Part shown: positions 1-64,000 of the stretch, in pieces
How positions within the stretch are numbered: position 1 is the first letter of the stretch
How the letters are laid out: each line of letters opens with the position of its first letter
Assembly (NCBI GenBank): GCA_035221665.1
Contig: CM069137.1
Location: forward strand, 24,552,001 to 24,616,000
DNA length: 64,000 bases
DNA from: Okamejei kenojei
Taxonomy: Eukaryota
Direction of reading: 5' to 3'
Position numbers and translations under genes: made by a program
Notes under the pieces: generated by a model
Seen by the model: only the letters and a program-made list of their open reading frames with translations
Database searches by the model: none
Told to the model about the DNA's origin: nothing

Positions 1-227
1 AACTCTGTTACCTTCAATTGAGTTTTATTCTCACTTTTTTTTTCTCTGGAAGACTGAAAGTGCTGATTACAGGATGCCTCTGTAAATGCATGTTTTTTGT
101 CAAATGAATTAGAAAGTACAATTTGAGGATGCGAAGAACCAGATACTGTTTATTCATTAGCAGTACGCAATGAAGAAACCAAACAATGAAGACACCAAGC
201 AACGAAGAACTCAATCCTGGTTACATT

Positions 228-419
228 TTGTGTAGGACGGAACTGCAGATGCTGGTTTAAACCGAAGATAGACTCAAAAAGCTGGAATAACTCAGCGGGA
301 CAGGCAGCATCTCTGGAGAGAGGGAATGGGTGATGTTTTGGGTCGACCCGAAACGTCACCCATTCTTTCTCTCCAGAGATGCTGCCTGGTCCGCTGATTT
401 ACTCCAGCTTTTTGTGTCT
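228..419. mobile_element. PLE-derived palindromic (hairpin) repeat
   Basis: Inverted arms meet at gggtcgacccg. Perfect 14-bp TSD atcctggttacatt (214-227, 420-433). Confidence 0.75.
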
Positions 420-554
420 ATCCTGGTTACATTATTACATATATCCTGTGGTATCACTAACTTTCATTTTGTTGCAGTCTTCACCAGTTACCACCGCAGC
501 ACAAAGTGGATTGAGAATGTCCAACAAAATTAAGTTTATGCTGAACATTATTTA

Positions 555-925
555 GAGTCATAGAGTTGTACAGAACAGAAATATACCCTTTGGCCCACCT
601 CCTCCATGCCAACTAAAATGTCTATCCAACCAAGTCCCATTTGCTTCTGTGTGAAAAAATTGTCCCTCAGGTCCCTTTTAAATCTTCCCCCTCGCACCTT
701 AAATCTATCTCCTCTAGTTTTAAACTCCCCAATTCTGGGAAAAAGACTGACCGTCCACTTTAACTACATCTCTTGCAAAGTTATGTACTTCTATAAGATT
801 ACCACTCAGACTCAAACGCTCCAGGGGGAAAGTCTCCCAGCCCATCCAGCCTCGCTTTATAATTCAGACACACCATTCCCAGTAACATCCTCATGAATCT
901 TTTCAGCACTTCCCTGTTTAATGAC
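555..925 (-). mobile_element. CR1 (HER1-like) LINE 3' fragment
   Basis: Reverse-strand RT C-terminal region (tgtgaaaaaattgtccctcaggtcccttttaaatcttcccc) and tail gagtcatagag. Confidence 0.75.
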
Positions 926-1589
926 ATAATGATGACAACAGCATTTGATGTTAACTATTTGCCACCATGAACTGGTTTTAAATCCAGAGATGGTCCAAAG
1001 ACTTTCAATCAATATAGAGGTATTATGCGATGTACTCGTGATCGAGAGGACTTAAATCAAGTTATAGTTTGTCTGTGATTGAGAAGACCTAAAACAAGTT
1101 ACTGTATCTCAGTTTACTTGCTTTAAATTTGGTCTGTGGTGAAATGGTACTTGAGAGGTTAAATATGGCTCTTTCATCATACAAGCTCAAAATAACTAAA
1201 ACTTGCTAATGCATAATATTTATAGCTTCCACCTGAGAATTGTATTAATGTTTGTTTAATACAGCTGCCTGCTCTGGAACTACCTGGAATATTAAGATTT
1301 GTAACTGAAGACAATGAGGTAAATGGAAATGGATTGAATCCGTTTATTTGGATGTAAAAATCCCTGATGTAAAAATCTTGCATTTTTACTGCCTGAGGTA
1401 GCATAATTCTTTGAGCACAGTCTAAGCCGGACTTTAGCACCTGCCTTGCTGGTGGTATATCTGCATCACTAACAAATCTATGGTGTTAGACATATATGTG
1501 AACAATAAACCATTAAGTATACACCCTATTTACATCATGAAATGAGTGAGACATAATCCGACGAAGTGAGACGATGTAAGAGATAGCAG

Positions 1590-1900
1590 CAGACTATAAA
1601 AAGGTTTGCTTTAGCCATCAGCTTGTTGCTCTGAAACATTGCAAAAATGATTCACGTTCAGTGAATTGCTTTGTTGTGATGTTGGCAAATGTGGCAGCCA
1701 TTTTACACACATTAGTGTCCTTGTTGCTCTTTGAAATAAGAGTGTTGGCCAGAACACTGGGAGAACTGTGAACTTCTCCTCAGCTAATACCACAAATGTT
1801 CCCCGGAATAGATAATGAACCATCACTGATTGATGGAGAATGATGGAATAATGTGGCTTGTTTTTGAAGGGTAGAGGATATAACGGCTATCTAATGACCT
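1590..1900 (-). mobile_element. Highly diverged DeuSINE remnant
   Basis: ggcaaatgtggcagccattttacacac and tgttggccagaacactgggagaact match the reversed Deu landmarks. Confidence 0.45.
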
Positions 1901-2519
1901 GGAGGAGGTTCCTTTCATTTAAGCGAAAAGCAAACCAAACATTTTGAGTCATAGATTAATACAGCGTGTAAACAGGCACTTTGACCCAACTTGCCCTCAC
2001 AGGCACACAAATTAAACAATATTTTTGGGCCTATTCTATTCCTCAATGGGTTGATACAATAGGATACTCACTGCCGCTACCTATTCAGACCTAAACTGTA
2101 AATGAACCTCAATTAAGTCAGGGATTAGAAATGGACATAGCAAAGGATGCTGCTAACTTTATGTAAGATCTTTCTGTCTCTCATTGAGTTAAGCAAACTA
2201 TAATAGTGGACAGTCCACTTCCACTGGTTCCATGTAATGTAATTAATCTGGACAATTTGAATTGAATGCTTGCCTGCCAGTTCTAATGTGCAAATTGAAT
2301 TGAAATTGCCACCTATCCATCTGCCAAAGGTATAAAAGAAAGCAATTGCCCAGATCATCCTAAACTAATAATTTCCTACACAGATAATGTTCAACTGAGG
2401 ATCCAACAATGTTTATGAGATAAGAACCCTGGCACAGTATGTTCAAAGTCCTAGAGCCAACTATGTAATATCAAAATGATCAATCACTTATTCAAGAAAA
2501 TTTAAAAAATTAAGAAAAC

Positions 2520-2742
2520 CCATCTGCACCTTTTCACAGCCAACAATGTACCATTGTGGGCTCCACCTTTCCTTGGTCATCAATGCTGCTCCGAATCGTT
2601 GTGAACCTTTTCATACCTTTAGTTTCCCTCTCCCTTGACTCTCAGTCTGAAGAAGCATCTCGACCCGAAACATCACATGTTCCTTTTCTCCAGGGGTGCT
2701 GCCTGGCCTGCTGAGTTACTCCAGCGTTTTGTGCCTATCTGC
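2520..2742 (+). mobile_element. PLE-derived 3' end with decayed hammerhead motif (2647-2674)
   Basis: ctgaagaagcatctcgacccgaaacatc followed by the family tail gctgcctggcctgctgagttactccagc. Confidence 0.65.
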
Positions 2743-3024
2743 ATTTTAGACATGTCCCTTACATCGGCCCATGTTTAGTTCATGCTTTTACAGACCATCT
2801 TCTGACAAAGGTTCACAGGTATAAGAATATGGCTGATGAGAGAAGAGGCTAGGGAAAAATCTCCTGCATCCCCAAAAGTTAATCAAGCAAAAGATCCAGT
2901 AAATCATTCTAACAATGCAATCTATGATAGTAAATCTTGACCAGATATGATGCTACATTTTGAAAGAGAATTTAAAAAAAAATTGATGTTGATTCTGGCA
3001 GATCAGAAAACATCTCGCAGGTAT

Positions 3025-3410
3025 CTGTGGCTAAGTTGGCAGCACTCCTGACTGAAGCGATTATGGAGTCAAATCTCACCAGATTTGTCAAATATTTTGC
3101 TAATACTCCACGGTGGCACTGAGAAAGCACTGAGCTGTTGGAGATACTGGCTCTTGGAGTAATGGATAAACTGAGGCCCTGACTACTCTCTCAAGGGACA
3201 TAAGACAAATACCAGCATTTTGAAGAAAAGTGGAAACATTATTCCCAATACACTGGCCAATATTTCACTGTAACTCAACACGACCATAACATATGATCTG
3301 GTCATTATCCCATTGCTGTTTATGGGAGCTTGCTATGCACATAAAACTCTTGTATTTCTTGTATCAGCAACTGCACCTCGGAAGCACTTCATTAGCTGTA
3401 AATGCAACCC
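3025..3410 (+). mobile_element. DeuSINE (SacSINE1/AmnSINE1-related), diverged
   Basis: Deu-domain landmarks taaactgaggccc..ctctcaagg, ctggccaatattt, atctggtcattatcccattgctgtttatgggagcttgct, cttcattagctgtaaa. Confidence 0.72.
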
Positions 3411-5073
3411 CTTTTCTTTTTAACTGAGGTAGAGTCATGGCCAGATAAATAGGAAGAAGATTTCCAATATTTAAACAAAAAGACTCCTGTCTTCTTTTGC
3501 TGCAGAGGGTATTAAATGGCAGCCTTTGTTATTTTTGGAGCTTGTATTTAAATACAACTTAAAGTCAGCTCCAGAGCAGCTGCAGATGTCAGTGACTACT
3601 GAGCTTCATTTTCATCCATCCAGGAATAAATGTTTTCTCACATTTCTCAAGCTTAGAGATGACACTTCTGAAAATATGGTGGTGATTGTTTACCGATTAT
3701 CGAATTTTGAATAGAAACATAAAAATCATCTTTGAAGCTTTGAAGACAGCATGCTTCACATTTGCTGGGCAACGATAAAATCTGAATAAACTCAATTAGG
3801 AATTCAGAAGAATGATCTTTACTGAAGGGGTGGTGAGAATGTGAAATTTGCTGCCTTATGTGAGTAGTTGAGGCAAATAGCACATAGGCATTTAAGTGTA
3901 TTCTGGGCAAGTAGAGAAGAGGCAAGAAATATGAGGAATCGATAATGAGACTGTGTGGGAATAACAGCGGGATAGACCAATTGGCCTGGATTTATGTTGC
4001 TACCCTGTAAGATTTATGCTGTCCTCTGTAACATGATATGTCAAGTTTGCTATTAGGACATCTGAAAAACGCAACAAAAGTTAAAAGCCAAAGTTAACTT
4101 GCCTATTTTTTTAGGATAATAGAAATCAACCCTGGATTATATGAGTGAAATGATTGTATAGTATTTTAGTTTTGGGGTATTGCAGGTATTTTCAATCTTT
4201 TCTTGCTGACACTAGTTGGATGGTTGGGTGCAGATATATCACTTGACCTTCCCCCCCCATCCAGTCCAATTTCTCTCCAACTCCCAAATATTTGTAGTTG
4301 AAATAATCAGAGAAAATGAAAAACTGGTTCTTGATCGCTTGCGAATGAACATAGTAGCAGCCAAAATTCAAAAGTGGAGTACAGGCATACATTTCTATAC
4401 AATATGTGTGTATTTGGCATGAGCAAAACAAGGGTGTATTTTTGAGCATTTTATTGAGACATCAATAATTTTACACTGAGTTGCGCGCTCCAGCCTCTGG
4501 GAGATGTATTTTTAGAGATGTCCGTACAATCATGGAGGAATGGAAACAATTTTGGGATTTTAATCAATGCACGAAGCGTCACTTCACTAATTTTGCCCAC
4601 TGCGATATGCAGAAGCACTAGCTTATAAAATCCATGACTCTGCAGAAAAAAATTAGAAGTGACTTTTAAAGGAGAGGCCTTGAGCAACACTCTCCATTGT
4701 ATAAATGAAATGCAATAGCAAGATTTATCTTTGGTTCACAGATTAATTGGATTGTACTCTAAATGTTTTGATGGGTCTACACACTTCAAAGCACATCTGT
4801 GATACCACCACAATGTGGGATTTTTATTATAACTGAAGGGAGCTGAAGAAAAGTTTTATTTTCCCCCTCTCAAGAGTAGACGGCATCAAGACAGGGGTCC
4901 CTAATCCATCATGCCCCGCAGGCAGCAGCTACTGGAGATGCCAGCCAGAGATCAGTCGCTGCACAGACTCGGCAGTGAAATCCAAGACGATTTATAACAG
5001 TTAGGTAACTGCTTTGGCTCTGGCAGAGCATTAAGTGAAACTTTATGCTGTCGTGTGGGGGTGGAGGGTGGTC

Positions 5074-5098
5074 AAAGAGAGACAGAAAGAGAGTCAGT

Positions 5099-5131
<33 letters not shown>

Positions 5132-5160
5132 TCAGAGAGAGAGCGAATGAGAGAGAGAAG
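5074..5160. repeat. Imperfect (GA)n microsatellite
   Basis: gagagagaga cagagagaga gagagagaga run. Confidence 0.9.
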
Positions 5161-5265
5161 CGTGACCCAGGAACACAAGGACTTATGCAAGCCTCATGCA
5201 CTCGCACATTGCCCCTACTGCCCACGTCATCCTAGCCACAGTCTCACATTCCTGTCTTTCTAGAC

Positions 5266-5279
5266 CCACTAGGTGGTAG
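5266..5279 (+). promoter_or_regulatory. Candidate CTCF site
   Basis: CCACTAGGTGGTAG is one mismatch from the core CCACTAGGTGGCAG; motif match only. Confidence 0.3.
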
Positions 5280-6434
5280 ATAAGGTGGTTGAGGCCAGTC
5301 CACCTCCCCTGTCCATAGATGGACAATGCCAGGAATGTCTGCAATGTGTTCTATTTTTGTCGCACCTATGTGTGGCCACCCATCTGGTCTTAATCAATCA
5401 GTCTCATCCCAAAGCTTTGTTAAACTACCAGCTGAAATAATATACTGCTTCATCAGGATACAGCCTGAAGGATGGCGGCTGTGCAAATCCCCAGCCAGAG
5501 CATGTTAATTGTAGTTACATATCTGTGAACCTAGAAGCTAACAGGGAATCAGGGAGAAGGAAGGATTTATGTGATAGTGGTGGTAGTCATGGCTGCACTA
5601 CTTTTAAAACAAAATTTGTCCACACCGTTTCTTAGGCAAAAAAGACGTCTATTCGAGAGGGTGGGTGCCTGCATAGCAATCACCACCTCAACCACCTTTT
5701 TTATGTCTATGTGAGTAGTCTATAGATGGTGGGACTCTTTACTGCTGCCTAGGTAACTGCCTGGGAAGGTTGGAATATCCGGTGACGGAGTTGTGATTGA
5801 GGGTCCTGACACAACCTTTGTTGTACTGAGGTGTTGGATGCACATTCAGACGCACGCTTAGTTAGTTCTCTTCAGTGTACTCCCATCCTTCCTTCTGCTG
5901 TTCTCCCCCACCCCCTTCCACCACTATCCCACCAACCCACCCTCTCTAACACCTCCTGCCAAGGTAACAACACAAGCCAGCTTTTGGGCAGAATCTAATG
6001 CTGACGACTGATGAGAATTTGTCTGAAATTCCATTCACCCAGCGTTTCATGAACATTAGTACGTGTGTGCTGGACAATGAAAGTGCAAGGTATTCTGAGT
6101 GCAAACCACTTATACACTCAGAATATGCACTCACTAAGTGTTCCTTACCCAAAGTGAAAGTATGCAGGAATTCTGCAGTATGTACACAAGCAAGGAGGTG
6201 TCCAAGTTATGTGCAAAAGAGCAAATATATGTGCAAAGAGGGTAAAAGAAAATGTAAGAAAATATTTGAGATGCACATGAATTTGATGAATTTACACTCA
6301 CCTTCATTGTGAATTTTGTCCTCTACAATTTTCAACTGTTCTGGCTGAAGTTAGGAAGACTCTCTAGGCAAATAATACTTGAAGCTTTAGAAACCGCCAG
6401 AGGGGTTTCTAAACATAATTGCACAAAACAAAAA

Positions 6435-6640
6435 TAATTAAGTGCTGGAGCAACTTGGTGGGTCAGGCAGCATCTGTGGAGGGATGGATGGATGACGTTT
6501 CGGGTCGGGATCCTTCTTCAAACCCTTCATCAGTGTGAACATGAGTCTTCCCATTATCCCACTGATACTACCTGACCAATGGAGTTCCTCCAGCAGTTTG
6601 CTTTTTGCTATTCTAACATCTGTAATTCCTTGTGTTTCCA
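6435..6640. mobile_element. PLE-derived palindromic repeat (older copy)
   Basis: gtgctggagcaact..caggcagcatctg..gacgtttcgggtcggga arm and a diverged inverted arm. Confidence 0.6.
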
Positions 6641-7679
6641 TAATTGCATGAAATATTTGTTTTAAAATGTACCTACCAACCCCACCCATCCAATTATCAC
6701 CTCCAAAGAAGGTGCTAAAACATGATACAAGTTATTGCAGTTGTTAGTTGTTATCCCTTAGGACCTTGGCCAATTCACCTCTCTGCATGTGTGAGTCTGT
6801 GCACAGAATGACTTCAAGCTATTCAGCCATTTGTGGGGAGGATGGGGTGAGGATAGGGGGGAGGGGGAGAGGTGATGGTTTCAGAGGGGCAATTCACAAC
6901 TTGCCTTGTTCCTAAACTCAATTGGTGGCCAGATGCACATTCCAAAGGGGGTCACTGCTCAATCAAAAGGCAACAAACCTGTATGGCATTTCTAGCCCAA
7001 GTCCAGAAATGCTGAAAGAATGTGTTGTGTTCTAAACAGCCATCAAATGTCGTTTAGCCATTGCACCTAGGTTTATGCTTGGCCTGATCATTGTTTAGAA
7101 CTTTAAATTAATAACAAAGGAGGCAATTGTTCTTACATATTGCTCTTTAATCCCGTGCATTTTATATACACAAGCTTCTTCGCCTTCCTTCGAAATCTTC
7201 TTGCTATCCCCAATAGTCATGGATTTTTGCTTCATTTGACATCACAAATGTGGATTGCTGCCCACAAACCACAGTCTCTGTCCATGATGTCACCTGAGGA
7301 TGAACTCGCGACAGAATGTCTGCAGTGTGCTAGACTTAAACCAACAGTTTGTAACTTGGTAAAAACCAGGGCGGAAAGGGACCAAGAGGCACCCATATTC
7401 ATACAGGTATCCTCCTTCTAACGTTCCACATTACAGAGTAATCTAATCAAGTGCAATTCTCCTTTATTTGTGGATTTCTTTGCTTTCAAAATTTTTTTTG
7501 CCAACAGAAAAAGCAGCGCTTTTCTATGCAATTTAAGTGCTAGTGGCACGATAGTCTGTTATTATCATGTGTGGGGAATAAAAAGCAATCTATATGTAGC
7601 ATCATAAATTCACCACCAACTGCTGGCAAAGTTATTCCAGCAAAGCAAGAATCAAGAGAGTTCTATTGTTATATGTCAT

Positions 7680-8235
7680 GGTCATAGAGAGATACAGTGT
7701 AGAAACAAGCCCATCGGCCCAACTTGCCCACACAGGACAACAATGTTCCAGTTACATTAGTCCCACTTGCCTGCGTTTGGTCCATATCCCTCCAAACCGG
7801 TCCTATCCATGTTCCTTGTCTAATTGTTTCTTAAACGATGGGATAGTCCAGCTTCAACTACCTTATCTGACAGCTTGTTCTATACACCCACTACCCTTTG
7901 TGTGAAAAAGTTACTCCTCGGATTCCTATTAAATCTTTTCCCCTTCACCTTGAACCTATGTCCTCGGGTCCTCAATTCCCCTACTCTGGGCAAGAGACTC
8001 TGTGCATCTACCCAATCTATTCCTCTTATGATTTTGTACACTTCTATAAGATCCCCCCTCATCCCCCTGTGTTCCAGGAGACCCATCCTACTCAACCTCC
8101 CTCGAGCTCATACCCTCTAGGCCTTGGAACTTCCTCATAAATCTTTTCTGAACCCTTTCAAGCTTGACAATATCTTTCCTATAACATGGTGCCCAGAACT
8201 GAACACAATATTCTAAATGCGATCTCACCAATGGT
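7680..8235 (-). mobile_element. CR1 (HER1-like) LINE 3' fragment
   Basis: ORF 7880-8095 RGDLIEVYKIIRGID...TRGHRFKVKGKRF...FFTQRVV is the canonical CR1 ORF2 C-terminus. Confidence 0.9.
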
Positions 8236-8276
8236 ACTCTGTAAACACCATAATAAACAACAACAAAAGTTCAGCA

Positions 8277-8316
8277 TGTGTGTGTGTGCACATGTGTGTG
8301 TGTGTGTGTGTGTGCA
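8277..8316. repeat. (TG)n microsatellite
   Basis: Directly visible. Confidence 0.9.
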
Positions 8317-8904
8317 CATACCTAAAGGGCTGATTAACTTGCCCACTATGAATGGTTTTATTACTCCCTCTTAATATTTGTACATAATTTTGTTGGATCT
8401 TTCATATCTGTGTAAGTGATGGTACTTTTCTGACTATGTTTGTTTTATTCCTTCCTCCACTGAGGTCTTTTCATATTCCATACAGTGTACATTTTAGCAT
8501 GCAAGGAAGTCAGTCTTGCAAAGTACATTCAGGGAGATACCAGCAAGCCACAACTAATGCACAAAGAGACGTGGGGTTCAGATCCTGTTGACAAACCACA
8601 TAACTGGTTCATCAAAGTTCCCTGGGCTCCTGAGACTTGTTATTGTTTTGAAACACATGACCGAATATATTTTTACCATATAACCTTTTTCTTTAAAAAA
8701 AAAAGCTCGCGTGATGCAAGAAATTGCCAAGTAGCCAAGTAATGCGGTAGTGCCACAATCAATCGATTCAGATGGGTTAAAGACGGTCATTTGGGGTATC
8801 ATATCATTCAAACCGCGGTGCCAATATCGGATCACTCATGAAGACATCAGTAATAATGCACCTTAGCAATGCAAATTACTTTGCCTTCTCAATGTACTGA
8901 GATG

Positions 8905-9157
8905 AGGAAAAACGTTTTCACCCAAACAAACTTTTTCACCCAGAGAGTTGTGAATCTGTGGAATTCACTGCCACAGAAGGCAGTGGTGGCCAATTCACTG
9001 GATGATTTCTAGAGAGAAACTAATGGAATCAAGGAATATGGGGGAAAAGCTGGAATGGGGTACTGATTTTGGATGATCAGCCATGATCATATTGAATGGT
9101 GGTGCTGGCTTGAAGGACCGAATGACCTACTCCTGCACCTATTTTCCTATGTTTCCA
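8905..9157 (+). mobile_element. CR1 LINE 3' end, second subfamily
   Basis: tttttcacccagagagttgtgaatctgtggaattc..tail cctactcctgcacctattttcctatgtttc. Confidence 0.8.
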
Positions 9158-9415
9158 TAGTTACTGCCTCATACTGAGGTAAAGGCCCCAAAGACAGCGA
9201 ATCATACTTGTTTCCATTCTATCTGAGCAGCATGGTTGAGTATCAGCTGTCAGCAGTCCCGGTTACTGGAATGCTAATGAAAACTGGGGGCACTCACTGA
9301 TATCTTTCACACCAAACTCCACCAACCCCTGTCCCAGACTTTCTAACGTAGAAAAATGACCCGTGAAGGAGAAAAATGACCCGTGAAGGAGCAATAAATC
9401 CAGTTTACCGGTTGA

Positions 9416-9575
9416 GAACAGCAACCCATATTCTGCTTGGGTAGCCTGCAATCCAATGTGTAAGAAGGAACTGCAGATGCTGCTTTACACCGAAGATGGG
9501 CACCGCCTGGCCTTCTGAGTTCTCCAGCACTTTGCCATTTAGCTCAAAAATTCAGAATCCGCAGTCTCTTGATTC
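9416..9575 (+). mobile_element. PLE fragment: GIY-YIG tail remnant plus end-repeat pieces
   Basis: 9416-9457 reads EQQPIFCLGSLQSN, the same motif as 39064; followed by gtaagaaggaactgcagatgctg. Confidence 0.55.
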
Positions 9576-9690
9576 TTCATCAATTCTCCGCTAGTTTACC
9601 TGGAATCCCACTGCAACATCATTGATTTGGAATTACATTTGAGATATTTTTTACTTGTTATAAATGATTGTAGGATAAGCCATTGCCTTT

Positions 9691-9997
9691 GATAGTGGCA
9701 CAGTGTCACAGCTGATAGAGCTGCAGCGCTGGAGGCCTGTGTTCAACAATAACCTCAGGTGCTGTCTATGTGGAGTTTACACATTCTCCCTATGACTGCA
9801 TTGGTCCCCAGCAGGTGCTCCGGTTTCTTCCCACATCCCAAAGTGGTGTGGGGTTGTAGGTTAATTGGCCTCAGTAAATTGTTCTTTATAGGGAGTGGAT
9901 GAGAAAGCGGAAAAAAAAATAGAACTTGTGTGAACAGCAGTCAGTGAGGACTCTGTGGGCGGAAGTGCCTGCTTCCATACCGTACCTCAAAACTAAA
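9691..9997 (+). mobile_element. HE1-type V-SINE
   Basis: tRNA-like head, V-domain (tgtggagtttacacattctccc..ggtttcttcccacatcccaaag), CR1-derived tail ending in taaac. TSD cattgccttt / cattaccttt. Confidence 0.8.
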
Positions 9998-10512
9998 CAT
10001 TACCTTTTACCAACTGAACCAGCTGTGAATGTATGAGACAGCAGTGAATGTGGCCCATGCATCATCAATAGCCTCTGGTTTCTATCAAAAAATGGTTCCT
10101 CTCTAAAATATTTAAGCAGGAAAAAATGCTACCATTTTGTTCACGGTGACAGAGTAACATAATCTGACAAACACAATCCATATGTGACAAAATGACTTTA
10201 TTGTAAAACAATGAGAATCACAAATGGCAGCTCCAGCCTCACAACATAATTTTCTTTTTGAGGGAAAGTTTGCACTTCTTATAATTTGAGATCTCTCCCC
10301 TGTGAAGAAGCAGACAAGTAACTTGACAAGTTGTGATTATTATTCCTTCTCTCGAGTTAGTTGTATTCAAATAAAAAAAAAGATTTCATGGTTCAAATTG
10401 AAGCCAGGTATTGTCGACTACAGTTCAGCATTGGGTTTGTGTAAATGAGGTGCACCTGGGAAGCCAGTACCAGGTCCTCTACGATGTGCTGAGCTGGAGC
10501 GTTGTGGGACAG

Positions 10513-10928
10513 AGCCGGCATAATGGCGCAGCGATAGAGTTGCTGCCTTACAGAGCCAGAGACCCGGGTTCGATCCTGACTACGGGTACTTGTCGGTACG
10601 GAGTTTGTACGTTCTCCCCGTGACCAGCGTGGGTTTTCTCAGGGATCTCCAGTTTCCTCCCATACTCCAAAGACGAACGGATTTGTAGGTTATGTGTAGG
10701 AAGGAATTGCGGATGCTGGTTTACACCGAAGATAGATGCTGGAGTAACTCAACGGGACAAGCAGCATCTCTGGGGAGAAGGAACGGGTGACGTTCCAGGT
10801 CGAGATCCTTCTATAATTGTGAATTGTCTCTAGTGTATGTAGGATAATGTAAGTGTGCCAGGATCACTGGTCGGTGCAGACTCGGTGGGCCAAAGTGCCT
10901 ATTTCAGCGCTGTATCTCTAAACTAAAT
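10513..10928 (+). mobile_element. HE1-type V-SINE interrupted by a PLE-derived repeat (~10694-10813)
   Basis: B-box ggttcgatcc, V-domain, tail gctgtatctctaaactaaa. Confidence 0.85.
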
Positions 10929-11074
10929 TAAGATGCTGCCAATGGCTTATTACTTTACTTAAAACTGTACTTAGAATTTTGCGTTGGGCACATAATAAGT
11001 AGAGACATATCCCATTAAAGGAGCAGACACCACCGTTCTCTGTGTGGAGAAGTCATGAGGCAGTGCTTGCTTTC

Positions 11075-11298
11075 TGGATACAAAAGGAACTGTAGATGCT
11101 GGAATCTTCAGTAAAAGGCAAAATGCTGGAGTAACACAACAGGTCAGGCAGCAGATCTGGAACACATGGATGGGTGATATTTCAGGTTGGGATCCTTCGT
11201 GAGTCTGAGGAAGGATGCCGAATGTAAAGTCGCTTATCTCTGTCCTCCAGAGATGCAGCATGGCCCATTGAGTTACTCCAGCACTTTGTGTTTTACTT
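11075..11298. mobile_element. PLE-derived palindromic repeat
   Basis: aaaggaactgtagatgctggaatc arm and inverted gagatgcagc..gagttactccagcactttgtg arm. Confidence 0.65.
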
Positions 11299-11569
11299 AT
11301 CTTCCTGGATGGCACTCCTAAGTGTTTTTTTCCACAGTCAAGCCAGTATTCTTCAATTGATTTAACAACTATAGGTTCATTTAAAGGAAGCATTAAGGAA
11401 CAGAATACTGTGGCAAGCCTGTCGTCATGGCTGTATCCTGCTATATGTGCAAGGTGAAGGGTGAACAGGAGCCGACAGAAGACAGGCAAGAACAAGCTAT
11501 TAGGCATTCAATAAACTGTTGCTGAGTAACAGCTGAGTGTGCCAGTCAGCAGAGAGACAAAACGCAGCG

Positions 11570-11895
11570 CCCTGACACTCCAATGGTGTGGTGTTACTGC
11601 TTTGTGTTGGTCTGAACTGTACAGGAACTGGAGGTTTGATCCCTGCTCAGAGCTGATTGACAGCAGTTGTGACATTGCAGTTACTTTCACATGTCCTGAG
11701 GTTATAGAAAGGAAAAGGCTGACAGAATTCTTATTCCTGCTTGCTATCTAGCAACCTCTGCCATGGGCATGTCTTCCTATATAGGTCGAGGACAAGATAG
11801 ATCTCGACAGGGATGCTTCCCGTGGTCAAATATCTCGGCAAGTCTTTCAGCCCACGGGCCGTGGATGAAGTTTGCAACTTGAATGAAGTGGCACA
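11570..11895 (+). mobile_element. Old tRNA-headed SINE-like repeat, family not identified
   Basis: B-box-like ggtttgatccc. Related segments appear near 29265-29350, 29780-29845 and, reversed, 30700-30845. Confidence 0.35.
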
Positions 11896-11972
11896 ATGAA
11901 AGCTAATCCTCATAGAGCAAAGTGTGAGCACAAATCAGTGCCTTCAAAGAAAAGCACTAAAGAAGAAAACAG

Positions 11973-12450
11973 CGTGTAGGAAGGAAATGCAGATGCTGGT
12001 ATACGCAGAAGATAGACACAAAAAACTGGAGTAACTCAGCGGGACAGGCAGCATCTCTGGACAGAAGGAATGGGAATTATCCGTCTATGGATACAAGGGT
12101 GGTCACGGTGGCACAGCGGTAGAGTTGCTGCCTTACAGCACTTGCAGCGCCGGAGACCAGGGTTCGATCCTGACTACGGGTGCTGCCTGTACAGAGTTTG
12201 TACGTTCTCCCCATGACCGCGTGGGTTTTCTTTAAGACCTTCGGTTTCCTCCCACACTCCAAAGACGTGCAGGTTTGTAGGTTAATTGGCTTGGTGTATG
12301 TGTAAACTGTCCCTAGTGTGTGTAGGATAGTGTTAATGTGTGGGGATGGCTGGTCGGTGCGGACTCGGTGGGCCAAAGGGCCTGTTTCCACGCTGTATCT
12401 CTAAACTAAACTAAACGAATGGGTGACGTTTCAGATCGAGACCTTTCATT
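11973..12450 (-). mobile_element. PLE-derived repeat split by an HE1 SINE
   Basis: The arm runs to 12074 and resumes at 12417 (gaatggg duplicated) as gtgacgtttcagatcgagaccttt. Confidence 0.7.
12097..12416 (+). mobile_element. Full-length young HE1-type V-SINE
   Basis: A-box tggcacagcgg, B-box ggttcgatcc, V-domain, (ctaaa)n tail. TSD gaatggg. Confidence 0.9.
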
Positions 12451-13429
12451 TACAAATTACTGATGATAAGATCAGAGGATTGTCAATTTTACCCGTATTA
12501 ACCTTAATTAAGGAATCCTGCATCTTGAGTACAAATTGCAGAGCAGGAGCAGTATTTTAAGAAATGAATGATTCCAGTATATATATCAGCAGACATCTTA
12601 CTATAAACCTGTATAGAGTCCAACAAACATTTTCAATCTCCTGCTGAGAGCAAGTAACCAATATGGAAAACTAGAACAGGCCTGAGAAAAAAAAAAACAG
12701 GCCAGCAAACCAGCAACAAAATGAAACATAAAAAAAAGCCGTAATCAGTTACGGAAACAGCTACAAACTTTTAATTATTGCTCTTACCTCCTCTGTCAAC
12801 TAACTAGCTATTGAAGAAGAGAAAGGGGCAATAATCCACCAACAGGGAAATTCCAAACAATAGCATACAATTTGCACTAAACAACCATCGAATACAGGAG
12901 AACGTGTAAAAGTGAATTAAGTGAATAAATCAGTACATTTTGTAAAAACCAGATAATGAAGAGTTATTTCAGGGTTGTAATCTAATCTCAAGGTTTGGAA
13001 TGAGGTCCAGAACTACTAGTGGGGTCATGATGTCATTCGGACACTCCATAACATTACAATTTGTTAATTGCACTCTCTGCTGAAATGTCAAAGGAGACAC
13101 CTCCATGATCTCATTTGTTACCTTCGTTTCTGTGAAGAGTCACTTTTTCTTTTGCCAGAGGATCTCTTTCAGAAACCAGTTGATTCCCACTACAAACCAG
13201 TCCTTGAGTGTCTCTGTTTAAGAAAATGCCTGATCAATGGCACAGCTTTCATTACAGTGCCCTACTTGCTAGGCTACAGCTGTACATTGAAAACATTGTC
13301 AGGGGCCGGTATGATTTGAGCGCTTTGGATCAGAAATGTGGAAAAATATGCATTCCCATTTTGGCATCTTAAACACACTCGTAAAGGCATGGGATTCTAA
13401 TTGCATTTCTGTAACCTTTTGCTGTAACC

Positions 13430-13655
13430 TGTCACCGTTTAAGGTGAGGGCGAAAGATTAATGGGAACCTGAAGGGTAATCTCTTTACACAAAGGGTAGT
13501 GAGTGCATGGAACAAGCTCCCGGTGGAGGTACTTGAGGCAGGTACTATCGCAATGATTAAGCAGACAGATGGGAGTAGTTTAGATGGGGCATGTTGGTCG
13601 GAGTAGGCAAGTTGGACTGAAGGGCCTGTATCCACAACTATGACTTTATGGCTCT
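13430..13655 (+). mobile_element. CR1 (HER1-like) 3' end
   Basis: tttacacaaagggtagtgagtgcatggaac..gaagggcctgtatcc..tatgac. Confidence 0.8.
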
Positions 13656-13804
13656 AATCTCTTTGTTGTAATTGCAAGACTAAGCATCATAATACTGAAG
13701 GGCGAACGGTGGTGTTTAGATGAATTTGAATTTCGAAACAGTTGTTGAACTGATGGTATGAGATAAGTTACATTGAAAAAAAGTTTTTTTTTTAATATAA
13801 AGCA

Positions 13805-14835
13805 CATTCACAGGATATGATTCTCATTGGCAAGGCCAGCATTTATTTTCCATGCCTAATTGTCCTTGAGACAGTGACATTGCAGAATGCAAGATCAAGG
13901 TACTAGCGAAGTGCTGTAATGTAGATCGCTCAACAATATATTTCCAAGGCAGGGTGGTGAGAGGAGACGGTGCAGTTGGAGGTGATGGGGCTCCCACATG
14001 AATACTCCTTTTGTCCTTCAGATACCAGGAGTCGGGGAAGCCTTGGTGATCGCTATTGTCTGTCTTGTAGATGGAGTGCACCACATTCATTGGAGAGAAT
14101 TGCTGTTGATTTTTTTCCGTATCATATAGGATGCAGCCTGTTCTTGTCTGGATGGTCCCTGGCACCACAGCAGTTGTGGTGTCCATAGTAGGGCACTAAT
14201 GTAGACATGTCTTCAACTGAAGAGGTACAACTGGAAATACAACCAGCACAGAAGCATCCCCATCTGTGACATGATGCAAAGAAGTCCAGTTAATAAGTAG
14301 TTGAAGATGGTTGGGCTTAAAATACTGCCTGATAGATGATTGTAACAATGTCTCATGGCCATGTTGGTTCATCTCCAATCGCACAACCATCTTCCTTTGC
14401 ATTAAATATGAATCCAACAAGTCAAACATTGCACACTAGTTCTGAGTGACTTTCTTTAAAAGAAGGCTTCCTCGTGTAGTGAAGTGCAGCTTTGATGGCA
14501 AGGGCATTCATTCTTGGTTTGTTCAGCTGTTTACGTTCATGTTTCTAAGAAGATCTAAAGTCGATTGGTCCTGACAAAACCTAAACTGAGCATTGTGAGC
14601 AAGCTTTCAGTGTTGGATAACACTTTTGATGATCCCTTTCATTACTTTGCTGATAATTGAGAGAAGACGGATAGCATAATAATTAATAGATTGGATTTGT
14701 CCTGTGTTTGTGGGCATTAGCATTTCAAGGTTATCTTTCACTTTGTTTTATATATGGTATTGGAGGGGTTATATTGCAACAACCTGGACAAGCCAACTAG
14801 TTTTGATGTACAAATCTTCAACATTACTATTCAGA
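13805..14835 (-). mobile_element. Old, diverged LINE fragment (CR1/L2 group)
   Basis: Tail aaggccagcatttattttccatgcctaattgtccttgag; internal RT-like remnants (cagctttgatggcaagggca, region of LDIKAAF on minus). Confidence 0.55.
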
Positions 14836-14904
14836 TGTCAGGTGAAGACTTGGTGAAGACTTAGTTTTGTGATGGTAGAGGCTATGATGTTTCTTTTCCA
14901 CATA

Positions 14905-15112
14905 ACAATAGACAAAAGGTGCAGGAGTAGGCCATTCGGCCCTTCGAGCTAGCACCGCCATTCAATGTGATCATGGCTGATTATCCCCAATCAGTACCCC
15001 ATTCCTACCTTCTCCCCATATCCCCTGACTCCGCTATCTTTGAGAGCCCTATCTAGCTCTCCCTTGAAAGTGTCCAGAGAACCGGCCTCCACCGCCCTCT
15101 GAGGCAGAGACA
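14905..15112 (-). mobile_element. Young CR1 3' end, second subfamily
   Basis: ggtgcaggagtaggccattcggcccttcgag..ctctgaggcagag; reverse of the 8905-type tail with CpGs intact. Confidence 0.82.
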
Positions 15113-15463
15113 CTTCTTCTGGATTGAGTTACGGCCAGCATTTATTCACAATCCCTAATCACCACTTGAGAAGATAGAAGGTGCTTAAGTCAACCGCATG
15201 GGGTGTGTCTGGACTGACATATAGACCAGTTTGGATAAAGATGGCAGATTTTCTCCATGAATGGCACCATTAAACCAGGTGAGTTTTAATACAATCCAGT
15301 TGTTTTTGTGTTGATTGTTTGTAAACTAGATATTGCCAGTTGTTTTTTTTAATTCCAGGTTAATAAATGAATTCAAATTTCACAGCTCCCATGGTGGGAT
15401 TTGAACTCAAATCTTTAGATTGTTAGGTCTCTGAATTACTAATCTAGTAATTTAGCTTCCACC
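15113..15463 (-). mobile_element. Old tRNA-derived SINE, MetaSINE-like central domain
   Basis: Minus-strand B-box gagttcaaatcc. Central segment resembles the recalled Meta domain (ctggttcactaatgtcctttagggaaggaaatctgcc). Tail shared with the LINE at 13805. Confidence 0.5.
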
Positions 15464-16084
15464 TTATCCATATTAGAGATAATTGCAACTAATTCAGCCA
15501 CATCCTTTCTACTCGCTCAACCTCTATTATAATGGACAGAGATTTTTTTAGGGAATGTGTTGCTACCATTACTTGGCCACCATTATTCACAACTGAATTG
15601 TTGAGTTTTGATCTGATCCATTGGTTCTTTTTGAAGCCAATTCACAGTAAAATGTCATACAGATTTTCAGAAGTGCAGTACCATTATCTTTAGTTCAATA
15701 TCTTAAAGATATGCAGGAAGTACTAACTAAACTATTTTCTGTTGGTTACTTTGTTGCTGGTGGATGAGGGACAAAGTATGCTCATGTCATTTCTTTAGGA
15801 GGCAGTTCAGAGACCACACCCATCTGTCAGTGAAAAAGTGACAGGAAAATGTGAAAAAAAAGTATTGGAAATGTTTTCAAACGAGAAAGGTCCACCAGCT
15901 ATTGACAAGGAAACGATGATAAGCTGGAAATTAAATAAAGAGTGGCAATGGAAAAATTGGTGACAGCCTCGGACTATGTTGTGGACTCCTGGTTGCCTCG
16001 AATATATCCTGCGATAGGGAAACAGAAATTAAAAAGGCAAAGAAAATCTGAAAAGAAAGTAATTAGAAAGAACAGACAGTTGTG

Positions 16085-16440
16085 AGGCTGCTTTAATGAG
16101 CTCAGGCCTTGCCAAAGCACTTTACAGTCTATGAAGTACTTTGGACGTGTAGAAACCCAGCAGCCAAATTACAGATTGGAGTTCCCATTAAATGCAATGA
16201 GATAATGCTCAGATCAATAGGTCATTTCTCAGCATTGGTGGTTGAGGGATAAATGGTGGCCAGAGAGAACCCACTTCGCAACTTCAAAATCCCACCGGTA
16301 GGATTTTTAACCTGCACCTGAGAGGGCAGATGGGGTATTTTGTTTGGTGCGTGTGCTGTAAGGCAGCCCCTCTAACGGTACAGCAATTCCTTTAGCACTG
16401 AACAAAAGTGTCAGGCTTGATCTTTCACTCAATTCCAACA
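16085..16440 (-). mobile_element. DeuSINE, diverged
   Basis: ccaaagcactttacag..tgaagtactttt, ggttgagggataaat, cacctgagagggcagatgggg. Confidence 0.72.
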
Positions 16441-16456
16441 AGCTGCAAGTGCATTT

Positions 16457-16480
16457 GGGGGGGGGGGGGGTGGGGGGGGG
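16457..16480. repeat. Poly-G tract (G14-T-G9) with G-quadruplex potential
   Basis: Directly visible. Confidence 0.85.
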
Positions 16481-19400
16481 AAGATAAAACAACATGAACA
16501 AAAATAAAACTCTGCATGCTCTACCCTGTGAGAATGGGCAGGAAATGATCCATTCTTTTTGCTGGGTTCATTAGTGATTGGTATTGAGTTGATGACGGCA
16601 CACCTGCAGTACATGCCACAGAGTAACCTCAGTGTTCAGCGCCGTGGCTGTGCCAGCTTCCGTCGCTACCAATCACCCCGTTAGACTGACCTTCTTATTG
16701 AGTTTCGTGATTGTATAATCTAGCTTCTGTGCTTGGAAGAAAGGCAGGCATTTACACTTTGGCAAGCTCAGGCTCCACAATAAGTGCGTATAGTTCCACA
16801 GTGGCTCCATTATGCTACACCGCCCACCTTCAGCACCCCGGTCCTCATCACTGCCCTGTTATAGAATAATTGTTCTGTGCATTGCTGAGATTCCCGACTT
16901 GTAGGGTAATGAAAGCTGGTGTGAGCAGTCAAAAGCTAAGCCGAAAGAAAAAGAGTTTTCATCTGTGAGTTGCTGTGAGTCATCCTGTGAGTTGCTCCAT
17001 GACTTTAATTTCTCAAGATGATTTTTTTTTAAATGTTAAGAAAAGTAGCATGTTTTTGTAAGCCCACTTTGTAAAGTACGACTTTAACCCTACCACTGGT
17101 GCTGTAGAATTCAATATATTATCTCCATCTTTCAATAGTGATCTTTAATTCTTGGAGTCTTTGTACTTTACTTTTTAGGCAATACTGCTGAGAAAGAAAA
17201 GAAAGATCTTCTGTCAAAGAAAATAACCATGTGAAAACAGGAATTCAGCGTTCAAAGCTAAATGGCACTGTAAAATCATCTCAGCTAAGCGCCGGGGATA
17301 AAATCAGTGCATGTGCAAGTTATGGGGCCAGTTGAGACTGGCAATATCTTGAAGGGTTGTCGATCTGAATTGGTACCCCACATATTAATCTAAAAAATTG
17401 ATTCTGTTTCTCTCTGCACAAATGCCAGCTGATCTGCTGAATATTTTCAAGCACGTTAAGATTTTGTTTCATTTTTCCAGCAGATACATTATTTTTCCTT
17501 TTGGGGAATCTTACAGGTTCTGATCTCTCATCTATTGCAAAAGGGGTAATAGTGGCAACAAGGGCTAAGGCATTGACCCAATAGTCCCGGGTTATGATGG
17601 AAATCAACCAGTAGGTCTTGCCAAGCGATCGCATGGTAATCACCATGTTAAAGCAGTATTGACTTAGTTACGATGCTAACTAACCTCAGAAGCTCAACCA
17701 GTAGAATAGGAAAGTGACCAACCTGACTGAAGATTGCTGCAGCTTCAGGGAGAAAGTGAGTAGGGGAGGAAAGGAAATCATTTATTGTGTCAGAAGCTGG
17801 TTGTTTGCAGAGGATGTTGAAATGGAACTTCAAATTGGATTTGGCAAATGAAAGTTCGTCAAGCATAATTGTCAGTCCTGCTTGTTGGTGTGCATAAGCA
17901 CACATATTTTTGTGTGCGTTTATGTCTGATTGGGTGCACATATGTATTTATATGTGTGCAACAGTATGCGTGAATGAATAGCTCTCTGTATGTTGGGGAG
18001 GGGGGCTGGGTGGGTGCAGAGTGGGAGAAAATTAGGAGGTTGGAAGACTGAGCTGTTTGAGGAGCAGGATTCAGAAGAACAGTGGCTCACTGTTGTTTCT
18101 TTCAGAAGATCTGTTATTGTTAGAGATTAGCAAGTCTGCTTCATACTGATTGTTCCCTACTCACAGTACGCACTGGTACCTGCTGGCACATCATTAATGC
18201 TTTAGATAAATGTTTGGGGCAGTAATATTTGGGTCTGTTTTTTTTCAGGACAGGGATAACTCCCCTATCTGAATAGTATGAACTCAAGTTAATTTTTCCA
18301 ATATTTTCTAGAATGGCCGTATCACTGCCATTTTACTCCAAAACTAAATACCTCATCAGAGCAATATTTTTACATTTAGATGTGTGTAGGCAGTTAGCAT
18401 GGACTGGTAAATGAAAATTCCATAATATGGAATTACATATTGTTACCGGTTCATGGCTCAAGCTCTCTAACAAAGATGGTATGCTTACATATCTTGTTTC
18501 GATATCTTGTGCATTGCAACTTACCCTATCACAAGCAAACTTTACGAAAGTGCTCACTGCTTCCATCCTTATCTACCCATCTCCACCTCATTACACATCT
18601 CTAAGGCGTATAGGTTTCAGATTGCAACCTACATGTGGTGTGCCAGTGAGCTTGTATCCATGATGATTGAATGGCTCGTTCAATCAATTCCTTACTGTAG
18701 TTTTCAAACCCATATATTTCCAGTATTTGCACGGAATCTCTTCACGTAGAATTTAGCAGATTATTTTTCAACCTACACATGCTGTAAAAGCTTTAGCAGC
18801 AGATTAGTGAACTGCATTCTCACCTATCCAAATGCTACTTTCTAAACTGATCAGTGGGTTAGTTTAGCACAAACTTTCATGTCCTTTTAAACTTTACCAG
18901 TGCAAAAATCGTAATGATAAAAGATTGTCGTGATGGTTCTGGAATGATGCATCTGTAAATAGAAAAGGGTATATGATTCTGTAGTTATTCACCAATGTTA
19001 TGATTTGGAGTCTGTCAGTAAGAACAATATTTAACAATACCTCTGAAAGTTACCAAATTTCTCTAATTCTGGAGCTGTTGAATGCCTGGAAGTAACCAAG
19101 GCCTATGAAATAATATGGAGGTTTTTTAAGTGTAAATCTCCTTTTGAAATATTGATGCTAATGTGCAGGAATGTGGTCATCAAGGAGTTTAAAGGAATGC
19201 CTGAAGCTCATTCTACATTTTTGCTTTGTGACATGTCGTCATGTGTTTAAAAGAAAGTCAATCGGCAATTAACTGACGCACCTTGTGAAGATGACAAAAG
19301 GCATTTTGGTTGCAAAAAAATAACTGAGTTGTGAGGGGTTGTAATGAAGGAGTAATGACTATTCATAAGCGATTTTCAGCACGTTGATCCACTTGACTGG

Positions 19401-19939
19401 AAAGTTCTGCCCTGGAGAGTTTGTGCTGTCAGTTTCTTTCACCTCAGAAAGCTGCCGCAATCGGTATGTGAGTGAGAAATTATCTAGTTATGGCTGCAGG
19501 CCTGTCTCAGGTCAGATGTGTTAAGCATACATCTGTCCTACTATAGGTGTGCGCATGTGAGCACAGAAGGCTGGAAAACAGTGAGCTCTGTACATATTTA
19601 CTTTGGCTTATCACTGTTCTATCTCAATTGCTGATTTTACCTTATCAAAAGGTAAATAGTTGATTGGCCCATTAAGGCTTCTCAATAGCCACTTGAAAGT
19701 TTTGTTTGTGGAAAGGGTTGGCACCCGATGTCCAATTGAAATTTAACAGCCACTGCAGGTACAGCAAATGTTTTGAGCTTTTGGCCTGTCAATAATGCAG
19801 TAGCAAAGCAATTTAAGATTTTATGCATATTTTAGGAAGCTCTGTCTATGTGTTATGGTTGCACCATCACAATCTATTGATACCTAGGAAGTTCATAATG
19901 CTGCACGGACTTTAATGGCGAAAAGCCAAATTAACAATT

Positions 19940-20128
19940 AAACAAAAAGCTGGAGTAACTCAGCGGGACAGGCAGCATCTCTGGAGAGAAGGAATGGGTG
20001 ATGTTTTGGGTCGACCTGAAACGTCACCCATTCCTCCTCTGCAGAGTTGCTGCCTGTCCTGCTGAGTTACTCCAGCTTTTTGTGTCTATCTTCGGTTCAA
20101 ACCAACATCTGCAGTTCCTTCCTACATA
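19940..20128. mobile_element. PLE-derived palindromic repeat
   Basis: About 80-bp inverted arms centred on gggtcgacctg; tail catctgcagttccttcctaca. Confidence 0.72.
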
Positions 20129-23100
20129 TAACGTGCATGTACCTCCTCAATTGAAAAAAAAAACAAGCAAGTTATTCAGTGTGTATTTTGCGATTATTCT
20201 AAGTTTATGTTATAAGGCGGTGCAACATTTTGAAATACTTATGGTAATCCAAATTGAAAAACACCCTCTTGCTCTGTATGAGTGTGGCAAAGTACAGAGG
20301 ATTTTAAAAGCTGTAAACTACACTGTTCATTTCATTACAGCCATTTTGTGGAACTGAAATATGCCTCTGAAGGGATACTTGTTTGCAAGTTCATGATCTG
20401 CTGGTAAAATCCGTCTTTTGGGAAAGAATTTCCTTATAAAAATGTAGCTTCACGAACTATGCACATTTAGATATCAGGCAAATCTTTCCTTTCTTACACT
20501 TTAAAATCGAGTGGAGAACAAGGCGTACCTGGAAGAGATTACAAAGCGATAATTTAATTGGCAAGCTCATATTTATATTATAATGATACACAAGAGAAAA
20601 GTGGATGGCTTAGAAAATGGTTAAACCTCAAGATGCGATTTCTGCCTTGTTTGTTTTTCCCCCAGCAATTGTTATTACACATTTGTAATAAAATGTACAA
20701 CATGAAATAGATGAGTTGCCTCATTCTGTTTTTGATACATTTGAAGGGCAGCAACAGAATAACTTGGAAGCATCCTTGGTGCTGCAATAAAGAAACACAC
20801 ATCATTGCTGACCCATGTCTAAGGAAAAACTGTTGCTGTCAAGAAAAACAAAGCATTTTAAGAATGAAACAAATAATATGCTATTGATCACCCACACTCT
20901 TCACTGGTACACCATTGTATATATTGTAAAGTGCCAATAGTTTGCCTGCATATTCAGTTTAACACAAACTGCAATTATTTACTAACAATTCCTATGTTCA
21001 TTTTAAAAAAGATTTGTATTACATTATACTTTACTGCAACTCAGTTTAACTGTATCCCCGGAAAATACAGAAAAAAAACGTTAGTTCTAAGCAATGTTAT
21101 TTTTCACTCTTTGAGTTACTATAAACATCAACAAATTCCGTTTTTTTTTTAATGCTATTCTCCACAAAAAGTTTTTTTTTGAATAATCACTATAACCATT
21201 CATTTATTTTATCTTCTATAAGTACAGACATGCGAATATGTAAATTTGTGCTTACCAATTTCTTCAATGATAACCTGCTTCAGTAATGTGTGGGCTTAGG
21301 CACACACTTTTTACTTTGGGGCATCATGACTGAAAACCAATATTGTTCCCTCACTCACAAGCACGCATACATTTTCAAACAGGAACCTGAATTGTGGTTA
21401 ATTTGTCTTTAATTGACAATTGCAATAACCTGACTGCCATCTTGTGAAGTAGCTCAGTGGTGATCCTGGAGTCTTCTAAGATGTATATAGCATTTACAGA
21501 CACCTGAAACAAGGTATAGTACATTATATAAACACATATATAACACATAAAACATATATAGGTTCATATTAGATGGCTTTTCCTTTTAATAAGGAGTCAC
21601 ATACAATCAAATTTTCCATAAATAAATCTATTGCTTATTTTGATTTCAATTACCTTTTAAAAGCCTGATTTCCTATCTTGTTCTAAGTATTTATTTTCTT
21701 TTAGCAAATGAGTTATGATCAAGGTAATTCATTGTTCTGGAGTATCTAGGCCTAGAACTCAATACAGGAACTGTCATCTTTAAGCCCACAGTACACTACG
21801 AAACAATATACTAATACCACCATCAATAAATTATATTGCTGATCACTTCTGTCTTACTAATATAATGGGTTGAGGTCTCTGGTCTTCCATTTCAGCCTGG
21901 AGGCTATGCGTAGATTTTAACATGTCCTCAGTGATCATAATACAAAACCAAAATCACCCAGATATTTAAATCCTTAATTATGCCAACTAGACTACTTTGC
22001 TTTTGCTAAATGGAAGGGGACATGGAGAGAGAGAATGGACAGGGTTAGTGAGATACAGGAGTCATCTGGTAAGAAGCACTGATAAACTCTCCGTGATCCC
22101 ACTGCAATGTTGGCAGGAATGTTCCAAAACCTTAGTGCCTTAAATACGTAAAGACTGTAATAAAATTGCTGGTTCCCCTTGGATTTCTAACAAAATCATT
22201 CATGTAATTTTAATAAAATATTTGCAACGTTACTCACTTCAAAAAGGAGACACCAATCTGCCTGTATGCTCGATTGTATGCTCTTTGTTTAACATCTTTC
22301 CTGTTTTTTCTAACACTATATTATCATTCAACAATCACACTGTTAAAAGTTGATTGATAGCCATGGATATGATCTAAGCTACTGGACCTTTGAGGCCAAT
22401 AATGTTTTTGTGCTAAACCCAAACTTCAGTCATTTGATGATTGTTAATTGGAATAAACTCACTTTGTTCCCAGATAGCTCAGCGGGGTATAAGAATTAAC
22501 TTGTGTGGTCTTTAGCTATGTTGGATCAGGAAAATCTGCATCTTAACACCCTATTTTCTCCTTTACTTACAAAGTAAATCAACAAAATAAGGCTTTTTTT
22601 CCTCCCAAGCAACTCCAGGCTACTATATGAAGGACTAACAGGGATGTGCACAAACAAACTTGTTCCAGCAAACTACAAGAGTGGAATGTGCTCTTTCCTT
22701 TTACTCACCAAACAGACAGCAGTGGTCCTTTAAAACTTTTATAGTTCCCATAATTACAAGTGTTTTGAGGCCCTCCTCATAAGACTGTCCTTGAGAGTCA
22801 TATAAAAGCACAGCATAGCTGGATGTATTCTACAGATGCTGATTTGCATGTTGAAAAGCATCAGTAAATGGGGCAACTACTGACTGTCCTGCATCAGACA
22901 GGATTCACTGTGAGGCTGTACTAAACCTTCTGCCTTTGAAGAGTGAGAACTATCTTCCTACTAATTAAGTATATGAGAATGTACAAGGCATGATTGGTAA
23001 GTTTGTCCTTGACATTAAAATAAGTGGTATCGCAGATAGTGAAGATGGCTATCAACAAGTGGGTTGTTGATTAGCTTGGCAAGTGAACTGAGGAATGCCA

Positions 23101-23395
23101 AATGGAGTTTAATTCTGAGATGCGCATTTTGCGAATCCAAAGCAGGTCAGGACATTCACAGTAAATGTAGGCCATTGGAAACTGTTGAAGATCAGAGGGA
23201 TCGAGGAGTACAAGTATGTAGTTCCCTGAAAGTGGTGTCGCAGGAAGATAGGATGATGAAGAAGGCTTTTGGCATACTGGCCTTCATCAGTCAGGGAATT
23301 GAGTACAGGAGTTGTGACATTATGGTACAGTTGTGCAAGACGTTGTTGAGACCACCCTTGGAGTTTTGTTTTCAGTTTTGGTTATTCTGCTATAG

Positions 23396-23458
23396 CAGGG
23401 GCCTCCGAACTTTTCAGCATGAGGGCCACATTATATACTTGACACATTTTATGGCGCG

Positions 23459-23535
<77 letters not shown>

Positions 23536-23762
23536 TTGCCGATCTTCACTGTCTCCCCGGGGCCATCAACGGTAACCTGTCAGCAGCTGAACACAAACCT
23601 TCAACTTGATAGCCAACGGCAAACTGACGTGTAAGTTCCCGCGCTACCACAGAACCCGCTAAATAGCCCGCCACACGGAACGTGTTAAGAGCTTGCTGCG
23701 GGCCGGATGAAATCTCGTGGCAGGCCGTATGTGGCCCACGGGCCATTGTTCGGAGACCCCTG
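23396..23762. mobile_element. Non-autonomous hAT (Charlie/MER30-like) transposon with an internal (CA)n tract
   Basis: TIRs CAGGGGCCTCCGAAC / GTTCGGAGACCCCTG (1 mismatch in 15). 8-bp TSD tgctatag (23388-95) / tgttacag (23763-70). Subterminal GGGCC motifs. Interrupts a CR1 fragment. Confidence 0.85.
23462..23533. repeat. Perfect (AC)n microsatellite of about 36 units inside the hAT element
   Basis: Directly visible; explains the HT repeat in ORF 23064-23609. Confidence 0.95.
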
Positions 23763-23794
23763 TGTTACAGGAAAGATGGCACTAAGCAGAAAAT

Positions 23795-23930
23795 CACACA
23801 TTGGGTGACTAATGTTCTATCCCATACACTAGGGACAATATACAGAAGCCAATTAACTTACAAACCTGCACATCTTAGGAATGTGGGAGGAAACCAGAGC
23901 ACCTGGAGAAAACCCACATGGTCACAGGGG
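23795..23930 (-). mobile_element. HE1-type V-SINE fragment
   Basis: Reverse-strand V-domain (aattaacttacaaacctgcac..ggaggaaaccagagcacctggagaaaacccac). Confidence 0.7.
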
Positions 23931-25280
23931 GAATATATATGTTTCCGTGCTGTATGACTCAATGATGTTGAAGTTAAGAACTAAAAAACATTATTAAGCA
24001 TGATGATTATTAGCACAAAATGTGCAATATAGTAGAATGTTAGCTTTGTTCTCTCCCCCGCAATTTGCTTTAATTGAAACAAAATTTGTAAATAAAGTGC
24101 AATATTTTGCTACTGCTATTTACAGATTTACCTCTTACTACCCAAGGGCCATATCTTTCTCAATGATTTTTCATAAATTAAAGTAGTAAAAACATCTCAA
24201 CTCTTGTATATTTATTCAGCTTTTGTGGAAGCCCATCGTAATCTTCACGTTCAGATCTAGACAGTCCAACAGCTCTTTACTCCTATATAGTGTTAGAAGA
24301 TTGGAATCATTGTAAGCTAGATGTCAGTACCAAAAGATCTTCACCTTACCTCGTGTTCCTGCCCCTCCACCCCATCTCCTTCCTCCTTGAGTCTCCCCTA
24401 ACATTTCCTAAGCCTGCAATTTAGCATTCGCGTGGCCGTTTCCAACCACAACTTCCTTAGTTTAATAGATACCCATCACTAATGTTCAGCAGAATACATT
24501 TTATCAGTGCATTCCTGTAAGTGGAAAGTGATATGTTGTTTTAGTACAATATGTACTCAAGACTTTCAAATAGAAGTGCCTCCTGATTGTTACTTGTTAT
24601 AATGTGGGTTCTTGGACGTCTGAGATACCGCTGCATGGAATCATTGTTTCGCATTATGGCGAACAACTAAACCATCTCACTTACTCATGTGGCAGAGAGT
24701 GCTGCTCCTGTACCACGAAAACAGTCACCAGTTCATGAAAGAGAGAGATTCGGACAGATTCAGCTCCTGTTGTTTCTTGGTATCTTGGCCTTTGGTCTTG
24801 ACAAGTCCATCGATACTGTCACAAATGGTGCTTCTATGGCTCCCTGACCTGCTAAGATCGAGGACCTTATCAGTTGGTTCATAAAACAGTGGAAATGAAA
24901 GTCATGCCATACACTTTATCAAGCAAGAACAATTATAGTAAAAATAAACTTCTACACTGCCACCACCATTTTGTTGCAGAAGTTGTGGTGGAATGGTGGA
25001 AATACAAGGTAACAGACAGGGGAGTGATTCCTCTGCTTTTACCATAGCCCTGACAAGTCTAATCTTATCAAAAGTGTTACTTTGAAACGTTTTTTTGACT
25101 ACCGGAGTTTGTTAAATTTAACGTGATGGATATTTACTCCATTCTGTGTTAAAAACAATCAATATGCAAATAGATAGTTTTCTCTTTTATAGCTGGCTTT
25201 TTTTTAATCAGTTTGAACAGGACAATTTCAAAGTTGTTGTTGTTGTTGAAGTACCCCAGTAGGTTGCTGCATTCACAATG

Positions 25281-25515
25281 GGGCATGAGAATGACACTCG
25301 CTAGTAGAGCTGCTGCCCACAGCAACAGAGACCCAGATTTGATCTTGACCTGTGTTCTGTCAGCGTGGAGCTTGCACATTCTCTCTGTGACCGTGTGGGG
25401 TTTCCTCCATTTGCTCCTGTTTCCATCCACGCCCAAAGATGTGTGACTTTGTTGCTTCGTTTGCTTTGGCAAATTTCCCCTAGTGTGGAAGTGGATGCAA
25501 AAGTGGGATGTCAAC
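25281..25515 (+). mobile_element. Diverged HE1-type V-SINE
   Basis: agagctgctgcccacagc..gtggagcttgcacattctctctgtgaccgtgtgggg. Confidence 0.7.
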
Positions 25516-25751
25516 AATAACGGCAATTGCTCATCAATCAGTCTAATTTACTTTTAACTATAACGTTACATGTGGATTTTGATCATATTGAAAGGCAATG
25601 TGAGTTTTACGGAGATTTAAAGCTCTGGGAAAATATTCATGTCCAATGCTTTTCTGATGGTATAAGTTTTATAGCCCACCAATCTAAGCTGCTGCCCTTC
25701 AATGGTATAGTAAAAATAGTAACTGTCACTGGGCATATTATACTCAGTGGG

Positions 25752-26190
25752 AAACATGGCTGGTGATAGCTCTTTGAGTTCTGAGTCAGAAACTCAATTG
25801 TTTAAATCATACTCTAGTGACTTGAGCGCAGAGAACTAATCTAACAGTCCAGTGCAATGCAGAGAGAGTGCTGTTGAAGGTGCTGTCTTTCGGATGCATA
25901 CATAAACTGGGGTCCCATCTGCCTTCTAGAGTGGACATGAGATGATGCCTCCATGCTATTTCCAAAAGGAGCATGACAGTTAACCTGGCCAATAGCTATC
26001 CTTCAAGTCTACATCCTTAAAGCAAAGTATGTGGTCATTGTGGCATTGTTATTTGCGGGGGCTAGTGGGGTTATTTGCCTGCCACACTTTCTACAGCATG
26101 GTAGAGATGACACTTTAAAGGTATTTTGCAGACCCTAAGGAACTGCTATGTTTTGAGATCATGAAAGATGCTCTATACACATTGTCTTTG
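25752..26190 (+). mobile_element. DeuSINE, near full length, diverged
   Basis: tctgagtcagaa head, ggtgctgtctttcggatg..taaactggggtcccatctgcc, cctggccaat, catgaaagatgctctata tail. Confidence 0.72.
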
Positions 26191-26316
26191 TATGTATTTT
26201 AACACATAATTGCATTTTACAGCAGAACACTGGCAATACCTTTAAGTAAATGTTGCGTTCTGTTTGAAAAAGGTGACACCAAGACTGAATTTTATTAAAT
26301 TACGTACTGAGGGTAA

Positions 26317-27067
26317 AGGGCCTGTCCCACTGACATGACCTTTCTGCAACTGTCTTCGACCTTCAAGCTCGAGGACACTCGCCTGAAAAACCTAGAGCTG
26401 GATCGACCGTCAGCGATGAAACCGCGAGCTGGATCGACCGACCGCGCACACGCTCACACACACACACACACACACACAAACACATCGCAAAGGCGGGGGC
26501 CAGGGAAAGCGGGGGAGCGCTGTCTGAAGTTCACACCCACGATGAAGAGGAAGGTAAAAGACGGCTGCACAGTGTACGGTAAGCCCTTTCGAGAGCGCGG
26601 TGGGAGGGGGGGAGAAGGCGGGGAGAAGGAGTGGAGACACTTTTATGAAGCCAGACAATTTCTAATAAAGTTTAGCGAGCATTTAACATTACTGGTCGGT
26701 TATTCTTAGTCCTGAAAACTCCAATGAGCCAATTAAAATGCCCGGTCAGCGAAGGAGATTGCCTACGGCTGCCCTCGACTGCCTATAACTACATAGTGAC
26801 CCCACTCCACTGCACTATGAGTTCAAAAGAACCATGCCGACCAATTTTTATTCGCTGAAAGTTTTTCAACAAATTTTCAACACGTTGAAAATTTTTCCTT
26901 GGCCAAACTGAGGCCACGAGTATGCGGGAACTTCCCTCGAGCATGAAGGAGAGTTCCAGTGACCTCAAAGGACCTCCTAGGACCACGTGTCGACCATGCT
27001 GCGAGCTTGAGTCGAGGGCAAACTCTTCTAAACTCGCAGATTTGGTCGCCGCAGTGGGACAGCCCCT
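26317..27067. mobile_element. Non-autonomous TIR DNA transposon, PIF/Harbinger-like
   Basis: TIRs AGGGCCTGTCCCACTG / CAGTGGGACAGCCCCT (1 mismatch in 16). Flanks TAA / CAA fit a degenerate 3-bp TSD. GC- and CpG-rich interior, no transposase. Confidence 0.72.
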
Positions 27068-28107
27068 CAAGGAATTTGCGCGCGGGTATTGTGGTTGCAC
27101 TTGTTGATGTTCTTTGTGTAGATCATGTTTGTGGTACACCTGATCTGGTCGCATATGTATTCCTATTTAAAGATCTTGTCCAGGTGATCGGTGGTGCTGC
27201 CAAGTGACTACTTTTAGGAGTTATGCAAGACCTGCAACCTGTATCTATGTCTAACTGCAATCCGTATCTATGTCTAACTGCAATGCACCAAGTTCAATGC
27301 CAAAGATTATTTTACTTGAACCTTGCTGGCTCATTGCCTTTTGAATTGTGTAGGGTGTGGTGCAGAAATACTGCTGAACTGTGTGCCAATTACCTACAGC
27401 TATGGAAGTCTACACTGGCATTGCTAAAGTGTATTGTGTGATAAAGCAGATCATGATACCGTTTTCCACTAGCTGCCTTATTGAGCCAAACTGAAAATTC
27501 ATTTTGAAATGAGAATGCTCATTCCCAATAGACATGTGTGTAAAGTGTTTATGTTGTGCCTCTGATCTATTTAACTAATGACATATATTAAAAGAATAGT
27601 GGCAAAGTGGTAACTTCTGTGAAGTGGACATTGTCATCTCTGGTTGAATGATCCTATTTTGGTGATTGGCTGATATATACTTCCACCAACTAGGATACTC
27701 TACTGAAAATATGAAAATTATCCATTCATGTCCCGGATTTGGACTCCTCCACACCACTATTCCGATTACCGTTCACTATCATGTGCAATAAGGAAAGATT
27801 TGATTAATGCATTTTCATTCTCAATTAGACTTAAGTTTCAAAGCAGTCCCATTGTGCAAGGGCAGTCAGCATGCCAGATCTTTGCTCAAGATCAGTTTAT
27901 TTCACTCATCTGTAATTACGGATGCTTCATTCATCAAACTGATTCCTTTAATTTTCCCGAATTTGTAACCATGCTCAGCAATGGTGAGCAATGTTCTTAA
28001 GGGCTGATAATTGGAGTGTACAGTTCCATGGATCTGCATAACAACAACCAGGTTCTCTTTGGTCACTAAGCAGAGCATACATTTCTACCCATATTGTATA
28101 TGCAATA

Positions 28108-28480
28108 CGATAAAAGTTTATTAATCCCCGGAGGGAAATTGGTCTGCCGACAGTCACTACAGACAAGGTACACAAAAACTTAAAATTAAAAGTGAAAACA
28201 AAAAGAAAAAGACAAGCATCTGTTGGCTGGTGCCTTCACCGGGACAAATGAACAAACAAACACAGACTTATCCCCTGGACGGAGGATTCTCAACTAGGGT
28301 GCTCCCCCATACCGGGTCCCCCTTTGTTCACCCACTGTCCCTCACAGCGCTCCCACCACGATGAGTCCCCATTGTTCTTAACGGCGGTCTCCCAGTGCCG
28401 GGTCCCATTGTCTTCCCCTCCCCCTTCACACTCATCGACTGCGAGGCCCCACTGCCGCCGAGTCTCCCGCTGCCGTACAT
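28108..28480 (-). mobile_element. LINE 3' end with Rex1/Babar-style tail
   Basis: Minus strand ends aatttccctccggggattaataaactttt; GC-rich 3' region upstream of it. Confidence 0.45.
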
Positions 28481-28659
28481 GAATAAGCTTTCTTGTCCAT
28501 GTGGTATTGTAATCACCTGCTCTGTAATGTACAAGGCCAAGGCCAGTGTTGGCAATGTCATTTTAAAATATCATATTTTAACTGTAGTAGACCATATATA
28601 CTTTCTGCTCTCCTCTAACCCTCAGTCTCCCACCAACATGGACATATTACACGAATGGA

Positions 28660-28975
28660 GACACAAATGACTGCAGATGCTGGCATCCTGAGCAAAAAAA
28701 AAGAACTGCTGGAGGAACTTAGCGCGTCAGGCAGCTTCGAACTGATAACGTTTTGGGTAGGGCTTTTCTTGGTGACTGGAGTAGAGGGGATAGAGCTGGT
28801 AGAAAGAGGATGGAGCAAGAGCTGGGCAGGTATGAGGTAAATGTGCTGGCAAGTGATAGATTAATCCAAGCCACCTGGATTCACCTGTCACTTGCCAGCT
28901 CTTGCCTACCCCTTCGCCTCACCTCTTTCTACCAACTACTCCCCTCTACCCCAGCAGTTTGAAATGGGTTTTTGC
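28660..28975. mobile_element. PLE-derived inverted-end repeat (diverged)
   Basis: actgcagatgctggcatc..gcgtcaggcagc arm, purine-rich segment, then its inverted pyrimidine-rich counterpart. Confidence 0.55.
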
Positions 28976-29509
28976 CCCTTAATGAGGGAAACAAATGTAA
29001 CCCATCAGGTTGATGATCGGACATAGACAGTCTGGCAAGTGCTTGGTTCCATCACAGGGAACAAGGCAAAAGAAAATCTGTCTTTCCCCCATGTTAGCAC
29101 AAATCTCGTACAATTTCAGCTCAAGAATTTCAGGCCCATTTGTCACATCCACTTAAACTGAGCTGCTATCTTCATGCATAGGCTTTTAGCACAAATATTA
29201 CTGAAATGAAATGAAAGTAGCCTTTAAGTAACAGTAACACAAGGAAAGGCATTATGACTCCCTTGATAGCTCAGCGTGTTTTATATGGCCAGTACCTGAA
29301 TTGTACAGGCCAGGAATATTTATTCACAGCATGTTAATTTAGCTGTTTTCAGCAGAAGCAGCTAGTCCCCTTCCCGCCCCATCACGTGCCCTCCTCCACC
29401 CCTCCTTACTGGGTGCATCAATGCCTGGAATGGGAGTGGTGGGTGGGAAATAACCACGGTTATCCACGATCCTAATCAAAGTCCTTCCCCGCAGCAGAAC
29501 AGGCTTCTT

Positions 29510-29780
29510 TTGTCTTCTATCCATGTTCTTCAGCGATGCTGCCTGACCTGCTGAATTACTCTGGCACTCTGTGTCCTTTTTTTTTGTCAACAAGCATCTG
29601 CAGTTCTTTGTTCCTACTATCTCCTTTCGTCCCCTCCCAGTTCCGACAAAGGATGTTCAACCTGAAATGTTAGCTCTGTTTCTCTTCCCACAGACGCATC
29701 CTGACTAGCTGAGTATATCCAGCATGTTCTGTTTTTATTTCAGACTTCCGACATCTGCTGTTTGTATTTGCTTTTCACTT
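29510..29780 (+). mobile_element. Two tandem PLE-derived 3' ends (young and old subfamilies)
   Basis: gatgctgcctgacctgctg..catctgcagttc, then ttccgacaaaggatgttcaacctgaaatgttagctctg..gctgagtatatccagc. Confidence 0.55.
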
Positions 29781-32081
29781 TCTGTTGGAAGTGCCTTTAG
29801 ACGGATAAACTGTGAGAGCAGGATCAGGCCTGACTGCGTGTTCACTGATGCCCAGCACCAGGTGTAAGACACAAACACTGATTATTGGGCTTGGTTATTG
29901 GGAATCATCTGATCTTACTCCAGAAACGAGAGAATTTATTTCAAAGGACAGAAGTGGAATGAAAATTTAAGGGAAACTAATGTTAAAAAGAATTCAGTCA
30001 AACAACAGTGGGCTTATTTTTGCAATAGGCTACAACTATTTATTTCAAAACATAAATATCACATGCCAAGCAGCAATGCTAAATATTTTGCCGTTTTGAA
30101 ATGGAACTGTTAAATATACCAGGGAGCACAAGGGTTAATTATTCTACAATCGTAAATACAACAGGACAAAGAAAAGTATAAAAATAAGTTGAATTGCCTA
30201 CCTACCCTCTTGCTTTTCTGTTGAAACAATGCAGTGTGCATTGTAAGTCTTTGTGAACGAGAGTGGGTGGGAGTGAGCTGTGTGCCTTGCCCTTGTCCAG
30301 TTTTCGGTCGAAACAAATTGATGCTGATGCAATGTAGTTGGCATCTGGTCAACTCTGTGGGATGAGATTTGCTGCCAGTGCAGTCCCCCAGGTGGTTATG
30401 CGCTCTGTAATGGCTGGTGGAGGGAAGGCAATGGAAACTGATATCCACTGTTGTTACATGTAAAATACTTAACCCCAGCATTATTCTCTTAGATAATGAA
30501 GGGATAGTCCAGATTATTAATGTTTTATTACTTTATCTATGTAAGCATACCTTTTCTTCTACTGCTGACATTCAGGGGGGTTATGCAATGCCTTGCCTAA
30601 ATACGTGGGCCAAGGAAAAATATAGTCCTGTTCTATTCTTGCAGGGTTAACTTTTACACAAGCTATTTTGTTAAGCCACAGAACTCAAACAAATATTTTC
30701 CCCCTTGCTTAGTTGAAGTCAGTTATGCGCCTTCAGTGCCAGCTAAGCTGAACCTACACGGGACGGTGCAGACCAAGGATTAGACTTCCAGTGTGCATAT
30801 AGTCAGTGTGACCCAGTGCACCACATTTACCTATTGACCCTTGCAGGAAATTGCACTGAGCAATGACCTGGACTTTTGTGCAAAATGGGTGATGTTTACA
30901 TGTGTAACAGTGGTATTTCCCTCAGTAAGTGAAGGAAAGTTAGGGACTCCCGTGAAAGCATGTGGAAATATGCTGTAATATATAGACATTCCCCACAGTT
31001 GATCGTTGCTGTTATTCTGACTGATGTTATTCTGATGTTGGGACTCTTCATAGATTCTAGCCATGGAGTATCACCACCCCACGTTTCCCAGAAGTTATGT
31101 AGAGAAATCAGCTGACAAAGAAAACCAGGTGCTTTTGTTGTGTTTAATTAATTTTCAAATTATTTTAAAAAATTCACAAACATGTTCACTTTTTTTATAA
31201 TGATCAATGTGAGAAACACACACAAACATTCAAATTATTTGATAGCATTGATAGACAGTGTCCTCCAGAGGTGTGTCTTTTCCAGCTGTTAAAGCATTTC
31301 CATGGGATTTCCAGTCAGAAGGCACTGCACCGCACAAGAGTTTATTTATCAGGTCAGGGTTGACTTCATCCAGGAAATCCCCAGCAGACAGGAGAGAAAC
31401 AAGTGTGGATAGCTAACCGCTCCCAGGAAATTTGGGATCAAATTTTAACTGGAAAACTCTTGCCGTCTTTATTTCAATGTCAATTTGAACTTACATTTGA
31501 AGTTTGATTACAACGAAGTACATTTCCCCTCACTGTTGTATTGTATTCGTTTCTCTTGACAACATGAAAACTCAGATGCTTCAGTTATGCCTGGAAATTC
31601 TTTGGAATAGAGGGAGGTTTGATACAGAACAAATATTGAATTGATCCACTGTGGGGATTCAGCTCTATGAGAGTATTTGGAAAGTGAAACATCTCAAATG
31701 AGTATGACGTGAGTTTTGTCTCCTTTGAGAAAACAAAAGCTCAAGACAATTGCATGGTATTTGCTACAGCAAGAACACAAGGAAAATATTTCCTACTAAC
31801 ATTTGTTTGGATTTGGAATCATTAACCTGAAATGATGGACAATGTCGATTGCATAAACCATGTTAATGGTGGTCGAGGGTGAGAAATCTATTGCTTTGGC
31901 CTAAATGCAGCTGTGCAGGATTGACCCCCAAGAGTTCTTTGAGAATAGCTAGCCCAAGCAAAATCGGCTGCCTGACCTCCCTTTGTGCTGTAAACCTCTA
32001 CAATCATGACTGTGATATGATCATCTACTAAATGCATGTATGAGTAGTCACTGCTTAGATATCCAAAGGCATGTTTACTGT

Positions 32082-32295
32082 GTAGGATGGAACTGCAGAT
32101 TAAACCCAAGATAGACACAAAAAGCTGGAGTAAGTCAAAAGGACAGCGGGACAGGCAGCATCTCTGGAGAGAAAGAGTGGGTGACATTAAAGGTCAAGAC
32201 CCTTTTTCAGTCTGAAGAAGGGTCTCAACCTGAAACATCACCCATTCTTTCTTTCTGGAGATGCTGAGTTACTCCTGCTTTTTGTGCCTATCTTT
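32082..32295. mobile_element. PLE-derived palindromic repeat with back-to-back decayed hammerhead motifs
   Basis: Centre cctttttcag-t-ctgaagaagggtctcaacctgaaacatc (32212-32239). Diverged ~15-bp TSD ggcatgtttactgtg / ggcttgttgattgtg. Confidence 0.7.
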
Positions 32296-35200
32296 GGCTT
32301 GTTGATTGTGGGATATATCACAGATGCATCATTGTTCTACATTTCTCTTATGGCATAAGAGGAGACCATTCAGCCCACAGAATCTATGCCATCATTCCAA
32401 GACATTTCTCTGCAGCCTTCCTCTTACACTTGCCCCTTAACACCACCACCCCTTCCCCTCCATCTCACTCGGCAGTTCTAACTAAAGCTAGATCAATGTC
32501 AGCCTGTGGCGGTCCGGATACCAGTTTGCTTCAGTTACATTTGAGAAAATCCCACTCAACTGAATGAAGCCAGACACAAAGTTCTGAAATTGTTGTGCCA
32601 GCATTAATGGTTCAAGCAAAAGTTGGCACTTTTCCAAGGTTGGGTTTCAATTTCTCAAGGAACAGGAAAGATTTGCCATTTTACAATATGAATCGGCCAG
32701 CTTTAATCTTCAGGTTGCCATTTAATGCAATCAACATGAAAAGCTCAGTTACATTTGGATTTCAGCGTATGATTTTAATATTGTCTCAGGAGTTGGAACA
32801 TCATGTGGGTGTAAATCATTTAGAAGCTCAGTAACACCATACTTGCTCAGAGAAAACCCATTTGATCGGGATATGCAGCTGCTTTGATTTGCAGACAAAC
32901 TACTACATGTAAGAAGATTTTAGGTGACTGTGTCATTTATTGCTGCTTTGGTACGAGGTTGTTTGTTTTCTTCTTCTTCCCTTCTGGCCTACATTTTGTT
33001 TTATGGTCCTCTGACGATAAACAACATTTTTCTAATTTTTATCTGGCCTAAGGCTCAGGAGGAAAATCATTGCATGTTTGTTTTCTTTGACTTGTAAATG
33101 TTCAAGCTGTACGACGCCCGGGCTGTCGACTGAAGGGGGTTCTGCTGCAGTCCCACGCTCTTTTTGCAAACACGTCATCGTGGATCTGTAAGAGGGAAAG
33201 CAAATTCTCTCTTTGGCAAGCATTGAGACCTGACGTAGGGCCAGGAGGGGCCTTGACATAGCGTGCCAATTTTACCCATTCTACAAATCCTGTGAGCTTC
33301 CAAGTGACAACAGATATTTCAAGGGGGAGTAGATTTATGGTTTGGTTTAGCTTTTGTTGGCACCTATATGTTCTCTCGTGGTTGGCCAAGGAACGGGGAA
33401 AAATTGTACAGAGGTCTTCCACCTTTGCTGTTTAAATTATTTAACCAAGCAGGAACAAGGCTCTCTTCTGCCTCTTGAGGAGTTGTGGTTTGTAAAGGCT
33501 AAAATCGCTTCATCATGCCAAACTGAAAGTATGCATACATTATTCAGTAAAATCTGAGAAACTCTTACCACTCTTGGGGAATCTTCCTTGCCTTAGCCGC
33601 TTAAATTTCAGAAGAGTGGGCAATTTTATTTTTCTCTTGAAGAAGGCTATGTGCGTTCTTCATAGTTTCAAGGCAGTCCTGCATCAGCTTAGAAAGAAAT
33701 GTGATAACTGATACAGGGGATTACTGTGCAGTTTGATCCAAGAATTAACCAAAATTAACTGCGTTCCAGTGGAACCTGCATTTACTTTCACAAAACATTA
33801 TTTTCTAAGGAGGAGAATGCTTGGGATTTGTAATAAGAAAAATCTTACTTTGGGAGGGGTTGTAGGATGGGGAGTATGGTTTGGCAGGAAATACAGCCTC
33901 ATGAGTAATAGCGCAACAGTAATTAGCTGAATAGTTCACTGTCATATTTATTTCAGTTTTGTCAATACATGGGATCGATTGGAAATTGTGCCCTCGATTC
34001 CTTTTTTGTCATTCTCTCTTTGGTATGTATTTGAATTTCCATACGTCAAATAATTGTACTGCCATTAAGGCATTAGAAGGAAAAAATAGGAAAAGAATTA
34101 ACGGGCCCAGCAATGGAGGAGGGTAGAATTGAGCCTTATCGTCTTGTAGTATCCTGTGACATACATTTATCTTCTCTTGGCTAAAACTAGCAGCACCTAT
34201 CTCCTCCCCTCCCCAAATATGCGTGATGGATGGGTGTTGCACTTACACGAAGGAACTGAAGAAGCTGCAGACATGTAGTCTATTAGATAAGATTCCAAAT
34301 AAAGCGAATTACTCCATTCTGGACCCAGTTTTAAACTAGTTGTAATCGTAGTGACATGTCCAACAAGTCCCTGCTTACAGTACGAGGTTAAATATCTTAT
34401 ATTACTTACATATGATTGCGAGTGCAGTAGACGACACCGACTTAATGAATTACTGACACAACAAATTTTACTCGCTAACCCAGTTTTGAACACTAGCAAT
34501 ATTGTACTTTCCCAGCCGATGCTGCAAACGGAATCACGCTGTCTTCGAGGCCGAGAATATGAAATTAAGTATGGAAAATGTGATATGGCTGCCTTCCCAG
34601 ATTCTCTGTCGCATGCACAAAACAGAACTCTTCTCGACTAGGAGTGCTACCTCCTCTTTTCACACTAAGTATTCTAGATGGCAAATGCATGACTTCAGCT
34701 GACAAAATGCTTGTCAGTTAGTATGTAAATTATCCGCACAAAGCTATGTGGATGCAAAATGCAACAAACAGCATGTAGTGGTGAAAATTGAGACGGAGGC
34801 TAAACAAGCGTATGAGGCTATAGGTCTTTGGTCGAGGGTGTTATTGGAATGAGCTGCCTCGCCTTGGTTCACGGTGCTACAGGTTCATAATATTCTGTTT
34901 TGATAGAGTCAACTGCTGTTGTTGGTGCTCAGAGAGCAGAGGTTAGTCACCACAGAATGTAATTTCTTCTGATCTGACAGAACTGCAGATTGCTGCTATG
35001 GGTTTTCCCTCAGATTTCAGGGAATTGCTTCACGGTGACAAATGATTAGCTGTTATCTCCAAATGAATTTGATTCGTACAAGAAGCTGAGTCAGGTAACT
35101 TCTTAATGTCCGAGGGTTTCTGACAGGAAATGAAAACAGCTTGTTGGTCACACGCGCGCATAAAAAAATAATAATCTTCCCTTTCAGAAATAGATTCTGC

Positions 35201-38200
35201 TTTTTGCTAATTGGACACAGGCTTTACCTCAACTCTCCTGTTTTGCTGGATGTGTCTTTTTTTCCAAGGGACTGGGGTTTGGCCTTGGCATTAATCCCAT
35301 CTGTGAGAAGGTGGGCGGTAAAAGTAGAGGGAGGGGATTGGAAACTGGGATGGCACCTAAAAAGATATTGCAGTCTTCAGGCTATTGTGTTTGTAACTAG
35401 TCTGTGATTTTGGAAGCTGCTAGCTAGAAATATATCTGCTTACCCACATTTGACTCCATTTTCCTTTCAGCAGTAAATGTTGGTACTCTTTATGTGTGCA
35501 GCTGAAATTTCAACCTTCAGTTTTAGTGTGGCCTTTGTTGTGTTTGAAGTTTTTTACATTTTTAAAAATTCATTTTTCTGACACACCAAAGGACATCAAT
35601 ACATATTGCTTGCATTCCCTTTTCCGTGCTAGATGAATAGCATAATTGGCCCCTTTTCTGTTACTTTCACTATGAGCTGTTGGGTTTTACTTCACGATCA
35701 TGGGCAGGTTATAGAAGCCACAGATTTATTTGCATGAAAGGATTATGGAGACACTATCCCATCTGTTGCCTACACTCTCTGGATTTTCTTTTATACTTAA
35801 AAATGTGTTAAAATTCAACATGAATCACACCATGTTGTCTTGGTGAAAATAAATAGCTTCTAGCTTTTTTTGTGCAAAATATCAAAGTAATCAGTGAAAT
35901 TGCAGAAGATGGACAAAATACTTGGTTTCAAAACCCTGTACGGGTTGGTGAAGAATATAATCTTTAGAACCAGAAGCAGTTGTTTCTGGTAGACATCAAA
36001 TGCTAAATGCATGATTACTTTGGTGAAGAAACTGTACAGAACTTCAATAGTTACGTTTTCAAACTTGATAAGCTGTTGAGAAAGAGTTCTTCTCGTTTGT
36101 TAGTCGCCACCAGGTTTCTGCTGGTTTCCTGTGTTGAAAGAAGCAGCCAGCTCTCCTGTACCCACGTAACTGTTTCATTTTCCTTTCTTTCTCCCTCTTT
36201 GAGGGGGAGAGGAAGAATAAAACATTCTAGCTGCCTGACGGTGTCAGATTAAATACTGAGATGGCGACAGGAAGAAGGCTGGAAGGAAAAACAAAAGACA
36301 GGGGGGTGAGAGTTATCAGGTTTTAGGCGGAACGGGATGCTTGTCGGGCTCCAATTTACAGAATCCAAACAGATTTTAGTTGACACAATCTGCAATCATT
36401 ACTGCCAGAGCACAGCTAATTAAGAAATTAGCTTCAGCAATTGTTTGCTTGCATCTTATATGATGAATAGGTGAATAATGTCTTGCTGCTGATGTACCTC
36501 ATGCCAGACATATTCAGGCACGTTAATAAAGTACTGTCTTTTTCTTAGGGCGGGTGTGGGAATATAAAAATGTGGTATTTAGTCTTGCTTTTGTGACATG
36601 TTGGGAAAATCTGAAATATGCTGGACTCGTAATCACTTCTATCCAAATATTTGACTTACTTTAAGTTGTCAAAACACTGATGATCAGGGAAAGGTTAACC
36701 CTTACATTACCTGCAAGGGAAGATTGAGATATCGTTAACTGTGTTTATGTAAAGGTTCATACTTTAATGGTGCACCCAGTGGATTTGGAGAACTCTCCAG
36801 ATTGAGGCAGGCTGGATCTGGTATTTTAGAAATTATCTCTCCTAAGTCCATTCAAACCAGCTGATGTTAACTTCTACTGTGTCAACTTCCATCAGAAGTG
36901 GGCCTTTATCATTAATATCATCTAACAAAATGTTTGTGATTGATTGTTAAAGGGCCATGACTATACACCTAGTTCCGTTGTGACCTGCTATGAGCTCATA
37001 GCTCAGTTTAAAACTTTGCCAGAGTATAGAACAAGTTAGAATTCTACACAGGTTCTGTAATCAAATGATGGCCTTTGAGCTTCTGTTACATTGGTGGTCC
37101 TTCAATTAGTTTGGAAATGTCTTGCTTAAATTGTATATCTTGACAGAACCAATGTTGTCGTTGGTGTGAAAATAAAAACATCAGGAAATATGCTGTTTAG
37201 TTGCTGGAGTTAAGTTTAATATTTATCTGTCCTTGTTCCCAACACACTACCGACATCTAATGTATGACCATCAAAACCTCTTCAAATGCCAGTGTTTATT
37301 TGTGCTGTGCAATTCAATGCAAGCATTACTGTGAAACACAGGTCAGTTATTTATGTTCTACACTCTGCAAGTAGTTTTGCCTTAAGAGACCCTTAACACG
37401 GAAAGCAAATTCAGTTGGAGATCCTGTTTGGTTCAAATATGAGCCGCTATGCAATCACCCCCTCCTCTTACCCCCCCACCCCACCTCCCACTGCACCACT
37501 CCCGCCCCACACCACAAAGGTCATAGTGGCAAGAGTTATTTTTCCCCCAAAATTCTAGCAGCATCACAAATTGCAACAAAGTGGAATAAAGTTTTGGCTG
37601 AGATGGTGACATGCATTATTTATATCGATAGCACTACTCTAAAAAAAATAATTATTTCCAGTGAGAAATGCAAGGGCATGAGAGATGATAAGCTTATCTC
37701 AATTGAGTCTCCTGTCTGCACACGTGCAAACAGGAACCAGTTGAATTTAGCCCAGCTTGTTTGGATCCACCTCAGACAGGTTCAATAACAAGTTAGTTAA
37801 AAATGAAACAGCCCTGTGTACATGTGTGCACAGAAGATTTTGTTTAGATGGCTTTATCAGAGGCTCAAATGCTTGTTGCAACCATCTGTACTGGTTTTGA
37901 TCTAATACCTATTCAAATCAACATTGAACTATTGTAAAAAATGCATGTTTAAAGCAACAGGGCCTTTAATTTGCTGCTTCTAAATGTAACTGTCTTGTTA
38001 GAAGTATTTATAAACTTGTATTTACTTCTCTTCTCACTGTGGAATCTTTTATCACTAAAAGCAGCACCATTTCTTATTAAAGTGCCTTTGATATATTTTA
38101 GAAAAACAAACCCTTTTGGTGTAAATTCAACAGTATTTTCATTACGTTACTGAGATCGGGATGGGAATGCTCTGGGATTTGGAATGCCTTATTTTGAATG

Positions 38201-38402
38201 TGAAATACGTTCGTTCAGTCTTAAGACTCTGCATCCTTACTGCTTTCCCATTTCTTTAACAGCATATTGAAAACTCCATGGGTATCACTGGATTTCTCCC
38301 ATCTCTGGCATGTGTAGTGTAGTGCAAGTAAAGTTTCTAACCAGCTTATAACTTTCTAAATGCACAGTGCTGGCTGATCATCAAATTCAGATCAAATAAC
38401 TA

Positions 38403-38732
38403 GGGTGGCACAGTGACGCAGCTGGTAGTGCTGCTGCCTCACAGCGTCAGAGACCCGGGTTCAATCCTGATCGTGGGTGATGTGTCTGCGTGGAGTTTGC
38501 ACGTTCTCCCTGTGACCGTGCAGATTTCCTCCAGCTGCTTCAGTTTCCTCCCATATCCCAAAGACGTGGGGGTTTGTACATTAATTGGCCTCTGTAAAAT
38601 TTCCCCTAGTGTGTAGGGGGTGGATTTGAATGTGGGATAACATAGAACTAGTGTGAACGGGTGATCACTGGTCAGTGTGGGCTCGGTAAGTCAAACGGCC
38701 TGGTTTCCTACTACATCTCTAAACTAAGCTAA
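38403..38732 (+). mobile_element. HE1-type V-SINE
   Basis: Head gggtggcacagtg.., B-box gggttcaatcc, V-domain, tail ctctaaactaag. Confidence 0.85.
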
Positions 38733-38963
38733 GAGAACAGCAGCGTGCCAGTGAAACTATATAGAAGGGTAAGAAAGTTTTGAAACTCCTTGGTAGGCAG
38801 AATTTAAAACCAGTTGACTATGACATTAAGAGAAAAGGGGAAGAGGCTTTGGAGAGGCAATGTGGTTGGATGGGAAAGTTGAAGATTATGCATTTTCTGT
38901 CATAGAAGAAAAATAGATCAAAGCAGCAAAATACTCTTTCAAACCGTTCTATTATGATCTATA

Positions 38964-39731
38964 TGAAACTGCAGATGCTGAAATCTTGAGCTGGAGGAAC
39001 TGAAAGGGGTCTAGCAGCATTTGTGGAGGGAATGGATAGACAATATATTGGGTCGAGATCCTTGAGCAGCACTTCATATTCCGCTTGGATAGCTTACAAC
39101 CCAATGGTATTCACATTGAATTCTTCAATTTCAGATAAGGCCTCTCTAACCCCACCTCCCAACACCCTAGTCACCCTGGAGAGAAGGAATGGGTGATGTT
39201 TCACTTCAGAAGTAGGGTCTCGACCTGAAACATCACCCATTCCTTCTTTCCAGAGATCCTGCCTGTCCCACTGAGTTAGCCAGTCTTTTGTGTCTATATT
39301 TGGTTTAAACCAGCATCTGCGGTTCCTTCCAACAACCTCGTTCCCCTGATATTTTCCCCTCCTCTATAAACTCGTCTACCATCCCTGAGACCCATATCTT
39401 CCTTTTATTCCCCTATGTTTCCCCTCTCCCATTCCAACACTATCTCTCCCTCAAACTTTACATTTCACACCTACTTTTCTTTCCTTATCTGCCCACCTTT
39501 TGTCTCTTTTTCACCTACTCCATCCATCTGTCAATCTGCCAACCACCTCCCTCCACAACCTCCAGTGTCTGTCTATCACTTGCTAGGCTTTCTCTCCCCC
39601 CTACTCCAACAGTCTGAAGAAGGGTTCAAGCCCAAAACGTCATTTGTGCTCTCCCCATGTGACCTGGTAAATTCCTCCAGCAGTTTGTTTTTTTGCTTGA
39701 GATTCCTGCATCTGCAGTTTCTATTGTCTCC
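38964..39731 (+). mobile_element. 5'-truncated Penelope-like element: inverted end, GIY-YIG C-terminus, 3' region and hammerhead motif, with a nested palindromic copy at ~39177-39330
   Basis: 39061-39138 reads LEQHFIFRLDSLQPNGIHIEFFNFR*, the terminal motif of PLE GIY-YIG domains. Pyrimidine-rich 3' region. CTGAAGAAGGG..CCCAAAACGTC at 39614-39641. 38964-39063 is the inverted copy of the element's own 3' end. Confidence 0.75.
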
Positions 39732-40699
39732 AATAGATTATAACAGAATTGTTTGACAAAGTATTTTGCAGATGAACAGCATGGCTTCTCCTCAGTTTAA
39801 CCAGGTAGGTAAGTGTTCATTAATAATGAAAAAAGGAATCCTTCCAGGGGTGTTAGAAAGTACAAACAAGTCAAAGCATTTGTTCCTCGGGTAATCTACA
39901 CATCAATTATCCCGCTGGGTTAATTGCTACTTTCTATACCTCAGGTACCTAAGCATTCACGCATATTCAGTCTTTCATGCTCCTGATCAAAAACTAGTAG
40001 ATTGAGGAGATATGGTGAAGATAGCCCTTCTTGTCAGGCAGTCATTTACTTATTGCACGGAGGTGGGATGGAAAGGAAAGCCATTTCCTGCACCTTGTTG
40101 TTACCTGGTGGGGTTGCTATTCAGGTGACAAGGATTCTGGCACAGGAGGGGAACAGCTGTGTTTTATACTTCATTTCCATTTGAATGAAACTCAAGTGAA
40201 CCTGGGCAGAGACCTAGACTTCACCTGGAACCTATTTTCTCTGATCTTTTAGCTCTCGAGAGAAAAGGTCCCGTGACCTGCTTGAAATCCTATTTCCTAT
40301 CTAATAATTCGCAAAGTTCACGTCGGTGAAACAGTTCAGCACAGCACAAGACGCAGATGCTCATCAAAATGTGTTTATGTACTGATTTTGCGCATTGTCT
40401 TTAGGAAAGTGATTTAAAAAAAACTGGTATGTAACAATCTATTTTGGTAAGGGTCCAAAGACCTGATTTTGATGGTACTATACAGCAAGTAGGATAGTAC
40501 CTTATAAAATGTGGCCACATAGTCACATAACAGGAGGCGTTTGATGCTGTTCATATGGGTGTAACATTGTTATGCCTGATTAAATAACAACAAGGCTCCT
40601 TGGGTTAGGATGAATATTTTCCAATATGTTAATTCATACTTATTTTTGCAAGTGTATGCAATTTATAAATAGATTCTCTTTTTGTCATTTTCTCCTTCC

Positions 40700-40915
40700 A
40701 CTCTAAAAAACAATTATTTTTCTTTATCATTGTTCTTTATCTCTCCACGTCACCGTCTATATCTCTCGTTTCCCTGGTCCCTGACCAGTCTGAAGAAGGG
40801 TCTCGACCCGAAACGTCGCCTATCTCCTTCGCTCCTTAGATGCTGCTGCACCCGCTGAGTTTCTCCAGCTTTTTGTGTAACCCTCGATTCTCCAGCATCT
40901 GCAGTTCCTTCTTTA
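40700..40915 (+). mobile_element. Young PLE-derived 3' end
   Basis: CpGs retained; intact hammerhead motif; tail ccagcatctgcagttccttctt. Confidence 0.72.
40790..40817 (+). ncRNA. Minimal type-I hammerhead ribozyme motif within a PLE-derived repeat
   Basis: CUGAAGA-A-[GGGUC uc GACCC]-GAAA-C-GUC: intact catalytic core, perfect 5-bp stem II, palindromic ACGU in place of stem III. Stem I is very short (about 2 bp). Activity unknown. Confidence 0.6.
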
Positions 40916-41111
40916 ATCCATTCTCTATGAATCTGTTCAGCGTATGTCACCCAGAAAAAACTCTTCTTAATGTACCATTGGTACAAAAGTGTAAGTACTG
41001 AATATAATGGCCAAGATCCTCAAAGCAGCCATGGAATACAATATGCTGCCCTCCTAAAATAGGTTTAATTTGCAAAATTTAAGAATTAGTCCTCAAACAT
41101 GTAGATTGAGT

Positions 41112-41197
41112 GAAGGGTCTCGACCCGAAACGTCGCCTATCTCCTTCGCTCCTTAGATGCTGCTGCACCCGCTGAGTTTCTCCAGCTTTTTGTGTAC
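41112..41197 (+). repeat. 85-bp exact copy of 40795-40879 (plus 1 nt) flanked by a 12-bp direct repeat
   Basis: tgtagattgagt at 41100-41111 and 41198-41209. Confidence 0.85.
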
Positions 41198-42400
41198 TGT
41201 AGATTGAGTAGTATTTGCAGACTGGCCAATCTGCGGACCCAGGCTAAAATGGAAGCTTTTGTGACGGAAAGGTTTTCTGTTCACTTTGGATGCATATTGT
41301 GCCAGTTTAATTTGACCCCATTGGCTCGGTACCACATTAAAGGTGGATTTCCTCACCTAGAGGCTGCTGATCAAGGTCTCTGGAACGTACAGTATGTATT
41401 CACAAGCAAAGATGACAAGGGATGGCCCTCAAATGAATTAAAATGCCAACTTTTTGCTGCTATGGGGAGCAATATAATGAGAATTTCTACAAATGTTGGC
41501 TACCAATGACAGTTTTAATCTGACTGGTTTGGCTCATCACACTTATTTCATACAGCTGTCCAAATGATCATGTAAGAGCACTGCTATTGAGATATTATGA
41601 TTCAGACAATCTAATACCTGTTTTGATGATTGCCAGCAATTGAGAAATAGCAATTTCAGGATTCACCTAGTCCAGGCTTCCAGAGGAAGTGATTATTTCC
41701 AATTGTGCATTTTTATGGTAGGTCAGACCATATTTTGGATCACGTCACTTTGGTAGTGACCATTGCGTTTTGACTTTGTAGCCTGGATACATTAACCAGT
41801 ACTCTCAAACAAAGAACCTGCATTAAATAGTTCTCAAAAAGAATGCAAAATAACCTTGAATAATTCAGATTGATTTCCATCTGTATGTCACTGATATTCC
41901 GATTTTTCCAGTAAAGTAAAATAAATCTGAGGGAAAATATGCTAGGAGCATTCATAATTTTAATTAGGTATTGTGTTACAGGATTTTTTAGTAAAGCAAA
42001 GGCTGGCAACAGCAAAATTTTGAGTCCTACAGTTCTCATTTAGTTTACATGGTAAAAGGAAGCAACTGCTATTAAATTACTTTGAAACATTCTTTACTTA
42101 TAACTCAAGCTGTGTGGAACTGTGTTGTGTTGAAACAGTGTTCAACATATGCTTGATGTGTTAGCATTTAAATTAGTCTTTACTAAATATATATTTAGCA
42201 AGTGGATTGAATTTGAAGCATGAGGTTAAAGATATTCGCAGTAGTGCATTTATGGGGTGCTACAAATGAATAATTGAAAATGTAAGTTACCTTATTATTT
42301 TCACTGCTTAGTGTATGAGATACCAAAGGAAAAGGGTCTGTTCATGCCATTCCAATGGAATTTTTACTACCCTGTCACCAGCAAGTTATATGCTATATTA

Positions 42401-42715
42401 NNNNNNNNNNNNNNNNNNNNNNNNNNNNNNNNNNNNNNNNNNNNNNNNNNNNNNNNNNNNNNNNNNNNNNNNNNNNNNNNNNNNNNNNNNNNNNNNNNNN
42501 NNNNNNNNNNNNNNNNNNNNNNNNNNNNNNNNNNNNNNNNNNNNNNNNNNNNNNNNNNNNNNNNNNNNNNNNNNNNNNNNNNNNNNNNNNNNNNNNNNNN
42601 NNNNNNNNNNNNNNNNNNNNNNNNNNNNNNNNNNNNNNNNNNNNNNNNNNNNNNNNNNNNNNNNNNNNNNNNNNNNNNNNNNNNNNNNNNNNNNNNNNNN
42701 NNNNNNNNNNNNNNN
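42401..42715. other. N run (315 bp)
   Basis: Directly visible. Confidence 0.99.
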
Positions 42716-43885
42716 ACTCTTCCGCTATTTCCCTCTCACCTCTCCCTCCGCCTTCTTCATTCCCCCCCTTTCTTCGTCTGCCCATCCTGTCGACGCACTA
42801 TTGTGATATTGCTAATTTTATTCCCTGGGTTGTTATCATTATTTGATAATGTGGTCACCCATTTGAAAAGTAAACACGGTTTAAAATATGTATAACATGC
42901 TCTAAATGCTTCAGTGTACAGTTCTCAACAATTCTTACACTCCTTTATTCCCTAGCACGATGGAAGCACTAAAGATCTGCCAAATGTTCACATCTCAGAT
43001 GATGTAGTGGGGAGGTACTCCCAACTAACAGGGGACTTTGCACATGCGAAAACATTTAGGCCTCCGCTGCAAGAGAAAGGAAGCCGATAGCAGTGCAGTG
43101 TGACTATCTGCCTGACTTTTGCCACACCCTGCGTTAGACTGATGAGCACCAGTTTACTGCCCACGTCAGCAGATTCCAGTACCTGAGAGATAGGGTTCAG
43201 CAGGCTGCTGATGGCATCGGGCCATACAGGCCTCCCAGAACAGCTGAAACTAACAGGAAAGGGATTGGAATCTGAATGCCGTATGAGGCCAGGCTTCAGA
43301 GAAAGGCCACAGATAAGTGTTTTGACTTTTGAGCAGTTACATCCACAGCAGACGGATTGTAGCGCCCGTTCAATGTGTTATGTTGAATCCTCAAGCCAGT
43401 ACTTCAGTCATGTCTTCCAGGATGGTGCAGAAACATTTGGGGAAGCTGGAAAAATATGTTTATTGGGGCCAGATGGGAGAAAAGATACAGCAAGTGTGTG
43501 AAGGCTAATGAGGGTGAGGTGAAAGCCACTAGGACAAAGGTAAGCTTGACTATTTACCCAGGTGGAGAAAGAGTATTTATTCCTTAAAAGGAAAATAAAA
43601 GCTGCAAGAAGTCCAACAGAATAAAAGGCGGATCATGTAGCGCCTTCTCCCAAAATGACACAAGGTCTTATTACAGCAGATCAAGATGCTGATATTGGAT
43701 ACTTAGCCTGAATTAAACTCAAGCAAATAACCGATCGCATGTTCTCTTCAACGGGACATATGTAAGTGAAATAAATGGGAATAATATCAAGCTTTCCGTC
43801 CCAATTCACACCAGGTGAACTATTTTGAGAACTTTAATGTTTGATTTGTTTGCAAATGGAGCAGACTGACATACCACATAAATAG

Positions 43886-44407
43886 TGTAGAAACAAGGCA
43901 CAGCAGATGCTGGTTTGCACAAAAGGACACAAAGTGCTAGAGTAACTCAGCAGGTCAGGCAGCAACTCTGGAGAACATGGATAGGTGGTGTGTCTGGTCG
44001 GGACCCTTCTTCAGAGTGTGGAGTCTGAAGAAGGTTCCAAACCCAAAACATCACCTATCCATCTTCTCCACAGATGCTGCCTGGCCCACTAACTTATAAC
44101 CATATAACCATATAACAATTACAGCACGGAAACAGGCCCTCTCGGCCCTTCCAGTCCGTGCCGACCATTTGTTTTCCCCTAGTCCCATCTACCTGCACTC
44201 AGACCATACCCTCCATTCCCTTCACGTCTATATACCTATCCACTTTTCTTTTAAATGTTAAAAACGATCCTGCCTCCACCACTTCTGCTGGAAGCTCATT
44301 CCACACAGCCACCACCCTCTGAGTAAAGAAGTTCCCCCTCACGTTACCCCTAAACGTCTGTCCCTTAATTCTCATGTCAACTTCCTCCAACACTTTGTGT
44401 CCTTTTC
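43886..44407. mobile_element. PLE-derived palindromic repeat interrupted by a CR1 3' end
   Basis: Arms meet near 44014-44025. Diverged 16-bp TSD ccacataaatagtgta (43874-89) / ccacagaaatcgtata (44408-23). Confidence 0.7.
44096..44378 (-). mobile_element. Young CR1 (HER1-like) 3' end
   Basis: ORF RGNFFTQRVVAVWNELPAEVVEAGS..FKR.VDRY; TSD aactt (44091-95, 44379-83). Confidence 0.88.
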
Positions 44408-45376
44408 CCACAGAAATCGTATATTGATTCTGTATTCTTATGCAGACGGTGGGCTCCATTTTGCTTGACATACAAAAATTCTGCAATTCCACATGATTTC
44501 ACAGTTCATATATTGAGGTGTATTTACACAACGATAGCCCTCACGAGCGCAAACGGCATGGCTGTGGCAGTATAAACTACACGGGGTAAGTTCATTGATC
44601 CCATTCTTTTCAGCAAGATGCTGTACTTGACAAGTCTCTGAGCTACAATATCCAATGCCACTTTTCCAGCATTTTCTCCTTTCAGTGTGAGATCAATGTA
44701 CGTAATAGGTGGCCCAAAAGTAATTTTTTTGGCCCGTGTACATACTTTGTAATGATTAGATTGTGTGAAATACCGCAAGCAAGTCAGCTGATGCACATAC
44801 TCAGTCCTTCTTCGTGTAGGAACTGGGAATATATATAAGGTTAGTAATTGTTCTTTGTCCGTTTGTCCCGGAATAGTCTGCCTTATTCCAATGCCCTGTG
44901 TATATTCTGATGGAATCGGTCACGTTTGCATTAAAACAGTTATTGTGATAGTTTGGGTCTGGCCCATGTTGCCTGATACATTGAGCCACTGAACCAATGA
45001 AATGGTTCAAGAGACAAAGCTCATACCATTAACACATTTCAAAGTCATGAATTGAAACTCCAGTCTGCTCTTTTCAAAATTCTTGATGGCATGGCAACAA
45101 AGAAGCAAGCAAGTGTTTTACGTTGCGAACTGTATAGACTTCTCTTTGAGGCTGCGGTAATTGTGCAGAGGCGTGCAGAGTGTATATGTATGGTGTATGT
45201 GTGCCTTTGTGTGCCTGTGTGAGTATGTGTGTGCATGCGCATCAACATGTGTGGGTGGGTGCATGCATCTATAAATCGATAGGAAATTAAAATGCATGTT
45301 AGAATAATGAAATCGATATGTATATAAGGTGTTAAAAGAGAGAGTTATAGAGTCATACAGCACGGAAACAGGTCAT

Positions 45377-45532
45377 AGACACAAAATGTTGGAGTAACTC
45401 AGCAGGACAGGCAGCAGATCGATCCGAAACGTCACCCATTTCCTTTATCCATAGATGGTGCCTGTCCCGCTGAGTTACTCAAGCATTTTGTGTCTATTTT
45501 TGGTTTAAACCAGCATCTGCAGTTTCTTCCTC
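45377..45532. mobile_element. PLE-derived repeat inserted into a CR1/HE1-type tail (45340-45610)
   Basis: TSD cacggaaacaggtcat (45361-76) / cacagaaacaggtcat (45533-48). Confidence 0.72.
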
Positions 45533-46456
45533 CACAGAAACAGGTCATTTGGCCCAACTTGCCCATGCTGATTAAGATGCCCCCACTGTGCTTGTCCCAC
45601 CTGCCTGCAAATCTAATAACCTTAGCTGTTATTACAATGTACACTCGTTAAGCATGAAAACATTTCAAGATTGGATTTACATGTTTGAACCCAAAAGTTT
45701 CAACTAATTGAATACTAATATCACTTAAAAGTTATTTTAAAATTACCTCCTGATGCTTTAGGAAATACATGCAAGAGGCCATCATTTAAATTATAATGCT
45801 AAGATATCTGGAGACACACCTTGCAGTCAATCATAGTGTTCCAACCAAGATCAAATTTGAACCATCTGGGTCTTTTTTTGTTACAACTGTGCTGCCATTG
45901 CCCCAGTTAATCATGACCTGATGATTTGTGAGGTACAATTAAGTATTTGATGAATAAATATTCTGTGGCATGAGAAATGCTTACACGTGATTTACAAATA
46001 AATCTATGGTGAGAATGTTCAGCATCAAATTTGAACCAGAAACTAACTTGGAGGTAGCAAATGGCAAGTTGAACCGTGAATGTAGTCTGGTTGGTTGCTT
46101 ACTTCTTCTGAATGTTTTTTTTCTTCCCATACCTGTTCAAAATCTGCCAGCTTTCCTCCTGTTTGCACCAGTGTATCGAGGGGAGGAGTTCAACAAAAAT
46201 ACTGATTAAATTATGCATGGGAGCAGATAAGATACTTAATTTAGTCACTGCCTTTTTTTAAAAAGCCGTAGGAAGCTAAAAAGAGACCTTTATTTTCTAA
46301 AAAGAAATTGGCCCCTTTGTGACAGCAAAGTACCAGCTTGCACACAGGCGAAACTGTAACAATTTTATATTCTCGACGTTTTGTGTGTATTTGGTTAGTT
46401 ACAGTAATTATGCCCAATAACTGACAGCCGAAATCGCGTAGGGAAAGGCAGACTGC

Positions 46457-46596
46457 NNNNNNNNNNNNNNNNNNNNNNNNNNNNNNNNNNNNNNNNNNNN
46501 NNNNNNNNNNNNNNNNNNNNNNNNNNNNNNNNNNNNNNNNNNNNNNNNNNNNNNNNNNNNNNNNNNNNNNNNNNNNNNNNNNNNNNNNNNNNNNNN
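46457..46596. other. N run (140 bp)
   Basis: Directly visible. Confidence 0.99.
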
Positions 46597-46671
46597 AAAG
46601 CTGATAGGATGTGGTCGCTGGCTCACCTGTGTGACAAACAGATTTTTTTTTCTTTGCTCTTTCGACCTGAG

Positions 46672-46824
46672 NNNNNNNNNNNNNNNNNNNNNNNNNNNNN
46701 NNNNNNNNNNNNNNNNNNNNNNNNNNNNNNNNNNNNNNNNNNNNNNNNNNNNNNNNNNNNNNNNNNNNNNNNNNNNNNNNNNNNNNNNNNNNNNNNNNNN
46801 NNNNNNNNNNNNNNNNNNNNNNNN
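46672..46824. other. N run (153 bp)
   Basis: Directly visible. Confidence 0.99.
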
Positions 46825-48856
46825 CTTGATGGGGGCTCCGTACATTTGTTGCAAGATAGAACATGTGTGGATGTGTGTGCACAGATGGCTGAGTGTTATG
46901 GGGTGAGAAAAGGTGGTACCTCAGAACAGTTGAACAAACCTTGCTCTGCTAGCCTGTTGCTTGGGATTGAACAAATAATGGGACTTTAATTGAATTAAAG
47001 ACCAGCCTCAGTCAGTGCCTCGTGACAGAAATTATCAAATCTCTCGTTTCTCATTGTTCCATTTACACGTCGCTGAATTTCCTCCTTTTGTGCTTTGTCA
47101 CCCCTGCTATAAAGAATACCCGTAATGCATTGAACGTCTGCCTCTGTGCTTTTCACTTCTGTCACTTCTTGCCTAGTTTTGGTGGGTTGTGAGGTGAGGT
47201 CTGGTATAGTCAGCTGCATCTTTGTCAGCTTAACAAGGCCCAAAACTCCCTGGAAACCTAGCAGACAATGACCTCATTTCCAATTTGCAAATGCGCACAC
47301 CTCCCCATTGAGCCATTCAGGTGATTAACATACTTCCAAATCCTTTTTTTTCTAAGCACGACAAATTTGCTTTCATCCAATGAGGTGAATGTCCGTTCAC
47401 ATCCCATGCAAGTGATGGGCTGGAAAGCAACACATGCCTGTGAGCCGTGCCAGACAGAGAAGGCCCTTGTTAATTCCCAGCACCAGAAATAAATATGATT
47501 CTTAGCTGAGAGGATTACATGGCATTTGAGTATAGGCTGCCCCAACCAGAAGTGAACTTTGTATTTTTTCTTATAAAACAACTGCTCTGCTGCTGATGGA
47601 AGGCACTCACTATGAGTCTTTAGCTGCATGGGATCACGAGAGTTTATTTCCACAAAGTTATTTCCTTGTGGACCCGGCTGTCAGTTCTACATTTAAAGGT
47701 ATGGTTCGATTTTAGTCACTCCTGTACAAGCGATTTTGTAAAAGAGGTTCTAGTAAAAGTTGAGATTCACCGACGAGAAGGCTGTCGGGGACTGGCTGAA
47801 TGACTTTCATTGGTGTTGCTCTTGGATGCAAGAAGTTATGCTTTAGGTGGAGACAAAAGACCTCTGAAGAACTATAAATCAGGATTAGTATTCTGTTTTT
47901 GATTGATAATTTATTGCAAGGGCTTTTCGGGGAGATTTGCTGGTCAGTTTTAAGTGATTTTACTACTGATACATTGTAAAAAAAAGTGATCTTTCGTTCC
48001 AGTGCTGCCTGATTCTATTTGCATGTATATTAATCAACACTAAACCCAGGATTGACTTGTGGCCTTGAATTGGAGATGATCCAATGTTTCAGGTACTACT
48101 CCCTTTGGGAGAATAAAGCATCGTGCTGAGTACAAGTGGATGGTCAGAATACTTAAAATGTATCATAACCTTTGATCTAAAAGCTTCAAACTGTTCTTTC
48201 AGTATTTAGTAGAGAAAGAGTATATTTAGCCAATGCTTTTACCATAATTTATATTTGCTGGGTTTTCTGCTAAAAGCATTGCTGTGAAAGCTGGCACACG
48301 AAGACGATGATCTGTAAAGGCAGGAGGTTTAATGCTTTATGTAAGATCAAATCTTTGCAATGTTCTGTTTTCATTTTATTTTCCCCCGCATTTGACTCTG
48401 TTATTTAAGCTCCATTCATTCAGAGGCAATCGAATCAGCTGTCAGTTCTGTTTACAAGCCTGCAATTAATGCATTGTCTTTACTTGATGCCCCCATGCCA
48501 TCTAATTTGCTTGGTCACAAGTCAGGAAACAATTTGGCGCGATGACGTCTTTGCTGAGCGTGATCATCATTGATCGCACTGGTTGCTGAGTGCGTGTTAT
48601 TTCAGTTGCAGCAGAGGTGCCAAATGGATGGACCATTTTTACAAAGCCTAGGTCATTCTCAAGAGGCTCTTTGCCAAATTGGTTGTCTATGTTGAAGCGA
48701 GGATCTTAAACAGTGCAAAACTCTTTGACCAGGTATGGTATTATCATTGGACCCTGTGGCAAAATGGCTGCAATAATAGGTGAGCATCTGAGTAGGAAAT
48801 AGAACGCAATCACCTGAACCTGAGGACTATTCGCACTCTCTTTTCGCTCATTGCTC

Positions 48857-49082
48857 TGTTTTACACAAAGGCTAATAGGTGTATGGAACAAGCTGCTGGA
48901 GGAGGTAGTTAAGGCAGGTACTATCACAATGTTGAAACATGTTTGGATAGTTGCATGGATAGGATAAGTTTAGAGGGATATGGGCCAAATGCAGGCAAAT
49001 TGGACTAGTGTAGATGGGGCATGTTGGTCGGCGTGGGCAGGTTGGGCTGAAGGGCCTTTTTCCATGCTATTTGACTCTATGC
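48857..49082 (+). mobile_element. CR1 (HER1-like) 3' end
   Basis: ttttacacaaagg..tggaacaagctgctggaggaggtagt..gaagggcc..gactctatg. Confidence 0.8.
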
Positions 49083-49604
49083 TCAAAGCTGACCCATTAG
49101 ACAACCTTTCATCTTGGAATAGGCGGGGATATTAAAGGAGTAGCAAAATACACTCAATCCAATTCTGTTGGTGAAGGATCGAATTGGGGCTGCTCTGACT
49201 GGAAACATCGCCTATCCATGTTCTCCAGATTTGCTGCTTGATCCGCTGAGTAACTCTAACACTTTGTGTCTTCTTTATGATACAAGCAGTTCAATTTTCT
49301 GGCCAGAGGCAAGTGATAAACCGCCCTCATTAGAAAAATGATGATAGTGGTGGAGAGCCAAGGACAGGGAGAGGAACCTAGTTAAGATAAGTTGAATGTT
49401 AACACTAACTAATGGATAGTTTAAAGCAAGTTGAAATAAGTCATCCTTATAAATAATGCCAAATGTCTTGAAACATAATTTGCTCACTTAACCCCTCATG
49501 ACATTTTATTTAACATACAGGTATTTTCTAAAATTTGTTTGAAACTTCCTTATTATTTTCCTGGCCTAAAACATAACTAGATATCTCTTATCAAAGTCTA
49601 TATA

Positions 49605-50375
49605 TGTACATACAAGCAGAGGATTGAGGAAGCCACTTAGCCTCTTATGTCTATTCTGCCATTTAATGGGATTATTACTGATCTGATTGTAACCTCATCT
49701 CTGTATTCCTATGTACCCAAGCTAACCTTTCAACACCTTGAAAGACATATTGACCACCCTTTGAAGAAGTTTCAAAAATTCAAGATCCTCTGAGAGAAAT
49801 AAATAATTGTCACATCCCTGTTTTAAATGAGTGGCTCCTTATTTCGAAAGGTGACCAACAGTTCTATAATCTCCATCAAGAGGATTCATCCTCTTCTTGG
49901 CATGTCTCCTCAGCAAATTATATGTTTCAATCACATTCCCTTTCACTTGTCTAAGCACCAGTGAATGTAAGTCGCTAACGATATCCTACATGTGGTATGT
50001 AAAAACCTGCCAAAGTTGAGGTAGGTACTATAATAACATTTACCGGTAAATGATATTTGGACAGGTACATGGATAGGAATGACTCAGAGAGATATGGGTT
50101 AAATTTGGGAAAGGGGACTAGCATAGATGGACATCATGGTTGGCATAGACAAATTGGGCCAAAGGGTCTGTGTCCATGCTCTACAACTTTATGACAACAA
50201 CCATATAGTCATATAGCATGGAATAAGGCATTTTGGCTCACTGAATTTGCACTGACCATAAAGCACCCATTTACTCTACTCCTATTTTATTCTTTCTCCA
50301 AGATTTTACCACTCACCTCCCTCTTTGGGGCAATTTACAGTGACTAACCTGCCATTTTGCACTTTTGGGATGTTG
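49605..50375. mobile_element. Cluster of diverged CR1 ends and an HE1 fragment in mixed orientations
   Basis: Old minus CR1 tail ~49605-49970, plus HER1 tail ~49990-50195, minus HE1-like tail ~50205-50375. Confidence 0.55.
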
Positions 50376-50482
50376 CTCAATACCTCTTCCTGAGAATGAC
50401 TTTTGATCATATAGTTACACCAGCACTCAGACCACCTGGTTCTCACACTGAACACCATTGTGGTCTGAAGTTGCCTCCATTT

Positions 50483-50650
50483 ATGTAAGAAGGAACTGCA
50501 GATGCTTGTTTACACCGAAGATTGACACAAAATGCTGGAGTAACTCAATGGGTCAGGCAGCATCTCTGGAGAAAAGGAGTAGGTGATGTTTCGGGTCGAG
50601 AACCTTACAGCCTAATGAAGGGTCTGACCCGAAACGTCACCATCTCTCTT
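50483..50650. mobile_element. PLE-derived palindromic repeat with a short right arm
   Basis: gtaagaaggaactgcagatgc..tttcgggtcgag | ctaatgaagggtctgacccgaaacgtcac. Confidence 0.68.
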
Positions 50651-51082
50651 CTAATACAATCCTGAGTATCATATGGTTCTTTATAAACTAGAGAAGATTG
50701 GAACCTTCCTGCCCAAGTCAAAACTGGATCCCACTACTTGTATGCTTTCTAACCTACACAGTTCCAGCTATCTTAATTCTTACCAATTTTAAAATCCCAT
50801 TTATAGGCTTGGTTGACTTTGTCACCAGCTCTGAAACACATTAATGTTTCCGTGCTCCTTCAATTTTTGTTATTTCCAAATTCTATCGTGTGCAAGTCTG
50901 CCTTCAGCATTCTTCTCCCTAAATCTCAACACCTAATTTCAGATGATCTTTGAAATTTATCTCTCTAACTTATCTTATGCTCATTGAATATTTTTCTGTG
51001 GCTAGATGTCAAACTTTATTAGCAAAGTCTCGTGAATCGCCTTAGGACATTTTCTTGTATTAAAGTGACTGCATAATCGCAA

Positions 51083-51545
51083 TGGAGACACAAGAAACTG
51101 CAGATGCTGGAATCCTGAGCAAAAAGCAAATAACTGGAAGAACTCAGCAGGTCAGGCAGCATCTGCGGAAGGAAAGGACAGATGACGTTTCGGGCTGGGG
51201 ACCTTCTTCAGATTGATGAAGTAGGAGGGAGAAAACTGGTAAAGAGATGGTTGGGTCGGGCAAAGACTGAAAGTGGTAGGTGGTTGCAGATGAGGGGGGC
51301 TGATTGGCAGATGGATACAGTAGGTGACAAAGGCTAAAGGTGAAAAGGAGACACAAGGATATCAGATAAGGTAAGAAGGGTCTCGACCCGAAACGTTGCC
51401 CATTTCCTTCGCTCCATAGATGCTGCCTCACCCGCTGAGTTTCTCCAGCATTTTTGCCTACCTTCGATTTTCCAGCATCTGCAGTTCCTTCTTAATTAAC
51501 CAGGTAAGAAGAAGTGGTGAGTGATACAAAAAATACAAAAGGGAG
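51083..51545 (-). mobile_element. PLE 3' region (minus) with a younger plus-strand PLE end nested at 51379-51501
   Basis: Minus-strand hammerhead core at 51184-51211. Nested copy flanked by aggtaagaag (51369-78, 51502-11). Confidence 0.7.
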
Positions 51546-54500
51546 CAAATACCCAGGTGTAGTGAATTGATAATTATGGTTAGCACCTTCCTGAGAATGT
51601 GATTATTACCCAATCGGGCCAAATGACATGTTCCTGTGCTCTAAACTCTTTATATTCCTTTGCATGTAATGAGAAGGCCATCAGTCTAGATATTCTGCAC
51701 ACTTTTTTAATAACAAACCAACTAGATGTATTGTGGGACTTTATGGTTGCTGTAAAAATTATGACGAGAAACTGCCGGAGATAGCGCTTTTATTTTGCAA
51801 AGAAGGGTGTCACTTCCACAATAATGATGATATCAATTGCTAGTGATGCAATGGCATGTTGAACATGATTTGCACATTTGCAAACAAATGAAAAATGGTT
51901 TGCCAAACATGGTGTTGTTAGCGCAACATGTCCTTGCAATCCTTTATTCTGATAGAATAAAGCCATTTTGAGGTGGCACTGTCTTTTTTCGAGCCAGCTT
52001 TTTGCAAAAGCAGCTAGATAATTGTTTCTCTGACAATCTCACTAAAGCCATTTAGTTTGTGTAGGTGTCTGGCTGGCTGAGTCTGTATTTCTATGGTTCA
52101 GAAAAAATGTTGTAGGAACACTGCAGCCTTAAAAAGTGCACAGTAAGTCTGTTTCCATTGAGACATTTTATCTTATCACTATGTTCGGTTTAGAATGAGA
52201 AAAAAACAAACACTGGACCAAAGCACACACAGCCTTCAGAAATATATTTACTTTGTTTTATTTGATTTGCATGGTACTTCAATAAGAAGAGCCGGAAGGA
52301 GCAATGTAGGCAAACATTTTCTTGGACTTATGAGAACATCTGATTTGAGCTATAAATGAGAAAATAAAATGACAGGACTGAATTAATATGGTATTGCTTA
52401 TGTGTGGGTGCACGATGTACCAAAATCATACTTGGAGCATTATTTATTTATATTTCAGCATTGCTTGCAGCATGTTGGAAGCTCAAATTTTATTTTCTGT
52501 TTTATCAGAAAGAGGGTGGCTAATCTACGATTGCTTTTGTGTGACATTTTAAATAATATTTAGGTCTTGTTCCTTCATGTTTTAAAGTTGCAGTTGGCGT
52601 TTGGTCTCTTGCTCCGTTGAAGGCTAGTCCTGTTAGCTGTACGTTTTAAAATATCTCTAAGATGTCCTCTTGTGATATAGCCATGATATATGCCAGTAAA
52701 ACAGCAAAGTTTATATTTTCCTTATAAAACAAAACATGCAGTAGCAATCTCTTTTTGAAAAAAAAATGTTTGAATGGTTGATTTTCACCATCAAATGTGT
52801 CACTGAAAATTATGGCTCGAGGCATTAATGTTTGATCTATTTCTTCACAATATAAATAACAAAGGACATTTTACACCTACAAAAGTTGTATGTTGTTTTT
52901 CTTAATTTAATTTAAAGTTTTTTTTTTCTGCACCACTCAAAAACCGAACACTATTGTAGGGCAGACACTGCTGGGCTCGAGTGAATTCATCAGAAGGGGA
53001 GATGTACTCTATTGAAATCCTGCATGGATCTCAATGAGATTTCTGCATTTTTAGTTTGCTGGGCTTTGCAGTCACTCACATGGCAGGCATTTTGCATTGT
53101 TCTGAGGCTAACACCGGGCCATTGTTAGCTCAGAGCCAGCAAAGGGACATCTCCCTCTCTCACTCTCTCTTTCTGTTCATCCCTTGCGTGTTTACAAAAC
53201 AACTCAGAAAAGAAATTCAGACACCCACTTCATTGTAGGTTGATGTAATACTCTGTACTGATGCCAACTTACAGCCTGATATTTAAAACCTCGCTGGTGA
53301 CTTTTTGATACATCTAGAGGAGCCACATGTAAGATATGGCCCACTTTGGATCAGAATCGGACAACACTAGACCAAAATCAGTACAGCTATTAAAAGAAGG
53401 GGGGAAAAACTTGCTTGATTTTGTCTTTTTAATCAGAGAAAATCCTTCATTTTTAAATGAAAAAGAAGCCCAATAGTTTGTTATTTTAGCTCAAATTCAC
53501 ATTTTCTTGCCAATTATTAAACATGTTTTTGTTATTTAAGGTATCTAGGCAGAGTAGAGCAAGTCTTATTTCTGTAAACTGCATTAGTTAAAAATTGGGA
53601 GGTTTGCTGAAGTTATTGAACAAGTAATCTTCAGATTACCCCCAAGAATGCTTTTATTACCATTCTGATACTGATTTGTTTTTGTTTAAAAGAGGACATT
53701 TTTAGTATCAGCTGTAGTTATCTTGGTAAGGGGTGCTGGGCTTAGCAGTGCAATGAAATGGTAATGTTCTATGTTTTGCATAGTCAGAGTGAACCAGTGT
53801 TGCAGGAGTTGTGGTTTGTGCTTATTGCTCAGAGGAGATTTAGTTGTCAGGACAGAAATTGGTATTTATGAAGAAAACGATATTTACTGTCAACCAGGTC
53901 TTGCAGGTTGGGAAGGTATTCCTGCCCTTCGAGGGTGATATATGTCCTGCTGCTGCCCCTCACTGAGACATGACTTCATTGCTTGTTTAGCTTGTGCTGA
54001 TATTTGTGAGTGCAGTACCTAGTGATTAATCATGTATCACCCTTTTCTCTGAAGTATTTGAATCACACTGCACTGGGCCACTCACGTGTTATTCAGAAAG
54101 AATGCTGTGGACAAGCAAAAGACCTTACAAGGCATGTTTTTTGTGAAATAAAAAGCCTTTTAATGCTTGTCCAGCCTTAGATAATTTTATTCACTCCTTC
54201 AAGCCCTCCCATTATTTCTATTGCACCCAGAGACCAGTTTTTAGGGGGTGGGTTGATAGCTTCCCAGGGCTTGGGCCTTTTGTTGTAGCCTGAGACAAAT
54301 ATATCCAGTGAAGCCTTGAACCCTTGTGCAATAAAGTATCTTCGACACGTTGCTAAGAAATGGTTAAACTGCTGAAGCAAAGGAAGGGCACAACCAATTG
54401 TGCCAAGGTATATCTGGACCACACAGCTAGATTGAAGACGAATATCCCCACTTTATGTTAAAAAAAATCATTTATTTTCAAAGGGCATTTCTTAGGCTGA

Positions 54501-55672
54501 ACTTGGCTAAACCCTTGTGGTCACACCTCTTTGAAAAGGTTTTGTTTCGTCCGTCAATTGGTATTCAAACCAGGTCAGCATTTCTGTTTGCCCAACTTTG
54601 CTGCCGTTTTCATTTTAATTTGCACCTGTTGTGCAGTTGTTGGAAAGGCAAGTGCAGACCCGCGGATTGTACAAAGATCATATTATGAGAAGATATGCAC
54701 GGTGCAATCTTTTTGTCTGACTGATGTCGTTTTTAAGATTTTTCTTTAACGGTACTTTTCAAAGGATTAAAATTGAACTACAAACCTTACAAAAAGCTGC
54801 CGATATCATAGCCTGGAGTTGTTAGCTGAATAGATTTCATCGTCGAACAAATTCATGAGAGCAGAACGCTAAACCTGATACAAGCGAAATTCTGCTCCTG
54901 CCACTCTGTATAATCTGGTCGCTGGCAAGAGCCTGCTCGAGATAGTTCAGTAGATAAAACCAAAGGATTTCTCGATTGAGAGCAAAGAAATCAAAATGAG
55001 CCTGTAGAGAGTTGTGATGTTTTTCTTGGTTCTTCTTCCCATGATGTCATATAACTGAGCTGTTCTGTTGTGAGCATGTGTATTTGCATGCAAGTATGTC
55101 CATTTGTGTTTCCCATGAGCTGAGTTAAACAGTTTCTGGCAGTGTTGTGTCTGCATATGTGCATCTGATGGTATGTTTCGCTAGCTAAACTAATGCCCCT
55201 GTGTTTATTACTCTAATCTTTCTTGTCGAGTGGCAAAGTGGACAATTTATGTACTACCATGCACACTGAATGACTGGGAAGGAAGACTAATGCAGAAGCA
55301 GCCACCTTCAATTCAGTTCAAAGACCTTATTTATAAACTGTCCATTTTAAGGAATGCTAGTGCGAGTGCATCAGGTCTGTGTAGCAAAATAAACTGGTTT
55401 ATTTCGTTCCTGATTTGTTCTGACATTTGAAACATGTTTTGAAGCATAATCTGCATGTTTTGTCAGTGTTCTCAAAAAAACGTAAAGTGGAGGGACTGCT
55501 GTGGCAGCTTGGGTGAAGGAATTCATTAAAAAAAAGTTAAGACATGGTCAGGTCTGGAAGAATGTAAGAACTGTGCAGCTTGTTGTACCTTGCTTCTTGA
55601 AAAGCTATGGTTTTGTCCACCTTTTCTTTTTTTTAACTCCAGCATCTCCATTACTCCTTTTCTCCGCTACAG

Positions 55673-55930
55673 TTTTGAACTATGAGAATGTAGTGGACAC
55701 GGGTTCGGAAACAGACGATGAAGACAAGCTTCACATTGCGGAAGAAGACAGTATTATGAACGCCCTGGACCGCGACTCCAGTCCAGTGACTATGCCCAAC
55801 CACGATTCTTCCCCACATGGGAACCAAATATTGTTGCCAAGAGAAGACGAAGAAAGTGAAAAGAGAGATTGCGGCATGAACCACACCTGGCACAGCAGGG
55901 AGACACTACCAGTCTCAATGGATGGAACTG
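55673..55930 (+). CDS. ZEB2: ZEB2 (zinc finger E-box-binding homeobox 2) internal coding exon, equivalent to human exon 3
   Basis: Pyrimidine tract plus acceptor (ttactccttttctccgctacAG, 55651-55672) and donor G|GTAAGT at 55930/55931. Length 258 bp, phase 1-1. Encodes (V)[85 protein letters not shown], collinear with human ZEB2 [25 protein letters not shown]...SSPH..ALLPREEE..HPWH..SVDG. ZEB1 has VTNYNTVVETNSDSDD here instead. Confidence 0.95.
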
Positions 55931-56500
55931 GTAAGTCAAACGTCTGGACTAAGAATAGGACCGCTACTCAAAAAATGTTTTCAAATACCTGTTGTTGGCC
56001 TTCCACAAAATACTTCATTCCAATTCATCTGACTCAACGTGTGGGTTAAACAGTGGAATGAACTACACATTTTTAAAGCTTGTAATATTACTTGTTAAGT
56101 CAACCACTGTTATATATTAAACAAGTGACACCCTTTAGAAGCCAATGCAACTTTGTAAACCAAAGGTTAAACTCATAAAAGGCCCCTGTTATCAGTTTTA
56201 TGGATCTTTCACTTACCTTGTGTTGAATTTAATTAAAGAAAAACATTGGGGAGTAGTGCAGATGTAATTATTGTTTAATTATAGGTAAATAATATCACTT
56301 CATCATCCTTTCTAAGGGCTATTGTCCCCATAAAATGACATTAAAAAAACTCCACTAATATCCCCTGTCAATCAAAGAGCTACATGCTCTAATATCTAGA
56401 GTTGAGAGTGGAATATCCACTAAAACTGTTTAAAATATAATCTCAGATTACAACTCCAGCTGTGGTCGACATACCTTAATATCAAATGTTAAAAAGTGCT

Positions 56501-56798
56501 TTTAGTTTAGTTTAGTTTAGTTTAGAGATACAGCATGGAAACAGGCTCTTCGGCCCATCGAGTCTGCGCCGACCCGTGATCTCCGCACATTAACACTAAC
56601 ACTACACACACTAGGGATATTTTATATTCATACCAAACCAAGTAATCTACAAACCTGTACATCTTTGGAGTGTGGGAGGAAACCGTGGAGCTCAGAGAAA
56701 ATCCACAAACGTACAAACTCCGTACAGACAAGCACCCGTAGTCAGGATCGAACCCAGGTCTCGGGCGCTATAAGGCAGCAACTCTACCACCGTGCCAC
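56501..56798 (-). mobile_element. HE1-type V-SINE
   Basis: (tttag)5 tail and reverse-complement body and head; tgctttta on both sides. Confidence 0.88.
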
Positions 56799-58004
56799 AT
56801 ATGCTTTTATTACCATTTATTCCATACTTAAAATGTTATTATATAGGTCATAGTTGACGCATGTCTGCTATGCCATGCTTGGTGTCACAGAGCAGATCAA
56901 ATTAAACATAGGCATATGCTAAATTCACCCCACATTTTGATTGTAACATTCATAAAGTCATAGAATTGTCATGGTACAGAAGAAAACCTTCTAGCCATTA
57001 GGTCCTTGTACTGCCAGACTCTTTCCTTGGTCTTTCTGGACAGTTCTGCAAATTATTTTCCCTCGTTCTTCTCCAATTCTCATTTGAAATCCTAAGTGAG
57101 TCTGTGCCCATCAGCCTTGCAGGCAGTGAATTATAAATTATATCAACTCTGTTTAAGAAAGTCTTTCTTCACTTGCACCCTACCTTTCGCTCACCTTTTA
57201 AAAATATGTATTACTTGGCCACTTGAACCATCTGCTACAGGAGTTGGCTTGGAGGAACAGCTGAGCCAAGTTCAAGAGCTGAATCAGAACAATTGTCACA
57301 ATAGATGCAAACTCTGTTCATATCTGTAACTGTTAAACTTAGCTTCATTGCGTAATGCAATTTGGCTAGCCCTCCTGCTGTTAGCATTGTCTTATAAAAT
57401 TATTCTTTAAAAGCATGCACATTTTGGGGATTCTTTAACACGTGGTACTTTAACATCTTTAATGATTTGCTTGCGAACACACTTTTGATGAAGGGAAAGA
57501 TGGACATAAAATAGCTGAGCATGCTATCAAACTGCTGAGAGTGATTGACTTGAAGGTAAATTGGGTGTAATTTGTTAGTTTGGCCTGAGTGAGGAGAGAT
57601 GCGGTGAAGTAATAACATTGGATAAGCCCCTCATCACAAAAGCTGCTCTTCTGCACACTGTTAGAAAAAATATAATGCTGTTACAGGAAAATCGCTTACT
57701 TGCTAAAAAATCTGTCATGTTTCATGGTAAAAGGTAATGGTACAGTTCGTGATGAGTCAGAAGACACATTTTCGCACATAGAATTTACAGAACAGAAAAC
57801 ACCATTCCAGGTACCAGTCTCCGCTCTATCAAGCTTCTTCCACTATAAATGGTTCTTTCCACTCTACCACATTGTCACATATAAAGACCACATTGCTATA
57901 TTCATCAAACATTACACCTATTACAGTATCCTCTCTCACTAATAATCATCTCCGCTACTTGTCACATTCTCTTTCCCTGTACACCTGCTTCCCATAGAGA
58001 CATA

Positions 58005-59597
58005 CCGTGGCTTGCAAACGTTTTCATACCCCTTGAAGTTTTCCACATTGTGTCACGTTATAACCACAAACGTAAATGTATTTTATTGGGATTTTATGTG
58101 ATAGACCAACTCAAAATGGCGCATAATTGTGAAGTGGAAGGAAAATGATACATGGTTTTCACATTTTTTACAAATAAAAAACTGAAAAGTGTGGCGTTCA
58201 AAAGTATTCAGCCCCCTTTACTCGGATACGCCTAAATAAAATCCAGTGCAACCAATTGCCTTCAGAAGTCACCTAATTAGTAAATAGAGTCCACTTGTGT
58301 GTAATCTAATCTCAGTATAAATACAGCTGTTCTGTGAAGGCCTCAGAGGTTTGTTAGAGAACATTAGTGAACAAACAGCATCATGAAGCCCAAGGAACAC
58401 ACCAGACAGGTCAGGGATAAAGTTGTGGTGAAGTTTAAAGCATGGTTAGATTATAAAAAATATCCCAAGCTTTGAACATCTCATGGAGCACTGTTCAATC
58501 CATCATCCAAAAATGGAAAGAGTATTGCACAACTGCAAACCTACCAAGACATGACCGTCCACCTAAACTGACAGGCTGGGCAAGGAGAGTATTGATCAGA
58601 GAAGCAGCCAAGAGGCCCATGGTAACTCTGGAGGAGCTGCAGAGATCCACAGCTCAGGCGGGTGAATCTGTCCACAGGACAACTATTAGTCGTGCACTCC
58701 ACAGATCGAGCCTTTATGGAAGAGTGGCAAGAAAGCCATTGTTGAAACAAAGCCATAAGAAGTCCCGTTTGCAGTTTGCCACAAGCCATGTGGGGGCACA
58801 GCAAACATGTGGAGGAAGGTGCTCTGGTCTGATGAGACCAAAATTGAGGTTTTTGGCCTAAATGCAAAACGCTATGTGTGGAGGAAAACTAACACTGCAC
58901 ATCACCCTGAACACACCATCCCCACCGTGAAACATGGTGGTGGCAGCATCATGCTATGGGGATGCTTTTCTTCAGCAGGGACAGGGAAGCTGGTTAGAGT
59001 TGACGGGAAGATGCATGGAGCCAAATACAGGGCAATCTTGGAAGAAAACCTGTTAGAGTCTGCAAAAGACTTGAGACTGGAGCAGAGTTTCACCTTCCAG
59101 CAGGACAACGACCCTAAACATACAGCCAGAGCTACAATGGAATGGTTTAGATCAAAGCATATTCATGTGTTAGAATGGCCCAGTCAGTCCAGACCTAAAT
59201 CCAATTGAGAATCTCTGGCAAGACTTAAAAATTGCTGTTCACAGACGCTCTCCATTCATTCTGACTGAGCTTGAGCTATTTTGCAAAAAAGAATGGGCAC
59301 AAATTTCAGTCTCTAGATGTACAAAGCTGGTAGAGACATACCCCAAAAGACCTGCAGCTGTAATTGCACAAAGTCTTGACTGAGGGGGGCTGAATACTTT
59401 TGCACGCCACACTTTTCAGTTTTTTATTTGTAATAAAATTTGGAAACTATGTATCATTTTCCTTCCACTTAACAATTATGCACCACTTTGTGTTGGTCTA
59501 TCACATAAAATCCCAATAAAATACATTTACGTTTGTGGTTGTAACGTGACAAAATGTGGAAAAGTTCAAGGGGTATGAATACTTTTGCAAGCCACTG
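58005..59597 (+). mobile_element. Full-length Tc1/mariner DNA transposon, Passport-like, IR/DR type
   Basis: TA on both sides (58003-4, 59598-9). About 212-bp inverted repeats (58005-58216 and 59385-59597), each with outer and inner direct repeats (cagtggcttgcaaaagtattcatacccc / gtgtggcgtgcaaaagtattcagccccc). Internal transposase remnant. Confidence 0.95.
58383..59380 (+). pseudogene. Frameshifted Tc1-family DD34E transposase
   Basis: MKPKEHTRQVRDKVV..; paired-like HTH segment (STVQSIIQKWKEY..TANLPR..RPPKL); RVARKPLL; WSDETKIE; TVKHGGGSIMLWGCF; FQQDNDPKH; WPSQS(PDLNPIENLW). Frameshifts near 58460, 58797 and 59187 and a small deletion near the C-terminus. Confidence 0.93.
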
Positions 59598-59740
59598 TAG
59601 ATAATACTGATACAGCATGGAAACAGGCCCTTCGACCCATCTTACCCACGCTGACCAAGATGTCCCATCTACACTAGTCCAACCTGTCTACCTTTATTTA
59701 TCCTCAAATTCTCTTTCTCTCTTTCTCTGTACCATACAAT

Positions 59741-60052
59741 CACAGATAAATACAGCATGGAAAGAGTTCCCTACGGCTCACTGAGCCCACGTGGACCATC
59801 AACCATCCATAATGTACTAATCATACATTAATCCGATTTTTTATTCACCCCACATTCCCAGCAACGTACTGAAATGTACTGCGGGCAGTTTGCAAACATA
59901 CTGGGGAAATCTACCGACCCGATCTTTGGGATGAGGTAGGTAACCCACGTGATCACTGGGAGAATATGCAAACTCCATACAAACAGGACCTGAAATCAGG
60001 ACAAAACTGGCCTCTGACGTTGTGAGACATAAGCTACACTAACTGTGCCACC
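59741..60052 (-). mobile_element. Diverged HE1-type V-SINE
   Basis: tacagcatggaaag..gggagaatatgcaaactccatac..aactgtgccacc. Confidence 0.7.
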
Positions 60053-60979
60053 TTCTCTGCTCCTCTCTGTTCTCATTGCTCCACTTCAGGACAACAGGCT
60101 GATGACTTGTGGATAGTTGCCATTTGACAGGGAAGGTCGTGGTCAATGTCTTTAGTGTGAAGTTTTTGTTTTGTAAGGTGGAGTCTGGGCATGGAAACTA
60201 AGCTGTAGTTCAGATGTGACAGGCATTTAGATAGCATTTCAAATTGCCTATGGACTACTGGATTCGCAGGTTATGCATGGACACAGGTGGGTGGCAATAA
60301 CTACAGGTCATGTATTAGGGAGAGAATACGAAATAAACACTCAATGAAACATCCACATGGGAGCTCTGAAAGGTAAGTATAATGCCACATGTACAAGACC
60401 CACTGCTTAAACTCTTGACACCTTGTCATGGCAAATGACATATCAGCCAGAATCATAAAACCTGAAGTAAGTGTGACACAAACAGGAATCTAAACTTTAA
60501 AAATGAAGCAGATAAATCATGGTGATTGTAAGAGGTAGGTGGCATTAAGCACCATGATAAGGTTACAGTATATGTCTCAACGTCCTTTCTGCTTATATAT
60601 ATATAAATAATGATTTGCAGGGGCTCACAAATGTTTCCTGTCTGGTTCATTGCCTCTGACACATTGGGTGAGTTCAAGATGCTGTAGATAATGCCATCTT
60701 TGTCATTTTGTCTACTTGAACCATTTAATCTTAGGACAATTGTTATGCCATCACCATTCAATGATATATATCCACTTGGAGCTGTGAGGCTTCAGACAAC
60801 CCTGATCCTATTTCTTAATTCATGGTCTATCAAAATCAATGGAAAGTAAAATCTGATTGACCAGGAAGATCCCAAAGAGAATCACCCAGGACATCACAAT
60901 TCAAATCCCTGGGTAGGAATGAAAGTCACATGTATCAGCTTTTGACTTCCAGTGATTTCAGAGAGCAAGGACATAATTC

Positions 60980-61105
60980 TTAGCCTGCTGCAGGTCTTGG
61001 CCCGAAAAGCCGACAAATCATTTCTCCCAACAGATACTGCTCAACCCGCTGAGTTCTTCCAACACATTGTTTTTAGCTCTGGATTACAGCATTTGCAGTC
61101 TCTTC
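60980..61105 (+). mobile_element. Diverged PLE-derived 3' end
   Basis: ggtcttggcccgaaaagc..cccgctgagttcttccaac..cagcatttgcagtc. Confidence 0.5.
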
Positions 61106-63546
61106 CATTAACATGATTTTCTATGCTTGCTATCCACGAGAAACCATACTGTAAATGTGGTCTTAGATCAGTTAGCACTACCAGTGTGCTGAGATTGTGT
61201 CCATGGACATTGAAAGAAGTCTCATGATGGTCAGAACAATATTGGCACATTAGATCTTCAGGGTCCCCAATTGAAAGCTAAAGTTGAGGTGGGGACAACT
61301 ACTTGTTACTCAAACGCTGCCCAATTGTCCTTTCAGTGACTTCAAACTATGATTTGTGAGGTTGAGAATGCTATGGGCTTTTGCACTCACTTGCATTTGT
61401 CCCCCACTGTCCTCCTGCTCAGTTTTTCTGACATGTGACCTTGCTTGATGTAAGAGCCAGCCTTCAGCTGACCAGCTGATCTATCGTGCTCACTGAATTG
61501 AATATGTGCGACTTCCTGAAGGAATGTTGATAATGCTCAAGGCTGCACCTCTGCTCCACAGGTTGCTCAGAGATCCAAATCGGTTGTTGCATTCCTCCGG
61601 CCAACAAGTGATAATCATTCCAGTCAAACGGCCAGGTCATATTGAAGCTGCTGCTGTGAAAAAAAACTGACAGCTGACCTCTCAGAACCGTACCTTAATA
61701 AGAGTCAGCATTTACAGGAGAGCAAGGGGAAACAGAACTTTCGGTTCATGCCAAGAAGCACAACTAAGCTACGTTGCCACTGCATGCAATGAGGATTACA
61801 AAGCTTCAGCAGATTCCAAAAATAGGGCTCTGAATTGTGCTCCCCTTGAACCCCACGGCACCATTTTAAGAATGTTCAGGAGATCTCTCATGTAGTTGCA
61901 GCAAATGCATGAGAACAGCAGGAGAATAGGATTTTACTTATTGCAAAGCAGCAATTTATTTAGTTTTAAGCATGCTGACAAATGTCAGCTGCCAGTCCGG
62001 GCACCTGAAAAGAAGGAAGTAGGTGTCCTGTGGGATATTTCGCAACCACTTTAAAAAAAAAACTGCAGTGACAGCAAGGCCGATATGCCCTGATCTTAAA
62101 CCTTAATGGTCATTGGTTAGGGTTAGAGGAGACAGCTCGACCTAGATGGACCTGTGATTACAGCAACCCACCATCATTAACCTCTCCTTCCTCAAGTGGC
62201 TGAGCAGACATTGGGCAGATTACATTTGCCTCAACCCTAGTCTTATCTGTCTATGGTCAGATATCTTGTCCATTTTTGAAATACGTGCTATCGTCCATAA
62301 ACAGGCTTCAGTGCACCCAGTTTTTCCAGGTACATCACTGGGGCTGGGGCAGCAGTATTTGGGTGTAGGAAGTACGAGTGGTTATATTTGCTAGCCTGAA
62401 ATGATCATTCCAAAGGGAGCACTTTGTTACACAGTGCTTCTGGTGAATTAACCCAAAATGGTGTACCACATTTGGACAATGTCCAATACACATTCACAGC
62501 ATGCACGTTTTCATGCTCTGAGAGCAAAGCTGGACTCCCTTCCTACATGTAATTATGTACTTAGGATAAAATCTGTCCAAAGTCTCGCATAGGATGTTGT
62601 TCCAAAGGAATAAATAAACAAGAGCAGGTCAATCAGCCCATTGAAACTATTTCTGCAGCTTAGTAAGACAACGTTGATCGGGATCTTAGCTGCATTTGCA
62701 TTGTCTTGCTTTCACAGGCCTGAATATTAGCCACATTCATTTTTGTACACAGTGCTAGAATATCTAGCATGTGAGTCATGGTTAAAGTTAGTACCCTAGC
62801 ACAAGGGATTTCACTTTAGTTGCATTTCCTTAATAATTCTGCAAAAGGTCTTCGATTTTATTTTCAAAAGCAGGCTGTAGGAGATCATGCTGCAGAATGT
62901 GTACTAGTAGGAAAGTTATGCTTCAGCACAAAAATTACCATACTATTTTGTGTTGTAAATATAAAGCTGTGGACCATATGCTTTTGTGACTAATAATTCA
63001 CTATCACTCACAGCTTTAACCTTTACACTTAAAAATGTCAACTTTTTTAAAAGAGTCATCACTTGAGTAAAGAGAAATCACAATTACATTCATTATTATT
63101 TGAAAGATATGTAACTGTTAACAATAAAGTTAAAACGTAATAAAGAAGTAACAGAGAATGGGAGAAAGATAAATAAGTTTTAATTAGGGTAGAAGATGAT
63201 TGCCCAAGGAAATGTAATTCCTACAAAAGGCACTAACATATATAAATTAATCTTTTAGATTGAATAGTTTTCATGCATCTAATGAGAAGAATGATTCCGA
63301 GAGTTGTTAACCTTAATACACAGTCCAAACTTTTGCTGCAGATTGAATCACAAGCTAAATTTTAAGTTATAATGTGTCAACTTGGGTATCTTCAATAAAC
63401 AAACATTGTTCATTTCACCACTGACAATTGAGACACTATTAGAATTTCTCCTTATGTACTGTTTATTACAATACAACATTTGCTACATCAATCAGAGGTA
63501 TGTCATAGAGTCACAGAGCTGTACAGCATGGACACATGGCCTTTTG

Positions 63547-63878
63547 TGGGTGGCACAGTGGCACAGTTGGTAAATCCGCTGCCTCACAGCCCCAGAGTTC
63601 CGGGTTCGATCCTGACCTTGGGTGCCATCTCTATGAAGTTTGCACGTTCTCCCTGTAATTGCATGGGTTTTCTCCGGGTGCTCCGATTTCCTCCCACATC
63701 CCAAATGCATGTGGGTTTGTAGGTTAATTGACCACTGTAAAATTGCCCCTAATGTATACAGAGTGGATGAGAAAGTGGGATAACATAAATGTTATGTGAA
63801 TGGTTGATTGGTATTGGCATGGACCTGGTGGCCAAAGGGCATGTTCCATGCTGTATATCAAAACTAAACTAAATTAAA
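63547..63878 (+). mobile_element. HE1-type V-SINE inserted in a minus-strand CR1 3' end (63503-64000)
   Basis: Head, B-box, V-domain and tail present. The host tail catagagtcacagagctgtacagcatgg resumes as tttagcccaccttgtccatgc. Confidence 0.85.
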
Positions 63879-64000
63879 CTTTAGCCCACCTTGTCCATGC
63901 TGACTAAGTTAGCATTTTGGACTAGTCCCATTTGCCTGCTTTTGGCCCAAAGCCCTCCTAAACCTTTCCTATCCATATATATGTCCAAAAGTATTTTAAA

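Follow-up and report, generated by a model that had tools for sequence, protein, structure and literature searches.

The abundant hairpin-forming repeat in the window (the whole 64-kb stretch of Okamejei kenojei DNA that was analysed) is the terminal repeat of an autonomous Penelope-like element (PLE) of about 4 kb, which encodes an RT and a GIY-YIG domain and is of the Neptune/Nematis type by its ORF motifs and layout. The copies are probably terminal-repeat insertions made by internal priming and by run-off of RT at the 5' end of the RNA, likely a polymerase II start just before a hammerhead motif. As a family, it is one more PLE with the published layout.

Results

The repeat and its parent element

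A profile search identified 35 arms between positions 225 and 61114 of the window, which mechanical grouping resolved into 25 insertions, 15 solo and 10 head-to-head (Table 1); the original prediction had recognised a real repeat and, with about 20 copies, set its number slightly low. The 28-nt core is found exactly once in the window, and in 9 places at up to 5 mismatches. Genome-wide it occurs exactly 48,215 times (reversed control, 0), and extrapolation gives roughly 1 million arms, in keeping with the very high copy number proposed; at ~130 bp per arm the repeat would make up some 4-5% of the genome. The repeat also gives weak Rfam microRNA matches. The four TSDs reported earlier are all present, that of 16 nt with one mismatch and the others exactly. 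By automatic search a credible TSD of at least 8 nt could be assigned to no more than 5 of these 25 insertions (one additional match was a self-match), since the copies in the window are mostly old. Two GIY-YIG C-terminal remnants said to abut the repeat translate as claimed, but the arm adjoining the one at 39064 is the inverted arm, and its own core lies ~480 nt downstream at 39614, past a 3' UTR that holds a nested hairpin.

Table 1 Features of the terminal repeat and its parent element in the window
Feature	Position	Strand	Details
Head-to-head insertion	225-422		feature span 214-433; 14-nt TSD 214-227/420-433; tail (site 2) on minus arm, plus arm stops at site 1, junction in stem II loop
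Old head-to-head insertion	6425-6642	.	10-nt TSD
GIY-YIG C-terminal remnant (9416-9460)	9416-9580	+	broken by arms 9453-9503 (-) and 9488-9580 (+)
Old head-to-head insertion	11074-11298	.	site 2 arm + site 1 arm
Head-to-head insertion	19939-20131	.	site 1 arm + site 2 arm
Head-to-head insertion	32075-32300	.	joint just 5' of both cores
Compound canonical PLE stump	38955-39735	.	inverted arm 38955-39063; GIY-YIG C-terminus 39064-39138 (+); nested hairpin 39175-39337 in 3' UTR; own core and tail 39608-39735 (+)
Best window copy, youngest subfamily	40728-40915	+	last ~60 nt of 3' UTR, core, site 1 at ~40879-40883, tail to site 2 at ~40915
Initiator-like hexamer	40785-40790	+	A at 40787 = -3 from hammerhead C3, putative RNA start, in the 5'-end pile-up of copies
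Minimal type-I hammerhead motif	40790-40817	+	exact 28-nt core; predicted cut after 40817
MTE-like CGANC	40804-40808	+	+18 to +22; within hammerhead motif; putative function
DPE-like 4-of-5 match	40814-40818	+	+28 to +32; within hammerhead motif; putative function
Solo stub to site 1	41100-41209	+	12-nt TSD 41100/41198
Head-to-head insertion	43884-44095	.	joint just 5' of both cores; plus arm shortened
Head-to-head insertion	45361-45548	.	short minus arm to site 1, plus arm to site 2; 16-nt TSD 45361/45533, one mismatch
Head-to-head insertion	50479-50647	.	plus arm shortened
Solo stub to site 2	51369-51511	+	10-nt TSD 51369/51502
Further solo arms, part 1	2620, 10690, 11973, 12414, 28654		range 2620-61114
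Further solo arms, part 2	29512, 29624, 49196, 51082, 60985		range 2620-61114

The RT plus GIY-YIG master element expected behind the repeat was recovered as a 778-aa frame linked to the core and containing, by eye, DKG, YLRYIDD, a C-x4-C-x2-C linker and GIY-YIG. The linker is seen in translated copies and fits the CX2-5CxxC linker between RT and EN as defined in PMC8557442 (here and below, comparisons refer to the available portions of the papers on related elements). The element itself scores 19-19.8 bits with the Pfam GIY-YIG model, under the cut-off of 22.6; its protein relatives come from sharks, a ray, gar and corals and match the RT and GIY-YIG models of Pfam, and the closest named ones are from sharks and a ray, in agreement with the skate host. 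At 19 of 20 loci picked by RT the core lies 1.29-1.40 kb downstream of the catalytic motif, which upholds the PLE origin first suggested; seven of those with a core behind RT have an inverted copy upstream of RT, and one RT-picked locus is a seamless tandem with a unit of 3,956 nt. Loci picked by the core have a GIY-YIG peptide upstream of it in 13 of 30 cases. Partial tandems, an inverted 5' copy and a one-sided 30-40-bp tail are all present in the element; the PLE layout in PMC8557442 and PMC3846280 comprises a pLTR, an adjacent inverted 5'-truncated copy and a one-sided 30-40-bp tail.

A minimal hammerhead motif

The core contains CUGAnGA, one extra base, a 4-bp stem II, GAAA, a palindromic ACGU and GUC, and so has the core boxes, the extra base after A9, the G10.1-C11.1 pair and the palindromic stem III of minimal hammerheads. 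With a descriptor taken from PMC4209133, a random sample plus the window gave 35 matches against 1-3 in five shuffles, which bears out the minimal type-I motif that had been claimed. Helix I has 2 bp, as in Drosophila virilis (PMC4209133), whereas PLE minimal hammerheads are expected to have 4-5 bp. Across subfamily clusters 3 of 28 core columns vary, as do 1 of the 5 bases before the core and 29 of 65 columns downstream, a contrast that we count towards the internal promoter proposed below. Stem II showed no covariation (pairs changed on both sides were equalled by 42 of 500 shuffles), was not recovered by RNAalifold, and is near-invariant across subfamilies 2-21% diverged.

Copies have discrete ends

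We mapped copy ends at the first 100 genomic matches of an anchor placed 3' of the predicted cut site; these young arms belong to a single subfamily and lie within 5 Mb of one chromosome, three passively duplicated loci among them, and coordinates are relative to the core (hammerhead C3). Their 3' ends fall at two points 35 nt apart, 64 at +87 to +94 (site 1) and 36 at +114 to +131 (site 2). Of the 5' ends, 53 lie between -7 and +4, in a peak 12 nt wide with humps at -4 to -1 and at +2, and 26 are scattered over -1517 to -151; none starts at the predicted cleavage product (+28), a result informative only for templates that got copied. In an independent random sample of older subfamilies 93 of 262 5' ends likewise lie at -7 to +4 (modes -3/-2) and 3 at +27 to +29. 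Genome-wide, exact patterns gave 3,580 starts at -3 (30 of 30 checked were true starts), 1,751 at +2 and 285 at +28 (10 of 30 checked were point mutants).

Among 60 solo copies, 34 are stubs and 22 are long. A TSD of at least 9 nt (mode 14) flanks 24 of 59 solos, compared with 0 of 295 shuffled flank pairs; stubs flanked by TSDs are primary insertions. TSDs range over 8-25 nt around a centre of 14, and those of young copies centre on 13-16 nt rather than being freely variable in length, as had been supposed. The arms are unequal, as described before, in a way that is the known PLE tail. We propose that RT would start from either of two internal priming sites, which lie ~95 and ~130 nt from the RNA 5' end, and would run off that end just before the hammerhead motif, leaving a stub.

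Nearly all hairpins (24 of 27) pair a tailless site 1 arm with a tailed site 2 arm, and none pairs site 1 with site 1; among independent classifiable pairs the count is 23 of 24 (P = 1.5e-6). Of 21 independent pairs that are not tied, 16 have a tailless arm with the greater 5' extent, which fold-back on its own cDNA cannot give, and both arms have markers in common in 21 of 24 and 20 of 22 pairs. We infer that the hairpins arise by twin priming, in which each nicked target strand would prime at a different site, mostly on one template. Inverted junctions are ascribed to self-priming, and solo pLTRs to recombination, in PMC8557442 and PMC3846280; twin priming fits better than self-priming with the site 1 plus site 2 rule and with the greater 5' reach of the tailless arm.

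Tandem arrays point to an RNA 5' end

Exact read-through matches number 198 against 45,589 anchor matches, and arrays are found only among read-through loci. They form a minority, span 190-485 bp and contain 2-5 units, each with the motif. A jump junction is present in 29 of the 46 read-through loci mapped. In 18 of these 29 loci successive units have starts no more than 5 nt apart, and in 6 of 16 off-peak loci no more than 1 nt apart (permutation P = 1e-5), with same-coordinate restarts at -42, -47, -49, -226, +38 and +42 among them; in the mapped loci later passes never overshoot by more than 8 nt. That units restart at the same coordinate, off-peak too, suggests a physical RNA 5' end, which would lie just in front of the hammerhead motif. 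After run-off, RT may sometimes jump back onto +185 to +295, giving short hammerhead tandems, and a jump onto the homologous 3' repeat (strong-stop transfer) would give long copies and seamless partial tandems, for which read-through or circular RNA would also do. Of 11 ORF-length copies, which extend >1 kb into the ORF, nine are seamless for at least 224 nt upstream and the other two start at +2 and +90; the start of another full-length unit is at about -4. Because most ORF-length copies do not start at -3, the jump to the 3' repeat is less secure for long copies.

The 5' end is likely a polymerase II start site, set by an internal promoter with an Inr at the start and with MTE and DPE matches in exact register inside the hammerhead motif. 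Using consensus motifs from PMC5580651 (for MTE and DPE these derive from Drosophila, and in vertebrates the two motifs are rare or have not been defined), we found, after the fact, that of 17 registers only that with A at -3 combines Inr 5/6, CGANC 5/5, MTE 8/10 and DPE 4/5. Inr is 6/6 in most older subfamilies; of 1,996 other Inr-like sites 9 have CGANC at +18, as do 0.4% of random same-size hammerheads. The second part of the revised MTE (CGG, +27 to +29) matches at 1 of 3 bases, and a minor variant (4 of 100 arms) that keeps stem II pairing and breaks CGANC counts against a promoter. In D. virilis, the Penelope pLTR contains an internal promoter that has Inr and DPE and is TATA-less (PMC2377424); there the start is followed after 46 nt by an intron, at whose end the hammerhead lies, whereas here the putative motifs would overlap the hammerhead.

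Alternative explanations

The same bases can also be read as a pyrimidine tract plus CAG, that is, a 3' splice site. The 5' pile-up would then reflect RNA processing, or RT blocked by proteins on that tract and CAG, in the same element, with long copies derived from read-through or from hammerhead-cut, ligated circular RNA. We regard this as unlikely, even though a pyrimidine run closes the UTR of every subfamily sampled, with CAG in nearly every case, and the D. virilis intron ends at helix I (PMC4209133). A cap-G signal is likewise absent, a lone G separating TSD and start in 1 of 9 TSD-resolved -3 starts (the base before -3 is G in 36 and A in 42 of 100 arms), and nine of 11 ORF-length 5' regions cross the site seamlessly. 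However, a site-specific block cannot give the off-peak restarts, copies starting at -1 share no upstream exon in their flanks, and 0 of the 15 joints listed (of 78) are GT..AG. Some arrays (L368, L369) repeat identical junctions 2-4 times, as from a circle, but a circle cannot change landing point or linker between passes, as happens in L370 and L371.

The original prediction had inclined to a separate, non-coding, retrozyme-like family. Descent of the short copies in a non-autonomous lineage of their own (SINE- or retrozyme-like), with separate transcription and remobilisation, is improbable and largely refuted already. Fixed ends do give a discrete 95/130-bp unit, stubs are commoner than long copies, an internal promoter would be present in every stub, and arrays of 2-5 units occur; among young arms one stem II variant is in 4 short and 0 long ones, and another marker leans short (19 of 62 vs 3 of 25 long, P = 0.10). 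Yet short copies align colinearly with the autonomous element, sharing variants with ORF-linked copies, the stem II variant is also in long copies of the random sample, and the three commonest marker states occur in both classes (long/short 18/43, 6/18 and 1/5, a small sample). Junctions of hairpins are locus-specific, the two recurrent ones riding in other mobile elements, and read-through is rare. Retrozymes typically form tandem arrays of 170-400-nt units in a lineage independent of a coding element; the bulk of the copies here is solo or inverted and none of the 100 young arms starts at the cleavage product. The anole PLE, moreover, needs RNA ~55 nt past the priming sites (PMC11167929), which stubs do not have.

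We dismiss as highly improbable the reading of the hairpins as MITEs, that is, non-autonomous DNA transposons, since despite ~200-bp near-perfect inverted repeats in high copy number they have long TSDs, unequal arms and variable junctions in place of fixed short TSDs and symmetric terminal inverted repeats, are outnumbered by solo copies and are in direct continuity with the RT ORF; published PLEs are laid out in just this way, with a minimal hammerhead motif, ~14-bp TSDs, an inverted arm and a 35-nt tail that may be absent, and the original verdict of a PLE and not a MITE holds.

Discussion

The element resembles EN+ PLEs of the Neptune/Nematis type in its RT and C-terminal GIY-YIG, CX2-5CxxC linker, partial tandems, inverted arm, one-arm tail, TSDs (about 9-16 nt in those elements) and solo pLTRs; it differs in its extreme (extrapolated) copy number and in that stubs, sharply bounded on the 5' side, make up more than half of its young copies. 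PAc (Poseidon, Anolis) likewise has, in vitro, two internal sites at which RT starts on an uncut RNA template and which delimit the tail, and it has a hammerhead near the ORF start (PMC11167929); in the skate element a leader of ~165 nt precedes the first ATG and contains the hammerhead as well as both sites. In the available portions of that report and three supplementary texts we found no RNA 5'-end map, run-off stubs or jump arrays. Metazoan PLE hammerheads (PMC4209133) have the same CUGAnGA / GAAA / UH boxes, extra base after A9, G10.1-C11.1 and palindromic 15.2-16.2, and occur mostly as single copies, some on opposite strands; that paper stresses long, highly variable, covarying stems, in contrast to the 4-bp stem II here. 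Animal non-LTR retrozymes (PMC7229834; bioRxiv 10.64898/2026.07.22.740005) are also PLE-derived with a type-I hammerhead, but here arrays are a small minority and no canonical hammerhead is present. The preprint suggests that retrozyme arrays are born by local amplification after insertion, whereas those here look born at insertion, by repeated RT jumps.

In the mechanism we favour, the 5' hammerhead would stay uncut because helix I has only 2 bp, and stubs would be dead ends because they are without sequence downstream of the priming sites. We offer tentatively, as rather doubtful, the further idea of a dual-coded hammerhead, which as DNA would be a TFIID-type promoter (Inr, MTE, DPE) that fixes its length and sequence, and as RNA would remain uncut at the 5' end, with stubs as failed transfers. 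If so, only the downstream hammerhead copy would cut, leaving ~30 nt of terminal redundancy; a retrovirus-like strong-stop cDNA would be primed near the 5' end and jump to the 3' repeat, and mis-jumps would make retrozyme-like hammerhead arrays in a single insertion event.

For annotation, such a repeat is easily filed as a MITE, a SINE or a microRNA hairpin. Its fossil record of ends bears on PLE integration, on the origin of tandems and inversions and on the role of a weak hammerhead, and predicts a capped start at -3/+2, promoter motifs within the ribozyme and the one-step birth of arrays by repeated RT jumps on one RNA.

The repeat is the end of an autonomous Penelope-like element

The original prediction described an abundant hairpin-forming repeat, and a profile search of the window bore this out, recovering 35 arms (single copies of the terminal repeat) that group into 25 insertions (15 solo, 10 head-to-head), together with all four of the listed target-site duplications (TSDs) and both GIY-YIG remnants. 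The 2.76-Gb assembly holds 48,215 exact copies of the hammerhead core, and 290 arms in 78 evenly chosen 10-kb stretches extrapolate to ~1.0 million genome-wide. Other features of the window include a second dispersed family with a tRNA-like head, presumably akin to the elasmobranch HE1 SINE, and an exon-like peptide that we take to resemble ZEB2, in which case the window would be intronic DNA of that gene.

We analysed the first 100 of 45,589 genomic matches to an anchor at +41..+69 of the youngest subfamily (all 100 recovered); because this anchor lies downstream of the cut, 5' ends were not preselected. The 3' ends fell into two classes, 64 at +87..+94 (site 1) and 36 at +114..+131 (site 2), and the segment between them is the tail of a Penelope-like element (PLE); in the anole element the tail lies between two internal reverse transcriptase (RT) start sites (PMC11167929, excerpt). 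TSDs of at least 9 nt flanked 24 of 59 solo arms but none of 295 shuffled pairs, and their mode of 14 nt upholds the view that the repeat is not a MITE.

The predicted PLE origin was supported from both directions. A GIY-YIG C-terminus lay 180–400 nt upstream of the core in 13 of the first 30 core loci, and in 19 of 20 loci picked with a 140-aa RT query (31,594 first-look candidates, 150 of them scored) the core lay 1,289–1,400 nt downstream of YLRYIDD, with an inverted core upstream of the RT in 7 of the 20. One copy contains the anticipated RT plus GIY-YIG element as a 778-aa open frame with DKG, YLRYIDD and GIY-YIG. Other translated copies contain a C-x4-C-x2-C linker, a type that marks Neptune and Nematis in the available part of PMC8557442. 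The closest named relatives (59–63%) are from whale shark, a stingray, bamboo shark and zebra shark; a literature search for skate or shark PLE descriptions found nothing specific. One locus, L085, holds a partial tandem whose 3,956-nt units join seamlessly; the order is stop codon, ~270-nt 3' UTR, core, site 1, 35-nt tail, site 2, ~40 nt and first ATG. This ATG overlaps a splice-donor match and ~400 proline-rich codons follow it, so that an intron is possible, as in other PLE leaders. These findings demonstrate that the repeat is the end of an autonomous PLE.

The hammerhead motif was likewise upheld, as a candidate ribozyme recognized by its sequence motif. Even at E 1, no Rfam hammerhead family matched (sub-threshold hairpin matches only), folding stability was not unusual (z -0.6, -1.1 and +0.3), and RNAalifold, applied to 15 natural copies, recovered a single 4-bp stem and no covariation; the suggested check of stem II detected none across subfamilies. 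A hand-drawn four-helix model was 89.6% paired, yet not above shuffles; a predicted tail–core pairing was dropped, as older subfamilies do not keep it; and a descriptor scan of a random sample and the window did not find a second hammerhead family on which the promoter spacing could be compared.

Coordinates of features in the window, in the repeat and at genomic loci
Feature	Location	Remark
Best window copy of the core	window 40790-40817 (+)	repeat coordinate 0 = C3 of the hammerhead box = 40790; predicted cut between +27 and +28
Family with tRNA-like head (D7, D11, D14, D17, D19)	window 9724-9878, 10512-10936, 12106-12419, 38403-38737, 63548-63877
PLE arms within or beside copies of that family	window 10690, 12414
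Exon-like peptide	window ~55660-55940 (+)	inside a 187-aa frame
179-nt inverted repeat	window 58003-58181 / 59421-59599	89% complementary, 1.24 kb apart; outside the PLE family
First ATG of the ORF	L085:3365-3380	overlapped by a good match to a 5' splice donor (AAG/GTATG)
Second small cluster of 5' ends	-41..-56	L346, L358, L357, L363, L365, L366; -43 falls on the A of a further initiator-like word, within pyrimidine-rich sequence
Agreeing off-peak stop pairs (6 loci)	-42/-43, -49/-49, -47/-47, +38/+39, +42/+42, -226/-227
A-rich linkers at jump landings	+194, +211, +283 (twice), +484	L352, L359, L370, L384, L348
Arrays	L368 (G000:C5:32.949 Mb), L369 (C7:91.77 Mb), L370, L371, L363	2-5 units of 190-485 bp, motif in every unit

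The 5' edge of copies is sharp and lies away from the predicted cleavage site

Among the 100 anchor arms, 53 began at -7..+4 (the peak), none at +28 and 26 between -1517 and -151, a density of 4.4 per base in the peak versus 0.02 per base at -1517..-151. Of 60 arms scored as solo (one is actually a hairpin partner), 34 started in the peak, 1 at +6, 22 far upstream and 3 between, with none at +7..+41. In older subfamilies of the random sample, 93 of 262 arms started in the peak, with modes at -3/-2, and 3 of 262 at +27..+29; because the library of long (ORF-linked) copies for this sample has gaps, counts at -7..-4 may be inflated, though not these modes. Exact patterns found 3,580 starts at -3, 1,751 at +2 and 285 at +28 genome-wide, a ratio that is approximate because the patterns differ in span, and starts were not simple point changes in 30/30, 29/30 and 20/30 of the loci checked, respectively. 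Neither spliced copies with a common upstream exon, among the flanks of copies, nor a cap-derived extra G at their 5' ends was seen. Depth on assembled RNA contigs drops steeply past site 2 and toward the ORF; depth is not copy number, and we did not use it as evidence.

In nine of 11 ORF-length copies the 5' region continues without a break upstream of the core; of the other two, one starts at +2 and one at +90. L090 starts at ~-4, behind an inverted arm. This seamless passage is compatible with long copies arising by a homologous jump to the 3' repeat, from read-through RNA or from a ligated circle, each of which fits.

Tandem passes often stop at a shared coordinate, probably an RNA end

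Read-through from site 2 into the leader has only 198 exact matches genome-wide. We mapped 46 distinct read-through loci, 29 of which have a head-to-tail junction: the second unit ends at site 1 or 2, whereas the unit before it ends mostly at +185..+295 (at +484..+577 in four), and in many cases a few additional or A-rich bases separate the two; two further lookalikes, fragmented by BLAST, were excluded from the 29. The A-rich linkers may have been copied from the oligo(A) tails of short transcripts that ended prematurely. In 18 of the 29 loci the later pass stops at most 5 nt from the stop of the earlier pass, and in no locus does a later pass overshoot by more than 8 nt. Where the earlier pass is off-peak (n = 16), the two stops agree within 1 nt in 6 loci (permutation p 1e-5), and in L370 and L371 the passes share a start but differ in landing point or linker. 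The simplest reading is that the 5' edge is a physical RNA end: the RT would run off the 5' end of one RNA, jump back onto the same RNA and run off again. A circular template would not change junctions between passes, and deletion inside a tandem would not align two stop coordinates. Repeated jumps of this kind would yield the arrays of 2–5 units (L368–L371). Template jumping is known from R2, twin priming from L1 and strong-stop transfer from retroviruses.

A candidate promoter register coincides with the probable RNA end

With A(-3) taken as +1, 5/6 bases agree with the Drosophila initiator (Inr) consensus (6/6 in most older clusters, or subfamilies), 5/5 with the revised MTE, CGANC (+18..+22), 8/10 with the original MTE and 4/5 with the DPE (+28..+32), using consensus and spacing from the available part of PMC5580651; no other among 17 registers was comparable. 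CGANC follows 9 of 1,996 other initiator-like sites at the same distance and is expected in register in 0.4% of random hammerheads of equal size. Across 393 arms in 12 clusters (2–21% diverged; only clusters with at least 8 members compared), variable columns numbered 3/28 in the core, 1/5 in the five preceding bases, and 29/65 and 21/36 downstream; sequence further upstream is wholly different between subfamilies. Helix I pairing accounts only for the invariance of -2 and -1, and an invariant core that lacks covariation fits a constraint on DNA sequence better than the fold alone. An internal Inr/DPE promoter is described for D. virilis Penelope (PMC2377424, in part). We consider it rather likely that the 5' end is a transcription start site; functional use of the MTE and DPE is possible, at somewhat less than an even chance. 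Against the promoter reading stand the missing cap-G signal, the definition of MTE and DPE in flies, the finding of the match after the fact, a minor variant that retains the stem and breaks CGANC, and the alternative that the initiator-region bases are a splice acceptor.

Hairpins pair a tailed with a tailless arm

An inverted partner accompanied 40 of the 100 anchor arms, giving 27 distinct pairs: 24 joined site 1 with site 2, one site 2 with site 2, two had a partner ending at +59 or +79, and none joined site 1 with site 1. After removal of one passive duplicate, site 1 was paired with site 2 in 23 of 24 (p 1.5e-6). Among 21 untied independent pairs, the tailless arm extended further in the 5' direction in 16 (13 versus 3 if only differences of at least 10 nt are counted). 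Twin priming with strand displacement fits these hairpins, and the protein of the anole element both cuts and extends each of the two strands (PMC11167929, excerpt). The arms share marker one in 21/24 pairs and marker two in 20/22, as for one template; conversion between arms would give the same result. Fold-back self-priming, proposed in the available part of PMC3846280, fails for most hairpins because a tailless cDNA cannot template a tailed arm.

Short arms are stubs of the PLE, and a few loci are arrays

The original prediction of a separate, retrozyme-like family was not sustained: short and long arms have the main marker states in common, and hairpin junctions are private to each locus. 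Only two junctions recur, each with shared flanks, and recurrent identical junctions, considered as a sign of a mobile hairpin, proved to be passengers inside other elements. One is a 37-nt junction, private to a hairpin stub (a short arm starting near the core) that sits within a short DNA transposon bounded by terminal inverted repeats and an 8-bp TSD (L279, L282, L284; also L247 and L020). We take the transposon of L279, L282 and L284 to be a hAT-like MITE; the stub was amplified passively. The other stub (L292, L294, L298, L306 and L307; 5/30 loci in its sample) lies near one end, on the opposite strand, of a >1.7-kb element whose copies are 93–98% alike and whose stub-bearing part probably corresponds to a young LINE's 5' UTR. 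With their 3' ends at site 1 or 2, stubs do not include the downstream leader that the anole element needs (PMC11167929, excerpt); by analogy with that element, they would lack a required part. When UTR type was set against downstream type, no individual copy was a clean chimera. The distal UTR of the youngest subfamily is that of clusters 3 and 6, whereas its downstream part resembles cluster 2, possibly through one old crossover, which we left out of the evidence.

In our literature searches, with subscription papers and Repbase outside their coverage, no paper was found that describes promoter motifs inside a PLE hammerhead or arrays born by jumping, and no precedent appeared for the Inr/MTE/DPE register or for the within-locus same-end test of tandem passes.

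The repeat is another PLE, neither a retrozyme-like lineage nor a MITE. By sequence, arrays L368–L371 fit the definition of a non-LTR retrozyme given in bioRxiv 10.64898/2026.07.22.740005, and L369, whose 485-bp unit retains the full upstream UTR, is the strongest natural candidate for a retrozyme that has just arisen.
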